From Selaginella moellendorffii (taxonomy: Eukaryota > Plantae > Lycopodiophyta): a DNA stretch of 64,000 nt. Location of the stretch: contig NW_003314292.1 in the NCBI RefSeq assembly GCF_000143415.4, forward strand, positions 1,371,498-1,435,497. Reading direction: 5' to 3'. Position numbers and translations under genes: made by a program. A model generated the notes under the pieces. That model was not told the origin of the DNA, ran no database searches, and was given only the letters and a program-made list of their open reading frames with translations. Positions 1-64,000 of this stretch are shown piece by piece. Positions within the stretch are counted from its first letter, which is position 1, and each line of letters starts with the position of its first letter.

Positions 1-960
1 ACCGTGAAGTAGCATTGCTGTCCTCTGCAATATGCTCAACCCTATCCGTCTAGCCGCGCAGACTTATCGCTTTGTTTTTTTTTCATGGCCGTGCACTGAG
101 ATTTCTTATCATGTTTACATTGTTCGTGACTTCTTTGAAGACTCACAGTTTGAACTCATTCTTTTGTTGCCTTTCCATCAATGAATAGTCTATGATACTC
201 TTGTTTAAAGTTGACCAAGTCAAACACAGTCTTTAAAGACTGTTATTAATATTTTATATAAATGAGGATTCCGAAATCCCAAGAATCTCACAGTTGGATA
301 AAAAATGAATAATAATTTTCTGCACTTTGAACACTTGGTTTGTTTAATAATATTTATTAGTCATATTAAACAATTAAAAGGTTATAATTTTAAGGATTAT
401 AATTTATAAACACAAGATTAATGTTGTAGAATAAACTAAAATAAATTAATAAAAAATGAAACATTTATAATATAAGAATATTTTAAATAATATTAAATAT
501 ATATTAAAATCATTTTTGCATATATAAATTATCCAATATTTTAGGACTTAATAATTTACTAATAGAATGTTTTAACCATCAGTTGAGCATTGCAGTTAAA
601 ATACTTTGCATTCATGCCACCACCATCCTCTTTGATTGTAATTGTTGTAAGGTCCTTCTCTTTTGAGAGGTTTTGGCAATCTAGGGATTCATCAAGCTAA
701 AAACATGAAAGAGAGAGAACACACATATTATGTAGGCAAGAATCCCCAGTTACCCTTGCATGGACGTCCATGTAAACATTGAGCTTATAGAGCAATTGGC
801 ACATGACATATTTTTTCTTTCATTGTTTCTCAGGATAATGTAAAAGTCAAGGTCTTCTTAGGATTAAGGTTGACGATATATAGGTAGAAATTATAAACTT
901 TTCCAACGAGAAGATGATAACAAATTGGAGTGGAAATATATATAAATGCATTTTAAACTT
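1..960. repeat. Copy of an AT-rich segmental-duplication module (other copies ~5120-6090 and ~10140-10730 + 12720-13260)
   Basis: Colinear shared sequence such as gaagtagcattgctgtcctc..caatatgctcaacc, aaagtcaaggtcttctt and gagaagatgataacaaattggag recurs in the three places. Confidence 0.85.
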
Positions 961-1934
961 AATTTAGAAAAAATAACAGTCACATCCATTTGCTAAAACA
1001 ATATAACAAACCAAAGAAACTATATGATTAAATTTTATAGTTTTAAGCACAGGCTATGAATCTATAATATAATTAAAATGTCCATAATTTATGTCTTGCA
1101 AGTATTACTAAGGGTAAGGTCTATGCTCTTTCTTGTATATAGAACCGATGCAAACTATGTGGTCCAGGAAGTCCTTCTACGAGTTTAAGGATCTCGTCAA
1201 GGAAAGAACAATGAGTGCATTCACGAGCTCATGGATCAGAGTTCCTGGTCGGCCTTGCACTCTCTTCTTGGCTTGTGGAGTTTCAAAAGAGGAGTCGAGG
1301 AGAAGCTTAAGACCCATAGGGATCTTCTCGCTATAGGCCTGAATTCTCTTCGTTCTAACTGGAGTTCTCGTTCAGGTTCTTCCTTGGTACCTAGAGCGGC
1401 CTCCGTCAGGTTTTCGCCCATGTATATGATTGGATACGACAATGAATGCTGTTTCGCAAGGGATCCTGATACTGCGTTCGTCAGGAGGTTGGAACTTGGA
1501 AGGCAACCTGTTTCACACGTTTTTTTTCTTTGGTTTCATGAAGTGCTCGTGCACACAGTTACACCATCGAGGCAAAGAACGCAGTGCAAAATGAGGACCA
1601 TGTAATGGCAAAAGGAACGAAGGTACGTGATTTTAAAGCTCTGTGAGTTCTTATCACATTCCTTTTGGGAGATCATGGAAACAAAACGCAGCAATTCTAT
1701 TCAAAGCCCGCATTTTTTGAAGAACCGGAACAAGATCCCGGAGCTCCAGGAATCGCAGGTTCATTGTCTCCGCTTCTCTGGGCTTCACCAGTGATCAGTA
1801 GGAAAACTTCATTGGTTTTTCGTCCAGAAAGAGATCTCTCTTTTCTCTGTGGCTTTGTTTAAGAACGGATGCTCGCGCTAACTCTAGCAATCCTATGTGG
1901 CAGAAGGCCAGGGCAATTGAATCCACGAAACCCG

Positions 1935-2000
1935 GGACCTCGTTCGATCGGATGCACGAGAGCGACATCATCAGCTGGAATTCCATCGTTACAGGCTATC
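1935..2000 (+). pseudogene. Short PPR motif fragment (FDRMHESDIISWNSIVTGY); inverted copy at ~30130-30195
   Basis: Matches the PLS-PPR junction consensus FD.M...D.ISWN.II.GY, but is isolated with no flanking motifs. Confidence 0.7.
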
Positions 2001-2373
2001 CCTGGTGGGGGAGTGGCACGGTCTCTTTCACAAGGTGGCGGAGAAGAACACGAATGCGCCACGGATGCCGACACTTGCTGGTGAGATCAGTGCCTGGTGC
2101 TTGGCAATCTCTGCGACTACCTAGAACGCAATCTAACGTAGCCGCCTTCGTCATGGAGGGTGATAGAACAATTTTATTTCGCGAACTCCACGTCGGGCAG
2201 AGTAAAAAAAAACAAAACTCAGCGAGCGAGCGAACTCTACAACAATGTTTGTAGAGTAAAAACTAGAAAGGCCTCAAACTAGCATCAGGCAGGTAAGAAT
2301 TGCTGCACAGCCCGCGGCAAACATGGTGGACATCTGAAAAACCAAGCAAAGTTTTAATCCAGAACGAAGAAGA

Positions 2374-3130
2374 TTAGAAACTTACTAGGACTGCCTTGTT
2401 GTTATCAAGGGTCGCAAACCAAGCCCATGCCACGTTACAAGCCAGAGACATGGTTTTAGAGTGGCACCACCCAGCTCCAACGGGCTCGAACAGCAAGGGG
2501 AGCAAGCATCGAGGCTGCTGTGGTCGCACAACCAATGAAACCAAGGAAGGCAGAACTCCTCCCCGTCGTAGAACTTGCGCGACAGGTACACTAGACAGTA
2601 GTGACTGATCCCAAACACCGGGGGCCAGAAGAGGGGCTTCCATGTAGCCTTCCATGCATATGAAGCATAGAAAACTCCCGTGATGAATCCCAGGAGATTC
2701 ACCACCTCGACCACACGATTGTTGTGCTCACGGCCGAAAATATACCAAGATATTGAATTTATCTCTGGAGAGAAAAAAAAAAAACGTTGCAAACTGGAAT
2801 GGAAATGAAAAAAAGAAAACGCACCGGAGAGGCCAAAGAAAACGCTTGACTGAATCCCCGTCTCAAGGAATGGAAGCGGAATCAGGAAGAGGACGACGGT
2901 GATCGAGACAGCTGCACGCTAAACAAAGAAACACACACTTGTTCCAGGACAAGCGAGCATTGGTTTCTTACTCAGATGTTCTTCTTCGGCACCGCGCCCA
3001 GGATCTTGCTCATTGCGCCTCCGGCAGTCCCTGGTGCTGCGCCCAGGAGAGTGTCGCTCGCCGCTTCACCACCAGCGCCATGATCGGCCGCCATCACGGG
3101 GAGCGCATCGCCGCCGCCCGCCATTCCCCC
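2374..3130 (-). pseudogene. Deleted copy of the unknown membrane-protein gene at 28973-29683
   Basis: EINSISWYIFGREHNNRVVEVVNLLGFITGVFY.. with small deletions relative to the 29 kb copy. Confidence 0.55.
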
Positions 3131-3879
3131 GGACCCCGACATTGCTTGTAACTATGGTTTTTCTACCTGATTTTCTTTTCATTCGACTGCCCGAATCGCG
3201 CAAAGAGGTAATGTTCATTCCAGTCTCCTTTGCGGATCAAACTGTAGTTCTTATCGCGCAGTGAGTGCTTCGTTCAAGCGAGCCGCTCAAAAAGCGCCTT
3301 CCACTGTCAGCATTTTTCCAAGCTCCAGGATCCAGGCGAAGCAAAGGATCCGGAAGATCCGCAGAGACTGGCGAAGTGCAGTGCGCAGGGAAGACGACGA
3401 CGAGAGATGTGTATCTTTGGCTGTTTTATATTGTTTTACTGGTGTTGGGAAACCTGCAGAGACAAGGGTCAGCATAAATATTCTGGACAGCATTTGCAGC
3501 TTCACTGTCGCTGCAGGCGAAGGAGGGAACCAGACTGTGACGGGAGAATTGGAGCCTCTGTCTGTCGGCTGGGAGATAAGCATCAACATCAAGGCTGAAA
3601 GGATAACTGTACGCACGGATGAGGTGTGCTTGACATGAACGCGCCTGATTTACGTAAGAGTTCTTTCTTCTGATTCTACACTGTTTTGCTCTCAAGTGCT
3701 GGAAAATTGGTCCTCACGGATGGCTTGACAAGGAGAACGTGCTGAAGTCTCATCCAGATTGAGTGAGAAATCGTTCCAGACAGATGGAAACATGAAGTAT
3801 ACAAAAAAGATGGATCTATAAAACCGGAAGAAGCTGTGTTTCTACACGAGCAGAGGCAGCAGTCGTACATGGAAAAAGC

Positions 3880-4410
3880 AGTTTTCACCAAGATCTCCTT
3901 GAGTTGCGCCTTGTTCGCCACCAACCCAGTGTAAACATCGTAGCCGAGCTTGTTGGCTATGGCGGCAACGAGCTTCTCTTTCCCACTCGCCTGGCGGCCA
4001 TGGACGAGGTAGCTCCTCTTCCACGCCTTCCCAATCCTCTTGTAGTAGTCCTGAGCTCCCACAAACGCCTCCAGATCCTTGACCAGCGTCTGCTTGAGCT
4101 CGACATCCATGGAGCAATCCAGCGTCTCCAAGCTCGCGTGATGATCGAATTCGCAGCTCCCCCAGCTCATCTCTACATACCCACGGTGAAAAGGCGGCGG
4201 CGCTTGGAGGCGGTGGCGATGATGTGAGAAAAATAGGCCTGGATCACGTCGTTGGAGTAGTGCGGCGGGAATGCCCGCACGAGAAAGCTCGAGATGAGGG
4301 GCGTGTTGTCGTCGATCAAGCTCGCCCTCAAGAGCACCGGCTGCTCCGGATTGACTGCGAGAGAGGAGAGGTCCGTTGACGTAATTATATCGTTCTCGTA
4401 CACCACCATC
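3880..4410 (-). pseudogene. BCS1-like AAA ATPase fragment
   Basis: FDHHASLETLDCSMDVELKQTLVKDLEAFVGAQDYYKRIGKAWKRSYLVHGRQASGKEKLVAAIANKLGYDVY resembles plant BCS1-type HP.TF.TLAMD...K..I..DL..F...YY.R.GKAWKRGYLLYGPPGTGKS; truncated, with deletions. Confidence 0.85.
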
Positions 4411-4799
4411 GATACATGGCATATCCGCGTGGCAGACTGTGGCCACCTCATCAGTCAACGCCACATCAGCCTGCCACCTGTGCCAACCCTTGGATGCGAT
4501 TAGGAACATACAAAAAGCCATAATTCCTCTAATTCATGGAATCTCAACCTGAAAAACAAGGAATCTAGGCCTGGCAAGATAGAGAGATATAAACATGCAT
4601 ACGAGGTCCACTATCCATTATCCATTTTTCCAGGTCTCAAAACTAAATAGCTACATCCTTGCGCTTGTTTCTCCCAGCTCATATTCATTATTAAAAGTCT
4701 CTCCAGTGCTTCACCCATATCGAGCAGCTCCTTTGCAGAAGTAGGCAATCGATGCACAAAAGTTTGTAGACATCAAAATGCTTGGACTCACGCTTGTTT

Positions 4800-5020
4800 C
4801 TCCAGGCTTCCCAAGCTGAGGTTGAGCACGATCAGGTCACCCATCAGGCGCGTGATATCCATGCTACCACTCCACGCCAGCCAACCCAGATCACTCTACA
4901 TGGCATTCTCGGACGATGGCCAGGACCTTCTCATCAAGAGTGTGGTGGAGCAATGTGGAATAAAAGCTGTTCATGAAGATACCTTTGAGTCTCTGGGATG
5001 CGATGAACTAGATATGGTGC
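4800..5020 (+). pseudogene. Truncated copy of the ACP-like gene (donor 24815-25230)
   Basis: DDGQDLLIKSVVEQCGIKAVHEDTFESLGCDELDM is homologous to the 24815 ORF. Confidence 0.8.
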
Positions 5021-6969
5021 AGTGAACTCTTGTTGTCATGCAGTATGACGTGGAACAAACAAAAGATTAGTTCGACACTGTCCATGACTATAACAAAAGT
5101 CACAACATAAACTGTGTAGAAGTAGCATTGCTGTCCTCTACAATATGCTCAACCTTATCTATCCAGCCGGCAGCATCTCTTTGTTGTTTTTTTCATGGCC
5201 GCTTACATTGTTTGTGACTTCATTGAAGATTCACAGCTAGAAATCATTCTTTTTTTAATTCTCTACTTGACAATGCGTTTCATCAATGAATAGCCTATGT
5301 TCAAAATTGACCAAGTCAAACACAGTCTTTAAAGAATATTGCACATGCAAGAGAATATTTTATATAAATGAACAAGAAACGAATAATACTTTTCTGTGGT
5401 TTTCTTAATAATAGTGCATATTATTTATTAATCATATTGATTATGTTTATAATTTATAAACAAGAGATTAATCTTATTACATAGAATAACTAGAATATAC
5501 TAGGAATAATTTATAAATACATCATTAATCTAAATGAAAAACAACCATTAGATGGTAGAATATTCCAAAATATCAAGTATATTCTAGGTATATTCATTAA
5601 CCTGTTTGCTTATAAAAAATTTAATAAAAATAAAATATTTATAATATTAAAAACACTTTAAATAGTATTTAGAATAATTTTGCATATATAAAATATCAAA
5701 TTTTTTAGTAAAATAAATTACCAATAGAAACCATGTTTTAACCATCAGTGGATCATTATAGAGCACCGAAGTTAAATCTTTTGCACTCTAGGCCTCTACC
5801 ACCACCATCCTCTTTGATTGCATTTGTTGTAAAATCCTTCTTTTCCTAGAGGTTTTGGCAATTTATGGATTCAGAATATTGACGAGAGAGAGGCAAAATT
5901 CCCCAGTCACCCTTGTATGGACGACCAAAATCACATGACATGTTCTTTCTTTTCCTTTTTATCGGGAAAGTGTAAAAGTCAAGGTCTTCTTACGAGCATT
6001 GAAAACAAGGTTGACGAGATACACCTGGTATATCAGTAGAAACTATAAACTTTTCCAAGGAGAAAGATGATAACAAATTGGAGTTGAAATATATGAAGAT
6101 ATAACGGCGAGGACACCAAGAGAAGGTTTAGTGCAACAGGCCGGACTAGAAAATCTCGGATAGCCTCCAGCACCTCCTACGACATTTGCGGCAATCACAA
6201 AGTCAACATGGCTCCGAGCTTTTACTTTTCCGATGCTCAACAGCAGAAGCAAGCCTCTCAGGTGGTGGAGAGAAGACGAACAACCTCCCAAAGTCAGCCT
6301 TCCTCCGACCTGTCTTCTTGAGAGCGCATGGAACCTGTGACGTTAACTTGTTCCACGAAAAAGTCCCTCGTCACGCTTAGAACCACGAGGAGTTGCAATA
6401 GCTCTCGAGAGGAGGAAGTAAAAACCAAGAGTTACTCGTGGAAGATCTTGAGTGGGACGTTTATTCGATCGTGATTCCAGTCTAGTGGCAGTAGCAGAAA
6501 TGGAAACAGGAAACATTTAGGAGCAGGCAAACCATTCGAGGGGTCAGCCACGTCGACTAACTGTCGGGGATTACAGCCTGGCAAGCTGATCGGCGCAGCA
6601 TGTCTGTGCTACTCAGACATGCTGACATGCACGGCTCGATGAAATTATCCACGCACATCTGGAGCTCTGTGAGTCGGAAATCTGCGTTATCATACGTCAT
6701 TCAGAAAGCCGTTAGCGCGAGTTGTTTTTTCCAGATTGGAGAAAGAGAATTTGGAAAATACCAGGGTGGGATATTGGGTTTCTTTTTTCGCAACAGGTAA
6801 GGCTTGCTTGGAGCATGCGGTTAATTTTGTCATTTTAGGAGTTCTTACACAGCTTACATTTCTAAGAGTGGGAAAGTATGAAACGAACCATAAATTTATT
6901 GGTTCAAGACATTTAAATCTCTAGCCTCTCAAACCTCTCATCTAGACAATTCAGAGCGAATTCTCAGAA

Positions 6970-7786
6970 TTAACAACTCTGAGGTTTTCTGAGGCTCTTC
7001 AGATTTTTTGGTAAAGTATTCCCTGTAGCCTCGGCAAACTCCCTCAAAGCTTCAATAGCGTTCTCTTGGCGCACAGCAAGCCGCTTGTCCATATCCATTT
7101 CTCCCAACCTATTGCAGCTACCATATAGCATTTCGAGTGGCGACTGCAACATGTAGAAATGAATCAACATCCCGTGGACAATTGCAGCGATCGATCCCAC
7201 AAGTAGAAGGGCTTGTCTATGCCATCCCAGCGGTGGAGCAACGGTGCCCAAAACACAGGCAGCCATGTAACTCAAACCCCTCGTCATGTACACCACTATG
7301 AACTTGAACAATCCAGGCCCGTCATACCATCTGTCAGGAGCTGGTTGTAATACCGGAGTGAAAAGTCCACAGCATGATATCGCCAGCAGCGGAAGCATCA
7401 CCCATTGATTTGTGCTCATTATGGAACACACACCACTGAGAAAACCGCTGGTGCCTCCAACAAGAAAACCATATGCATTGCTTTTCTTTCGACCCAAAAG
7501 GGCAACGAAAAATACTGCATGGACGCACTTGTCAGTCTCGAGAGAGAAAGCAGTGAAACACTTAACATGCTACGAAGACGGGAACCAAAGCAGAAGCTCC
7601 GCTTCCTTCGGGGAACTCAGGGGGCCAAAATATGGCACCCATGTAGAACGCATATATAGTGAAGCAATGACTAACAAGATTCATCAAGAACTGGCGCCGT
7701 ATAATCCAGTGCCCACTGAGGTTCCAACTCTCATAGATATCAGCAAGATCATACTCACCATTTGGGCTCAACAATCCCTGCTCCAT
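6970..7786 (-). CDS. Unknown multi-pass membrane protein, MEQGLLSPNGEYDL family, copy 1 (intron 7566-7515, 52 nt)
   Basis: ATG at 7786; removing the GT..AG intron joins ORFs 7562..7810 and 6970..7497 in frame; several hydrophobic segments. Confidence 0.75.
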
Positions 7787-8089
7787 AGGGTAACCTAGAT
7801 TGTCCTGCAAATATATCCCTGACTGTAGCTCATCCGACGGCTATTAGAGGTGTGGCGAGAGCCTTTTGGGCTGTGCTTTTCATGACAAAGATTCCAAGGA
7901 GGTGCTGTCTGCCGGCTTTACTTGGCTCCACGGGCCATGATAAGTGCGGCTTGGTCAGACACAACTAGATCAAAAAGCTTCTACTACCATCAATCTAAAA
8001 CTTGGAGGGAATCTAAGTGGGGGAAGTTTTTTTTTCTGCACTGGGTTTCGCTTTGCAGAATGGGGAGTTTACGTCCAAGTTGTCCATGG

Positions 8090-9495
8090 TCACGCAGTAA
8101 TGCTTGTCCAAGTTGTAGCAGCGTTAAAACTTCGCTCGCGCCTCCTCCGGGGACACCTCCGCCGCCGACGCCGCCGCCCCAAATGCAGCACTGGGCGTGC
8201 TTGCTGGAGCTCCTCCTCCGCCAAAAATCGCCGCCGCCGTCCCAAATGTGCTCGCTGGAGTCTCTCCGCCAAACCAGCCTCCGGAGGACGTGTTCTTTGC
8301 TGGAGCTTGACTCGATACCTGCTCGAAAATACGCGATGGTGTGAAGAAGGCCCCGGACCACGTTTGAGCTCTGCCAGAACACGGGCCAAATGTGTGCTGG
8401 AAAGCATGCGACGGTGCTGCTGGTGCGAAGGGTGATTGTGGGTGATTGATGCTGGTGCGAATGGTTGTGGCGGTGGTGTTGCGAAGGGAGATGGAGAGGC
8501 CGGCGACGTTTTCGTTTTCTTGCTCTTGAGATGCTCCGCCACTCTTTTCAAGCACCACGTTCGGATTGGAGCCGCTGTTCGTCCCCAGCACCAGCGCCAG
8601 GAGCTCGCCGACGTCGACCTCCTTCTTCCGATCATCATCAGCCCCTTGATCTCGCCCAGGAGCCTGTGATCCTCCACGCTCAAGTGGAGCTTCACTGTCG
8701 ACTTGAGCATCTGGAAGTCGCTGGTGTCCATGGCCACCGATCCGGCCCTGGCAGCCGGGAAGACGGTGTCCTGCTTGGCTTCGTCCGACACGAACACGAA
8801 GATCCTCTCGTCCGGAGCCCACAGCCCATCGCTCACGTCCAAAACGTCTGCCATCTTCACATTCATGGCCGACTGGCTATCGATCCCATGCACACCCTCC
8901 TGGTTTTCACCAAGATCTCCTTGAGTTGCGCCTTGTTCGCCACCAACCCAATGTAGAGATCGTAAACATCGTAGCCGAGCTTGTTGGCTATGGCGGCAAC
9001 GAGCTGCTCTTTCCCACTCGCCTGGCGGCCATGGACGAGGTAGCTCCTCTTCCACGCCTTCCCAATCCTCTTGTAGTAGCTCCCACAAACGCCTCCAGAT
9101 CCTTGACTAGCGCTCGGCATTCATGGAGCAGTCCAGCGTCTCCAAGCTCGCGGGATGATCGAATTCGCAGCTCCCCCAGCTCATCTCGTCCACGGTGAAA
9201 AGGCGGCGTCGCTTGGAGACGGTGGCAGTGATGTGAGAAAAGTCGGCCTGGATCACGTCGTTAGAGTAGTGCGGCGGGAATGCCACCATGACATAGCGCG
9301 ATTCATCAGTGGCCCACGCTCCACTTGAAATCCAGGCCTTGGAACTTGTCACGGGAAAGCCCGGCTGGAGTCCCAAGATGAAGGGCGTCTTGTCGTCGAT
9401 CAAGCTCGCCCTGAAGAGCGCCGGCTGCTCCGGATTGACTGCGAGAGAGGAGAGGTAGCTGTTGGCGTAATTATAGAGCGCCGTCGTTCTCGTAT
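8090..9495 (-). pseudogene. Frameshifted BCS1-like AAA ATPase pseudogene with FG-rich low-complexity tail
   Basis: N-terminal AAA-associated region, HPASLETL, YYKRIGKAWKRSYLVHG, DGLWAPDERIFVF and C-terminal helices are spread over several frames. Confidence 0.85.
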
Positions 9496-9869
9496 CCGCG
9501 TGGCAGACTGTGCCAACACAGCCGCCACCTCAGCAGTCAACGCCACATCGGCCTGCCACCTGTGCCAAGCATTGGATGCTCAAAAAGCCATATTCACGGA
9601 TCTCAACCTGAAAAACAAGGAATTTAGGCCTGGCAAGATAGAGAGATATAAACATGCATACGAGGTGAGTTCTTCCATTATCCACCTTTCCAGGTCTCAA
9701 AACTAAATAGCTACGTCCTTGTGCTTGTTTCTCCCAGCTCATATTGATTATTAAAAGTCCGCAAAGCTTCTCCAGTGTTTCACCTGTATCGAGCAGCTCC
9801 TTTGCAGAAGTAGGCAATCGATGCACAAAAGTTTGTAGACATCAAAATGCTTGGACTCACGCTTGTTTC

Positions 9870-10050
9870 TCCAGTCTTTCCAAGCTGAGGTTGAGCACGA
9901 TCAGGTCACCCATCAGGCGCATGATATCCAAGCTACCACTCCACGCCACCCGACCCAGATCACTCTACATGACATTCTCGGACGATGGCCAGGACCTTCT
10001 CATCAAGAGTGTGGTGGAGCAATGTGGAATAAAAGCTGTCCATGAAGATC
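9870..10050 (+). pseudogene. Second truncated ACP-like fragment
   Basis: LLIKSVVEQCGIKAVHED, then breaks off. Confidence 0.75.
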
Positions 10051-10734
10051 TGGTTGTCATGGAGATGTGTTATGCTGTGGAACAAACAAAAGATTAGTTT
10101 GACACTGTCCATGACTATAACAAAAGTTTCAACAGAAAAACTGTGTAGCATCTACAATATGCTCAACCCTATCCATCCAGCCGTGCAGACTTGGTTTGCA
10201 TCTCTTTGATTTTTTTTAATGGCTGCTTACATTCTTTGTGACTTCATTGAAAATTCACAGTTAGATCATTCTTTTGTTGATTCTCTACTTGAAAATGCCT
10301 TTTCATCAATGAATAGCCTATGATACTCTTGTTCAAATATTACACATGCAAGAGAATATTTTATCTAAATGAATAATATTTTTCTGTGGTTTTCTTAATA
10401 ATAGTGCTTATTATTTATTAATCATATCGATCAATTAGGAGATTATAATTATAAAAATGTTTATAATTTATAAAAAAGAGATTAATTATTACATAGAATA
10501 ACTAGAATATACTAGAAAGTGTTTATAGAATATAAACATGTTTATAATTTATAAATACACAATTAATATAAATGAAAAACAACCATTAGATGGTAGAATA
10601 TCCCAAAATATCAAGTATATTCTAGGTATATTCATTACCCTAAGGTTTTTTTAAAAAAATTAATAAAAAAAAAATATTTATAATATTATAAATTTTTTAA
10701 ATAATATTTAAAATTATTTTGCATATATAAAGTT

Positions 10735-12719
10735 TGTAAATACATATATTACCCTGGCTAAGTAATACACTAATTATAGTACTATAACATATAGACCATC
10801 CATTTGAGACTGAATTTAGTCCATCCATTTTTGTATATAAATAAGGGTTTAAACCCAATTAATACATCTCGAACACTCACATTGGTGGGCATTGCAATTT
10901 GTCCCTAAAATACAAAGCTTTTTGGTAGTGCTTTGGTCTATTATTCAGGATTATGCTTTTTGTTTTTATTTCTTCATTTTTTAAATTTAAATTTATATTA
11001 GCTCTTTGGAAGATCTAGAACTCTAACTATCACTGTGTTTAAATTTACTCTTTTTTTTCATTTTCATTGCATTCTCTTTTTCTATTATGCTATGTCATCA
11101 TTGATTAAAGAGTACCTCACTTAAGGTTACTAATGCTACTCTATTGGATAAATTTTTTGGTGTTATGAGGTGTGATCATATTGATGTTGCACCCATCATT
11201 GATGTGTTGTCATTTCCAACTTTTGTGAGACATGATTACATAGTTTATTTTATTCTCAGTGTTTTGCTATTTAACATTGCTATGGAGTATGATTGTGATA
11301 TTGATTGACAAGCTATGGATAATGCCTTAGTTCTTAATTCTTAGTTTGAGTTTATGGAAAGATGATATGTATAAGCTCAAGTGGATTCTAGATTGTTTTG
11401 ATAAGCTTTATTATTATAGAGATAGCTTTAGAAATGAAGTGGAGATTTTATAGGGTAGATGTCAATTTTTCAATCTACCATTTAATCCTTTTTTTTTTTT
11501 TTACATTTTGCTCTTTCCTAACTTTTTTTTATTTCTTGGCTTAAGCCAACTTCTTTATTTACAGAATTTCCTTTTTATAGCACATCAATCATTTGTGACT
11601 TTTATGATTTTTATTCTTAGTCAATTGTTGAATTGAGTATTTTCTATCTTTTTTATACTAATTTAGATGTTAAATATGTGTGGGAAGTTGCAAATCTTGT
11701 TTTTGTTTCTTTGGCAAAGTCTTTGATCAATTTTGGTGTTGAATATTCCTTTCTTCCAAGGTTAAGTCACTTTAACCAGAGTTTTAAGTTGAGTGCATGT
11801 CTCTAATTGTAACTGTTAGTGAGAGTTTTTGTTTTATTGTTATTGTTAAAGAGTTTATGTATTTCCTTGAGAGTGTGAATATTTCTATTAATTTTTCCAT
11901 ATCAAGTGTTGAGTTATGTGTTGAGGACCTTAAACAACATGAATCTTTTGCTTCTTTTGTATTGGTTGAAATATTTTACGATAAAGAGTCCTATGCTTTC
12001 CAAGCTTTGAGCATATATCCTTTTTTGTTTTCCCATTTTGCATTGACAGGTGCTAAATATTTCTCTTCCAATGCTTCTTTATTCATTTTTTCTTCTTCCA
12101 CACTATTTCTTCCTCAATTTTTGTCACTTTCTCTTTTTTATTCCAATGCTTTAAATTTTTTTTCTTCAGAGGAAGGGGTAGAGGGGATGGATGGCAATTT
12201 AGCCCTGACAATAGAGTGAGGATGAGTAGATACAATAGTGGAGTAAGGACAAATAATATAAATTGTGGAGTGAAAACAAACATAGTGAGTCTAAATGGAA
12301 TATTTAACCCTGCAAATTTAGAGATGGGATATATTATTTGTTACAATAATGCTTTATGGATTATAGTGGGTTCTTGCTTTAGTTCAAAATTATGGTTTTG
12401 TGGTTGGTTTAAACATTTAAGAGTTGTATATGGAGTTATAATTGATTCATCAGGATTCTATAGTTGACTAATGTTTATGCCATGGCTTTGGGTTTTATTT
12501 TAATTATGGTTATTAACAAATTTATAAGTGTTTTTATGGGAGCTTTAGATTTTTGTGATAATTTATAATTGCTCAGCAAAAGCTTCAGATGTTCAATTAG
12601 CTTAGCTAGATAATATGCTAATTATAGTACTTAAACCATCTATTTAGGATTGAATCTGGTCTATCCATTTTTGTATATAAGCAAGGGTCTAAACCCCAAT
12701 TAATATAATTACACTCACA
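10735..12719 (+). mobile_element. Decayed non-autonomous LTR-type insertion with ~130-145 bp terminal direct repeats
   Basis: Direct repeats at 10735-10881 and ~12590-12719 (taattatagtact..ccatc..ccatttttgtatataa..aaggg..aaaccc..aattaat..cactcaca). The left repeat runs TG..CA and is followed by ttgg. The element is absent from the sister modules at ~520 and ~5690. Confidence 0.65.
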
Positions 12720-12787
12720 CATATATAAATTATCTAATATTTTAGGATATGTACTAAATAAATTACTAATAGAAACCATGTTTTAGG

Positions 12788-13103
12788 TTGTCATGCAATT
12801 TTGGTCATCCATAATCTTGCCTACATAATAGTTCTCTCTCTTCAATATTATGAATCCCTAAATTGCCAAAACCTCTAGGAAAAGTAAAAGCTTACAAAAA
12901 AATGCAATTAGAGAGGGTGGTGGTGGTAAGTTAAATCTTTTGCACTTCAAGCTCCTACCACCTCTCTAATTGCATTTCTTGTAAGCTTCTACTTTCCTAG
13001 AGGTTCTAGCAATTTAAGGATTCATAATATTGAAGAGAGAGAACAATTATGTAAACAAGATTCCCTAGTCACCCTTGCATGGACAACCAAAATCACATGA
13101 CAA
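12788..13103. repeat. Long imperfect inverted repeat (foldback), arms ~135-145 bp, loop ~35 bp
   Basis: ttgtcatg..ttctctctcttcaatattatgaatcc..cttac..tgcaattagagagg is the reverse complement of cctctctaattgca..gtaag..ggattcataatattgaagagagagaac..catgacaa. Confidence 0.9.
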
Positions 13104-14082
13104 GTTTTTTCTTTTCCTGTTTCTCGGGAAAATGTAAAAGTCAATGTCTTCTTAGGAGCATTTAAAAATAAGGTTGATGAGATACACCTAGAAACTATAA
13201 GGAGAAGATGATAACAAATTGGAGTGGAAATATATGCAAATGTATTTTATATTTAATTTAGAAGATATAATGGCAAGGACACCAAGAGAAGGTTTGGTGA
13301 AGAGGACAGCAACAGGTCGGAAGAGAAAATCTCTGATAACCTCTAGCACCTCCTAAGCAAGTCAACATGGCTCTGAGCTTTTACTTTTCCAATGCTCAAC
13401 AGCAGAAGCAAGCCTCTCAGGTGGTGGAGAGAAGACGAAGAACCTCCCAAAGTCAGCCTTCTTCGGACCTGTCTTCTCGAGAGCGCATGGAACCTGTGAC
13501 GTTAACTTGTTCCACGAAAAAGTCCCTTGTCACGCTTAGAACCACGAGGAGTTGCAATAGCGCTCGAGAAGAGGAAGTAAAACCAAGAGCTACTCGTGGA
13601 AGATCTTGAGTGGGACGTTTATTCGATCGTGATTCCAGTCTAGTGGCAGTAGCAGAAATGGAAACAGGAAACATTTAGGGGCAGGCAAACCATTCGAGGG
13701 GTCAGCCACGTCGACTAACTGTTGGGGATTACAGGACGAGCCGCCTGGCCAAGCTGATCGACGCTGCATGTCTGTGCTACTCAGACATGCTGACATGCAC
13801 GGCTCGATGAAATTGTCCACGCACATCTGGAGCTCTATGAGTCGGAAATCTGCGTTATCATACATCATTCAGAAAGCCGTTAGCGCGAGTTGTTTTTTCC
13901 AGATTGGAGAAAGAGAACTTGGAAAATACCAGGGAAGATTTCAGATGCGGTTATTCAATTTTGTCATTTTAGGACTATGTCTACCTTTCTAAGAGTGGGA
14001 AAGCTTACGAAACTAACCATAAATTTATTGGTTCAGCCTCTCATAAAAGACAATTTTCTAGCCTCTCATCTAGACAATTCGC

Positions 14083-14901
14083 TCAGATATGACAACTCTG
14101 AGGTTTTATGAAGCTCTTCAGATTTTTTGGTAAAGTATTCCCTGTAGCCTTGGCAAACTCCCTCAAAGCTTCAATGGTCTTCTCTTGGCGCACAGCAAGC
14201 CGCTCATCCATATCCATTTCTACCAACCTATCGGAGCGACCAAATAGCATTTCTAGTGGAGACTGCAACATGTAGAAATGAATCAGCATCCCCTGGACAA
14301 TTGCAGCAATCGATCCCACAAGTAAAAGGGCTTGTCTACGCCATCCCAGCAGTGGAGCAACGGTGCCCAAAACACAGGCAGCCATGTAACTCGTAATCTT
14401 CGTCAGGTACACCACTATGAACTTGAACACTCCGGGCCCGTCATACCATTTGTCAGGAAGTTGTATTACCGGAGTGAGAAGTCCACAGCATGATATCGCC
14501 AGCAGCAGAAGCATCACCCATTGATTTGTGCTCATTATGGAACACACACCACTGAGAAAACCGCTGGTGCCTCCAACAAGAAAACCATATGCATTACTTT
14601 TCTTTCGACCCAAAAGGCCATAGAAAAATACTGCATGGACGCACTTGTCAGTCTCGAGAGAGAAAACAGTGAAACACTTACATGATAAGAAGACGGGAAC
14701 CAAAGCAGAAGCTCCGCTTCCTTCAGGGAACTCAGGGGGCCAAAATATGGCACCCATATAGAACGCATATATAGTGAAGCAATGACAAACAAGATTTATC
14801 AAGAACTGGCGCCGTATAATCCAGTGCCCACTGAGGTTCCAACTCTCGTAGATATCAGCAAGATCATACTCACCATTTGGGCTCAACAATCCCTGCTCCA
14901 T
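14083..14901 (-). CDS. MEQGLLSPNGEYDL-family membrane protein, copy 2 (intron 14681-14631, 51 nt)
   Basis: Uninterrupted ORF; homologous GTAAGT..TGCAG intron. Confidence 0.8.
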   Translation of the reverse strand: MEQGLLSPNGEYDLADIYESWNLSGHWIIRRQFLINLVCHCFTIYAFYMGAIFWPPEFPEGSGASALVPVFLSCKCFTVFSLETDKCVHAVFFYGLLGRKKSNAYGFLVGGTSGFLSGVCSIMSTNQWVMLLLLAISCCGLLTPVIQLPDKWYDGPGVFKFIVVYLTKITSYMAACVLGTVAPLLGWRRQALLLVGSIAAIVQGMLIHFYMLQSPLEMLFGRSDRLVEMDMDERLAVRQEKTIEALREFAKATGNTLPKNLKSFIKPQSCHI

Positions 14902-15573
14902 AGGGTAACTTAGATTGTCCTTTCCCCAAATATATCCTTGACTGTATCTCATCCGACGGCTATTAGAAAAGGTCATAGCTGATGTGTGAGACCACCCATA
15001 TCAGCGCTAAACTGCAACGGGCAATTCGTGTCGGGCAAATGCAATCGAAATGCCAATCAATCTCCTGGAAATTTAGAGATTCATCCACAATGCCTGGAGG
15101 TGATCCCGCCTCGATTAAACCACTGAATGGCTACGCTTTCTTTCTCTAGATTGCAAAGTGTTTTCTTATATCCTCTTCCAGGGGTTCCTTGTTGCTCGCT
15201 CCATCCTCTGGTGTTCAAGGATCCTGCTTAAAATTCATGGTTGAGGCGCATAAAAGACGCTGGAATGAATCGATAAGTAAGGCGGCGAAGCATAGCTCTG
15301 CTGCTCTAGAATCCATGATCAAGAAGATCCTCGTCTTCTTTCGTAGCAGCACGGTCATGTGGAACTCGACATCGTGACGCAAACATTGTTCTTGTGGACC
15401 AGGGAATGTCGTCACTTCTTTGTTTGAGAATTCAAACAATACACTGGAGCCATATTTGAAGCAAATCTATCTCCAAAAACTCCATCTTTTCTGCGTATGC
15501 CCACAATGGGCATCTGGACTAGACTCTGATTTTGCTTGACGACAGCGGGATCAAGTGTCCAAAAGGAATAGTG

Positions 15574-15673
15574 NNNNNNNNNNNNNNNNNNNNNNNNNNN
15601 NNNNNNNNNNNNNNNNNNNNNNNNNNNNNNNNNNNNNNNNNNNNNNNNNNNNNNNNNNNNNNNNNNNNNNNNN
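15574..15673. other. Assembly gap (100 N)
   Basis: Run of Ns. Confidence 1.
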
Positions 15674-15959
15674 TAAAGGCATTTTGAAAATGTGGATGCC
15701 ATATAAGAAATTCGTGTCTTGAAAGATGGTATACTTGTAGCCCGATAAAGTGTTCTGTTCCATGACTGCGGAAGCCATGAAATTTCTGAAAAGATTTCCA
15801 ATCCTAGCCATTGTAGCAAACTCAATCGCTAGGAATATGGGACTGCCTTGTGTACTTGACCTGTGGGAGCATGGTGGACGCTTGCAGGAGATTCAAAAGC
15901 CCAGATATGATGCTCTAAGACACACAAACAATAAGGATGTGATGCTCTAGAAGTTTGGA

Positions 15960-18900
15960 TTGTGAAATTAATTTTATTACATTTATTGGATTAAAATTAC
16001 AATAAGATAAAAATGTATACACCATTTTATGACATTTATCGACTTATATAAGGGTAAAGAGCAAATAAGAGCTTTATAATATAGTTAATACGTAGTGCAA
16101 TTGATATATTATTATTTATTCCATGATATATTTATAAATTGTAATGAAAGTTAATCATTATACTTTAATTATATTGTAAAATAAATAAATAAAACAATCA
16201 AGCTAAAAATATTTTTGAGGCCATGTTTAAATTTATAGAGGAGCACATATACCTAGAATATGCTTGGATATTTTAGAATATTCTATTATCTAACTCTATA
16301 TTCATTTAGATTAATATTATATTTATAATTTATAATATTCTACTATCTAATGGTTTCTAGAGTTTTATATGAAATATTAGAGTTAGACTATGCACATGTT
16401 GGATTGCCCATCCAAGGATTGTTGGATTGCCTGGAGTGCCAAAAAATTGCAACAAAGGAGCAAGAAAAAGAATACAAAGTCACTGCATATGATCATTAAA
16501 ACAATATATGGCTTATCTTAATGTGTGATGAATACTCATCTGGATTCATTAATATCAACTTCTCTTCTAATTACAAATTGATCAATTACTATTAAGTATC
16601 ACTAAATTTTTATTACTGCTTGCACTAAATTATTTCCAAATCTAGGGAATCAACAATGAATCTTGCTCATGGCTCAATAGTGCTGTAGTCAAAGTACTAA
16701 GCTCCAGTCTAATGTATCTTTACTCTCTCGCCTAAAACATTATTTTGTGCTATTATTCTTATTAATTCATCTGAATTTCACATGAGTAAATGCTTAGCAT
16801 AATGCCTCAACCGAAGACTGCATAAAGAGCAATGTACAAGTTTCAATCACAATCATTTTCAACTCTATACAAATAGACTCTAGCACTAATTTCTTCTACA
16901 CCAATGTCTTTGAGACCGATGGGCTCTATAGTGCTATGAAGTGAATGAGATAGAGTGGCCATCTTGAGGTGATCCTATGGATGTGGAGGTGTTACTTAAA
17001 TATTCTACTACTTATACCAAGAATGTGGAGGTGTTGCCTAAATATTCTGTTACTTATGCAAGGAATTTTGTGAGGCACATCCTTTAACAACATTGGAACT
17101 CCTCACAAACCTAGTCTGAAGACATGTAGGAATGTCAAAGATCCTGATGCATTTCCCACATACTGGTTAATATGAAATATGTCTGCACTCAAAGTGTAAA
17201 GTAAAGTTCCAAGTTTATAAGCAACTGCAAGAACTAAGACTTCAAGGTTGCCAAGTAACGATACTAGTCTTACATCTTGCTAGCCAATGCAAAATTCATG
17301 CTACACAAGGAAAAGCATTTGCAAAAACTCTTACTAAGGATTGATTTGAGATGAACTGTCTAGAGTGAGACAATTTGCTCTATCTTTCCCATGGTAAATA
17401 AACATTTTTGGAGTTAAAGCATAATAAGGAGTTGATAGAGCCCAAGTTTGTAGAGAAATTCCTAAAGTTATTAGCATGACTCAACAAAGCTTCAATGGCT
17501 CTCATTTCTATTGACCCCATCTGGATCATATTAGTTCTTCTTCCCCTTTAGCTTTTCTTTTGCTTTCCTCTTTACTTAGCAAGATTATTTTGGCCAATAA
17601 ATTGGATGTGATTTTGATTCCACCACTTTTTGACAAACTCTCTATCTCCTTTTAAGATAGGTTTGATCCTCTAAATTTATGCTCCAATCAACAAAGATCA
17701 ATTCATAGTATTTTTTCAAATAAAATTTGGAAAATTGAATTACAATTCCAATACAAAAGGTTTTGCTAAAACTACTCAGTATCTAGAGCTTGAACAACCA
17801 AAATAAAAAGGCTTAGAGCTCAAACACTTGAGGTTAGGTCCTAGAACCCCAAATCATGCACTTAAGCACCCCCAATGCCTTGTTTCATTATAGTGTATGT
17901 GATTATAAAATGAGATTTAAATATATTATCACTGTGGAGGAGTTAATTTACAAAGCAATTAACATTAGCAGCATGTATACAAGAAGGAGGTTTGGTCCAT
18001 CCTTGCAGAGTTGCTTCCTCAAACTTAATGATATCCATGTCTCTCTATTAATTTTGCAAAGTGAAGTTAACAAAGAAAACTCCAAAATACTGCACCAAAT
18101 ATTTAACAATATCTATGTAAAACTCTTTGCATTACTCAACAAACCTTTATAATGTTTAGGTAGAATGTCATCACTTACAATAAACTTAAGAAGTTTAATT
18201 ATTTTTACACGTCTACAAGCTCAAACAAGTTGGAAAATGGACAGTCTAGAACCATCCCAACATGGATGAATTTACACAATATCCTATTAAATTAGTCTAA
18301 CTTATGAGCAAACCATGCTTGCAAACCTCAGCTCCTATTGAACGTCCTAACAAACTGATAAGGCTCCAAGCTAAAGAAATCAAGCGTAAAGAATGTTCAA
18401 TGGGAGCAAAATTATCAAAACTAAGCTCCACACCCACTACCAAAGCACAACAAAATATTTTCTAATACAGGACAAGATTTGTGTTGCATTGCAATACATG
18501 GCCATGATTGTTGGTAATCTACTCATAAAGAAGAGATAAGAACAATGCATTTTAGAACATAGTTAAAAAATGATAAAGACAAGAACAAATGAACTTGCCT
18601 TATATTGGTAACAGATGGATTCTAACAAGTGGATAAAAGGCTCTTAGTTGGGTTTTTCAAAAGGTTCATCCAAACTAAAGAGGTCTAATAAATACTTAAT
18701 TGATCAGCATGATGAAGTGTTATATATAGAGTCAATTTTTTTAGGAAAACCAAAGATTGAAGAATTAGCAACTCCTAAGAGTTAATCTTTGGAATAAGTG
18801 TGAAACTTACTAAATATAAAATGGTGTTAGATTGCGAATTAGGGTGCAAAAATAACATTATAGAGTTCATAACACTTTCTATATTCCATAGATATGCCTC

Positions 18901-21900
18901 TTGAGTGGATCTAGACACTTACCATAAATACCATATAAAACTAAAATGGGACTAACACATATAGCAAAGTGTTTGGCAAATAAAATAAGTTACAATATTG
19001 AGGGACTAGACTCAATATCATGGGGGTAAGCTAATGACATGAGTTTCTTAAACCAAATCGAGTATACTCAGCAAGAAACACATAAGGGTTTCTACTTTAT
19101 GTTTATCCAATTTAAGTACACATGCATTGACTAATTTCTCAACTAGCTCAAGTGAGAACTATAAAAAGAACCATCTGTACCAACCTCCTATTGTTATGGT
19201 AGTAAGGAGAGAGTGTTCATAATAGTTAGTTGACAAGTATCTTTTGATACTTAAAGTCATATTTGCAACAACATGGTTCTTAGACATTACTAAAAAGTGA
19301 TCATGTTACAACTACTTTATTGTTGAAGTGGAAGAACTTAATTGGTTATGCTATTTGGTGGGTTATATGATTTCAAGATTGTTCATTGTTCGGGGCATTC
19401 TATAGTTATGGAATTCTTGAGCTCTTTTTCCTTCCTCGCTCTTTTCTCATATTTTTCACGATCCTATTATTTTAGCATTTATGGATTTTCTAAACAAAGA
19501 TTCTATAGTGTTAGCAGTTATTGCACTTGATGTTTAGTGTTCATAAGATGCAGAACAAGATTTACCTTCTCTTGATAAGGTTTATGAAACTTAAAAGGTG
19601 AATTTGTAAATCTAAAGGCTTTGTGATGGGTTTGAAAATTTTACATCACTTGTTAATGACTTGTTATTTTGGCAGTTACATTTTCAAAATCACTTTAAAG
19701 AAGACCTTTATTTTATAGAGAAGGATTTTGATGATCATTTATGGCTGATGGTACCTTCAATCTTTATTCCACGCTCTCTCTATACCTATTATGATTCTCT
19801 TATTCTAAGCAGGTATATGAAACATTATCATATGATTGAGAAGTTGCAAAAGTCTTTCTATTAACTAAAGATACAATATGATGTTATCCAGTATGTGTAT
19901 AGTTATGTTTGGTACCAAGCTCATATAATACTCCCCCTCATGTTGTGAAAGGACAATTGGAGTCAATTGCACTTAAGGACTTTATGACTTTCAAATAACA
20001 CCTTTTTCCAATGTCTCTTTGATGTTTGCATGTAAAATTTTGATCTCTTTTCGTGATCAACGACGAATAGAAATCTTGATTGGACAAACATTCTCAGTTA
20101 GAATAAGATGATTCTTGGCCCTAAATAACAAGTCAAATTAGTGAACCACTACAACACAAAAACTGTCAAAGGGGTCTAAAGAGGGAATAGAGGAATAAAA
20201 CAAAAATATAGGAGGAAGTAATGGGGAAACAAAAATGATAGAAGCAAGGGTAGAAGCAAAGAAACAAAAAGGAACAAAAGTGAGAGGAATCAAAAAAATA
20301 TAAGGAAGTATGAAAAAAATAGGAGAAGTTTCAAAGTCACACGTAGCATGATTGCACTGCAACCAATCTATACCGAAGATGAAGTCAAAAGCTTGATTGG
20401 GCATCACTTGCAATGATTACAACTTAAACTCAAGATTGCCCACATGTATAAATAGGTCCGCTTCATCCTATGGACATAAGTGTGTATTACTATTGCAATA
20501 AAGAATGAAAACTAGCTCTACCGCACAATATAAATATAAATGGTAACGTGTGGTAACATGCTAAGTAATAGAAGATAAACTCAAGCCTATATTAACCTAC
20601 ACGGATAAAATAATAGAAGATATGTTGTTATAAAAATGAGTTTGGAAAGTAAACACTAAATGAACTAGTGTTGAGTAAACCCCTTGATGATACTCCCGAA
20701 AGAAAAATGAAAGGGTCATTGATTTATTTGTACAAATATGACTCATATGACTCTTCATTTCCTATAAGCATCTCAGTGTCAAGCCTTTCCATTGCAATAC
20801 CACCAATTAAACATTGTTAATACTAAGGCCTCCACCTAGGAAATGGAAGTTGCCAATTCGAAAAACATTGACAATACTAAAGTATGACTAACTTTATCAC
20901 ACACCCAACAGAGGACATTATGGCCATGATTATGTCCACGCTCTTATCCTTGAAATCAGGCAGTAACATCAACCTCAATTGGAATAGGACCATTTCTCAT
21001 AGGAAGTGGAGTTAAAAAATGTGCAATGAGAAGTGAAAGAAGCAATATATTATAATATTGTGCTAAGTAAAGAGTATTGTCAAAGGTGGTTGGAACAAGT
21101 ACATACATAAGTCCTATAAAATTTTGATAAAGTGTTGATCACAACATTTCTAATTTGATTTGCTTTAATATATTTGGCTCTGCAAGAAGCAAGAGGTTTT
21201 AGAAATGAATGCTAAATTAAATCACTGTTTTAGATAACCTTTGATAAAGATGATGTAATTGTTAAAAGGCATCATCATAATTATTAGCATGTCCAAATGT
21301 GCATTTAAAAACATATGGGAGAGTGCTTCAATCCACACAAGTGATTGTGCTTAAACCATTATACCATTGTAGCACCGTCCTTTGGAAATATATGGGAAAC
21401 TCATACAAACATTGAACATCATCCTAAAAATGATATGTGATAATCATTGTAAAGTGATCGAACTAATAGTACATATTAACCCTACGATTTCCATAAATTT
21501 TATTTAAATATAGATTAAAAATATATATATTTCATATGTAATTTTTTTTAATTATAGTAAAGTTTTTGAAATTTTTAAAATATCTCAAATATAATTCTAG
21601 ATATTTCTTTTATCAAATTATTTTTATTGTGACTCATGACTATAAAAGCTCTATCATTCAAGCTTTATTAAAATAAATAACTGTAGTTATTTTTAAAACA
21701 CTTTCACTAATATAAAATATGTGTTTAAGAAAATATCATATTTATTTTATAAAATGGCTTATCAAAATTGGCAATAGTGATAAAATATTAGAATAGTCAT
21801 ATCTCTCTTCAAATATAGCCAACTTTATATTTTTCTTTCCAAGGTATATATCAGTTAAATAACTTCATGTACAAATACTTCCAACCTTTTAATGAAGACA

Positions 21901-22300
21901 ATCTAATTTCATTTGATAAATGCTTCTATATAATTAACATAGTATACACTGAAATTCTCAAGTAAAATTTAATGTAATTTACCCTAGATAGCTGGTATGT
22001 TTTTTGTTTTGTGTTTTCTTTATTTTTGTGTTGATGAAATATTTTATTTACATTCATTTGTTTCACCATTTTTTATTGAGCTTGTAAAAGAGATAAAGAT
22101 GGATACCCTGGATAAAATTGAAATTGAAATTTATTTATTTATTTTGCAGGACATCTTACTTAATATACATAAATTCTTTATAGTTATTAGTGTTTAAATA
22201 TATTAATAGAATATTTGTTACAGAGATTTATTTTATTTATTTAATTTGATTTTTTCGAACACTAAGGCTAAAAGACAATTTTAAATAGCTAATAGCCGTA
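15960..22300. mobile_element. AT-rich block of heavily decayed LTR-retrotransposon remnants
   Basis: Minus-strand FDFIFGIDWLQCNHATCDF (20138-20413) resembles gypsy protease FDVILGMDWL. Minus-strand GVELSFDNFAP..SLRLISLA (~18370-18435) resembles copia RT GIDY.ETFAPV..IRLLLA. No long ORFs; CpG-poor. Confidence 0.55.
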
Positions 22301-22849
22301 ATTAGAAATAGAATCAATTTCATTTAGAGTTTCCCAGGTGGTTTGTCACGTGTCATGTTTTCCATCGTGGTGATAGTGAGGGAGAAATCATTGCTATAGC
22401 AGCTACTCTAGGCATTCGTACATGCCGCGCTTTATTTTGAATCCTCGTTGCCCTCATGGCCGTTGGATGGGAAGGCAACTAACGGTGAGATCTACTCGAA
22501 TCTTTGTTCAGATGACCGAATCTTCCACCACCCGGCGGTAGCACGTCACTCGCAGGTAGCCCACATTCCTATTGTTTTCCTTGGATTGGAGGTATTTTTT
22601 AGCCCACAGCCCTAAAGGAGGCCTCTAGCGTTGTTGCAAGGGACTCGTCAGAGTCGATCGATTCAAATGTTCTAGGTGCGCGAGGAATCCTTGGCGGCGT
22701 AGCGCCCCTGGGATCGTGTTTTCGTCCTCATCAGATCAGGTATTTTCGATTCTCGAGCTGTTCTTCACATTTTCCATGCGATTCCAGGCGACTCTTTTCC
22801 TCGATGACGCGATTCCAATGACGACGCCGCGGTATCGGAGAAGCTGGAG

Positions 22850-24458
22850 ATGATCGTCGGCTTCTTGATCGTGTTCTTGGCTAGCTCCTGCTCGGGTAGG
22901 CTCTGTTTTCCTCCCACTCGCCCTAAAAGCTGTGAAAAATCTTTCCGTGCTTTGGCAGCATTCGTGGGTGTGAACTACGGCACCGATGGCGACAATTTGC
23001 CCACTCCACAGCAAGTGGTGGATTTCCTGCAGCGGCAGCAAATCTCCCACGTCCGGATCTTTGACACCGACGCGGGGCTCCTCCAGGCATTCGCCGGATC
23101 CAACATCCAGGTGCTCGTCGGGATTCCAAACGAGGAGATCCTCAGCGTGGGAAAATCCAATGCCTCGGCGGTGGACTGGGTGAAGAAGAACGTCATGACT
23201 TATCTCCCAGGTACCAACATCACAGGGATTGTTGTGGGCAGCCAAGTTCTCACGGATTACTCCATTGCTGCTGCATCACTGGTTTCTACCATGAGGTACA
23301 TTCATGCTGCTCTCGTGGCCGCCAACCTCGACGACCAAGTGAAAGTCTCCACACCGCATGGAACTGCGGTCATCCAGAACTGGTTTCCTCCGTCGGCGGC
23401 GGTTTTCAATCAGAGCTACGCGGAGACTGTCATGAGGCCGATGCTCGACTTCCTGGCCGACTCGAGTTCCTACTTCATGCTCAACTTCTATCCTCTGGCG
23501 ATCTACGCGCAGAACCAGCAGACCATGTCCATCGACTTCGCCCTCTTCCGTCCCAACTCGGGACAGATCGACTCCAGCACCAATCTCCTCTACACGAACC
23601 TCTTTGAGACGGTCATTGATGGGGTGTACAGTGCTATGGCGGCTCTCAACTTCACAGGCATGCCGCTGGTGGTGAGTGAGACGGGGTGGCCATCGAGAGG
23701 TGATCCTGCGGAGGTGGCGGTCTCGCTCGACAATGCTGCGACCTATGCGAGTAACTTTGTGAGGCACATCCTCAACAACACTGGAACTCCTCGCAGACCC
23801 GGTCTCGCCATGAATGCCTATATGTACGAGCTCTTCAACGAGGACATGCGGCAAGGCGCGACGTCAGAGAAGAACTACGGGCTGTTTTATCCGGACCAGA
23901 CTCCAGTTTACACCGTCGACTTGACTGGGGCGAGCTTAGCGAGTGGCAATGGTACCAGAGTTCCATCCTGGTGTATTGCCAAGGAAGGCATGAGCACCAG
24001 CAGTTTACAAGCGGCACTGGACTACGCCTGTGGACAGGGTCGGGCCGATTGTAGCCAGCTTCAACCAGGACAGCAATGCTACTTCCCGGACACGGTTTTG
24101 GATCACGCAAGCTATGCCTTCAATAAGTACTACCAGAAGGCGATGATGGCACCAGAGAGCTGCGACTTCGCTGGAGTGGCCACAGTTACTTTCACGGATC
24201 CAAGTAAGTTAACCGCCTTCACAGTTTCTTGTTGTGTTAATTGTAATCTCTTTGCTTCCCAGGTCATGGACAGTGTCGATTTCCTACAATGTAAGTGTTG
24301 CATTTCGTTACATGGTTGTCTAATCTTTCGTTTGTGGTTCCAGTGTTCCACAGCAGAATACAACATCGCCCAATGTGACAAGAAGTTTTGGACAATCATT
24401 TAAGATTCCGCCGAGCACTGGACTCTTGTTTCTTTCGGTTGCTCTTTTCTGGAGCTAA
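22850..24458 (+). CDS. Glucan endo-1,3-beta-glucosidase (GH17 + X8/CBM43), probably GPI-anchored
   Basis: Signal peptide, VGVNYG, VSETGWPS, ELFNED, SEKNYGLF and X8 WCIAK..ALDYACG..DCS..CY. Introns at 22896-22958 and two near the 3' end give ..DPSHGQCRFPTIVPQQNTTS..LLFLSVALFWS*. Confidence 0.95.
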
Positions 24459-24814
24459 AACAATTTTGATGCATTACCTTCCTTTCGCTACACGATGTGA
24501 GTCCTTCCATTTTCCATGTTTCCAGAGCTCAAAACTAAACTAGCTACGTGCTTGCGCTTGTTTCTCTCAGCTCCTATTGATTCAAAGCAACTTCGAAGTC
24601 GAGGTGCTTTCGGAAGTCCTTGCGGACTCCTCCACGGTTGGAGCAATGTCGTACAGCTCGTAAATCGCTTCTCCCCGCAAAGCTTCTCGAGTTTTTCACC
24701 CGTATCGAACAGGCGCGAAAGAAATCCAGGTTGTGAATCGTGGATATTGTCTTTGGCTTTGACACGCGTAGTCAATGCCAGAGGTTTAGTTGATCAAAGT
24801 AAATTAGGGTCGAA

Positions 24815-25230
24815 ATGCAGCGTCTCCCGCCAGTGCCTCTGGTTGCCAGTCTTCCCAAGTTGCGCTTGAGCGCGACCAGGTCAGCCAGCAGCCGCGTGAT
24901 ATCGATGCAACCACTGCAAGCCAGCCGACCCAGATCGCTCTACATGCCATTCCCGGACGATGGCCGAGACCTGCTTATCAAGAGTGTGGCGGAGCAGTGT
25001 GGAATAGAAGCTGTCCACCAGGAAGACACCTTTGAGTCCTTGGGATGCGACGAACTAGATTTGGTACGCGTGTTTATCCCTCGCTTTCTCTTGTCAGGTG
25101 AAAATTCCTTGTTGCCCAGGTTGAGATCTCCATGGCTTTAGAGGATTGTGGATTTTGTCTGGAGGGAAATCCAATTCCATTGTTGGAGGAGACTGTAGGA
25201 GGCGCATGTCGTCGCATGAAGAGGCTGTAA
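24815..25230 (+). CDS. Acyl carrier protein-like protein with transit-peptide-like N-terminus and no conserved Ser (intron 25064-25119)
   Basis: Spliced product ..SVAEQCGIEAVHQEDTFESLGCDELDL|VEISMALEDCGFCLEGNPIPLLGETVGGACRRMKRL* aligns with ACP F.DLGADSLDTVEIVMALEE..TV..A. Confidence 0.75.
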
Positions 25231-25388
25231 CATTTGGTGCACTGGAAGAATCGAATTAATCCTAATCTCTTTGTTCTTTAAATCCTGTCACGTGTCATTG
25301 ACCGGTGCCACGCTGTTGTGCCACATGGACAAATTTGCCACGTGTTTAATGCGCAGTTGACTTGAATAGTTTAGGGTTCTTGAGAGGT

Positions 25389-25697
25389 ATGGCGAGTAGT
25401 AGGTCCGTGGTGGTGTACGAGAACGATGGCGGGGCGCTCTACAATTACGTAAACAGCTACCTCTCCTCTCTCACAGTCAATCCGGAGCAGCCGGCGCTCT
25501 TCAGGGCGAGCTTGATCGACGACAAGACGCCCCTCATCTTGGGGCTCCAGCCGGGCTTTCCCGTGCGTGACAAGTTCCAGGGCCTGGATTTCGAGTGGAG
25601 CGCGGGCGTGGCCACTGATGAATCGCGCTATGTCATGGCGGCGTTCCCGCCGCACTGCTCCAACGACGTGATCCAGGCCTACTTTTCTCAATACTAG
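25389..25697 (+). pseudogene. 5' fragment (AAA-associated domain) of BCS1-like ATPase
   Basis: VVVYENDGGALYNYVNSYLSS..LGLQPGFPVRDKFQG..FPPHCSNDVIQAYFS is homologous to the 5' ends of the 4.4 and 9.4 kb copies; ends abruptly. Confidence 0.75.
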
Positions 25698-26111
25698 AAA
25701 CCCTAGTTAACAACACAATATCAAGGTTAAAATATTTTTAGCTGGACTTTTAAACAAAGAAGTGACGACATGCCCTGGTGGACATGTCCACAAGAACAAT
25801 GTTTGCGTCACGATGTCACCGTGCTGCTACAAAACAGGTTTCATGCTTCTTGATCATGGATTCTAGAGCAGCATAGCTATGCTTCGCTGCCTTACTTATC
25901 AATTCATTCCAGTGTCTTTTATGCGCCTCAACCATGAATTTTAAGCAGAATCCTTAAACACGAGGATGGAGCGCATTTGCCTGACACGAATTGCCAGTTC
26001 TATTGAATTGCAGTTTAGGGCTGATATGGGTGGTCTAATGACCTTTTCTAATAGCCGTCGGATGAGATACAGTCGAGGATATATTTGGCGAAGGACAATC
26101 TAAGTTACCCT

Positions 26112-26930
26112 ATGGAGCAGGGATTGTTGAGCCCAAATGGTGAGTATGATCTTGCTGATATCTACGAGAGTTGGAACCTCAGTGGGCACTGGATTATACG
26201 GCGCCAGTTCTTGATAAATCTTGTTTGTCATTGCTTCACTATATATGGGTTCTATATGGGTGCCATATTTTGGCCCCCTGAGTTCCCCGAAGGAAGCGGA
26301 GCTTCTGCTTTGGTTCCCGTCTTCGTATCATGTAAGTGTTTCACTGTTTTCTCTCTCGAGACTGACAAGTGCGTCCATGCAGTATTTTTCTATGCCCTTT
26401 TGGGTCGAAAGAAAAGTAATGCATATGGTCTTCTTGTTGGAGGCACCAGCGGTTTTCTCAGTGGTGTGTGTTCCATAATGAGCACAAATCAATGGGTGAT
26501 GCTTCCGCTGCTGGCGATATCATGCTGTGGACTTCTCACTCCGGTAATGCAACTTCCTGACAAATGGTATGACGGGCCCGGATTGTTCAAGTTCATAGTG
26601 GTGTACATGACGATGATTACGAGTTGCATGGCTGCCTGTATTTTGGGCACCGTTGCTCCACCGCTAGGATGGCATAGACAAGCCCTTTTACTTGTGGGAT
26701 CGATCGCTGCAATTGTCCACGGGATGTTGATTCATTTCTACATGTTGCAGTCTCCACTAGAAATGCTATATGGTCGCTGCGATAGATTGGGAGAAATGGA
26801 TATGGATGAGCGGCTTGCTGTGCGCCAAGAGAAGACCATTGAAGCTTTGAGGGAGTTTGCCAAGGCTACAGGGAATACTTTACCAAAAAATCTGAAGAGC
26901 CTCATAAAACCTCAGAGTTGTCATATCTGA
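26112..26930 (+). CDS. MEQGLLSPNGEYDL-family membrane protein, copy 3 (intron 26332-26382, 51 nt)
   Basis: Intact ORF, closest to copy 2. The surrounding 25770-27100 is an inverted copy of ~13950-15410. Confidence 0.8.
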   Translation: MEQGLLSPNGEYDLADIYESWNLSGHWIIRRQFLINLVCHCFTIYGFYMGAIFWPPEFPEGSGASALVPVFVSCKCFTVFSLETDKCVHAVFFYALLGRKKSNAYGLLVGGTSGFLSGVCSIMSTNQWVMLPLLAISCCGLLTPVMQLPDKWYDGPGLFKFIVVYMTMITSCMAACILGTVAPPLGWHRQALLLVGSIAAIVHGMLIHFYMLQSPLEMLYGRCDRLGEMDMDERLAVRQEKTIEALREFAKATGNTLPKNLKSLIKPQSCHI

Positions 26931-27309
26931 GCATTTCCTCTGAATTGTCTAGCCTCATAAAAAGACAGTTTTCTAGCCTCTCATCTAGAGATTTAAATGT
27001 CTTGAACTAATAAATTTATAGTTTCGTAAACTTTCCCACTCTTAGAAAGCTAGGCTGTGTAAACAAAAGTCCTAAAATGACAACAGAATTGAATAACCGC
27101 ATGCTCCAAGCAAGCCTTCGTGAAGGCAACTGCTTCCACGGCAACGGATACGAGCATTCTTCTCATTCCCAGCATTGGCCCAGCAAGTTCACGTCACAAA
27201 CGTTTTAGAAAACGAAAAGATTGCGGCGGCGACTGATCATCCAGAGGGTCAACTCTCCCGGTGAAGAATACCCCTTGAAATCGTAAAAAGAAAAAATAAA
27301 CAAGATCGC

Positions 27310-27940
27310 GCTAACGGACTTTCAGCTTTCTGAATGACGTATGATAACGCAGCTTTCCGACTCATAGAGCTCCAGATGTGCGTGGACAATTTCATCGAGC
27401 CGTGCATGTCAGCATGTCTGAGTAGCACAGACATGCAGCGCCGATCAGCTTGGCCAGGCGGCTCGTCCTGTAATCCCCGACAGTTAGTCGACGTGGCTGA
27501 CCCCTCGAATGGTTTGGCTGCTCCTAAATGTTTCCTGTTTCCATTTCTTCCAGTGCCACTAGACTGGAATCGCAATCGAATAAACGTCCCACTCTAAGAT
27601 CTTCCACGAGTAACTCTTGGTTTTACTTCCTCCTTTCGAGAGCTATTGCAACTCCTCGTGGTTCTAAGCGTGACGAGGGACTTTTTCGTGGCACAAGTTA
27701 ACGTCACAGGTTCCATGCGCTCTCGAGAAGACAGGTCCGAAGAAGGCTGACTTTGGGAGGTTGTTCGTCTTCTCTCCACCACCTGAGAGGCTTGCTTCTC
27801 CTGTTGAGCATCGGAAAAGTAAAAGCTTGACTTTGTGATTGCCGCAAATGTCGTAGGAGTTGCTGGAGGTTATCCGAGAATTTCTCGTCCGGCTGTTGCT
27901 GTCCTCTTCACCAAACCTTCTCTTGGTGTCCTCACCGCTA
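27310..27940. repeat. Inverted copy of module 6100-6720 / 13270-13890 (unidentified gene-like fragment)
   Basis: ELQMCVDNFIEPCMSAC and MEPVTLTC..KKSLVTLRTTRSCN translations are shared among the copies. Confidence 0.85.
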
Positions 27941-28174
27941 AGACTTGAAGGCTCTTCTTCTTCTTCTTCTACTACGAGTTGGCTGTTCCGGCTTTTCCAG
28001 CTTTTCCATCTTCTCAGGCCCCTTCTTTTTAGCTTCTGTGCGGCAATCTGTCTGCTTCGCCTCCCGCCTTTTCAACCTTGTCCAGCTGTGGGACCTCCTC
28101 TTCAATGGCATCTTCACTTTCAGTTCTCAGCTTTATTTCTTCTTTCCGTTTCGTCTTCTTCTCCCGTTCCATCT

Positions 28175-31100
28175 GCTTTTTCCATGTACGACTGCTGCCT
28201 CTGCTCTAGTTCATCTGGATCCTGAGATAAACTCGTCCAACCGTGTAGCTTCCTCCGGTTATATAGATCCATCTTTTTTGTATGGCTGCCAGAAGAACTT
28301 CATGTTTCCATCTGTCTGGAACGATTTCTCACTCAATCTGGATGAGACTTCAGCACGTTCTCCTCGTCAATCCATCCGTGAGACGAAGGGTCAGGAACTC
28401 CAATTTTCCAGCACTTGAGAGCAAAACAGTGTAGAATCAGAAGAAAGAACTCTTACGTAAATCAGGCGCGTGTTCATGTCAAGCACACCTCATCCGTGCG
28501 TACGGTTATCCTTTCAGCCTTGATGTTGATGCGTAGACAGACAGACAGAGACTCCAATTCTCCCGTCACAGTCTGGTTCCCTCCTTCGCCTGCAGCAACA
28601 GTGAAGCTGCAAATGCTGTCCAGAATATTTATGCTGACCCTTGTCTCTGCACGTTTCCCAACACGAGTAAAACAATATAAAACAGCCAAAGATACACATC
28701 TCTCGTCGTCTTCTTCCCTGCACACTGCACTTCGCCAGTCTCTGCGGATCTTCGCCTGGATCCTTTGCTTCGCCTGGATCCTGGAGCTTGGAAAAATGCT
28801 GACAGTGGAAGGCGCTTTTTGAGTTGCTCGCTTGAACGAAGCACTCACTGCGCGATAAGAACTACTGTTGATCCGCAAAGGAGACTGGAATGAACATTAC
28901 CTCTTTGCGCGATTCGGGGCAGTCGACAGGTAGAAAAACCCTAGTTACAAGCAATGTCGGTGGTCCGGGGGAATGGCGGGCGGCGCCGATGCGCTCCCCG
29001 TGACGGCGGCCGATCATGGCGCTGGTGGTGAAGCGGCGAGCGACACTCTCCTGGGCGCAGCACCAGGGACTGCCGGAGGCGCAATGAGCAAGATCCTGGG
29101 CGCGGTGCCGAAGAAGAACATCCGAGTAAGAAACCAATGCTCGCTTGTCCTGGAACAAGTGTGTGTTTCTTTGTTTAGCGTGCAGCTGTCTCGATCACCG
29201 TCGTCCTCTTCCTGATTCCCCTACCATTCCTTGAGACGGGGATTCAGTCGAGCGTTTTCTTCGGCCTCTCCGGTGCGTTTTCTTTTTTTCATTTCCATTC
29301 CAGTTTGCAACGTTTTTTTTTTTTTCTCTCCAGAGATAAATTCGATATCTTGGTATATTTTCGGCCGTGAGCACAACGATCGTGTGGTCGAGGTGGTGAA
29401 TCTCCTGGGATTCATCACGGGAGTTTTCTATGCTGCATATGCATGGAAGGCTACATGGAAGCCCCTCTTCTGGCCCCCGGTGCTTGGGATCAGTCACTAC
29501 TGTCTAGTGTACCTGTTGCGCAAGTTCTACGACGGGAAGGAGAAGGAGTTCTGCTTCAAGATCGACGTCCTTGGTTTCATTGGTTGTGCGACCACAGCAG
29601 CCTCGATGCTTGCTCCCCTTGCTGTTCGAGTGGCGACCCTCCCTCACAGCAGTGCCCGTTGGAGCTGGGTGGTGCCACTCTAAAACCATGTCTCTGGCTT
29701 GTAACGTGGCATGGGCTTGGTTTGCGACCCTTGATAACAACAAGGCCATCCTAGTAAGTTTCTAATCTTCTTCGTTCTGGATTAAAACTTTGGTTGGTTT
29801 TTCAGATGTCCACCATGTTTGCCGCGGGCTGTGCAGCAATTCTTACCTGCCTGATGCTAGTTTGAGGCCTTTCTAGTTTTTACTCTACAAACATTGTTGT
29901 AGAGTTCGCTCGCTCGCTGAGTTTTGTTTTTTTTTTTACTCTGCTCGACGTGGAGTTCGCGAAATAAAATTGTCCTATCACCCTCCATGACGACGTTAGA
30001 TTGCGTTCTAGGTAGTCGCAGAGATTCCCAAGCACCAGGCACTGATCTCACCAGCAAGCGTCGGCATCCGTGGCGCATTCGTGTTCTTCTCCGCCACCTT
30101 GTGAAAGAGACCGTGCCACTTCCCCACCAGGGATAGCCTGTAACGATGGAATTCCAGCTGATGATGTCGCTCTCGTGCATCCGATCGAACGAGGTCCCGG
30201 GTTTCGTGGATTCAATTGCCCTGGCCTTCTGCCACATAGGATTGCTGGAGTTAGCGCGAGCATCCGTTCTTAAACAAAGCCACAGAGAAAAGAGAGATCT
30301 CTTTCTGGACGAAAAACCAATGAAGTTTTCCTACTGATCACTGGTGAAGCCCAGAGAAGCGGAGACAATGAACCTGCGATTCCTGGAGCTCCGGGATCTT
30401 GTTCCGGTTCTTCAAAAAATGCGGGCTTTGAATAGAATTGCTGCGTTTTGTTTCCATGATCTCCCAAAAGGAATGTGACAAGAACTCACAGAACTACGTC
30501 GTGGTACTGAGCTTCAAAATCACGTATACCTTCGTTCCTTTTGCCATTACATGGTCCTCAATTTGCACTGCGTTCTTTGCTCGATGGTGTAACTGTGTGC
30601 ACGAGCATTTCATGAAACCAAAGAAAAAAAAACGTGTGAAACAGGCTGCCTTCCAAGTTCCAACCTCCTGAAGAACGCAGTATCAGGATCCCTTGCGAAA
30701 CAACATTCATTGTCGTATCCAATCATATACCTGAAAGTACATGGGCGAAAACCTGACGGAGGCCGCTCTAGGTACCAAGGAAGAACCTGAACGAGAACTC
30801 CAGTTAGAACGAAGAGAATTCAGGCCTATAGCGAGAAGATCCCTATGGGTCTTAAGCTTCTCCTCGACTCCTCTTTTGAAACTCCACAAGCCAAGAAGAG
30901 AGTGCAAGGCCGACGCCAGGAACTCCGATCCACGAGCTCGTGAATGCGCTCATTGCTCTTTCCTTGACGAGATCCTTCAACTCGTAGGACTTCCTAGACC
31001 ACATAATTTGCATCGGTTCTATCGACAAGAAAGAGCAGAAAGCCTTTCTGCACAGGACGTGATGCTTGCTGGTGGATCTGGTGCAGCCATCATTCCTAGA

Positions 31101-31190
31101 CCTTTCCCTTAGTAATACTTGCAAGGCATAAATTATGGACATTTATCATATCCATTTGCTAAAACAATGTAACAAACCAAAGAAACTATA
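28175..31190. repeat. Inverted partner of 980-3880
   Basis: For example 31107 cccttagtaatacttgcaaggcataaattatggac is the reverse complement of ~1080-1114. Confidence 0.95.
28973..29683 (+). CDS. Unknown hydrophobic (membrane) protein gene or pseudogene; first exon uncertain
   Basis: Spliceable VSITVVLFLIPLPFLETGIQSSVFFGLS|EINSISWYIFG..LLGFITGVFYAAYAW..SMLAPLAV. I could not connect an ATG-containing first exon in frame. Confidence 0.4.
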
Positions 31191-31454
31191 CATTGTTGGA
31201 AATATAAAATGCATTGGTATATATTTCTACTCCAATTTGTTATCATCTTCTCGTTGGAAAAATTTATACTTTCTACCTATATACCAGCTGGAAAGATGAG
31301 GGGCTGGACAATTGTGGCATATCCGCGTGGCAGCTGTGCCAGCACGGCCGCCACCTCAGCAGTCTCAACGCCACATCAGCCCGCACCTGTGCCAAACCCT
31401 AAACTGCGATTCCTCTTGGGTCGGCTGGCGTGGAGTGGCAGCATGGATATCACG

Positions 31455-31580
31455 TGCGTAAGCCGCAACCATGACGCTCCAACTGACTAAGTTCCTCTCC
31501 ACTGTTTCAGATTCAAACAGTTCGCGAGCTTTCTCTAGACAGCCGCATTTTCCATACATGTCTACAAAAGCATTCCTCAC
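31455..31580 (-). pseudogene. PPR fragment
   Basis: NAFVDMYGKCGCLEKARELFES..RNLVSWSVMVAAYA, abutting an inverted ACP transit-region fragment. Confidence 0.85.
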
Positions 31581-32020
31581 GGGCGTGGATCAGCTTTCCT
31601 TCTGTCAAATCTTCCGGACAAGCACAGGCATGGAGAGAAAAACAGGGACGCTTGTTTCGGTTCAAGGCTGCGCTATTTTTAGGGCTGTTGTCTCTCTACC
31701 GGATTGGGGCTGATCCACGCACTGGCTCTAACGCAATACTATTTGGACTTTGGTCGCTCCTCCAGTGCCTGATTTACCCCGAGAATTTGGAGTAGCTGAT
31801 TGATCCAAAACCCGGCTGGGACTTAGATCCTTAGTTAAGGAGTAAAGCGGGTGGTAAGATATTGGAGTTTCGTAGCGCCATCGGTGCCGTAGTTCACGCT
31901 GAGAATACAAGAAAAGGTTTTATGAGTGATTTTTAAACCTCAGAGCTGGAAATATCGGATAAGGAACGGTCAAAGATACTAGAAAAGGGCTGCTTTCTCT
32001 ATTTAGGGAAAGAGGAATTG

Positions 32021-32831
32021 ATGGAGCAGGGATTGCTGAGCCCAAATGGTGAGTATGATCTTGCTGATATCTACAAGGGCTGGAACCTTGGTCGCCACTG
32101 GATTATGTGGCGCCAGTTCTTGATGAACCTTGTCTGTCATGGCTTCACTGCATATGGGTTTTATATGGCTACCATACATTGGCCCGCTCAGCTATCCCCT
32201 CAGTTAGCTCCAGTAGGTTACTTTCCGGCCATGTTGTTATCAGGTCAGTTTTCTTTCTTCCCTTTTTAGAGACTAACAAGAGCTCCATGCAGTAAGTATG
32301 CTCGTTCGCTTTGGTCGAAAGAAAGCTTTGACATACGGTTTTCTTGTTGGGGGCATCAGCGGTGTTCTTTCCGCAATGATCACGAATCAGTGGGTGGTGC
32401 TTCTGCCGGTGGTGATATTATTCTGTGGACTTTGCACTCCAGCAGCAATACTTTCGCCTGAAGCTTGGAATGACGGCCGCAGTTTGGTTATCTTCATGGT
32501 GGTCCTCATAATGAGGCAAATGGCTAACCTGGCCTGTATTGTGGCTGCCATCGTTGCTCCACCGGTTGGATGGCAAGTTCAAGCTGTTGCACTTGTGGGA
32601 TCGACCGCTGCTATTGTCTATGCGATGCTGTTTCATTTCTACATGTTGCAGTCCCCACTGGAAATTCTAGGTGGTTGCGAGGGTTTAAGAGGAATGGATA
32701 TAGACCAGCGGCTTGCTGTTCGACAAGAGATGGCCATTGAAGCTTTGAGGGGGTTTGCAGAGGCCGCAGGGAAGACTCTCCCAGAAAATTTGAAGAGCCT
32801 CAGGAAAACTGAGTGCTGTCCGCTTCTGTAA
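32021..32831 (+). CDS. MEQGLLSPNGEYDL-family membrane protein, divergent copy 4 (intron 32244-32292, 49 nt)
   Basis: Splicing GTCAGT..TGCAG joins ORFs 32018..32269 and 32298..32831 in frame. Confidence 0.8.
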
Positions 32832-33293
32832 TCGGCTTGTTGTTCCTGAGTTCTCTTGCCAGAAATAAAAAACCAAGTCAAAGATATTTCATCAGTAACC
32901 TATTTTAAAAATCTAATCCCGCGCGTTTTTTAAAATATAAAACTCGCGGGGCCACGAGAGCACGAGCCAAAGGATTCTGGCGTTGATGTGCATGGCATTA
33001 CGCTTATTCGTCCCACATTCGTCCTTGGTTGATGGCTCAATCGCAGGTTGCGCGGCGATGAAGCCCCACAGGGAAGTCGACGCGCGCCCTGGAGCACGAT
33101 TGGGATTGTGCTCTTTCCTCTTTCTTTCGTTTTCCACAAACTATGTGTAATCATCGTGGCAGTTTAGGGCTGATATGGGTGCCAAATGGCAGCCAAATCA
33201 GTCTCACACATCAGCTAAGACCTTTTCTAATAGCCGTCGGATGAGCTACTGTCAAGGATATATTTGGGGAAAGAGGACAATCTAGGTTACCCT

Positions 33294-34110
33294 ATGGAGC
33301 AGGGATTGTTGAGCCCAAATGGTGAGTATGATCTTGCTGATATCTACGAGAGTTGGAACCTCAGTGGGCACTGGATTATACGGCGCCAGTTCTTGATGAA
33401 TCTTGTTAGCCATTGCTTCACTATATATGCGTTCTATATGGGTGCCATATTTTGGCCCCCTGAGTTCCCCGAAGGAAGCGGAGCTTCTGCTTTGGTTCCC
33501 GTCTTCGTAGCATGTAAGTGTTTCACTGCTTTCTCTCTCGAGACTGACTGACAAGTGCGTCCATGCAGTATTTTTCGTTGCCCTTTTGGGTCGAAAGAAA
33601 AGCAATGCATATGGTTTTCTTGTTGGAGGCACCAGCGGTTTTCTCAGTGGTGTGTGTTCCATAATGAGCACAAATCAATGGGTGATGCTTCCACTGCTGG
33701 CGATATCATGCTGTGGACTTTTCACTCCGGTGTTACAACCAGCTCCTGACAGATGGTACGACGGGCCCGGATTGTTCAAGTTCATGGTGGTGTACATGAC
33801 GAGGGGTTTGAGTTACATGGCTGCCTGTGTTTTGGGCACCGTTGCTCCACCGCTGGGATGGCATAGACAAGCCCTTCTACTTGTGGGATCGATCGCTGCA
33901 ATTGTCCACGGGATGCTGATTTATTTCTACATGTTGCAGTCTCCACTCGAAATGCTATATGGTAGCTGCGATAGGTTGGGAGAAATGGATATGGACGAGC
34001 GGCTTGCTGTGCGCCAAGAGAAGGCCATTGAAGCTTTGAGGGAGTTTGCCGAGGCTACAGGGAATACTTTACCAAAAAATCTGAAGAGCCTCAGAAAACC
34101 TCAAAGTTGA
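33294..34110 (+). CDS. MEQGLLSPNGEYDL-family membrane protein, copy 5 (intron 33514-33568, 55 nt)
   Basis: Near-identical to copy 1; splicing restores the frame. Confidence 0.8.
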
Positions 34111-34263
34111 AAACCTCAGAGTTGTTAATTCTCTCTAGATAGAAATCTAGGGAATCTTTTTATGAACCAATAAATTTATGGTTAGTTCAAAATGGCGATA
34201 TTTTATAAAGCCAAAAGCTTTGGAGTTTGAAAAAAAAAAATATTAGAGGAAATAGTGTGTGAT

Positions 34264-36867
34264 TTAAGAGAAGTCAATACCATTACACTCGTTCTTTCCC
34301 ATTCTCACTACTCTAAGCTCTTCCTTCTCCATCCCTACACTCCGATAGATGTTTGCCATCAAGATATACGCACTCGCCTGCTTGTCATCGAATTCCAAGA
34401 GCTTCTCAAACGCAACCTCGGCAACCTTAACGTTCTTCCACTTCCAGCATCCGCCAAGAACAGTCTTCCACGTCAAAGAGCTTGCTCTCGTAGGCATGCT
34501 GCTCGCCAGCTCCAGAGCCTCCTCTACTCGGTTGGCCCGGCCCAGCAGATCGATCAGGCAGTGGTAGTGCTCCAAGCTCGGAGCCACTCCAAACTTTGAG
34601 GACATTTCACCGAAGAACTTGGTGCCTCGATCGACCAGGCCGGCGTGACCGCAGGCTGAGAGAACCGAGAGGCAAGTGATCCCGTTGAGACCGATCCCTC
34701 CATCGATCATGGCCTGGAAGAGCTCAAACACCAGCTCCGTCTCGCCCTCCCGGCTATAGCCAGCGATGATCGTGCTCCAAGTTACAACGTTTCTCGAGCT
34801 CATCGAGTCGAAGACGTGCTCCGCCGCGGCCAAGCTCCCACACTTGCAGTACATGTCGAGCAGGCTGTTCGCCACGAACTGGTCCTTCTCGCCTCCATTC
34901 TGGCACGCCTCCGCATGGATCTTCCGACCAATCTCAATCGCTGCCAGCCCGCTGGATGCTGTGAGGCCAGCAACGAAGATCCGCGTGTTGGCGGCACGGC
35001 TCTCGGGTTCCATCCTCCAGTAGAGCTCCAGAGCCAGCTCGGGCTCGTCCTTCTCGGCGTATCCCATCAAAAGAGTCGTCCACAGCACCGCGTTGTGGGA
35101 CGGGATCCTGTCGAAGACGACCCGGGCGTCCAACAAGCTCCCGCATTTCACGTAGAGGTCGGCAAGAGCGCTGGCCACAAAGATGTCGGATTCGCAGCCA
35201 AACTCGATCGCCTGAGAGTGAACTGCCATTGCTTTGTCCAAGCAGCCAGGCTTCACGAACTTGTTCTCGTCAACTTCCACTTCGGCTTCTTTCGAGTTGG
35301 CGGCTATGTCGATGCAACCTTTCAGCGCTCCCAAGAAGGCCCGAGAGTCTGGAACACAGCCCTGAGACCTCATGCGTTGGAACCACTCGAGAGCGAGCAC
35401 GCCTTCACCGTTATCGGCGTGTCCCATGATGAGCGAGTTCCAAGTCACCAGATCATGGAGCGGCATCCTCTCGAACACCTCCCGAGATTTCTCCAGGCTC
35501 CCACACTTTGCATACGAGTCCACCAACGTGCTGGCCACGAAGACGTCGAACTCACACCCGGATCTGGCAGCTTGCGCGTGAATGGCCTCGACTTTCCGCA
35601 GAAGCTCCGCCTTCAAGGCCTGCTTCCTTGGCTCGCTGCCGTGATCTTCTCGAGCGGCGAGTCCTCCATAGGCCATGAGAGCAGCCACGAAAGTCCGGCA
35701 ATTCGGTGCGCAGCCCTCCGCTTGCATCCGCTCAAAGGACTTAAGAGCGAGGTCGAACTCCCAGTTGTCGATGTAGCCGAGAATGAGAGAGTTCCACAGC
35801 ACCAAATCCTTGCGGACGATCTTCTCAAACACCAGCCCTGCATTCATCATGCTGCCGCACTTGGAGTACATCCCGACCAAGCCGCTAGCAATAAAGATAT
35901 CCACTCCACCGCTGCTTCTCTCGGCCTGAGAGTGGACGAGCAATCCTTTCTCCAAGCTCCGGACCTTGACAAGCTTCCCGTCCACCACCTTGCTCTCTTC
36001 TCTGGCGGCCAGGTTCCCACACGCGATCACGGCCGCCAGGAAAGTCCGCGGGCTCGGGCAGTCCATTCGGCAGAAAACTTCCAGAGCTAGCTCCTCCTCT
36101 CCATTCTCGGCATAGCCCAGGATCAAGCTGTTCCACACAACCACGTCCCTCGCCACCATCTGGTCGAAAACTCTGCGAGCATCGTGCAAGCTTCCACACT
36201 TGCAGTACATATCCACAAGCGTGCCAGCCACGAACTTGTCGGAGTAACACCCGCTTTTCATCGCTCGAGAGTGGAGATCCATCCCTCTCTCCAGTGATCC
36301 AAGCTTGACGCTAAAACTCCTCTCACCCGCAACCATCTGTGGAGTCTCTTTCGCGGCCAAGCTTCCACAGGCGATGAGCGCCGCGACGTAGGCTTTAGCA
36401 TCGGCCTCCAATCCCTGTTCCTCCATTCGGGCAAAGATGCCGAGAGCCTCCTCGCCTTGATCGTTGTTGGCATACCCAGACATGAGCGCCGTCCACGAGG
36501 CCAAGCCCGGCGATGCGATCGTCTCAAACACTGCTCTAGCGTCGGGCAGCGATCCACACCTGGAATACATCCCGAGGATTGCATTGGGGACGTGCGCGCC
36601 AGAGAAGAACGCTCCCGATTCCACGGAATCGGCATGGATCCTCTTCCCTGCGTCGAGATTCTTGGAGGCAATGCAGGCCTTGAGTCCGTCGAGCAGGATC
36701 CACACGAATGCCTGATCGATGGCACCGCGCGACGAAATATCGGTGACGCGCGACGAAGTTTCCGAAATACTGACCCGATCAAGCGTCCTCCAGGTGGAGG
36801 AGCTGCGATTCTTCCTTCTCCTGCTACAGCAATCTATGCAATGCTTTGCAGCTCCATCCGCGCGCAT
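34264..36867 (-). CDS. PLS-class PPR protein ending in E motifs, no DYW domain
   Basis: 867-aa intronless ORF with repeated LVDMYxKCGSL..A..VF / V.WN.LI.GY motifs; ends WKTVLGGC..AYILMANIY. Confidence 0.95.
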   Translation of the reverse strand: MRADGAAKHCIDCCSRRRKNRSSSTWRTLDRVSISETSSRVTDISSRGAIDQAFVWILLDGLKACIASKNLDAGKRIHADSVESGAFFSGAHVPNAILGMYSRCGSLPDARAVFETIASPGLASWTALMSGYANNDQGEEALGIFARMEEQGLEADAKAYVAALIACGSLAAKETPQMVAGERSFSVKLGSLERGMDLHSRAMKSGCYSDKFVAGTLVDMYCKCGSLHDARRVFDQMVARDVVVWNSLILGYAENGEEELALEVFCRMDCPSPRTFLAAVIACGNLAAREESKVVDGKLVKVRSLEKGLLVHSQAERSSGGVDIFIASGLVGMYSKCGSMMNAGLVFEKIVRKDLVLWNSLILGYIDNWEFDLALKSFERMQAEGCAPNCRTFVAALMAYGGLAAREDHGSEPRKQALKAELLRKVEAIHAQAARSGCEFDVFVASTLVDSYAKCGSLEKSREVFERMPLHDLVTWNSLIMGHADNGEGVLALEWFQRMRSQGCVPDSRAFLGALKGCIDIAANSKEAEVEVDENKFVKPGCLDKAMAVHSQAIEFGCESDIFVASALADLYVKCGSLLDARVVFDRIPSHNAVLWTTLLMGYAEKDEPELALELYWRMEPESRAANTRIFVAGLTASSGLAAIEIGRKIHAEACQNGGEKDQFVANSLLDMYCKCGSLAAAEHVFDSMSSRNVVTWSTIIAGYSREGETELVFELFQAMIDGGIGLNGITCLSVLSACGHAGLVDRGTKFFGEMSSKFGVAPSLEHYHCLIDLLGRANRVEEALELASSMPTRASSLTWKTVLGGCWKWKNVKVAEVAFEKLLEFDDKQASAYILMANIYRSVGMEKEELRVVRMGKNECNGIDFS

Positions 36868-36953
36868 TGGTGGTCACGCATTCTTGCCGCCATTCATCCT
36901 TCTCGCCAAGAACCCTAAAATGCGGCCCAAGAACCCTAAATTTCTTGCGATCA
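36868..36953. promoter_or_regulatory. Candidate compact bidirectional promoter/5'UTR with two ccaagaaccctaaa (telo-box-like) copies
   Basis: 86 bp between the ATG at 36867(-) and the ATG at 36954(+); 14-bp direct repeat at 36906-36919 and 36927-36940. Confidence 0.5.
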
Positions 36954-39320
36954 ATGCTCTGTCGATGCTTCCCGCGATCTACAGCGGCAGCGCATCGCTG
37001 CAGCATCAAAGAATCGTCGAGCTCGATCATCACCATACCCCTGCTTCTCACCGCTCTCAAGGCGTGTAGCAGCGCCAGGGATTTGGAGCTGGGCAAGAGG
37101 ATCCACGCCAATGCTGCCGAGACCGATCGCACCAGCGACGTCTTCATCGCATCCAAGCTCGTCGACACGTACGCCAAATGCGGGAGCATGAGCGACGCCC
37201 AATCGGTCTTCGCGGCGATGCGCGAGGACAGCGTCGTCGCCTGGACGGCTCTCATGCTGGGATTCGTGGAGAATGGCCACGGCGATTTGGCGCTGGAGCT
37301 CTTCGATCGAATGCTACGCTCGAGCTGCCGCCCAAATGCCAGGACCTTCCTCGCGGCTCTCAAGGCCTGTGTGAGCCTCGTCATAGCCAGAGCTCTTCCG
37401 GGTGGAGAAAACTTCCAAGGAACTGAGAATCACCTTGCGCGAAGAACGGTGCTAGATCCGGAGAGAACAATCGAAGGAACTATCCATCTTGATATTGGAG
37501 AGACTGTCCAAGCAGGAGATTTCTCGCCAAGAACAGTGCTGGATTCTAGCCACCTTCGAAAGAGCACTGGAGAACTCCACCACCACCTCGAGAGAGCAGT
37601 GAAGATCCATTCGCTAGCTCGTTCCAGCGGCTGCGACTCGGACGTCTTCGTCGCAAACACACTGGTGGATCTCTACGCGAAGTGTGGGAGCTTGGATCGA
37701 GCGCAGCGAGTCTTCCATTCCATAGCTCGTCCCACAGTGGTGTCCTGGACGTCACTCATCCTGGGATACGTAGACGCTGGCGATGGAGCCACGGCGTTAG
37801 AACTTTTCGAGAGAATGAAGATCCAAAATACCTGTCAAGCCGACGCTCACTGCCTCGTCGCAGCTCTCAAGGCCTGCTCGCTCGCTGCCGAGAAAGAAGA
37901 GCGCTCCACTGACTCCACCAAACTTCTCGGCCTGGAGAAAACTCGATCCATCCATTCCGACGCTCTTGCTCGCGGCTACGCCTCCAACATCTTCATCAGC
38001 AGCTCTCTGATCGATGCGTATGCCAAGTGTGGAAGCATGATCGAAGCTCGGGCAGTCTTCGATAGCATGCCTCGCCACGACGTGATTTGCTGGACGTCTC
38101 TCCTCACTGGCTACGCCGAGAATGACGAACCCGAGCTATGTCTCCAGCTCTTCTCTTGCATGAGGAGCCATGGCTGCTCTCCAGACGCTCGGACTTTCGT
38201 TGCAGCACTCACTGCCTGCTCGAGCCTGGCTGATCTTGAGACTGGGAAACGAATCCAGCAAGAACTCTCCAGCCACGGCTTCCAGAACGATTGCTTCGTG
38301 GCAAACTCGCTGATCGACTTCTACGGCAAGTGTGGCTGCCTGGCTCAAGCCGAGAAAGTCTTCCACGCCATGGGAAGCTCTAGGCGTAGCTTGGTCTCTT
38401 GGAGCTCCCTCATAGCCGGCTACAGTCGCCAGGGTGATGCTCAGCGCGTCTTCGATCTCTTCCAGGCCATGAAAGACGCTGGCGTCGGCGTGAATGGCAT
38501 CACTTTCCTCTCCGTTCTCACTGCGTGCAGCCATACCGGTCTCGTTGAACACGGGCGCCGTTACTTCGAAGAGATGGTAACTCGTCACGCCATAGCCCCC
38601 GAGATCGAGCACTACCACTGCATGGTTGATCTTCTAGGCAGAGCCAACCATCTGGATGAAGCTCTGGAAATGGTGACCACTGTCATGCCTTTCAAACCCA
38701 CCGTAGTAACGTGGAAGACCGTCCTGGGTGCTTGTCGAAAGTGGAAGAACGCCAAGTTGGGAAGAGTTGCCTTTGAGAACCTGGTGAAGTTATACCCCAA
38801 GCAGGATTCAACGTATCTCTTGATGTCGAATCTGTATGGCAGCCTGGGAATGTGGGACGAGCAAACCAGTGTTCTTCATCTCAGGTCCGCTGCTCAGACC
38901 TCCAAGAAACCCGGACTAAGCTGGTGGACTGACGATCGCGGACTCGTCCACGCCTTTAAAGTTGGTGACAAGAGCCATCCTCAGATTGAAGCAATAAACT
39001 CGAAGCTGAGAACTCTGGCACTTCAGTTGAAGGAGAACGGGCACGTAGCCGACCTGAGCAGTGTCTTTCACAACATCTCCGACGTTGACAAAGAAGATGC
39101 TCTGTGTGAACACAGCGAGCGGCTAGCCATTGCCTGTGCACTCGTCAACACGGCACCAGGAACTGCTATACGAGTCGTCAAGAGCTTGAGATTCTGCGAT
39201 GACTGTCACTCGGTGATTGCGGGTGTTTCCAAGCTCGAGCAGCGTCAGATTGTCTGCAGGGATTCGAGCCGGTTTCACGTCTTTGAAAACGGAAGGTGCT
39301 CCTGTAACAACTTCTGGTAG
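36954..39320 (+). CDS. DYW-type PLS PPR protein (candidate organellar C-to-U editing factor); ORF is open from 36846, likely start 36954
   Basis: PLS repeats, E domain, PG box KKPGLSWW, HSERLA, CDDCH and terminal CSCNNFW. Confidence 0.95.
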   Translation: MLCRCFPRSTAAAHRCSIKESSSSIITIPLLLTALKACSSARDLELGKRIHANAAETDRTSDVFIASKLVDTYAKCGSMSDAQSVFAAMREDSVVAWTALMLGFVENGHGDLALELFDRMLRSSCRPNARTFLAALKACVSLVIARALPGGENFQGTENHLARRTVLDPERTIEGTIHLDIGETVQAGDFSPRTVLDSSHLRKSTGELHHHLERAVKIHSLARSSGCDSDVFVANTLVDLYAKCGSLDRAQRVFHSIARPTVVSWTSLILGYVDAGDGATALELFERMKIQNTCQADAHCLVAALKACSLAAEKEERSTDSTKLLGLEKTRSIHSDALARGYASNIFISSSLIDAYAKCGSMIEARAVFDSMPRHDVICWTSLLTGYAENDEPELCLQLFSCMRSHGCSPDARTFVAALTACSSLADLETGKRIQQELSSHGFQNDCFVANSLIDFYGKCGCLAQAEKVFHAMGSSRRSLVSWSSLIAGYSRQGDAQRVFDLFQAMKDAGVGVNGITFLSVLTACSHTGLVEHGRRYFEEMVTRHAIAPEIEHYHCMVDLLGRANHLDEALEMVTTVMPFKPTVVTWKTVLGACRKWKNAKLGRVAFENLVKLYPKQDSTYLLMSNLYGSLGMWDEQTSVLHLRSAAQTSKKPGLSWWTDDRGLVHAFKVGDKSHPQIEAINSKLRTLALQLKENGHVADLSSVFHNISDVDKEDALCEHSERLAIACALVNTAPGTAIRVVKSLRFCDDCHSVIAGVSKLEQRQIVCRDSSRFHVFENGRCSCNNFW

Positions 39321-39482
39321 CAATCGCATTGCTGCAGCTTGATTAAAACCGAAATCAACAAAGAACGAAAAAGAACCCGTATCTACAAACCAAAGCTTCG
39401 AGTTCTTCCGTCGGCCAAAAAAGAAGAAAAAATATCTGATCCTGATCCTGTAACGAACACCCATCGACGTGAAAATTGTCAG

Positions 39483-41574
<2,092 letters not shown>

Positions 41575-41726
41575 TTCTTAGCTACACCACATTCTCTTCT
41601 AAAGCCCTAGCGAGCAATCTTAAGAACCCTAAATTCCGCCACGTGTCCCACCCATTCCTAAAGTTCCTTTTGGAAAAAATTGGCGCTCAATTTCAAGTTT
41701 AAAAAAATTTGACAAGGGGGAGACGA

Positions 41727-43972
41727 TCACGCGTGGGCTGCCGCTGGTTCTTCCTCCGGTGGATTGGCGGCGAGTTTGGAGCTTTGCAAGACTGGATCGA
41801 GAGGGAGAAACTGGCACTGGGCGTAGTTTTGGAGGAGCTGATCCGCGAGAACCAGGGCCACCATCGCCTCCACCATTGGAACAGCTGCAAGAAATCGATC
41901 GATGAGCATTCACGAGAGGAGAAAGGATTCCTGGATGTTACCTCGAGGAACGACGCAGGGATCATGACGACCACGAGCTCTCAGCTCGGTTTCTTGCCGG
42001 TCTCTCGTTACAGTCTTTTGGAATTTCTGCGAGAAGCAAGCAAGCAAACGAAATCAATGCCGGCGCAGTGAGAATTCATGACGAAAGAGAACTTACAGTG
42101 ATTGTAGACGTCGGCTTGAATGCTATTCTCATCACTATCGTCTCTCCATTTGAAATTCCTCCCTGCATAAATTGTTCGCAAGTTTAGAAAAAAAAAGGAG
42201 AGGAAGTCAGTAGATTATAGTTCCACGTACCTGGATGCCACCAGATCGATTTGTACGTGTTCTTACGTTACCAATTTCGTCAATGTAGAACTCATCATTG
42301 TGTTCGCTGCCTGTCATTTTAGTTCCTGCGAGAAAAGTTCACAACCATTGTAAACTTTTGTAGAAAGCGATCTCGTGTTACCTTCAAAGCCACTTCCAAT
42401 CTCGAAGCCTTTGGTGGCAGGCAGAGACATGAGAGCCTTGGCGAGCTCGGCTTCTAGCTTGTCAAAAACTGGAGTCCCAAGTCCCTGAAAGTAGAAAAAA
42501 GCTTGATTCATATAAACTTGCGTGAATGCAGAGGAATATTTCTTACCCGAGGAACGTTTCTAGCAATGCAAGTGACGACTCCTCCCACGGAATCTCCCCT
42601 CACTCTCACAGCGTCGATGGCAGCGATCATCTTTTCCGCCATATCTTGATCCGGGCACCTCACGATGTTGCTCTCGACCTGGAATCACGAAACTTGAGAA
42701 CGCCAAGGAAATATAAAAGCACAAATTAGTACCTGTTCTAGCGTCAAGTTGTCATGGTCGATTGCTCCTTCGGGAAGCTCAACTTGATGAACTCTTGACA
42801 CATAAGCTAGCACCTAGTAAGAAGGAAAATAAAATGTCGTTTGTAAATCCTTTAACTCTTTCTTCCTCTCTTTATCCTGTACCTCGGTTCCACATTGCTG
42901 TTTGAGTAACTTCTTTGCGATTGCCCCCGCTGCTACTCTTCCAATTGTTTCTCGGGCCGATGATCTTCCTCCACCCTGAAAAAGATTTTAAGCTTAACAC
43001 CCCGAGGGATGTTGCAAGGAAAAGTTTGGATTTAACCTGGACAGCTCGAATTCCATACTTGAAGTCGTAAGTAGCATCTGCATGAGATGGCCGATAAGCT
43101 AGAGCCATCTCTGAGTAATCCTGCAGAAAAACACCGCACATTAAGTTCCAGTGTTTCTTCCATTAACGAAAACTTACTCCTCCACGTTGATCCGTGTTGG
43201 GAACCAGAACAGCAATAGGAGTCCCCAGTGTCATTCCTATGAGAAAGAGATTGGTACACTTAGAGAAGAAAAGAAACAAATGGAAACACAAGAAGCTACA
43301 TTACCTTGTGCCACACCAGAGAGAATTTTGCAAGTGTCTGTTTCTTTTCTTGGAGTTGTGATCCGACTTTGGCCCGGCCTCCTGTTCGTTAAAACACGAA
43401 GAGAATAAGCAAAGCTCCCAAAACATACAATGAAGACACAAAGAACATAGTAGTTCATCACAAACAACGAACATACAAAGAACACACAAAGAGTAACAAG
43501 GAGTAACAACGAATAAAATGAAGAACTACACACAAAGAACTCAAAGCAATAGGAAGAAAGAAAGAACATACCTTCTGTCTAGATCCTCTTGCATGTCTTC
43601 CTCGGTGAGATTGAGCCTCGGAGGGCATCCATCGATGACACATCCAACTCCTCCACCGTGAGACTCACCGAAAGTGGTAACGCGGAAGAGATTTCCAAAA
43701 GTATTTCCCACACCAGCACGAACTTCTGCCAAAGAGAAAGAATATCAAATCTATCGCTTTTTTGCGCAGGTTATCCTCTCACCCAATCTCCTGTGCGAGG
43801 ATGACCTACTCGTGGATTGCCTCCCCGACGCGCTCAGCCTCGCGCACTCTAGCCTGGAAACTCGCAACCCAGCTGCTCCATCTGCCGAAATTTGCGACCG
43901 ATTTTGATTCCCAGCCTCGGAGCTGCTGCATTGCGCCAAGATCGACGAACCCATCTGCGTCATGGCGGCCAT
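41727..43972 (-). CDS. aroC: Chorismate synthase, plastid-targeted (multi-exon)
   Basis: [47 protein letters not shown] and [19 protein letters not shown] across short GT-AG introns. Confidence 0.97.
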
Positions 43973-44222
43973 GGTGGATCGACTATGGCGCTAGATCGAA
44001 AATGCGCGCTCCAAAGCCTCCTAGACAAGCAAGATTTCTCCCGATCCAAATTTCTCACTCCTCTCCCTCTCGCCTTCCTCGCCCTACCTCTCCTCTCTTC
44101 TAGTAAAGAAATTCTCCATGGTTTTAGTCAAAGCTTTGTGGCTCGTCAACTATTTCTACCCGTCAAACAAGACTGCGTTGACTGTTAAATTATTCTTTTC
44201 TCTTAGCGATCAAATTCCTCCA

Positions 44223-46130
44223 CTACGGCTTCGAATCATCTTGGTTTTCTTGTTCTTGAGCAAATCGACGCCAGTACCAGTGCTTACTCCACTCTTGCTG
44301 CATTTCCTCGATTGGGACTTTCTTCGTCTCGGGCAAGAAGAAATGCACGAAGAGCGTCATGACCACCACCCAGCCCGCGAAGAACAAGAAGATCCCAAAC
44401 CTGAAGTGGCAAAACATCGAGAGAAAGGATTGCGCGACCGCGAAGGTGAAGAGCATGTTTACTGCGACGGTGATGCACTGACCAGCAGATCTCGTCTCAA
44501 GAGCGAAAACTTCGCTGGGAACCAGCCATCCCAAAGGTCCCCAAGACCACGCGAAAGAAACCACGTAAACGCATGTCACCACCAAAATCACTACTGCAAA
44601 TCCCCGAGAGAGCTCTTCGTTCCCATTGAACTCGAATGCTAGAACCAGTCCAGTGACAACCTTGAAAATCATTGGAAACATTTGTAAGTACTGCGATCGA
44701 TCATGACTTACCTGGCCAATAAACATAAGAATTCCTCCATGGAGAAAGAGAACTCTCCGGCCAAACTTGTCAACCGTGAAGATCGAGATTCCAGTTCCAA
44801 TGATCAGCATCAATCCCGTGATCACTGCCGAGTAGAGCGAGGCATTGCTGTGGAACCCGATCGACTGGAACAACACCGGAGCGTAGAAAGTTATAACATT
44901 GATGCCTGTGACTTGCTGAAAGTATGGAATGAGCACGGCCATTGTGAGCTGGGGCCTGTTCTTCCGGCGAAAGATGCTTAGAAATGGATCCTTGATCGTC
45001 GAGGCAACTCTGCTGGCTTCCACCAGATCCTGGAACTCGGCCTCCACGTCTGGAGTTCCTCGGATTTTCTGGAGGACTGATTTCCCTTGCTCGAGATGGC
45101 CTCGCTCAATCAGGCTGTTTGGAGTGTCAGAGAGGAAAATGGCCGCAAGGGTGAGGAGCGATGCTGGGACTGCCGCAAGGCCGAGCGAAAGTCTCCATCC
45201 CCAGGGCTGGAGATTAGCAGTGCCATAGTTGATGAGATTCGCACACAAGATCCCAAAGTTGACGGCTTGCTGGAACATTATGTTGAGACCACCGCGAAGT
45301 TTTGGTGGTGCCATCTCTGATAAGTAGACTGGTACTGACTGGCAACAAAAAGAAAATAAAATAAAATAAAATAAAAGACTGTTTCGTTCTCTATGATGAA
45401 GTTACCTTTGAAGTTAAAATGTTTCATCCAGGAGGAAAAATCATAAGATTTAAATGAGAATCCAATGCAGTCTTACCTGGAGGAGAAAACCACATGGTTA
45501 ATCTTCCTTTACCAGAACTTTAGACATAGATCAAGCTTACCTGCAAAGAAAAATGCAAACCTTTGTAAGTTTGTGACGAAGGTAAAAGAATGAGGGAGTT
45601 TCATGCCTGATTTCCAAAGCCGACTCCGACACCCAGCATCATCCGGCCGATGATAAGCATCGCCAAATTCTCTGCGGCAGCATTGAGAGCCGCTCCAACG
45701 AGAAAGCTGAGGCCACCAATTAGCATTGTTGGGCGTCGCCCCTTGTTGCTCGTCACGTAGGAAGCTCCAAAGCTCGCAAAGAGAGCCGCGAGATAGAGCG
45801 AGGATGTGAATGCCTGGAGACCCTGGTTGTCATACTTACAGTAATTGTTCTCATGGGCAGCGTGCTTGCGGACATAGACAGTGGGGAAAAACTTGATGAG
45901 AAAATCGTCCATGGCGATAACACCACCTAGAAAAAGAACAAAAAAAACAAAGAGAAGAACTTGCAATAAGTGAAAACCTCTGCTATACCTGAGATTCCAA
46001 TGTCATATCCAAATATCAAACCTCCGCTGGCGGCCGCGATGCAAGCCAGCAACACCGGAATGGTAGTGCGACCCTTGTAATTGATCTGCCTATTTGCGAG
46101 CGATGGAGCGAGAAGAGATCCTCCAGCCAT
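44223..46130 (-). CDS. STP: Sugar transport protein (STP/MST hexose-H+ symporter); exons 46130-45989, 45926-45607, 45338-44712, 44660-44223
   Basis: [29 protein letters not shown]|[31 protein letters not shown] and PETK. Intron 2 has a GC donor. Confidence 0.95.
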
Positions 46131-46333
46131 CGAGGACAAGTGAACAAACCCAAAACTGTGTTAGGCAACACACTGTCCTGGTCCAAGCTCTCGTCGTCAT
46201 GCGTGGACTTTGACCGAGAGGATATTTGCCAGCTTTATATAGTTTTTTCCCTTTAAGAAATTACAATTTTGTCCGTAGGAAACATCAATCAAATAGAAGG
46301 ACGGCTTTCTTAAAATAAATTATAACCAATGAG

Positions 46334-47183
46334 CTAACCATATCTGCGGAGGTAACTATTGATGTGCGGAGGTTTCTTGAGGCTCCTCAAATTCTTGGGT
46401 AAAGCATTCCCTGTTGCTTCAGCAAACACCCTCAAAGCTTGAATGGCCTTGTCTTGCATCACAGCAAGCTGTTTGTGAACATCAACCTCTTCCAAATCCA
46501 TTGCTGGAAAACCAACACAATAACCCCATAGAGGTTCGCGTGGAGACTGTAACATGTAGCGATGAAGCAGCCCTGCGTAGAAAATTGATCCCACAAGTAC
46601 AAGGGCTTGTACTTGCCATGCTAGCGGTGGAGCCGCAAGGGCCAGACTATAAGAACCCACGTAGACCAACATCCACACGATGGAAATCACGATGGACGCG
46701 AACACTCCAACCCCATCATACCAGTCGTCAGGAATTGGTTGCATGAAAGGAGTGAAAAGTCCACAGCATGATATCGCCAGCAGCAGAAGCATCACCCATT
46801 GATTTGTGGTGATTAAGGAACACACACCGCTGATGCCCCCAACAAGAAAACCGTATGTGATAGTTTTCTTTCGACCAAAGAAAATATACATAAGCGCTAC
46901 ATGGACGCCATTGTTAGTCTCTAGGAAAAGAAGGAAAAATAAACTGACCTGAGAAGAACCCGGCCCCTATGAAAGCAAAGGTTGCAATCGTTGCAGATAC
47001 CTCTTCAGATCGCTGAGGGGGCCAATGTATGGTAGCCATATAAAACCCATATGCAGTGAAGCCATGACAGAGGTGATTCATCAAAAACTGGCGCCACATA
47101 ATCCAGTTGCGACCGAGGTTCCAGTCTTTGTAGATATCGGCCAGATCATACTCACCATTCGGGCTCAACAATCCCTGCTCCAT
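46334..47183 (-). CDS. MEQGLLSPNGEYDL-family membrane protein, divergent copy 6 (intron 46948-46897, 52 nt)
   Basis: Splicing GTCAGT..TGTAG joins MEQGLL..GFFS to ALMYIFFGRKK.. in frame. Confidence 0.8.
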
Positions 47184-47509
47184 AGGGCAAATTCCCCTTA
47201 CCCTAAGAACCAAGCATATCCTTTTATGCTGGCAAGAAGGCCTTTTGGTACTGGAAAGACGCTCCGAGTTTTCATCCCAAGCAATGGTCTCCGCAGACGA
47301 TGTATTCCTCTTTGATGACACAACCAGCTCCAAGAGGGTGGGTTGCAGATAAAATTTCTTCCAAAACAGCTTTCGACACAACGCTATCCACTGTAGAATG
47401 TAGAGAAAAAAAGACCATGCCATGCATTTCAATCTGAGAAACGTACCAATTGGGGCCTGAAATGAAGCACCGCGGTTGTTCATTTGCTGCGTGCATGTTC
47501 TTACAGGAA

Positions 47510-48740
47510 TTATTCGATCTTTCCACCCGAACGGACACGTTTGATCCCGTCGCCACCTTCCTCCAAAGCCCTGACGTTCATGCTGGTATTCGCTGGGCGA
47601 CCATCGCTCTACAAGCACTCCGGTGAAGACGACTCGGGATTCACCCAGCGGGGAGACCTCATGGCCTCGAAGTTTGCGGCTCCACTCTCGCGAGCCATGA
47701 AGATCGGGGCCAGAGCCTTCTGTTGGGCTGGATGGACGTCCGGAATCCGTAGTAGAGCCTGTGTCCGAGGAGATTGCTGGGGAAGTGACTGCCAGCATGA
47801 AGGGAATTGTCCATCTCTGTCCCGGTGCTGCTACTGTGTTAGTCTCGCAATTGCGGCAAGATGGTGTCATCGTTCACTCGCATGTAAGCATTCGTCGTCA
47901 TTTCCTTGCTCCTCGTTTTTACGTGTTTGTCTCCTTTTTTTTCTCTCTTTTTCTGGCAGCTTCTTCTGGCATTCTATTTTCCTTGCTTTTTACTTCCAGC
48001 TTCATCGATGTGGCTTTGCAGATTTGCAATGCAGTTTTGGCAGCGAGGATAATGAAAGCAACGCTTGTGCTGCCTTGTGGAACGATAAAAGGTCCTATCG
48101 TTTGCTTTCTCGTCCCTGGTTATGATAAAGAGCAAACAGTTTTTTTTATGTTGCAGAGGTCATTTATGATTTACAACACTTTATCAAATCGCTTAGACAC
48201 GACGTCAAGAATCGTTTCAAACCGGACGTGATGCAGCTGAGAAAGTCAGCAGGCTCCGCGCTGAAGGCCACTTGATGTCGATCCACCTCCGATATGAGAT
48301 GGACATGCTCGCTTACGTACTTTCGACTTTCGCATTCTTTCGCCACTGACAAGCTTCTCTCAGGTGCCTCGCTTCAGTAGATACTAGGAAAGTCCAGGAA
48401 GCCGGAAGTGTCTCTTTACACCGGAAGAAGTCGGGCAGGCAATTGGCTTCGACACAATTCGACGTGCCTCTACCTCGCAGTGGGCGACATCTTTCGAGGC
48501 GAGAGGTTCATGCACCCACTGCGAGAATCCTGACCTGGAGAATTGCACTACCGTCGCTGCTCCGGACTGACCAGGCCGAAGGGAGAGGACTACTGGGACC
48601 GCCGGTGGGTGCTTGTCAATTCATGAGAGCTTCCGAGCGGCAGCCATGGCCTTCGAGGCACTCACACGGTTCTTCTGCCTGTCCACCTCGAGCTTTGTCG
48701 CTTCCTCTTCCTCACCAGCTTTATCACCAAGCTCGAAGTT
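47510..48740. pseudogene. Rearranged O-fucosyltransferase-family pseudogene (3' part on minus, 5'/middle part on plus)
   Basis: QICNAVLAARIMKATLVLP on plus; the C-terminal part on minus is homologous to 49970-50270. Confidence 0.75.
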
Positions 48741-48811
48741 GCAACCTGCTCTTCGTATGTAGATCACCGAGAGCAAGAACACACCGGCGGTCCCAGTAGT
48801 CCCCTCCCTAC

Positions 48812-49173
48812 CGGCAAAGAGAGCCGCGAGATAGAGCGAGGACGTGAATGCCTGGAGACCTTGGTTGTCATACTTACAGTAATTGTTCTCATGGGCAGCG
48901 TGCTTGCGGACATAGACAGTGGGGAAAAACTTGATGAGAAAATCGTCCATGGCAATAACACCACCTAGAAAAAAAACACAGCGAGAGAGAGAGAGAGCAG
49001 ATCTGTAGAACTTGCAATAAGTAAAAACCTCTTCTATACCTGAGATTCCAATGTCATATCCAAATATCAAACCTCCGCTAGCGCGATGCAAGCTAGCAAC
49101 ACCGGAATGGTAGTGCGACCCTTGTAATTGATCTGCCTATTTGCGATGAAGCGAGAAGAGATCCTCCAGCCAT
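48812..49173 (-). pseudogene. 5' fragment of STP (exon 1 to mid exon 2)
   Basis: Near-identical to 45775-46130, with small deletions. Confidence 0.9.
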
Positions 49174-49359
49174 CGAGGACAAGCGAACAAACAAACCCAA
49201 AACTGTGTTAAGCAGCACACTGTCCTGGTCGCCATGCGTGGACTTTGACCAAGAGGATATTTGTCAGCTTTATATAAATTCACATAATATTTTAAAACTA
49301 CAAATTCTCACTAAGAAGAATGGATTTCTTAAGGATTACTTGAAATAAATAGCAACCAA

Positions 49360-49775
49360 CTCAACTAAGCAGGCTCTTCAAATTCTGGGGTTGTTGCCTC
49401 AGCAAACTCCCTCAAAGCTTGAATGGCATTCTCCTGCATCACAGCAAGCTGTTTGTCAACATCAAGGTCTGCTGGAAAACCACTCATAGAAGGTCAAGTG
49501 GAGTGTAACATGTAGAAATGAAGCAGCCCTGCGTAGAAAATTGATCCCACAAGTACAAGGGCTTGTACTTGCCATGCTAGCGGTAGAGCCGCAAAGGCCA
49601 AACTAAAAGAACCCCCATGGAAATCACGATGAACGCGAACACTCCAACCCCATCATACCAGGAAAGGAGTGAAAAGTCCACAGCATAGCAGCGGAAGCAC
49701 CACCCATTGATTTGTGGTCATTATGAACACACGTATGTGTACGTTTTCTTTCGACCAAACAAAATATACGTAGCC
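49360..49775 (-). pseudogene. Deletion-riddled MEQGLL-family copy 7
   Basis: Colinear with 46370-46895 (gcagccctgcgtagaaaattgatcccacaagtacaaggg) but with many deletions and no exon 1. Confidence 0.85.
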
Positions 49776-49967
49776 ATATACAGAGGCAAATTCAAGCATA
49801 TGCTTTTCTTTTTTCAAACCGAGAGTTGCCCAAGAATGTAGACAGCATCAGTAGAAAAAAATGACCATGCCATGCATTTCAAACAGCTTGTTGCTGAGAA
49901 ACGTACCAATTGGGGCCCGAGATGAAGCAACGCGGTTGTTCATTTGCCTATGTTCTTTCATTATAAA

Positions 49968-51260
49968 CTAACAAGATAGATGAATTATTCGATCCTTCCA
50001 CCCGAAGGGCCCGTCGCCACCTTCCTCCAAAGCCCTGGCGTTCATGCTGGTAGTCGCTGGGCACCTCTCGCCCGAGAAGCACTCCGGCCAGCGATTCGTG
50101 AAGACGACTCGGGATTCACCCGGCGGGAAGACCTCGCCTCTCACCATGGCCTCGAAGTTAGCGTCGCCGCCGCCGCCACCACTCTCGCGAGCCATAAAGA
50201 TCGGTGCCAGAGCCTTCCTGTTGGGCTGGATGGACGCCCGGAAGCCGTAGTAAAGCCTGTGGCCCAGGAGCAAAGTTGCTAAGAACCGGCGTAAGTTGGC
50301 ATGAAGACGTCCGAGAGCAAGCACACCATGTAGTCCACCGCCGGTCTCAGCCCCCTCGGCCTGAACAGCTTCCAGCCCCTCCGGAGCAGCGACGGTGGTG
50401 CGATTCTCTAGGTGAGGATACAGTGGCTGCATGAACGTCTCGCCTCGAAAGATGTCGCCCGCTGCGAGGTAGAGGCGCGTCGAGTTGTCGAGGCCCATTG
50501 CCTGGAGGATGAACCTACTTCTTCCGGTGTCAAGGGACAGTTCCCGATCAAGCGCCTCTCGTTGTAGACGAGGCGCTTCTTGGCAAAGTTTTGCTCGCGG
50601 TACTTTCATAGTATCTCCTGTTCTTCCGGTTTGAAGATGGCGAGGCACCTAAGAGAAGCTTGTCAGTGGAGGAAGAATGCAAAAGTCGAAAGTACGTACC
50701 CAGGGAGGTGGATCGACATGAAGTGGCCTTCAGCGCGGAGCCTGCTGCATCACGTCCGGTTTGAAACGACTCTTGACGTCTGCAACATCAAAAACAACTA
50801 TTTGCTCTTTATCCTAACCAGGGACGAGAAAGCAGAAGATAAAAGGACCTTTTATCGTTCCACAGAGAGTATCCTACTCCGGCAACACAGGCATTGCATT
50901 CATTATCCTCGCTGCCAAAACTGCATTGCAAATCTGCAGAGCCACACTGATGAAGCTGGAAATAAAAAGCAAGGAAACTAGAATGTCTCCGCTGCTGGTT
51001 AAGCCCACCATTGTAACGAACGACGAGATCGCCATTGCCTTCCTTGGGAGTGGCTGCAAGATAGTTCACTAAGTTACATAGGAAGAAGAGCAAGATATGA
51101 GAAAAACACTCGACAATTACTTACGCGGCCTCCAGCCAGAAGAAGAAGCTGCCAGAAAAAGAGAACAAAAAAAGGAGACAAACAAGTATAAAAGGAAATG
51201 GTGACGAATGCTTACATGCGAGTGAACGATGAGCCGCAATTGCGAGATGGACAATCGACC
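49968..51260 (-). pseudogene. O-fucosyltransferase family (plant PF10250-type) pseudogene
   Basis: NGGLNQQR, QICNAVLAARIMNA, MGLDNSTRLYLAAGDIF and LLGHRLYYGF in mixed frames. Confidence 0.85.
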
Positions 51261-51989
51261 AGAAAATCCCTTCATGCTGGCACCACTTCAATCACAGACC
51301 TCCACTTCCTGTGCCACCAACGCGTGCTGGACGGCTACCGTCGGTGGCCTGGGCGATGCTCAGCATGGCCTCGGGATCCAAATCCAAAAGGGTGCACTGG
51401 AACGCCCTCGCTACCACTGTCACCGGAAGAACTTCGCATTGTCCTTCCCGTCCGAGAGAAGCATGATGCTCGACACGGGGTTCCTGTTCTTGCGTGGAGA
51501 AAATCGACTCCGGCCTTTAGCCCGGACGGATCTCAGTTCCTCCGGGGCTCACTGCACTGATTGCCGCAGCTCGACCGGCGTGTATCATCCTCTTGACTTT
51601 GGGCTCGGCCGATCACGAGGCGGTCCTGCTGTTGCAAATTCCGGATCACAAACTCCTCCATGGCGGTCTTGACGCACACAGATCGACCGGGGCACGGGCA
51701 TTGTCCCAATCACTAGCCAGCTAGCTCCTCGCCGAGATGGAAGATCGAGCGTGAGATCCATCCTGCTTACCTCGGATTTCTCAGACCCTGCCCCCATAGC
51801 TCCTGGAAATTATGACCTAAACGAAGAGAAATTTTTGAAACTTTATAGGTATATTCGTTATTTTGGACGATCTAACTGATTTATGATTTACAGAACTATA
51901 AGTAAAGTAGCTTATATAACCTTAGAAGCAGAAAAACTTGTAGCACAGTGTGGTAGAAATTTAGCCAGTGACATGGGCCAACTAAATGA

Positions 51990-54900
51990 ATTCGATAATT
52001 TTCCTTTTCTGGGTGGTACAAATTATAAAGATGGAATTTATGCTTCTGATTGAGTTATCAAATATACATTTCCATTTATTTATTCTCCTTGTGATTCTCA
52101 AGATCTTTTATTTCTCTCATTATTATGTAGTGATTAACTATATATCTTTGATCTATTACAATCAATTAATGAATAAAGTAGTGGTCTAGAATTTAAAAAT
52201 GTTTGGCCTTCTTTAGGAATTATCCTACACTCTCCAAGTGTATAAAACTCTCGATAATATTAACTATCTAATTTACATTCATTGCTTGTTTTTACTTATG
52301 TCATTCAAACCCTAGAAACAGTTGAAGTTATGTTCTAATTGATAAAACTATGCCAAAAAGTTTTTTAAAAAACATTAAAACTATAATTTTTAGTGTTGAG
52401 ATAAAGGTGGAACAAGAAATTTAAATTTTTATTTGCTAAGAGTTTTGTTAAGAAGATTTGGGGCTTTAGAAAGAGGTAGTTATATTTTTTTATTTCTTTC
52501 TTTGCCACATAAATTGTTTTTCAAGGTGAGCTATAATATTTATTTATCATAAAAGTTTCTATTCATTATTATATTTTGTAAATACATCATAATAAAGAGC
52601 ATTCAAATTAGTGAGGTTAAGGGTTTAAAACTTATATGTAAGGAGCGATGATAAGGTTGAGCTCCAAGATGAAAAAAACTTTTAATAAAGTAGTGACTAT
52701 AGTAAGTTGTTGGTAATGCTAGTTTTTATTTAATCACAATTTTTTTATTATTTTATTTTATAAATATTTAATGATGACCAAATGAAGGATAAACCCTTGA
52801 GTTTGCCATGAGAACATATAACATTTGAAGATAAAGGTTTTGACACTTATAAAATAATTAATTATTTTATCTATAAAGCTTTATATTTAATGTTTTCTTT
52901 TGTAGATCCCTTATAATTGTGAGCTCTTGAGTTTGGACTTCCCGGGATGTCACCCAGCCTAATACTATTCACAGTACTATTCAAACCTAAGGACACTTAA
53001 CCCCAAGTATCCCAAAACCCTTAACCAATTGGAAAAGAGGGTGCACTCTTATTCATGGGCCCTTTCCTTTTATATTTGAACCTTATGGATTATTTTTCAA
53101 GTCGTTCCCTTTGGTTGCTTACAATCCACCACGCTTCCCTGTAAGTTCACGCCCTCGTGAACGGAAGCTGAGAACCACAGTTCTCCCGAGAGCCCCGCTC
53201 TCTTGACACCCTACCCATCGGGAGCAAAACTGGACAAGCTAAATGTCAATCAACATATGGTGTGATTCCCCTAGCCAACCAACAGAGTCGGACCTAAAAC
53301 CTCTTTAATACCAAATGTGAGCTTCTGAGTTTGGACTTCCCGGGAAGTCATACTATTCAAACCCAAGGACATTTAACCCAAGTATCCTAAGACCCTTAAC
53401 CGATTGGAAAAGGGGGTGCACTTTTATTCATGGGCCCTTTCCTTTTATATTTGAACCCCAGAGACCGTCTATCAAGTCGTTCCCTTTAGTTGCTTACAAT
53501 AATCAGCAAATGGAGAATGACTCTAAATAGTAACACAATAAGCAAAAGTGTTATTTATAAATAAATCTATATTAAGTTTTATATTCACTATTTATTGAGA
53601 TACTATAGATGAATAATATTACACACTAGTATATCAATATGGTATACATTGATCTCACACTCATTATATAATTTTATTTCTCATTATTATCTACATCCTT
53701 TACATTCACTAACAAAAGCTAAACAAAATAAAAAGTTCAGCCAAATATTTTATACAAATAAAAAATTATAATAAACTTTGCACTCATTATTTATGCATAT
53801 CTTAAGTGGTCTACTTCCAAGCACTATCCATACTATATATTTATAAACTTTATAGCATCAAAATATACTTAAATGTTTTTTAGAGTTATCCTACCTTCTC
53901 CACATTTCATATAGTGATAATTTAAAAATGCTAATTATCTTGTTTACATTGATTCCTATTTTCTATCCAAACCCTTAAAATAATTAAAGTTATGTTTCAA
54001 TTAACGTTTTCAAGAAAATGTTAAAACCTTAAATTCTACTACTAAGATAAAAGCAAAATAAAAGATTGAATAGCCATTTCTTTAGGATATGAAGAACTTT
54101 CATCCCCCACTCAATACCTAGATATATATAACAATAAAATTTAAATTTACATTTGCTAAAAGTTGTATTAAAATTTAGAGGATTAATGCTGAGCTCAAAG
54201 TTATATTTTTTTATTTCCTTTTTATGCCACAAAAAAAATATTTTTCAAATAAGCTATTAGTTTTATTTATAAATAAAGTTTTCTATTCACTCTTTTATTT
54301 GTAAATTCCTCACAATGGTAATATTTAAACTAGTGCGGTTGAAGATTCGAGAGTTATATACTAGTAAATTCTATTTATTAATTTGTCATAAAGCTTTATA
54401 TTTATCAAAATGAGCAAGTGAAAAATAAAAAGACAAGTTTTTGTTAATATTGATTTTTATTTAATTATAGCGATTTTTACAATTTTATTTTATATATATT
54501 TTATGATGAGCAATGGGATGATGACCCTTTAGTTGATGCAAAATTAACATTAAGTAAATAATGGTGCACTCAAAATGGTATGTATTGATATTACATTTAT
54601 TATGCAATTGTTATTTCTCATTATTATCTATATTACCCTTACATTTGAAAATAAAAGTGAAGTAGAATAAAAAGTTTAGCAAAACTTTTCATATATTACA
54701 TTTATAAACCCTCGTACAACATTAAAATATATTTAGATTTATTTTGGAACTATTTTACACTTTCCATAGCTCACACAGTGACAATTTAAAAATGTTAACT
54801 ATTTAAGTTGCATTCATTATTATTTTTCTACTTATGTTGTTCAAACTCTTGAAATAGTTAAACTTATGTTTTAATTGATGTAACTGTGCTAAAAAGATTT

Positions 54901-57200
54901 TAAAGAAACTCTAAATTCTGAATTTTTAATGTTGAAATGGAGATGGAGTGAGAGATTAAATGGCCCCTTCTCTGAGATGTGGAAAATAATGAAATTAGTC
55001 GAAAGAGTTTTATATTACAAATATATTAAAGTTACAATAATTGGTAGTAAAAATAAATTACAAATATTGCAGGTAGTAAGATTCTACGACCACAAAATTC
55101 ACTAGTGGAGAACCCTTTCCTGTCCGATACTTTAAGTATACATAACAATAAAGTTTTAATTTTTATTTACCAAGGGTTGTGTTAGGGTCTGGAACATTAA
55201 CACCATGAAGATCTAGGGCTTTACAAGGAGGTAATTACATTTCTTTACTATAAAATTTTTATTTTGAACTAAATTATTAAATTTTTTTTTTCACAAGTTT
55301 TTTATTCACTTGTACATCCCTCACAATGAATAACATATAACTACTAGGGTTGAGATTTTGAAACTTATATGATAATAAACTGTATTAGTTATTTCATTAC
55401 AAAACATAAATTTTCACTTGTAGATCCTTACAGAAAAATAAAAAATAGAAGTTTTTGGTAGTGTTAATTTTTATTTAAACATAATTTTTATTACTATTTT
55501 GTTTTATAAATCTCTCATGATAAGCAAAGAAAGATAAGCCCCAAAGACAAAGGACTAAACAAAATTTAGTGAATTGCAAGTAAGAGAAATGAAGATTATT
55601 TAACAAAATTATTTAAAGATGTTATGAGCTAAAATTAAAACTTTTGAAAAATGTCCAAAGCTTATTAAAAATGAAGTGCAATCACATTAGCATTTATAAT
55701 TTTATAATTATTGATCTAGAACATTTTAGAAACAGCTTTAACCTCTTTTAAACACTATTAATCATTTCAAGAAAGGGGGTTGAGCCTAAATTAACCCTTT
55801 TTTTATATCATTTTCCTTATTTTTATAGTTATCTATTTTATTAATTTTTTTAGAGCTTTTTTGTTTTTTAACATAGGATTTCCTTTCACTCTATGCATAT
55901 TTACATTAGACTCTAAATGTTATAATTGATTTCAATTTTTTTTAAAATATTGGATAACACAAGTAGAAAATAATAATAAATGTAGGCTAAATAGCTAGCA
56001 TCCTTAAATTATTATTATGTGGGTTGTGAAGAGTATAAGATAGCTCTAAAAAAAGTCTAAGTATATTTAAATGTTAGACCACCACTTTATTCATAAACTA
56101 ATTATAATGGACCAAAGATATACAATTGATCATTGCATAATAAAGAGAGAATGTATATTAAATTTTTTGAAAGTCACAAAAATAGAAATATTGGAATGTA
56201 TATTTGATAGCTCAATCAAGAGTTTGAACTCCAATATTAAAAACATTCCCAACTATGTAGGGAATAGAGAAAAGAAAGAGGCTCATAAATAAAGTAGATA
56301 TTTAAATAAAATAATAATTGTAAAATTCATTACATTTTTACTTGCATGAAGAGTTTCGTTAAACTATTTACTACCAAATGTAGGGGACCTAGACAATAGT
56401 GATAATAAATAGTGAGTATATATATTAGTATAAATTTACTTACAAGTAACAATTTTGTTTTTTTTCTTTTATTTTTTTTTTGCTCATCATAAAGGATTTA
56501 CAAAAGAAAATATAAAATATAAAATTTTATTAGTAAAATAATTAATATGTAAATATCAAAGCTTTTATCTTTACACTAAGGGTTTATCCTCCCCTTGCTC
56601 ATCATAAAATATGTAAAATAAAATATTAAATTTTTTTATAAATAAATAAATATATATATTACCAATAATTTGTATCCTTTATTCTCCACTTGTTACATTG
56701 TGAAAAATTTTAAAAAGTGAATATAAATTTTTATTGTAAAATACTTAATAGACTTTACTCACATATAAGTATTAAAGCCTTAACCCCATTAGTTTAAATG
56801 CTCCTTATTATGAGGGATCTACAAGTAAATAAAGAGTGAATAAAAAGTTTTATAAGTAAATAAAAACCAATAGCTTACATGAAAAATCATTTTTCCATAG
56901 CAAAGAAAGGAAACAAAGAAATGTAACTACTTCTATCTTCTTTTTAAACCCTAAATCTTCTTAGTGTTAATCCTCTAAATCTTAATACAAACTTTGGCAT
57001 ATGAGAATTTAAACCTTAGTGTTATGCATATTTAAGGATTAAGTAGAGGAGGAAATTTCTCCACATCCTAAAGAAAAAATCACTCAATTTCTTACACCGT
57101 CTTTATTTCAATACTAGAAACTAAGGTTCTAGTGTTTTCTTAAAATCTTTTTGGTGCAAAATTCAAGTTTAAAAACAAAAATAACATATGGCTATCAATG
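51990..57200. repeat. AT-rich array of diverged ~0.7 kb units (direct at ~52.3, 53.9, 54.8 kb; inverted at ~56.4-57.2 kb; 52030-52200 inverted at 56065-56260)
   Basis: Recurrent colinear motifs, for example gaataaagtagtggtcta vs tagaccaccactttattc, and aaagttt..tattca. Confidence 0.6.
52918..53498 (-). mobile_element. Cassandra-type TRIM with 5S rRNA-derived LTRs
   Basis: LTRs 52918-53123 and 53316-53498 (TG..CA); 5-bp TSD ataat at 52913-52917 and 53499-53503. Minus-strand PBS tggtattaaag (tRNA-Met-like) and purine tract agggaagcgtggtggat. The LTR core ggacttcccgggatgtcacccagcctaatacta..cacttaac matches antisense 5S rRNA. Confidence 0.93.
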
Positions 57201-58334
57201 CATCCAAGAAAAAAAAACTATCTATCTTAAACAAACACCACATTTCCAATTGAAAAAATCCAACATTCTTAGAAGAAATTCAAATGAAGATCCTAAAAAA
57301 AAAGAGAGAAGAGCCCAAAAGCCAATAGTGGTAGAATAAAGTACTTAGTAAGGAAAAGCATTTGATGGTTGAGAAAGCCATTAGGAAAGAGTGTCAAGTG
57401 TGAGAGCTTTTCCTCCTTGTTTATGTATAACTATGGAATAATCAAACACTTACCAATAATCAACATTTATTTATGGCATTCAAGTGTTTGTTTTGAGCAT
57501 ATGTTGTGAGATTTAAGTTGTAACACTAGGTCTCCTACAATAATTATAATATAAAGCAAATGCTTTGCCTTTTCTATATCTTGGGCTTGAGCTATGCATT
57601 AAAAATGGCTTTAGAGAAAAGAATACAAAGTAATATTAACCAAAATTTTGGCATATTTCAAATGCCCAGTTGAGGAATTATCACTCAAACCTTTGATAGT
57701 TGATATTAAGGGAAGGTAAGGTGGGGTTTTGGTTGGTAGCCTCTGTAGGCTCATATTACATTGTCTATACAATCATTGTGCATAAAAAAGCTAATCCCCC
57801 TTCACTATATTCTCAATTTTAAATTACAAAGGAAATTTAATAATTGTTAGATTTATATTTGGTATACTCAATCCATAAATGACAAAGATGGCGACTTTCC
57901 TTATGCTTATGCTTGTCTGCATATTGGAATATCCACTCAAGAGCCTGCAAAACAAATATGGTCTAGTCAAGAAGTAAGTGCCCGATCTACATACAAGTAA
58001 TTGAGGGTATTTAGCTTTGGAGGCACCAAGAAATTATTTTACCAATAGCCATGAAAAGTTTGATGTTAAGCCTTCAAATCTTGAATAAGATATGTGCTAG
58101 TTTTGAAATCTTAAAGACATGTTAAAGTTTTTAAGTCATGAATTCCTTTTATCAGCAACAAAATTACCCTACTTTCCTGACTATTTGGGATTTCCTCAAT
58201 GCCTAGAATTCCCAGCCTCATAGAGAACTTGACTGTTCTTTTATTTTAATGTTGATAAATTTTGAATAACTTTATAAACTTTTACTATAGCTAAATATTA
58301 CTGAATTGAGTACTGTTCTAAAAGTGATGATTGA

Positions 58335-58430
58335 TCATGCTAATAAACATAGAATTCCTCTATGGAGAAAGAGAACACTCCAGCCAAACATGTCAACTGT
58401 GAAGATTGAGATTTCATTCAATTATCAGTA
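58335..58430 (-). pseudogene. Small decayed STP exon-3 fragment
   Basis: aaacatagaattcctctatggagaaagagaac matches 44720-44800. Confidence 0.75.
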
Positions 58431-58754
58431 CAACCCTTGTACTGTTTTGCTTATTTGCGAGTGATGAAATGAGAAGAAATCCTCCAACTATTGACTTTGG
58501 TAATATTTAAAAATTATAGATTTTCACTAGAACTTTTGCATCCATAGTAAACATCAATCATCTTAACCTTTATTATAAGGATGGATTTCTTAAAATAAAT
58601 AACAACTTATACCACCTAAGAAGAGTGAATAGTCAAACTTACCATAATTGGCCTATGTAACTGACAAATATTTTACCAATTGCTCACTAACAATATGGTT
58701 CTATATAAAGATCTAAAAACTCATTAAGCTTTTTAATTAAATACACATGCAATT

Positions 58755-59860
58755 CTTAGTCAAAAGTCTCCCTACAACAAGATTCCTTAGCCAACAAAAA
58801 GGTGGCACCTTATTCTTAGTTTGCAAGATTCAATTAGGTTTGCAACTATCCTTCGGCCACTTCAATTTAGTAGCATCTTTGCTAAAAATTGAGGCCAAAA
58901 GGTGCAAATTCTACTATGTGCCCAAGCAAGAATCTAGCAAACAACAAGAAAAATAAATAAAGATTACTTCACAAAATTACTCATGGATGCCCTATTGCCA
59001 ATGACCGACTATGAGTTACAACCAAAATTCTCCAAAACATTCCAAATCTCACTAAAACTAAATGCAATCTCACTAATACTCACAATCTCTTCATTATTCA
59101 CTAAAAATACTCCAAAATTACTTTTAGACATTGTTTGAACAGCTTTTGAGGCCTAGCTTAGCCCTCTTCCTTATATCTTCTTCTTAAAACTAAATCTCCT
59201 ATAACTGGATTGTAAATTCTCATCCATGCTTTATCTCATAGTGAAAATATTAAGCACCCAAATCATAGAAGAATATCCTAGTGCATTTCCTCTCATTGCC
59301 TAAACACACCTTTGATTATTTCTAATGTTTTAATTCCACTTCAACTAATAGATATAGAATTTTCTGTTTTGGAAGCTAATTATCCATATGCTAGCCTTTG
59401 CTTCTATTTTAACTTGGGGGGGCATTGGCCTAGCCAAAAGTCTCCCCACATTAGGATTTAAGAAACTTTATTCATTGAAAATTTTCACCAACCAAGAAAA
59501 GATGGCACCCAATTCCTAATTTACAAGGTTTAATTGGGTTTGCAACTATCGTTTGGATTTAATAGGATTTTTGCTAAAACCTAGGCCAAGAGGCACTTTA
59601 CCATGTAAATTCTATTATGTGCGTCTAAGCAAGAATCTAATGAGTTGCAAGGAAAATAAACAAGGATTATTTTATAAAATTGCTTAAGAACACTCTATTG
59701 CCAATGGCCAACTGTGAATTATAACCAAAATTCTTCAAAACACTCCAAAGCTCACTAAAAATTAATAACTTACCTTACTAAGAATACTCCAAAAACACTT
59801 CTTAAACATTTGTAAATGTTTCAGAAAAAGGATGAAGCTTAACCTAGCCCTTCCTTGTTG
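58755..59860. repeat. Two diverged ~420 bp direct repeats (~58755-59175, ~59430-59860)
   Basis: aaaagtctccc..tggcacc..tttgcaactatc..ggccaa..aagcaagaatcta..ctattgccaatg..aaccaaaattct..cactaaaa occurs in both. Confidence 0.8.
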
Positions 59861-60089
59861 TTACCCTCTTTTTTATTGCAAGCTCTCCAACTGATTTCCT
59901 CTATATCTTTATTGTCCTTTAATATATATCTTGACTCCCACAAAATATCTATGCTTCTCTATATCACTGTCAATCAAAACATAACTTAATCCTTGTTCAA
60001 TAAGGTACCCTAAAAATTCCTTTAGTGCTATTTTCAGCTTCAAGTACGATCCAAATGAATTGTGTATTCCTCTTTAGCTCCAATAGAAC

Positions 60090-60467
60090 TTGGAATCATC
60101 TTGCTCCGCCGCATCTCCTCGATTGGGACTTTTTTCGTCTCAAGCAAGAAGAAACGCACGAAGAGTGTCATCCATGTTTACTGCACTGGTCAGCAGATCT
60201 CAAAAGAAAAAACTTCACTGGGAACCAGGCATCCCAAGACCATGCAAAAGAAATCATGTGAATGCCTACTGTGAATCTCTTGGAGCTCTTCGTTCCCCTT
60301 GAACTCGAACTAGCTAAAATAATTCTAGTGGCCACTTTGAAAATCATTGATCATGACGATGATCACTGCTGAATAGAGTGAGGCATTGTGTGGAACCCAA
60401 TCAACTGGAACAGAACCAGAGCATAGAAAGTTATAATATTGATGCTTGTGACTTGTGAATATACATA

Positions 60468-60503
<36 letters not shown>

Positions 60504-60504
60504 C

Positions 60505-60538
<34 letters not shown>

Positions 60539-61385
60539 ACATACATATATATATATACATACATATATATATACATACATATGTATATATATATATATAC
60601 ATATGTATATATATATATATACATATGTATATATATATATATACATATGTATATATATATATACATATGTATATATATGTATATATGTATATATATGTAT
60701 TTATGTATATATATGTATGTATGTATATATATATATACATATATATATATATGTATATATATGTGTATATATATATGTATATGTTTTATATATACATATA
60801 TATTGTATACATGTGTATATGTATATATATATGATAAAGGTACCTGAAGATAGAAATCAAAATGTTTCATCCAGAAGAAACAATTATAGATTTAAATGAG
60901 AATTGAAATTATCATTTACCAAATAGTTAGCTAAACAAACCAAGAACATATCCTAATAAGAACTTTTGGTAAGCATCACCAAATTCTCTGTGGCAGCATT
61001 GAGAGCCCCTCCAATGAGAAAGCTGAGGCCACCAATTAGCATTGTTGGGCGTCACCTCTTGTTGCTCGTCACATAGGACTCTCCAAAAAGAGCTGCAAGA
61101 TAGAGCGAGGACTTGAATGCCTGGAGACCCTGGTTGTCATACTTACAGTAATTGTTCTCGTGGGCAGCGTGCTTGCGGACATAGAAAAACTTGATGAGAA
61201 AATCGTCCATGGCGATCTTATAGGACTCGCTAAGCGTTGAAGCGTCTTCTATACTTGAGATTCCAATGTCATATCCAAATATCAAACCTCTACTGGTGGC
61301 CACGATGCAAGCCAGCAAAACTGGAATTGTAGTAATCGATCTGCTTGTTTGTGAGCAATGGAGAAAGGAGAGATCCTCCAGCCAT
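60090..61385 (-). pseudogene. Decayed full-span STP paralog interrupted by a microsatellite
   Basis: Colinear with 44260-46130, with many deletions and CpG transitions. Confidence 0.9.
60459..60832. repeat. Compound (TA)n/(TACA)n/(TATG)n microsatellite
   Basis: Directly visible. Confidence 0.98.
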
Positions 61386-61691
61386 CGAGGACGAACAAAC
61401 AAACCCAAAACTGTACTTGACAGAACAACAAGACTCAGAAGGCAGCACACTGTGCTGGTCCAAGGTTTAGTCGCCATGCGTGGACTTTGACCAAGAGGAT
61501 ATTTGAATATTTGTCAGCTTTATATTGCTTAAATTCAAACAGAGGTTGAAATTAAAAGGGTAAAGTTTTGAAAATGCATGCACAGCCAAATAATTTCAAA
61601 TTTTTCTGTATTTGTTTTTCTTTTGATTGATTCACTATATAAATTGATGATAAATTCGAAACATACATAAAATTATAATTTTTTTCATTTC

Positions 61692-62143
61692 ATGGCTACT
61701 TATACTTTTATTTCTTATTTTGTCTTTGTGTTGGTCTCTTTCTCATTGGTAATCCTTAAATTTCTATTTTCTTTTTGTACTTACTAATACAAATTCACTA
61801 GGCTATAGCAGACTTTACTGATACTTGTGATATTGAGACCATGAAAATTGAACAGCTTGATGTGAATGATGAGTCCAAAGGATGGCAGCTTGAAGCTACA
61901 TGTGCACCTTTCACAAACAAAATATCAACTATTGTTCTCAACAATTGCATTGGAAATAATAATGGCAATCTTGTAAGAGGTGCTGAATTTCAACGGAGCT
62001 GTGAAGGTGCTAGCATCACAATTTCACCAGACAAGACAGTTAAACTAAGTGCTCTTTGCTATAATTTTCAAGGTGACCAATGACTTTCAAACTTTATCTT
62101 AAATGACATTCTAAGAGCAGAAAATGGTCGAATGATATGTTAG
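61692..62143 (+). pseudogene. Secreted cyanovirin-N homolog (CVNH lectin) with in-frame TGA at 62081-62083; intron 61749-61801
   Basis: Signal peptide MATYTFISYFVFVLVSFSL|AIA, then DFTDTC..LEATC..STIVLNNCIGNNNGNL..FQRSC..LSALC..*LSNFILNDILRAENGRM, which is the two-repeat CVNH pattern. Confidence 0.8.
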
Positions 62144-62374
62144 AATACTGTTTTTTATTGTTTAAGATATAAAATTTAGTCGAAATACTTTAGAATTGTT
62201 TTTCTCTATTTCGTTTGTAATCAAGATTTATACTTATTAAAATTGATACAAAAGAACAGTGACTCCGCTGGCGCACAGCATGACGAGATGGACTGACGCT
62301 GCTTTCCGGAATCCTTTTCCACACAGATGACCGCAAATTAGCACTGGCCGAGCCTTCATGCCCCTTAAAGCTGG

Positions 62375-62900
62375 CGCTCAATTTCAACTTACACGATCAC
62401 GCATGGGCTGCCGGTGGATTGGAGCTGGAGTTTTGCAAAGAGGGAGAAATTGGCACTGGGTGTAGTTTTGCAGGAGCTGATCCGCCAGAACCAAGGCCAC
62501 CATCGCCTCCAGCTGTAAGAAATTGATCGCATTCACGAAATCCACAAAAGGAGAACAGTTTCTTGAATATTACCTCGACACATGATCATCACGACCAGCT
62601 CGCAGCTCGGTACTTTCTTTTGGAATTTCTGTGAGAAGCAAGCAAGCAAGCAAAATCAATGATGGCGAAAGAAAATTTCTGAGAGCCTACAGACGTCAGC
62701 TTGAATGCTATTCTCGTCACTATCGTCTCTCCATTTGAAATTCCTCCCTGCATGAAGTGTTCACAAGCTTGAGAAGAAAAAGAGAGGGATTTATGTTCCA
62801 GATCAAAGTATTTCCTGCGAAAGAATAGTTCTCAAGCATCGTAAACTTTGTCATATGTTTCGATCACACCTAGCATCCCTCAACCAATCCAGTGCGAATG
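62375..62900 (-). pseudogene. Decayed 3' part of chorismate synthase
   Basis: Colinear with ~41680-42370, for example ttgaatgctattctc.tcactatcgtctctccatttgaaattcctccctgcat. Confidence 0.88.
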
Positions 62901-63315
62901 CAGGCAATATTTCATCGAGGCAGCAGCTCCACGCTCGTGTTCTCATGTCATAGGACATTCTTGATCCAAGCTTATGGCAAATGTGATACCGCAAGCAGTC
63001 CTATTTGTGACCGATGGAGCAAGAACAGATCCTCCAGCCTCAGTGGACAGAGTCATTTAATTTCTAAATTTATAGTTAAATTTTTTATAGTTGTCAAGTT
63101 AAAAATTATTATTTTGGCTAATAATTCAAAATATATAAGTCATTTATATGCTTACTAGTGAAGTATAAGTAGTTCAATCAAATTAAGTTTAAAATAATTT
63201 TCTTCTATTTCAGCCATCTAAAAAATACTTTATAGTAGAATAACTATTTGAAATTGTTGTGCAAGCTTCACTTAATAATTGCTAAGAGGTGCACTGTTCA
63301 TCATCCCACTCACCA

Positions 63316-64000
63316 TTACATCGAAGTTTGCTGCACTGCAGCCACCACCACTCTCACGAGCCATAAAGATCGGTGCCAGAGCCTTCCTGCTAGGCTGGAT
63401 GGACACCGGAAGCCATAGTAGAGCCTGTGGCCCAGGAGATTGTTGAAAAAGTTATGTCCGAGAGCAAGCACACCATATAGTCCGCCGCCGCTCCCAGCAG
63501 CCCTCTCCCTTCGGCCTGGACAGCTTCCAGCCCCTCCTGAGCAGTGACAGTGGTGCGATTCTCTGGATTTACAGTGGCTGCCTGAACCTCTTGCTGCGAG
63601 GTAGAGGCCCGTCGATTTGTCGAGGCCCATTGCCTTGAGGACGACTTCTCCGGTGGACACTTCCCGCCTCTCGTTGTAGACGAGGCGCTTCTTGGCAAAG
63701 TTTTGCTCTCGGTACTTTCATAGTATCTCTTGTTCTTCCGGTTTGAAGATGGCAAGGCACCTAAGAGAAGCTTGTCAGTGCGAAAGTCAAAAGTAAGTAC
63801 CCATCTAGAATCGGAGAAAGTGGCGGAGCCTGCTCATGATCTGGTTGCTCAGCAACATAACGTCCGGTTTGAAACGAGTCTTGACATCGTGTCTAAGCGA
63901 TTTGATAAAGTGTTCTGAATCATAAATGCCTCTGCAACATCAAAAACAACTGTTTGCTCTTTATCATAACCAAGGAAGAGAGCAAAAGATAAAAGTGTTA
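63316..64000 (-). pseudogene. Third O-fucosyltransferase pseudogene copy (runs off the window)
   Basis: MGLDKSTGLYLAA, EGRGLLGAAADYMVCLLSD and NNLLGHRLYYGF; colinear with 50150-50850. Confidence 0.85.

Follow-up and report, generated by a model that had tools for sequence, protein, structure and literature searches.

The major facilitator superfamily (MFS) makes up the largest family among secondary transporters, and its members nearly always consist of a single chain in which two six-helix bundles are fused. The loop between helices 2 and 3 carries motif A, G-x-L-x-D-R-x-G-R-K/R. An axis perpendicular to the membrane relates the two bundles to each other, and the halves of LacY reconstitute function when they are expressed separately; among the members of the MFS superfamily, TCDB also counts six-helix families such as 9.B.143 DUF1275 and the 9.B.111 LysS membrane domain (review PMC8154325). 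Here we analyzed a stretch of 64,000 nt from Selaginella moellendorffii (NW_003314292.1, 1,371,498 to 1,435,497), referred to as the window. A sequence-only reading of this DNA had described a locally duplicated membrane-protein family that it could not assign to any known family. We found the duplicated family to be real, and profile and predicted structure align it to the N-terminal six-helix bundle of the MFS. On this evidence, the six helices of these proteins very probably correspond to that bundle.

Gene Models and Genomic Context

Using one copy as a tblastn query, we matched seven places in the window, which we call c1 to c7. Models spliced at GT..AG sites bore out the count of six intact genes (253-265 aa) and one decayed copy made in the sequence-only reading. 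On the minus strand, c1 (7786..6970; 254 aa) is composed of exon 1 at 7786-7567, a 52-nt intron with donor GTTAAG at 7566-7515 and exon 2, including the stop codon, at 7514-6970, while c2 (14901..14083; 255 aa) is composed of exon 1 at 14901-14682, a 51-nt intron at 14681-14631 that is in frame and stop-free, and exon 2 at 14630-14083. Three intact copies are on the plus strand, namely c3 (26112..26930; 255 aa; exon 1 26112-26331, intron of 51 nt at 26332-26382, exon 2 26383-26930), c4 (32021..32831; 253 aa; exon 1 32021-32243, intron of 49 nt at 32244-32292, exon 2 32293-32831) and c5 (33294..34110; 253 aa; exon 1 33294-33513, intron of 55 nt at 33514-33568, exon 2 33569-34110), the last starting 463 nt downstream of c4. 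The sixth, c6, is again on the minus strand (47183..46334; 265 aa), with exon 1 at 47183-46949, a 52-nt intron with acceptor TAG at 46948-46897 and exon 2 at 46896-46334. The intron lengths given in the sequence-only reading were thus reproduced exactly. All six introns are canonical (GT..AG) and occupy a single conserved position, which is phase 1 in every copy because exon 1 measures 220, 223 or 235 nt. That splicing always restores the frame, as had been remarked, is true but trivial, since intron length has no effect on frame. Spliced models of c1, c2, c4 and c6 were 100% identical to the database proteins P0002 (LOC9649576), P0001 (SELMODRAFT_416691), P0005 (SELMODRAFT_416695) and P0003 (LOC9649731), respectively, and the c3 protein was 100% identical to P0016, which is encoded on the allelic scaffold. 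No exact database protein was found for c5, which is 97.6% identical to c1.

The decayed copy, c7 (~49392-49928, minus strand), contains stops and frameshifts, with pieces of exon 2 in three frames and no recognizable exon 1. It lies upstream of a broken STP fragment. This mirrors the position of c6, whose stop codon ends 203 nt upstream of the start codon of STP7 (P0036; 44226..46130, minus strand), a full-length 12-helix sugar transporter gene that we treat as context only. Family copy and STP neighbor were duplicated together, c7 with its STP fragment being the decayed twin of the c6-STP7 pair. Other duplicated fragments in the window had been described as broken, which holds for those that we checked (STP, AAA_assoc, O-FucT, and SWEET pieces). 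An assembly gap of 100 N at 15574-15673 is intergenic, 673 nt upstream of the c2 start codon, and is spanned by no family copy and no real ORF; its sole possible effect could be on the joining of the c1-c2 block to the rest.

Protein Architecture and Relationship to the MFS

Each protein of ~255 aa starts with a conserved head of ~26-33 aa (MEQGLLSPNGEYDLADIY...), continues through six membrane helices and ends in a conserved tail of ~55 aa with one helix; head and tail would both be cytosolic. The several hydrophobic segments noted from the sequence agree with the prediction of about six hydrophobic helices per protein. Among 17 members, the N-terminal and C-terminal motifs quoted in that reading are invariant or nearly so. 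The motif [F/L/Y/V]-G-R-K-K, located between helices 2 and 3 and aligned to motif A, is invariant; G-W precedes helix 6 and (Q/E)SP follows it; and Gly, Pro, Trp, Ser, and Thr positions inside helices 3-6 and in the loops are invariant in 17/17 members. The family lacks the aspartate of motif A and an arginine in helix 4, neither of which varies in the MFS alignment used for comparison. The second six-helix half (C-terminal bundle) is absent, and with it the two-bundle organization of a canonical MFS protein, which has twelve (or 11-14) helices in one chain. The position of the stop codon is conserved across all subgroups, and there is no space for further exons downstream of c4, c5, and c6. 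The half size is genuine.

We compared a profile of the 17 members by hhalign with a bacterial MFS protein of the aromatic-acid/H+ symporter type and its relatives. The match had a probability of 95.6% over 123 columns, with a P-value (1.3e-8) that is inflated by selection, as are the other P-values of this comparison, because the bacterial anchor had been chosen for scoring best outside the family when the family itself was searched against billions of proteins (HMMER E 0.89). The alignment pairs family positions 74-198 with MFS positions 61-187; it begins where helix 2 ends, stops shortly after helix 6, and is in register with motif A (GRKK). The score was 60.7 after dropping the sequence that had led to the MFS group, and 30.5 (P 8.6e-4) in the same register when only three relatives 26-32% identical to that lead sequence were used; control scores were at most 26.9 for reversed and at most 25.5 for block-shuffled sequences. 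Taken singly, all 17 members matched the MFS alignment in the same register. In a search that compared predicted models with predicted models only, the ESM Atlas model of P0029, the most divergent member (pTM 0.64), had nothing but MFS clusters as its ten nearest structure sets, the best match being an organic cation transporter cluster (TM 0.69 over 211 residues). The AlphaFold models made here were poor (pLDDT 40 and 49), and Foldseek with the second of them gave no match below E 0.18.

Derivation from the neighboring STP7, or from plant STPs, was also considered. The hhalign score of 24.1 was reached by 3/60 and 12/60 shuffles, and the introns are misaligned, with the family intron located just before GRKK and none at the corresponding position of STP7. 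STP7 is not a detectable parent of the family.

Selection on Termini and Helix Core

The termini, which we place in the cytosol, are under purifying selection, with dN/dS values of 0.29-0.40 for both termini together (upper confidence limits at most 0.72) and 0.04-0.30 for the N-terminal 33 residues. In the helix core, dN/dS was 0.76-1.07 with confidence intervals that span 1, so that the core is indistinguishable from relaxed constraint; it is almost neutral, with the exception of a number of glycine, proline, and tryptophan positions that do not vary. For whole genes, we obtained 0.58-0.61 (CI 0.42-0.89) in deep pairs and 1.0 in the young pair c2-c3. Exon indels are all in frame while intron lengths differ by non-multiples of three, and ORFs are still intact at dS of ~0.4-0.5. 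These results support two earlier proposals, that the family is under selection and that its termini are conserved around a variable membrane middle. A third, that it may be diversifying, finds no backing in the core values.

Possible Modes of Action and Alternative Explanations

A stand-alone half-MFS family acting through paired protomers is, taken as a whole, the explanation that we consider fairly likely. Its mechanistic part, pairing and transport, is put forward tentatively. If the N- and C-termini both face the cytosol, all protomers would be inserted the same way round, and for that reason two of them, from the same or different paralogues, could come together around an axis that stands perpendicular to the membrane. 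Such a pair would have the mutual arrangement of the two bundles, N and C, in an ordinary MFS protein and could form a pathway for small solutes, the lining of which would vary with the combination of paralogues; the conserved termini may serve pairing, sorting, or regulation. With neither the aspartate of motif A nor the arginine of helix 4 in place, ordinary proton-coupled transport is disfavored; a core with dN/dS near 1 could do little beyond spanning the membrane. It is somewhat doubtful that these are natural MFS transporters of separate six-helix subunits, in which parallel homo- or heterodimers of N-type bundles form the substrate pathway and about ten paralogues per haplotype, with their fast-changing cores, provide combinatorial specificities.

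Alternatively, half-MFS proteins may not transport at all and may be membrane-anchored adaptors or regulators, which we regard as conceivable but rather unlikely. The head and tail would bind sorting machinery, kinases, or full-length MFS proteins like STP7, perhaps replacing one bundle, and the core would merely stay in the membrane. The focus of selection on the termini (0.29-0.40) as opposed to the near-neutral core (0.76-1.07) is consistent with such a role, as are the two missing residues and the location of c6 immediately upstream of an STP gene and of c7 immediately upstream of an STP fragment. However, the invariant Gly, Pro, Trp, Ser, and Thr in helices 3-6 and loops (17/17) exceed the needs of an anchor, most copies are not beside an MFS gene, and no partner is known.

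It is improbable that the family is a true orphan, arisen de novo or diverged past recognition, with an MFS likeness that reflects convergence of hydrophobic helices and a basic loop. Three exhaustive or profile searches matched S. moellendorffii only, as an orphan would predict. Full-length relatives were confined to this species when 5.8 billion and 15 billion proteins were searched, a coverage that takes in the lycophyte Diphasiastrum, since it appeared for STP; the half-size family has so far been found in S. moellendorffii only, with remote MFS kin in fold. No model reached threshold in Pfam (the best, MFS_1, gave E 0.33 in 3/17 members, and Sugar_tr had no match) or in NCBIfam (E-values 0.14-1.4), a profile search of the PDB returned nothing relevant, and the comparison with plant STPs was no better than shuffles. 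Moreover, weak matches gravitate to the MFS because it is the commonest multi-helix family. Chance convergence does not readily explain, however, an hhalign match that is collinear over ~123 columns, puts four family-invariant motifs on MFS-conserved positions, and survives removal of the lead sequence above all shuffle and reversal controls, nor an independent structure-based search that gives MFS clusters only. UniProt already names two members "MFS profile domain-containing," and language-model features indicated Sugar_tr/MFS_1 at 0.97 and 0.95. A confident match to a well-characterized family, which the sequence-only reading had seen as counting against an unrecognized one, therefore exists at the superfamily and fold level only, as proteins of this half size do not reach the threshold of any curated family.

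We consider it very unlikely that the copies are non-functional relics, that is, truncated 5′ halves of an MFS gene spread by segmental duplication, with ORFs open by chance. The surroundings are indeed full of broken gene fragments, c7 is visibly decayed, and whole-gene dN/dS is high (~0.6, and 1.0 for c2-c3). Nevertheless, relics would hardly retain six intact ORFs, with more on three other scaffolds, at dS of ~0.4-0.5, exon indels that are in frame only, conserved start, stop, and splice sites, and termini under clear purifying selection in the presence of synonymous divergence; c7 provides a picture of neutrality in the same region.

Copies c1-c6 are true paralogues that arose via nested tandem and inverted local duplications, and not the haplotype artifacts that the sequence-only reading had allowed for. 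The allelic partners of c1, c2, and c3 are separate genes on a second scaffold (P0012, P0017, and P0016, respectively) with 98.8-100% identity, and because these partners are distinct, both paralogues must be present in both haplotypes. That the near-identical pairs c1/c5 and c2/c3 are an assembly artifact, with two haplotypes joined inverted across the gap at 15574-15673, is scarcely credible, even though c2 and c3 flank the gap in inverted orientation with 97.1% DNA identity in an assembly that contains both haplotypes, since the second scaffold holds distinct partners (98.8% for c2, 100% for c3), arm-to-arm identity is very uneven (84-97%), gene content is unequal, and the window offers no twin for either c4 or c6.

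Implications and Comparison With Known Systems

A conserved, one-bundle, multi-copy family kept under selection in a plant would be a natural system in which to ask whether a bundle can work alone or as an N+N pair, and what a cytosolic head and tail contribute. It could show the workings of MFS transporters built from separate halves, and would inform how membrane proteins of half size originate and how local duplication spreads them. If the separate-subunit transporter reading were true, the family would be a living analogue of a hypothetical pre-fusion stage of MFS evolution; if the proteins are inert or purely regulatory, they would still make a clean, if modest, case of a truncation family restricted to one lineage. 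As for annotation, the label MFS N-domain-like can be given to ~25 S. moellendorffii gene models that currently go under "hypothetical" or "uncharacterized."

The closest likeness is to the Sugar_tr-type clade of the MFS (aromatic acid/H+ symporters, TC 2.A.1.15, organic cation transporters, and sugar porters), with which the family shares six helices and predicted cytosolic termini, a basic G-R-K-K loop at the motif A position, G-W before helix 6 and (Q/E)-S-P after it, a profile alignment over helices 2-6, and a predicted fold nearest to the organic cation transporter and other MFS clusters. Unlike that clade, it has the N-terminal bundle only (~255 aa as opposed to 400-550), is without the aspartate of motif A and the arginine of helix 4, lies below all curated thresholds, carries conserved head and tail peptides of its own, and is known from one plant species only. 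STP7 belongs to the same superfamily, but its profile similarity to the family is no better than shuffles and its intron positions differ. The DUF1275 (9.B.143) and LysS membrane domain (9.B.111) families resemble these proteins in being natural single six-helix units related to the MFS, although no sequence relation was seen at the level of Pfam, where DUF1275 appeared in none of the scans. Split LacY (N6 + C6) demonstrates that an MFS six-helix bundle folds and inserts alone and works after pairing (review PMC8154325). It is, however, a laboratory construct that depends on both of its different halves, whereas the family has N-type halves only, so that any pair formed by its members would be N+N. 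SemiSWEET and SWEET, which have another fold with three-helix units and serve as an analogy only, offer the same logic of a half-size unit whose parallel dimer makes a transporter and whose full-size relative consists of two units fused.

Gene models and copy structure

A tblastn search with a single copy as query located seven sites of the family in the window. Gene models built on GT..AG splice sites and the longest reading frame comprise six intact two-exon genes: c1 (7786..6970, minus strand; intron 7566-7515, 52 nt; 254 aa), c2 (14901..14083, minus; intron 14681-14631, 51 nt; 255 aa), c3 (26112..26930, plus; intron 26332-26382, 51 nt; 255 aa), c4 (32021..32831, plus; intron 32244-32292, 49 nt; 253 aa), c5 (33294..34110, plus; intron 33514-33568, 55 nt; 253 aa) and c6 (47183..46334, minus; intron 46948-46897, 52 nt; 265 aa). 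The seventh copy, c7 (~49392-49928, minus), is decayed, with pieces of exon 2 across three frames with stops and no recognisable exon 1. Five of the six models are letter for letter the annotated database proteins, here given P-numbers (c1 = P0002, c2 = P0001, c3 = P0016, c4 = P0005 and c6 = P0003), and P0005 (SELMODRAFT_416695) maps to 32021-32831 at 100% identity. Gene models and tblastn bear out in every detail the copies, introns and decayed copy described in the sequence-only reading.

Exon 1 measures 220, 223 or 235 nt among c1-c6, and the intron is therefore in phase 1 in all of them. Its donors are GTAAGT, GTTAAG or GTCAGT, its acceptors CAG or TAG, and a branch-like CTGAC or CTAAC motif lies 5′ of the acceptor. 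It had been stressed that splicing restores the frame despite varying intron lengths; this is true but nothing special, as it holds at any intron length. The informative point is instead that all exon indels between copies are in frame; intron lengths vary by 1-6 nt. In c2 (14631-14681) and c3 (26332-26382) the 51-nt intron is itself stop-free and in frame, and its retention would add 17 residues after helix 2 without truncating the protein. For c2, RefSeq also lists a 207-aa model with an internal Met as its start (P0015).

Family proteins in all subgroups stop 10-25 residues past the conserved ...LP.NLKSL. Downstream, c4 is followed after 463 nt by c5, c5 by a PPR gene on the opposite strand, and c6 after 203 nt by the start codon of the intact gene for the 12-helix sugar transporter STP7 (P0036; 44226-46130, minus). 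As judged from the family stop positions and the DNA downstream of c4, c5 and c6, no C-terminal bundle is encoded, and half size is the native state of these proteins. Two long intronless PPR genes in the window stand head to head (34264-36867, minus; 36846-39320, plus), one with a terminal E motif, the other with a DYW deaminase domain, and their ORFs overlap by ~20 nt at the 5′ ends.

Duplications and haplotypes

Self-comparison of the window revealed nested tandem and inverted duplications. DNA identity is 96.6% between c1 and c5, 97.1% between c2 and c3, 91-94% between the c1/c5 and c2/c3 groups, 73-76% between these four copies and c4 or c6, and 83% between c6 and c7. Fragments of an AAA_assoc (BCS1-like ATPase) gene are also part of the repeated unit, recurring beside family copies at 3881-4980, 8903-10049 and 25362-25694; the older gene models P0007, P0011 and P0013, which join such fragments to the membrane protein, are probably mis-annotations. 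Besides the intact STP7 gene, two broken partial STP copies are found on the minus strand, at 48813-49147 and 60106-61385. Since the first of these sits behind the decayed c7, the half-size gene and its STP neighbor were duplicated together. Beside a broken STP copy, dense short direct and inverted repeats (60459-60836) match themselves at 78-90% on both strands.

The cluster is flanked by a 2.7 kb inverted repeat of 93% identity (1124-3798 versus 31037-28297), whose right arm contains a SWEET (MtN3_slv) fragment (29231-29680), a third type of sugar-transporter sequence in the window. The DNA separating the inverted arms of c2 and c3 contains an intact gene of the beta-1,3-glucanase type, with glycosyl hydrolase 17 and X8 domains in a single ORF (22850-24403, plus), flanked by AT-rich DNA (GC ~0.30, 16-22 kb). 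An assembly gap of 100 N (15574-15673) is intergenic, lies 673 nt 5′ of the start codon of c2 and is crossed by no family copy; ORFs running across it are artefacts of translating N, and it matters solely for joining the c1-c2 block to the remaining window.

Annotated members occur on four scaffolds (1.85, 2.10, 4.13 and 6.18 Mb), which we read as two loci in two haplotypes each, the published S. moellendorffii assembly presumably containing both haplotypes. In the tree, c1, c2 and c3 pair with P0012 (98.8% identical), P0017 (98.8%) and P0016 (100%), respectively, on the 2.10 Mb scaffold. Because c2 and c3 each have their own partner there, they are separate genes on both scaffolds, and the distinct partners of c1, c2 and c3 led us to reject the reading of near-identical copies as haplotype artefacts. 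Set beside these pairings, an explanation of the copies by faulty assembly is unlikely. Additional family members lie elsewhere on the window's scaffold, namely P0156, P0010/P0011 and, as a fragment, P0033.

Selection on the family

We estimated dN/dS by the Nei-Gojobori method from the six spliced coding sequences. Over the whole gene, the deep pairs (c1-c4, c1-c6 and c4-c6) gave 0.58-0.61 (bootstrap CI 0.42-0.89; dS 0.46-0.52). Values were 0.04-0.30 for the first 33 residues, 0.29-0.40 for both termini together (upper confidence limits ≤0.72) and 0.76-1.07 for the helix core (residues 34-193), where the confidence intervals span 1. Of the young pairs, c1-c5 gave 0.12 and c2-c3 gave 1.0, the latter from 23 differences only. 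These values indicate that the genes are maintained and the termini clearly constrained, and a dS of 0.26-0.71 in the first 33 residues shows that the constraint there acts on the protein and not on the DNA. That the genes are relics, as the decay of c7 might suggest, is unlikely given this maintenance. The helix core is weakly constrained on average, and many Gly, Pro, Trp, Ser and Thr positions within it are invariant, common to 17 members. Diversification of the family, which had been proposed from the sequence, is possible, but with core intervals lying across 1 positive selection there is unsupported.

Distribution and probable relationship to MFS proteins

Exons and the stop-free read-through of c3, which includes 17 residues of translated intron, were used as queries, followed by database proteins that match the spliced models exactly; the spliced coding sequences themselves entered only the dN/dS estimates and the identity comparisons. 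Among 5.8 billion proteins, a word-seeded search matched S. moellendorffii only. In an exhaustive phmmer search of representatives of 15 billion proteins, family-like matches likewise came solely from this species, with P0032 (E 2.5e-6, 10 short stretches) and P0034 (E 1.3e-4, 7 short stretches) as weak long outsiders. Searching with the 17-member profile returned S. moellendorffii family members and one outsider, the bacterial MFS protein P0157 (E 0.89). Other lycophytes are present in the searched collection, Diphasiastrum complanatum recurring among matches to the neighboring sugar transporter.

Neither Pfam nor NCBIfam gave anything at threshold for the exons, the read-through copy or all 17 members, and the sole match in a PDB profile search was a chance histone (E 1.2). 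Weak signals nonetheless converged on MFS. Sub-threshold matches to Pfam MFS_1, NCBIfam PunC and the OCT-type TIGR00898 (E 0.14-1.4) each begin at the invariant GRKK. Two members are named 'MFS profile domain-containing' in UniProt, and language-model features pointed to Sugar_tr/MFS_1 clusters at 0.97.

The family profile (A2, 17 members) was compared by hhalign with an alignment of 28 plant STPs (A3), giving a score of 24.1 (P 0.028); with 60 shuffles of each kind, 3 by block and 12 by segment order did as well, and the reversed profile scored 22.4. Derivation from the adjacent STP7 was rejected, as this score is no better than shuffles. Against P0157 alone, an aromatic acid/H+ symporter-type protein (TIGR00895 1e-55, TIGR00898 5e-42), the hhalign probability was 80% (P 1.4e-5). 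As P0157 had been picked by the family's own profile, its relatives were fetched independently for a further alignment (A4), against which the family reached a probability of 95.6% (P 1.3e-8, score 65.3) over 123 columns, family 74-198 matching MFS 61-187. The score was 60.7 without P0157 and 30.5 (P 8.6e-4, same register) with only three relatives 26-32% identical to it; the controls gave 26.9 for the reversed family profile and maxima of 25.5 in 60 block shuffles and 45.8 in 60 segment-order shuffles. This register also recurs when each of the 17 members is aligned singly (P 4e-7 to 1e-3). The family GRKK coincides with motif A in the loop from helix 2 to helix 3, and further family-invariant residues fall on MFS landmarks: helix 4 is followed by an acidic residue and a Trp, and helix 6 is preceded by A-P-x-x-G-W and followed by (Q/E)-S-P. 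Two residues invariant in the MFS comparison set, the aspartate of motif A and the arginine of helix 4, are missing in the family.

AlphaFold2 on two family alignments gave unusable models (pLDDT 40 and 49), and Foldseek on the better one found nothing below E 0.18, MFS rows appearing among NhaA and TRPV rows. For P0029, the most divergent member, the ESM Atlas holds a model with pTM 0.64 whose 10 nearest structure sets are all MFS families; its best match is an organic cation transporter cluster (TM 0.69 over 211 residues, query 13-247). This model-based comparison provides independent structural support for MFS kinship. When the bias from the way P0157 was picked is balanced against the controls and the structural match, we consider it very probable that the family is an MFS N-domain, and the earlier view that it could not be assigned to a known family gives way to this hhalign alignment and to a predicted structure near MFS families only. 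A convergent origin of the resemblance in an orphan family is unlikely beside the shared register and landmarks.

Possible mode of action and comparison with known systems

Judged by the GRKK loop and the distribution of charges, both termini are probably cytosolic, as in MFS proteins, so that all protomers would insert in one orientation. Two protomers could then share the symmetry that links the N- and C-terminal bundles of an ordinary MFS protein, its axis being perpendicular to the membrane, and LacY halves expressed separately reconstitute function (PMC8154325). On these grounds we tentatively favor a pairing of six-helix units, homo- or heteromeric, that would form a solute pathway, with the conserved head and tail serving pairing, sorting or regulation. 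An N-terminal E-Q-G-L-L was considered as an acidic dileucine sorting signal and dropped, its spacing being unlike the canonical [D/E]xxxL[L/I]. The main alternative, a non-transporting adaptor or regulator, matches the selection pattern at least as well as pairing does, and we consider it only slightly less probable than pairing.

Literature searches turned up no account of MFS N-domains standing alone as a plant family, and nothing specific on these locus tags or on natural half-MFS proteins. The architecture of the family is unusual, is under selection and lends itself to experiment. TCDB counts a few six-helix families in the MFS superfamily, among them DUF1275 and the LysS membrane domain (PMC8154325), and for half-size units that dimerise, SemiSWEETs provide a precedent.

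What the first reader, a model, noticed from the sequence alone, without database searches (positions are those of the whole stretch)
45339..45606. STP intron 2 is four back-to-back mini-introns: candidate recursive splicing with zero-length exons
Seen: on the minus strand the 268-nt intron divides with no intervening bases into GCATGA..ttttctttgcAG (45606-45541, 66 nt), GTAAGC..attaac..ttttctcctccAG (45540-45477, 64 nt), GTAAGA..ttttaacttcaaAG (45476-45406, 71 nt) and GTAACT..ctttttgttgccAG (45405-45339, 67 nt). Each unit has the ~50-70 nt size typical of introns in this window. Each internal junction is an acceptor fused to a consensus donor (AG|GTAA); the third acceptor (AAG) is weaker. The protein (GFGNQ|SVPVYLSE) needs no extra residues. 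The decayed paralog keeps the third junction as a canonical cttCAG|GTAC (~60840-60848). Knowledge: recursive splicing at AG/GT ratchet points is established in long animal introns; I know of no established case as a regular array of minimal introns in a plant. Inference: the intron is removed stepwise, fitting a spliceosome tuned to short introns, or acting as a timing or regulatory device.
Basis: partly seen in the sequence, partly recalled or inferred. Interest (0 to 1): 0.9.

Follow-up and report, generated by a model that had tools for sequence, protein, structure and literature searches.

The report
Intron built of abutting mini-introns
One 268-base intron of a spikemoss sugar-transporter gene is built from four intron-sized units joined end to end, and public RNA data show the internal joins are really used as splice sites; piecewise removal of this kind is well described only for very long animal introns.

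Summary
The window is Selaginella moellendorffii. Intron 2 (45606-45339, minus strand, GC..AG) of the STP7-like gene XP_024537347 splits without leftover bases into units of 66, 64, 71 and 67 nt, joined by GCAG|GTAAGC, CCAG|GTAAGA and AAAG|GTAACT. Three AGGTAA in 268 nt is far above chance (P about 1e-5 in dinucleotide shuffles; 3 of the window's 21 sites). Four paralogous loci have one ordinary 59-84 nt intron at this position. RNA from four runs of three studies shows the mature junction and partly spliced forms. These are exon 2 joined to unit 3, exon 2 joined to unit 2, unit 2 joined to exon 3, and (inferred) unit 3 joined to exon 3. Junction 2 therefore serves as both acceptor and donor. 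A k=31 graph simulation of these isoforms reproduces the observed contig lengths. Outer units 1 and 4 are almost never retained, while inner units 2 and 3 linger, which fits independent removal of mini-introns better than a strict 5'-to-3' ratchet. The other haplotype keeps junctions 1 and 2 but has lost junction 3. Steady-state RNA cannot show whether the partial forms mature or are dead ends. I rate it a new variant of a known kind, seen at one locus.

The parts
45607..45926 (-). Exon 2 of the STP7-like sugar transporter gene, ending ...GGAAATCAG (GFGNQ).
   Evidence: Exact spliced mapping of P0001 onto L001. Pfam Sugar_tr positions 28-119. RNA contigs cover it.
45541..45606 (-). Unit 1, 66 nt: GC donor (CAG|GCATGA) to acceptor TTTGCAG. 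Junction 1 is AG(45542-45541)|GT(45540-45539).
   Evidence: Sequence. Read and contig depth is about zero here, so the unit is efficiently removed. Its removal alone is indicated by loose ends reading exon 2|GTAAGCTTG in X5 and X7.
45477..45540 (-). Unit 2, 64 nt: GTAAGC .. TTAAC (branch-like, 21 nt upstream of the acceptor) .. TTTTCTCCTCCAG. Junction 2 is AG(45478-45477)|GT(45476-45475).
   Evidence: Sequence. Its acceptor is used with exon 2 (a 130-nt skip in one X27 read and in X5 and X7 contigs). Its 3' end is joined to exon 3 in two X7 contigs.
45406..45476 (-). Unit 3, 71 nt: GTAAGA .. TTCAAAG. Some RNAs retain it as a 71-nt insert with an in-frame stop (GTA AGA CTG CAT TGG ATT CTC ATT TAA). 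Junction 3 is AG(45407-45406)|GT(45405-45404).
   Evidence: X5 contig of 124 nt and X7 contig of 102 nt hold the whole unit with no mismatch. The lengths match exon 2|unit 3|exon 3 in the k=31 simulation.
45339..45405 (-). Unit 4, 67 nt: GTAACT .. (TTTTA)n .. TTGTTGCCAG, ending at the final acceptor.
   Evidence: Sequence. No contig covers the part of it that is not repeat-masked. Its removal alone is inferred from the 28 unplaced letters of the 124-nt and 102-nt contigs.
44712..45338 (-). Exon 3, starting TCAGTACCAGTCTAC (SVPVY...).
   Evidence: Loose ends TGGTACTGA before 45607 show the mature junction 45607|45338.
45927..45988 (-). Intron 1 (62 nt, GT..AG). An ordinary mini-intron, used as a control.
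   Evidence: The joint is seen in all four runs, with no partial forms.
44661..44711 (-). Intron 3 (51 nt, GTAAGT..TTTTCAAG). A control that shows an AAG acceptor works in this gene.
   Evidence: The joint is seen in all four runs.
60800..61460 (-). Decayed paralog (pseudogene) of exons 1-2 and intron 2. It keeps part of unit 2, unit 3 (89% identical) and junction 3 as CAG|GTAC (60845-60842). The exon 2 end, unit 1 and junction 2 are deleted. Downstream sequence is replaced by TA/TATG microsatellite.

Best explanation
Intron 2 of this Selaginella moellendorffii STP gene is a composite intron. It consists of four abutting mini-introns in this haplotype and three in the other, separated by zero-length exons. 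Each internal join is a dual splice site: a pyrimidine tract plus AG, directly followed by GTAAG or GTAAC.

Each unit has the size and signals of an ordinary intron of this genome, so the spliceosome can pair sites across one unit or across several. Any removal leaves either a new CAG|GTAAG junction or the final exon-exon join. Every partial product therefore remains a substrate, and the intron can be cleared piecewise in several orders as well as in one GC-AG step.

Shown here: the anatomy; use of acceptors 1 and 2 with the exon 2 donor; and use of donor 2 with the final acceptor. Also inferred: that the partial products go on to mature mRNA, and that units are removed largely independently, with the outer units fastest.
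For: Anatomy and non-randomness.

Units resemble real mini-introns of the gene family in length, donor and pyrimidine tract. Paralogs carry one 59-84 nt intron at the identical phase-0 position, so the array is a lineage-specific state of one intron.

RNA evidence:
- A joint skipping 130 nt (45477-45606, units 1+2) appears in one raw read (X27) and in contigs of X7 (depth 11.5) and X5 (depth 14.9).
- Two X7 contigs read ...CTCCTCCAG|TCAGTACCAGTCTAC, that is, units 3+4 removed.
- Loose ends in X5 and X7 read exon 2|GTAAGCTTG, that is, unit 1 removed.
- Contigs of 124 nt (X5) and 102 nt (X7) hold unit 3 plus 28 unplaced letters.
- The mature junction appears as 9-nt loose ends.

A k=31 de Bruijn simulation of the isoform set reproduces every observed contig length (124, 102, 57, 52, 45, 39) and every loose-end length (28, 15, 9, 8). 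The set was: mature; exon 2|u3|exon 3; exon 2|u2|exon 3; exon 2|u2u3|exon 3; and the hapB forms.

Contig depth of the partial forms is roughly 10-25% of exon depth. In raw reads the intron depth is about 3-8% of exon depth.

In haplotype B, unit 3 has lost 33 nt and junction 3 has lost its GT. That leaves units of 75, 85 and 98 nt, all still of ordinary intron size.
Against: All RNA evidence is steady-state, from two raw-read runs at low depth (one direct junction read) and two sets of short assembled contigs. It cannot show precursor-product relations.

Products of two-step and one-step removal are identical in sequence, so use of donor 1 and of acceptor 3 is not demonstrated.

The unit 3|exon 3 and exon 2|unit 2 joints rest on contig-length logic, 8-nt overhangs and depth arithmetic, not on listed joints. 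The tool dropped joints next to the masked repeat 45341-45383.

Longer introns are common in this species (mean 285 bp, PMC5310277), and a neighbouring intron of about 190 nt has no AGGT. Subdivision is therefore not a general necessity.

Junction 3 is dispensable in haplotype B. The units share no detectable sequence similarity, so the origin of the array is unexplained.
Confidence: 0.6

Rival explanations
1. One-step intron with strong cryptic sites. Productive mRNA comes from a single GC-AG splice of the whole 268 nt. The internal AG|GT sites are used only in a minority of transcripts. This gives dead-end, stop-containing isoforms, such as unit 3 or unit 2 kept as a poison exon, which are degraded by nonsense-mediated decay. 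These isoforms could be mere noise or could be used to tune transporter expression.
For: Every partial form carries an early stop directly after GFGNQ (sequence). Exon 2|unit 3|exon 3 looks like a classical cassette-exon isoform. Haplotype B cannot include unit 3 at all, since its donor 3 is lost, yet it is expressed (SNP alleles at about 50%). In short human introns, recursive use is reported as stochastic and minor (PMC10156609).
Against: It does not explain why three near-consensus AG|GTAAG junctions with pyrimidine tracts tile the intron into intron-sized units (P about 1e-5). All partial forms keep intact flanking sites and so remain spliceable. Several different partial forms are seen, not one regulated isoform. 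Their depth (10-25% in contigs) is high for decay targets.
Confidence: 0.3
2. Strict 5'-to-3' ratchet, as in Drosophila. Exon 2 is joined in turn to junction 1, then 2, then 3, then exon 3, co-transcriptionally.
For: Exon 2|unit 2 and exon 2|unit 3 joints exist, and unit 1 has the lowest coverage.
Against: Units 3+4 are removed while unit 2 is still present in two X7 contigs. Unit 4 is removed while unit 3 is still present, inferred from the 124-nt and 102-nt contigs. Unit 4 should be the most retained unit under a ratchet, yet no contig covers it.
Confidence: 0.07
3. Chance motifs plus artefacts. The AGGTAA sites are coincidental, and the odd joints come from reverse-transcriptase template switching at the CAG|G microhomologies or from another DNA copy.
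For: Every joint has 3-4 nt of microhomology by construction ('both 4'). Chains of the bare AGGTA 5-mer occur in a third of shuffled windows. The joined forms were not checked in DNA runs (section 5b was not given).
Against: The same joints recur in three independent studies, at GC/GT..AG borders only, at 10-25% of exon depth in contigs. Four different joined forms would need four DNA copies. The contigs match this gene at 100%, whereas the pseudogene is only 89% identical. The 6-mer array has P about 1e-5.
Confidence: 0.03

Closest known systems
Zero-nucleotide recursive splicing at ratchet points (Drosophila Ubx and other long introns; reviewed in PMC13149111 and PMC5126111)
   Same: A juxtaposed 3' and 5' splice site, (Y)nCAG|GTAAG, lies inside an intron. 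[quoted passage not shown] No nucleotides are added to the mRNA.
   Different: Known cases lie in introns of tens to hundreds of kb in animals and proceed 5' to 3'. Here the whole intron is 268 nt in a land plant. It has three sites about 65 nt apart, so every segment is a minimal intron, and removal does not follow a strict order.
Vertebrate recursive-splice exons (RS-exons, Sibley et al. 2015, as cited in PMC13149111 and PMC10156609)
   Same: After the first step, the regenerated 5' site competes with a downstream 5' site, so a stretch starting with GTAAG is either removed or included with a premature stop. Unit 3 behaves this way: regenerated CAG|GTAAGA competes with AAG|GTAACT.
   Different: The scale differs (a 71-nt stretch inside a 268-nt intron). 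No evidence of exon definition or of exon-junction-complex control was obtained here.
Fungal stwintrons and complex intervening sequences (PMC7138796, PMC5639578)
   Same: Short U2 introns in a short-intron genome are excised by consecutive splicing reactions at one intron position. Some can alternatively go in one step. S. moellendorffii's intron length distribution clusters with that of fungi (PMC6157073).
   Different: In a stwintron, an internal intron interrupts the donor, branch point or acceptor of the external intron, so the order is obligatory. Here the units abut end to end and each has complete signals before any splicing.
Dual-specific splice sites (AGGT used as 5' or 3' site; human UBC array, PMC10809524)
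   Same: AGGT sites are used both as acceptor and as donor, and a tandem array of them gives stochastic isoforms.
   Different: In UBC the array delimits coding repeats. Here it delimits non-coding units with no mutual sequence similarity.
Plant microexons, including the 1-nt exon of Arabidopsis (PMC4674806, PMC8831610)
   Same: Two plant introns are separated by an extremely short exon.
   Different: Here the exon length is zero, so nothing marks the step in the mRNA.

Membership tests
Zero-nucleotide recursive splicing | Intronic acceptor fused to a donor: pyrimidine tract, AG|GTAAG. | tested here: met
   Junction 1 is TTTTTCTTTGCAG|GTAAGC, junction 2 is TTTTCTCCTCCAG|GTAAGA, and junction 3 is the weaker AACTTCAAAG|GTAACT.
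Zero-nucleotide recursive splicing | [quoted passage not shown] | tested here: met
   Exon 2|GTAAGACTG (a 130-nt skip) is seen in one X27 read and in X5 and X7 contigs. Exon 2|GTAAGCTTG is seen as 8-nt loose ends in X5 and X7. The lengths are reproduced by simulation.
Zero-nucleotide recursive splicing | The same site then acts as a 5' splice site, giving a second lariat that starts at the site. | tested here: inconclusive
   Junction 2's GT is used as a donor to the final acceptor in two X7 contigs. However, this occurs in its genomic context, not demonstrably after regeneration. No lariat data are available.
Zero-nucleotide recursive splicing | Precursor-product relation: sawtooth nascent-RNA profile or kinetics. 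| not testable with these tools
   Only steady-state RNA-seq was available.
Zero-nucleotide recursive splicing | Host intron is very long (typically over 10 kb). | tested here: not met
   The intron is 268 nt in this haplotype and 258 nt in the other.
Stwintron (spliceosomal twin intron) | An internal intron interrupts the donor, branch point or acceptor of an external intron, which becomes functional only after the first excision. | tested here: not met
   The units abut. Each has an intact donor and acceptor in the unspliced RNA. A [D1,2] reading would need an internal intron starting with CA.
Dual-specific splice site | One AGGT is used in vivo both as a 3' and as a 5' splice site. | tested here: met
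   Junction 2 acts as acceptor in the 130-nt skip and as donor in unit 2|exon 3.
STP/sugar porter gene with the conserved intron 2 position | A phase-0 intron between GFGNQ and (S/A)VP(V/L)YLSE. | tested here: met
   The same position and phase are found in four paralogous loci, with single introns of 59-84 nt.

The most novel reading that the evidence does not exclude
In the fungus-like short-intron regime of Selaginella, an intron can exist as an array of autonomous minimal introns separated by zero-length exons and be cleared unit by unit in no fixed order. This would be a class of composite intron present at many loci. It would give a route by which introns lengthen, or fuse after exon loss, without leaving the size range the spliceosome prefers. 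It would also be the first documented recursive splicing in a plant.
Probability: 0.2. Interest if true: 0.85.

Novelty: new variant of a known kind. Interest (0 to 1): 0.66.

Why it matters
Recursive splicing is documented in long animal introns, and its extent in plants is stated to be unknown (bioRxiv 10.1101/588780). Consecutive splicing of short introns is known only as nested stwintrons in fungi. This locus offers a small, tractable plant case: 268 nt, three sites, and a natural allele that has lost one site. With it one can test whether minimal introns placed end to end are removed one by one, how splice-site pairing is chosen under intron definition, and how composite introns arise. 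It also matters for annotation. The original JGI gene model dropped six conserved residues (VGFGNQ) to avoid the GC donor. In addition, unit retention could be mistaken for cassette exons.

Tried and rejected
1. Tandem duplication as the origin. Pairwise alignment of the four units, with splice consensus trimmed, against shuffles gave z below 1 for all unit pairs. There is no support for a recent duplication, and an old one cannot be excluded.

2. Repeated element or introner origin. blastn of the units against the window and six loci found only the allele and the pseudogene. The whole genome could not be searched.

3. More RNA evidence through truncated proteins from partly spliced transcripts. 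A search with the exon 2 peptide found no near-identical short proteins (best 74% identity).

4. Orthologs in other Selaginella species. The closest non-self homologs are at most 64% identical (Diphasiastrum), so cross-species conservation of the junctions could not be tested.

5. Stwintron reading. Rejected because the units abut and are not nested.

6. U12-type intron. Rejected because the donors are GCATGA and GTAAG.

7. Earlier scan notes. Four searches found nothing similar in this genome.

8. The site at 6795 (+), TTTTTTCGCAACAG|GTAAGG, was looked at as a possible second case. No gene context was established.

9. The first three attempts at look-up of sequencing runs failed because the machine was busy. 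The same request later succeeded.

Full report
**What is there.** The window is Selaginella moellendorffii scaffold GL377596.1. The gene on the minus strand from 46130 to 44223 encodes XP_024537347, "sugar transport protein 7" (508 aa, Pfam Sugar_tr).

Exact spliced mapping of the protein gives three introns:
- intron 1: 45988-45927, 62 nt
- intron 2: 45606-45339, 268 nt, GC..AG, phase 0 between GFGNQ and SVPVYLSE
- intron 3: 44711-44661, 51 nt

| Unit | Coordinates (minus strand) | Length | Ends |
|---|---|---|---|
| 1 | 45606-45541 | 66 nt | GCATGA..TTTGCAG |
| 2 | 45540-45477 | 64 nt | GTAAGC..CTCCTCCAG |
| 3 | 45476-45406 | 71 nt | GTAAGA..TTCAAAG |
| 4 | 45405-45339 | 67 nt | GTAACT..TTGCCAG |

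The Pfam profile passes from exon 2 to exon 3 without a gap, so no coding bases hide between the units.

**Is it more than chance?** AGGTAA occurs 21 times on both strands of the 64-kb window, and three of these lie in this intron. That compares with 0.044 expected per 268 nt. In 200,000 dinucleotide-preserving shuffles of the intron, P(at least 3 AGGTAA) is 1e-5 and P(at least 3 AGGTA) is 2e-4.

It is the only chain of three AGGTA spaced 45-110 nt apart in the window. A caution applies: chains of the bare 5-mer turn up in about a third of block-shuffled windows. By my own rough estimate, a chain of three 6-mers is expected about 0.002 times per window. Over a whole-genome scan the motif alone would therefore not be decisive.

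What makes the array convincing is a combination of features. The sites tile an intron exactly. Each follows a pyrimidine-rich tract (0.67-0.83). Each unit has the length, donor and acceptor of ordinary mini-introns of this gene family, which are 51-114 nt. The weak AAG acceptor of unit 3 is no obstacle, because intron 3 of the same gene ends in TTTTCAAG and is fully spliced.

**Family context.** Four other S. moellendorffii STP loci have introns at the same three positions and phases. Their intron 2 is a single intron of 84, 67, 70 or 59 nt with a GT donor. The 268-nt array is therefore a lineage-specific state of one old mini-intron.

The units show no sequence similarity to each other (z below 1). 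They have no other copies in the sequence held here. The origin of the array is therefore open.

**RNA evidence.** I laid two raw-read RNA runs (X27, X28) and two runs held as contigs (X7, X5), from three studies in all, on 44560-46160. Introns 1 and 3 appear as clean joints in all four runs.

The main intron 2 joint was dropped from the joint table because it touches the masked repeat 45341-45383. It is still visible as contigs whose letters before 45607 read TGGTACTGA, which is the start of exon 3. This confirms the GC donor and the RefSeq model. The older JGI models (EFJ22410, EFJ25488) skip VGFGNQ to reach a GT.

Beyond the mature form, these partly spliced forms appear:
- (a) A joint skipping 130 nt. 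Within its 4-nt ambiguity this is 45477-45606, that is units 1+2 with GC..AG ends. It is seen in one X27 read and in contigs of X7 (depth 11.5) and X5 (depth 14.9). It reads exon 2|GTAAGACTG.
- (b) Two X7 contigs begin at 45477, and their preceding 15 letters are the start of exon 3. They read ...CTCCTCCAG|TCAGTACCAGTCTAC, so units 3+4 have been removed from the junction 2 donor.
- (c) An X5 contig of 124 nt consists of 26 letters of the exon 2 end, unit 3 without mismatch, and 28 letters that do not continue into unit 4. An X7 contig of 102 nt consists of CAG, unit 3 and 28 such letters.
- (d) Contigs in X5 and X7 have eight letters before 45606 that read exon 2|GTAAGCTTG, so unit 1 alone has been removed.

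An X7 contig at 45450-45506 is collinear across junction 2.

Depth arithmetic for X27 suggests two intron-touching reads. It has 52 and 18 covered bases in the two bins over unit 3, and 29 and 8 in the bins over the 5' part of unit 2. One read would be exon 2|unit 3|(exon 3) and the other exon 2|unit 2. This is my inference, not a listed joint.

**Check of the contig logic.** Items (c) and (d) rest on lengths, so I simulated a k=31 de Bruijn graph from explicit isoforms of both haplotypes. The set was:
- haplotype A: mature, exon 2|u3|exon 3, exon 2|u2|exon 3 and exon 2|u2u3|exon 3
- haplotype B: mature and exon 2|u2|exon 3

The simulated unitigs are 124, 102, 57, 52, 45 and 39 nt, with overhangs of 28, 15, 9 and 8 nt. 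These match every observed contig and loose end. In particular, 28 is what is expected if unit 3 (...AAAG) is joined to exon 3, because it shares only AG with the exon 2 end. Likewise, 25 exon 2 letters is what is expected if a second path exon 2|GTAAG(C) exists.

One mismatch remains. The tool itself warns that a hole proves nothing.

**What the RNA shows and does not show.** Junction 2 is used in vivo both as an acceptor (a) and as a donor (b). Junction 1 is used as an acceptor (d). Junction 3 is used as a donor (c, inferred).

Unit 1 has essentially no coverage, and no contig covers the unmasked part of unit 4. Units 2 and 3 are the ones that persist. This pattern, together with molecules that lack downstream units while keeping upstream ones, fits independent removal of mini-introns in no fixed order. 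It fits a Drosophila-type 5'-to-3' ratchet less well.

The partial forms reach roughly 10-25% of exon depth in the contig runs and about 3-8% in the raw reads. All carry a stop just after GFGNQ. All keep intact flanking sites, so they can be spliced further.

Steady-state data cannot tell intermediates from dead ends. One-step and two-step removal also give the same sequence, so use of donor 1 and of acceptor 3 is unproven.

**Second haplotype and pseudogene.** The allelic scaffold GL377586.1 (XP_024533810; locus L002) has an intron 2 of 258 nt with the same GC donor. Junctions 1 and 2 are intact, although unit 1 is 9 nt longer and unit 2 is 21 nt longer. Unit 3 has lost 33 nt and junction 3 reads AAAG|GGAAC. 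That allele therefore has three units of 75, 85 and 98 nt.

All units in both alleles stay within the size range of ordinary introns. This fits a unit-size rule, but it is only two alleles. The junction cores are too short for their identity to prove constraint.

The decayed paralog 15 kb away (about 61460-60800) keeps part of unit 2, including the 21 nt, so haplotype A carries a deletion there. It also keeps unit 3 at 89% identity and junction 3 as CAG|GTAC. The array, including junction 3, therefore predates that duplication, and haplotype B's GG is a derived loss.

**Against necessity.** The reported mean intron length in this species is 285 bp (PMC5310277). The intron length distribution does cluster with that of fungi and differs sharply from other land plants (PMC6157073). 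The neighbouring chorismate synthase gene has an intron of about 190 nt with no AGGT at all (boundaries inferred by homology). Long introns thus need not be subdivided, and a timing or regulatory role is speculation.

**Comparison with what is known.** The motif and the exon-to-site joints meet the sequence and intermediate criteria of zero-nucleotide recursive splicing. The host intron, however, is about two orders of magnitude shorter than known cases, and the order is not strictly 5' to 3' (PMC13149111, PMC5126111).

Unit 3 behaves like a vertebrate RS-exon. Recursive use in human introns under 1 kb has been reported as minor and stochastic (PMC10156609).

Fungal stwintrons are the nearest short-intron analogue of consecutive splicing (PMC7138796), but they are nested, and that defining feature is not met here.

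Junction 2 qualifies as a dual-specific splice site in the sense of PMC10809524.

For plants, a 2019 preprint states that the extent of recursive splicing is not known (10.1101/588780). My literature searches found no plant case and no array of abutting minimal introns.

**Verdict.** The most likely reading (0.6) is a composite intron that is cleared piecewise by several routes. The main rival (0.3) is one-step productive splicing with dead-end use of strong internal sites. It is a new variant of a known kind, seen so far at one locus.

Noticed in passing
window 45607-45624 (minus strand); proteins P0122/P0123 versus P0001/P0121: The original JGI gene models (EFJ22410, EFJ25488, 502 aa) omit the conserved VGFGNQ because they use a GT 18 nt upstream in place of the true GC donor. 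RNA contigs support the RefSeq model.
   Followed up: yes
window 60480-60830: In the STP pseudogene, the sequence downstream of the unit 4 start is replaced by about 350 nt of TA/TATG/TATACA microsatellite. Exons 1-2 are about 90% identical to the gene, with several deletions and an in-frame stop.
   Followed up: partly
window 2291 and 3206 (+) versus 29848 and 28902 (-): Near-identical 28-nt contexts around AG|GTAAGAAT and AG|GTAATGTT occur on opposite strands about 26 kb apart. This suggests an inverted duplication of a gene segment of at least 0.9 kb.
   Followed up: no
window 6780-6800 (+): Another pyrimidine tract plus CAG|GTAAGG junction (TTTCTTTTTTCGCAACAG|GTAAGGCT) lies in a region of unknown gene context. 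It could be an exon end or a second fused acceptor-donor site.
   Followed up: partly
L002 3143-3221 versus window 45988-45927: The two haplotypes differ by large indels in their introns (intron 1 is 62 versus 79 nt; intron 2 has five indels), while the two proteins differ at a single residue (N/K at position 375 of 508). Reads show both alleles expressed at roughly equal levels.
   Followed up: partly
L006 449-501: A paralogous STP gene (SELMODRAFT_451177) also has a GC donor (CAG|GCAAGA), in its intron 1. GC-AG introns therefore recur in this gene family.
   Followed up: no
window 43571-43382 (minus strand): The neighbouring chorismate synthase gene has an intron of about 190 nt between DLDRR and RPGQSRI, with no AGGT inside it. 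The boundaries are inferred from homology only.
   Followed up: partly
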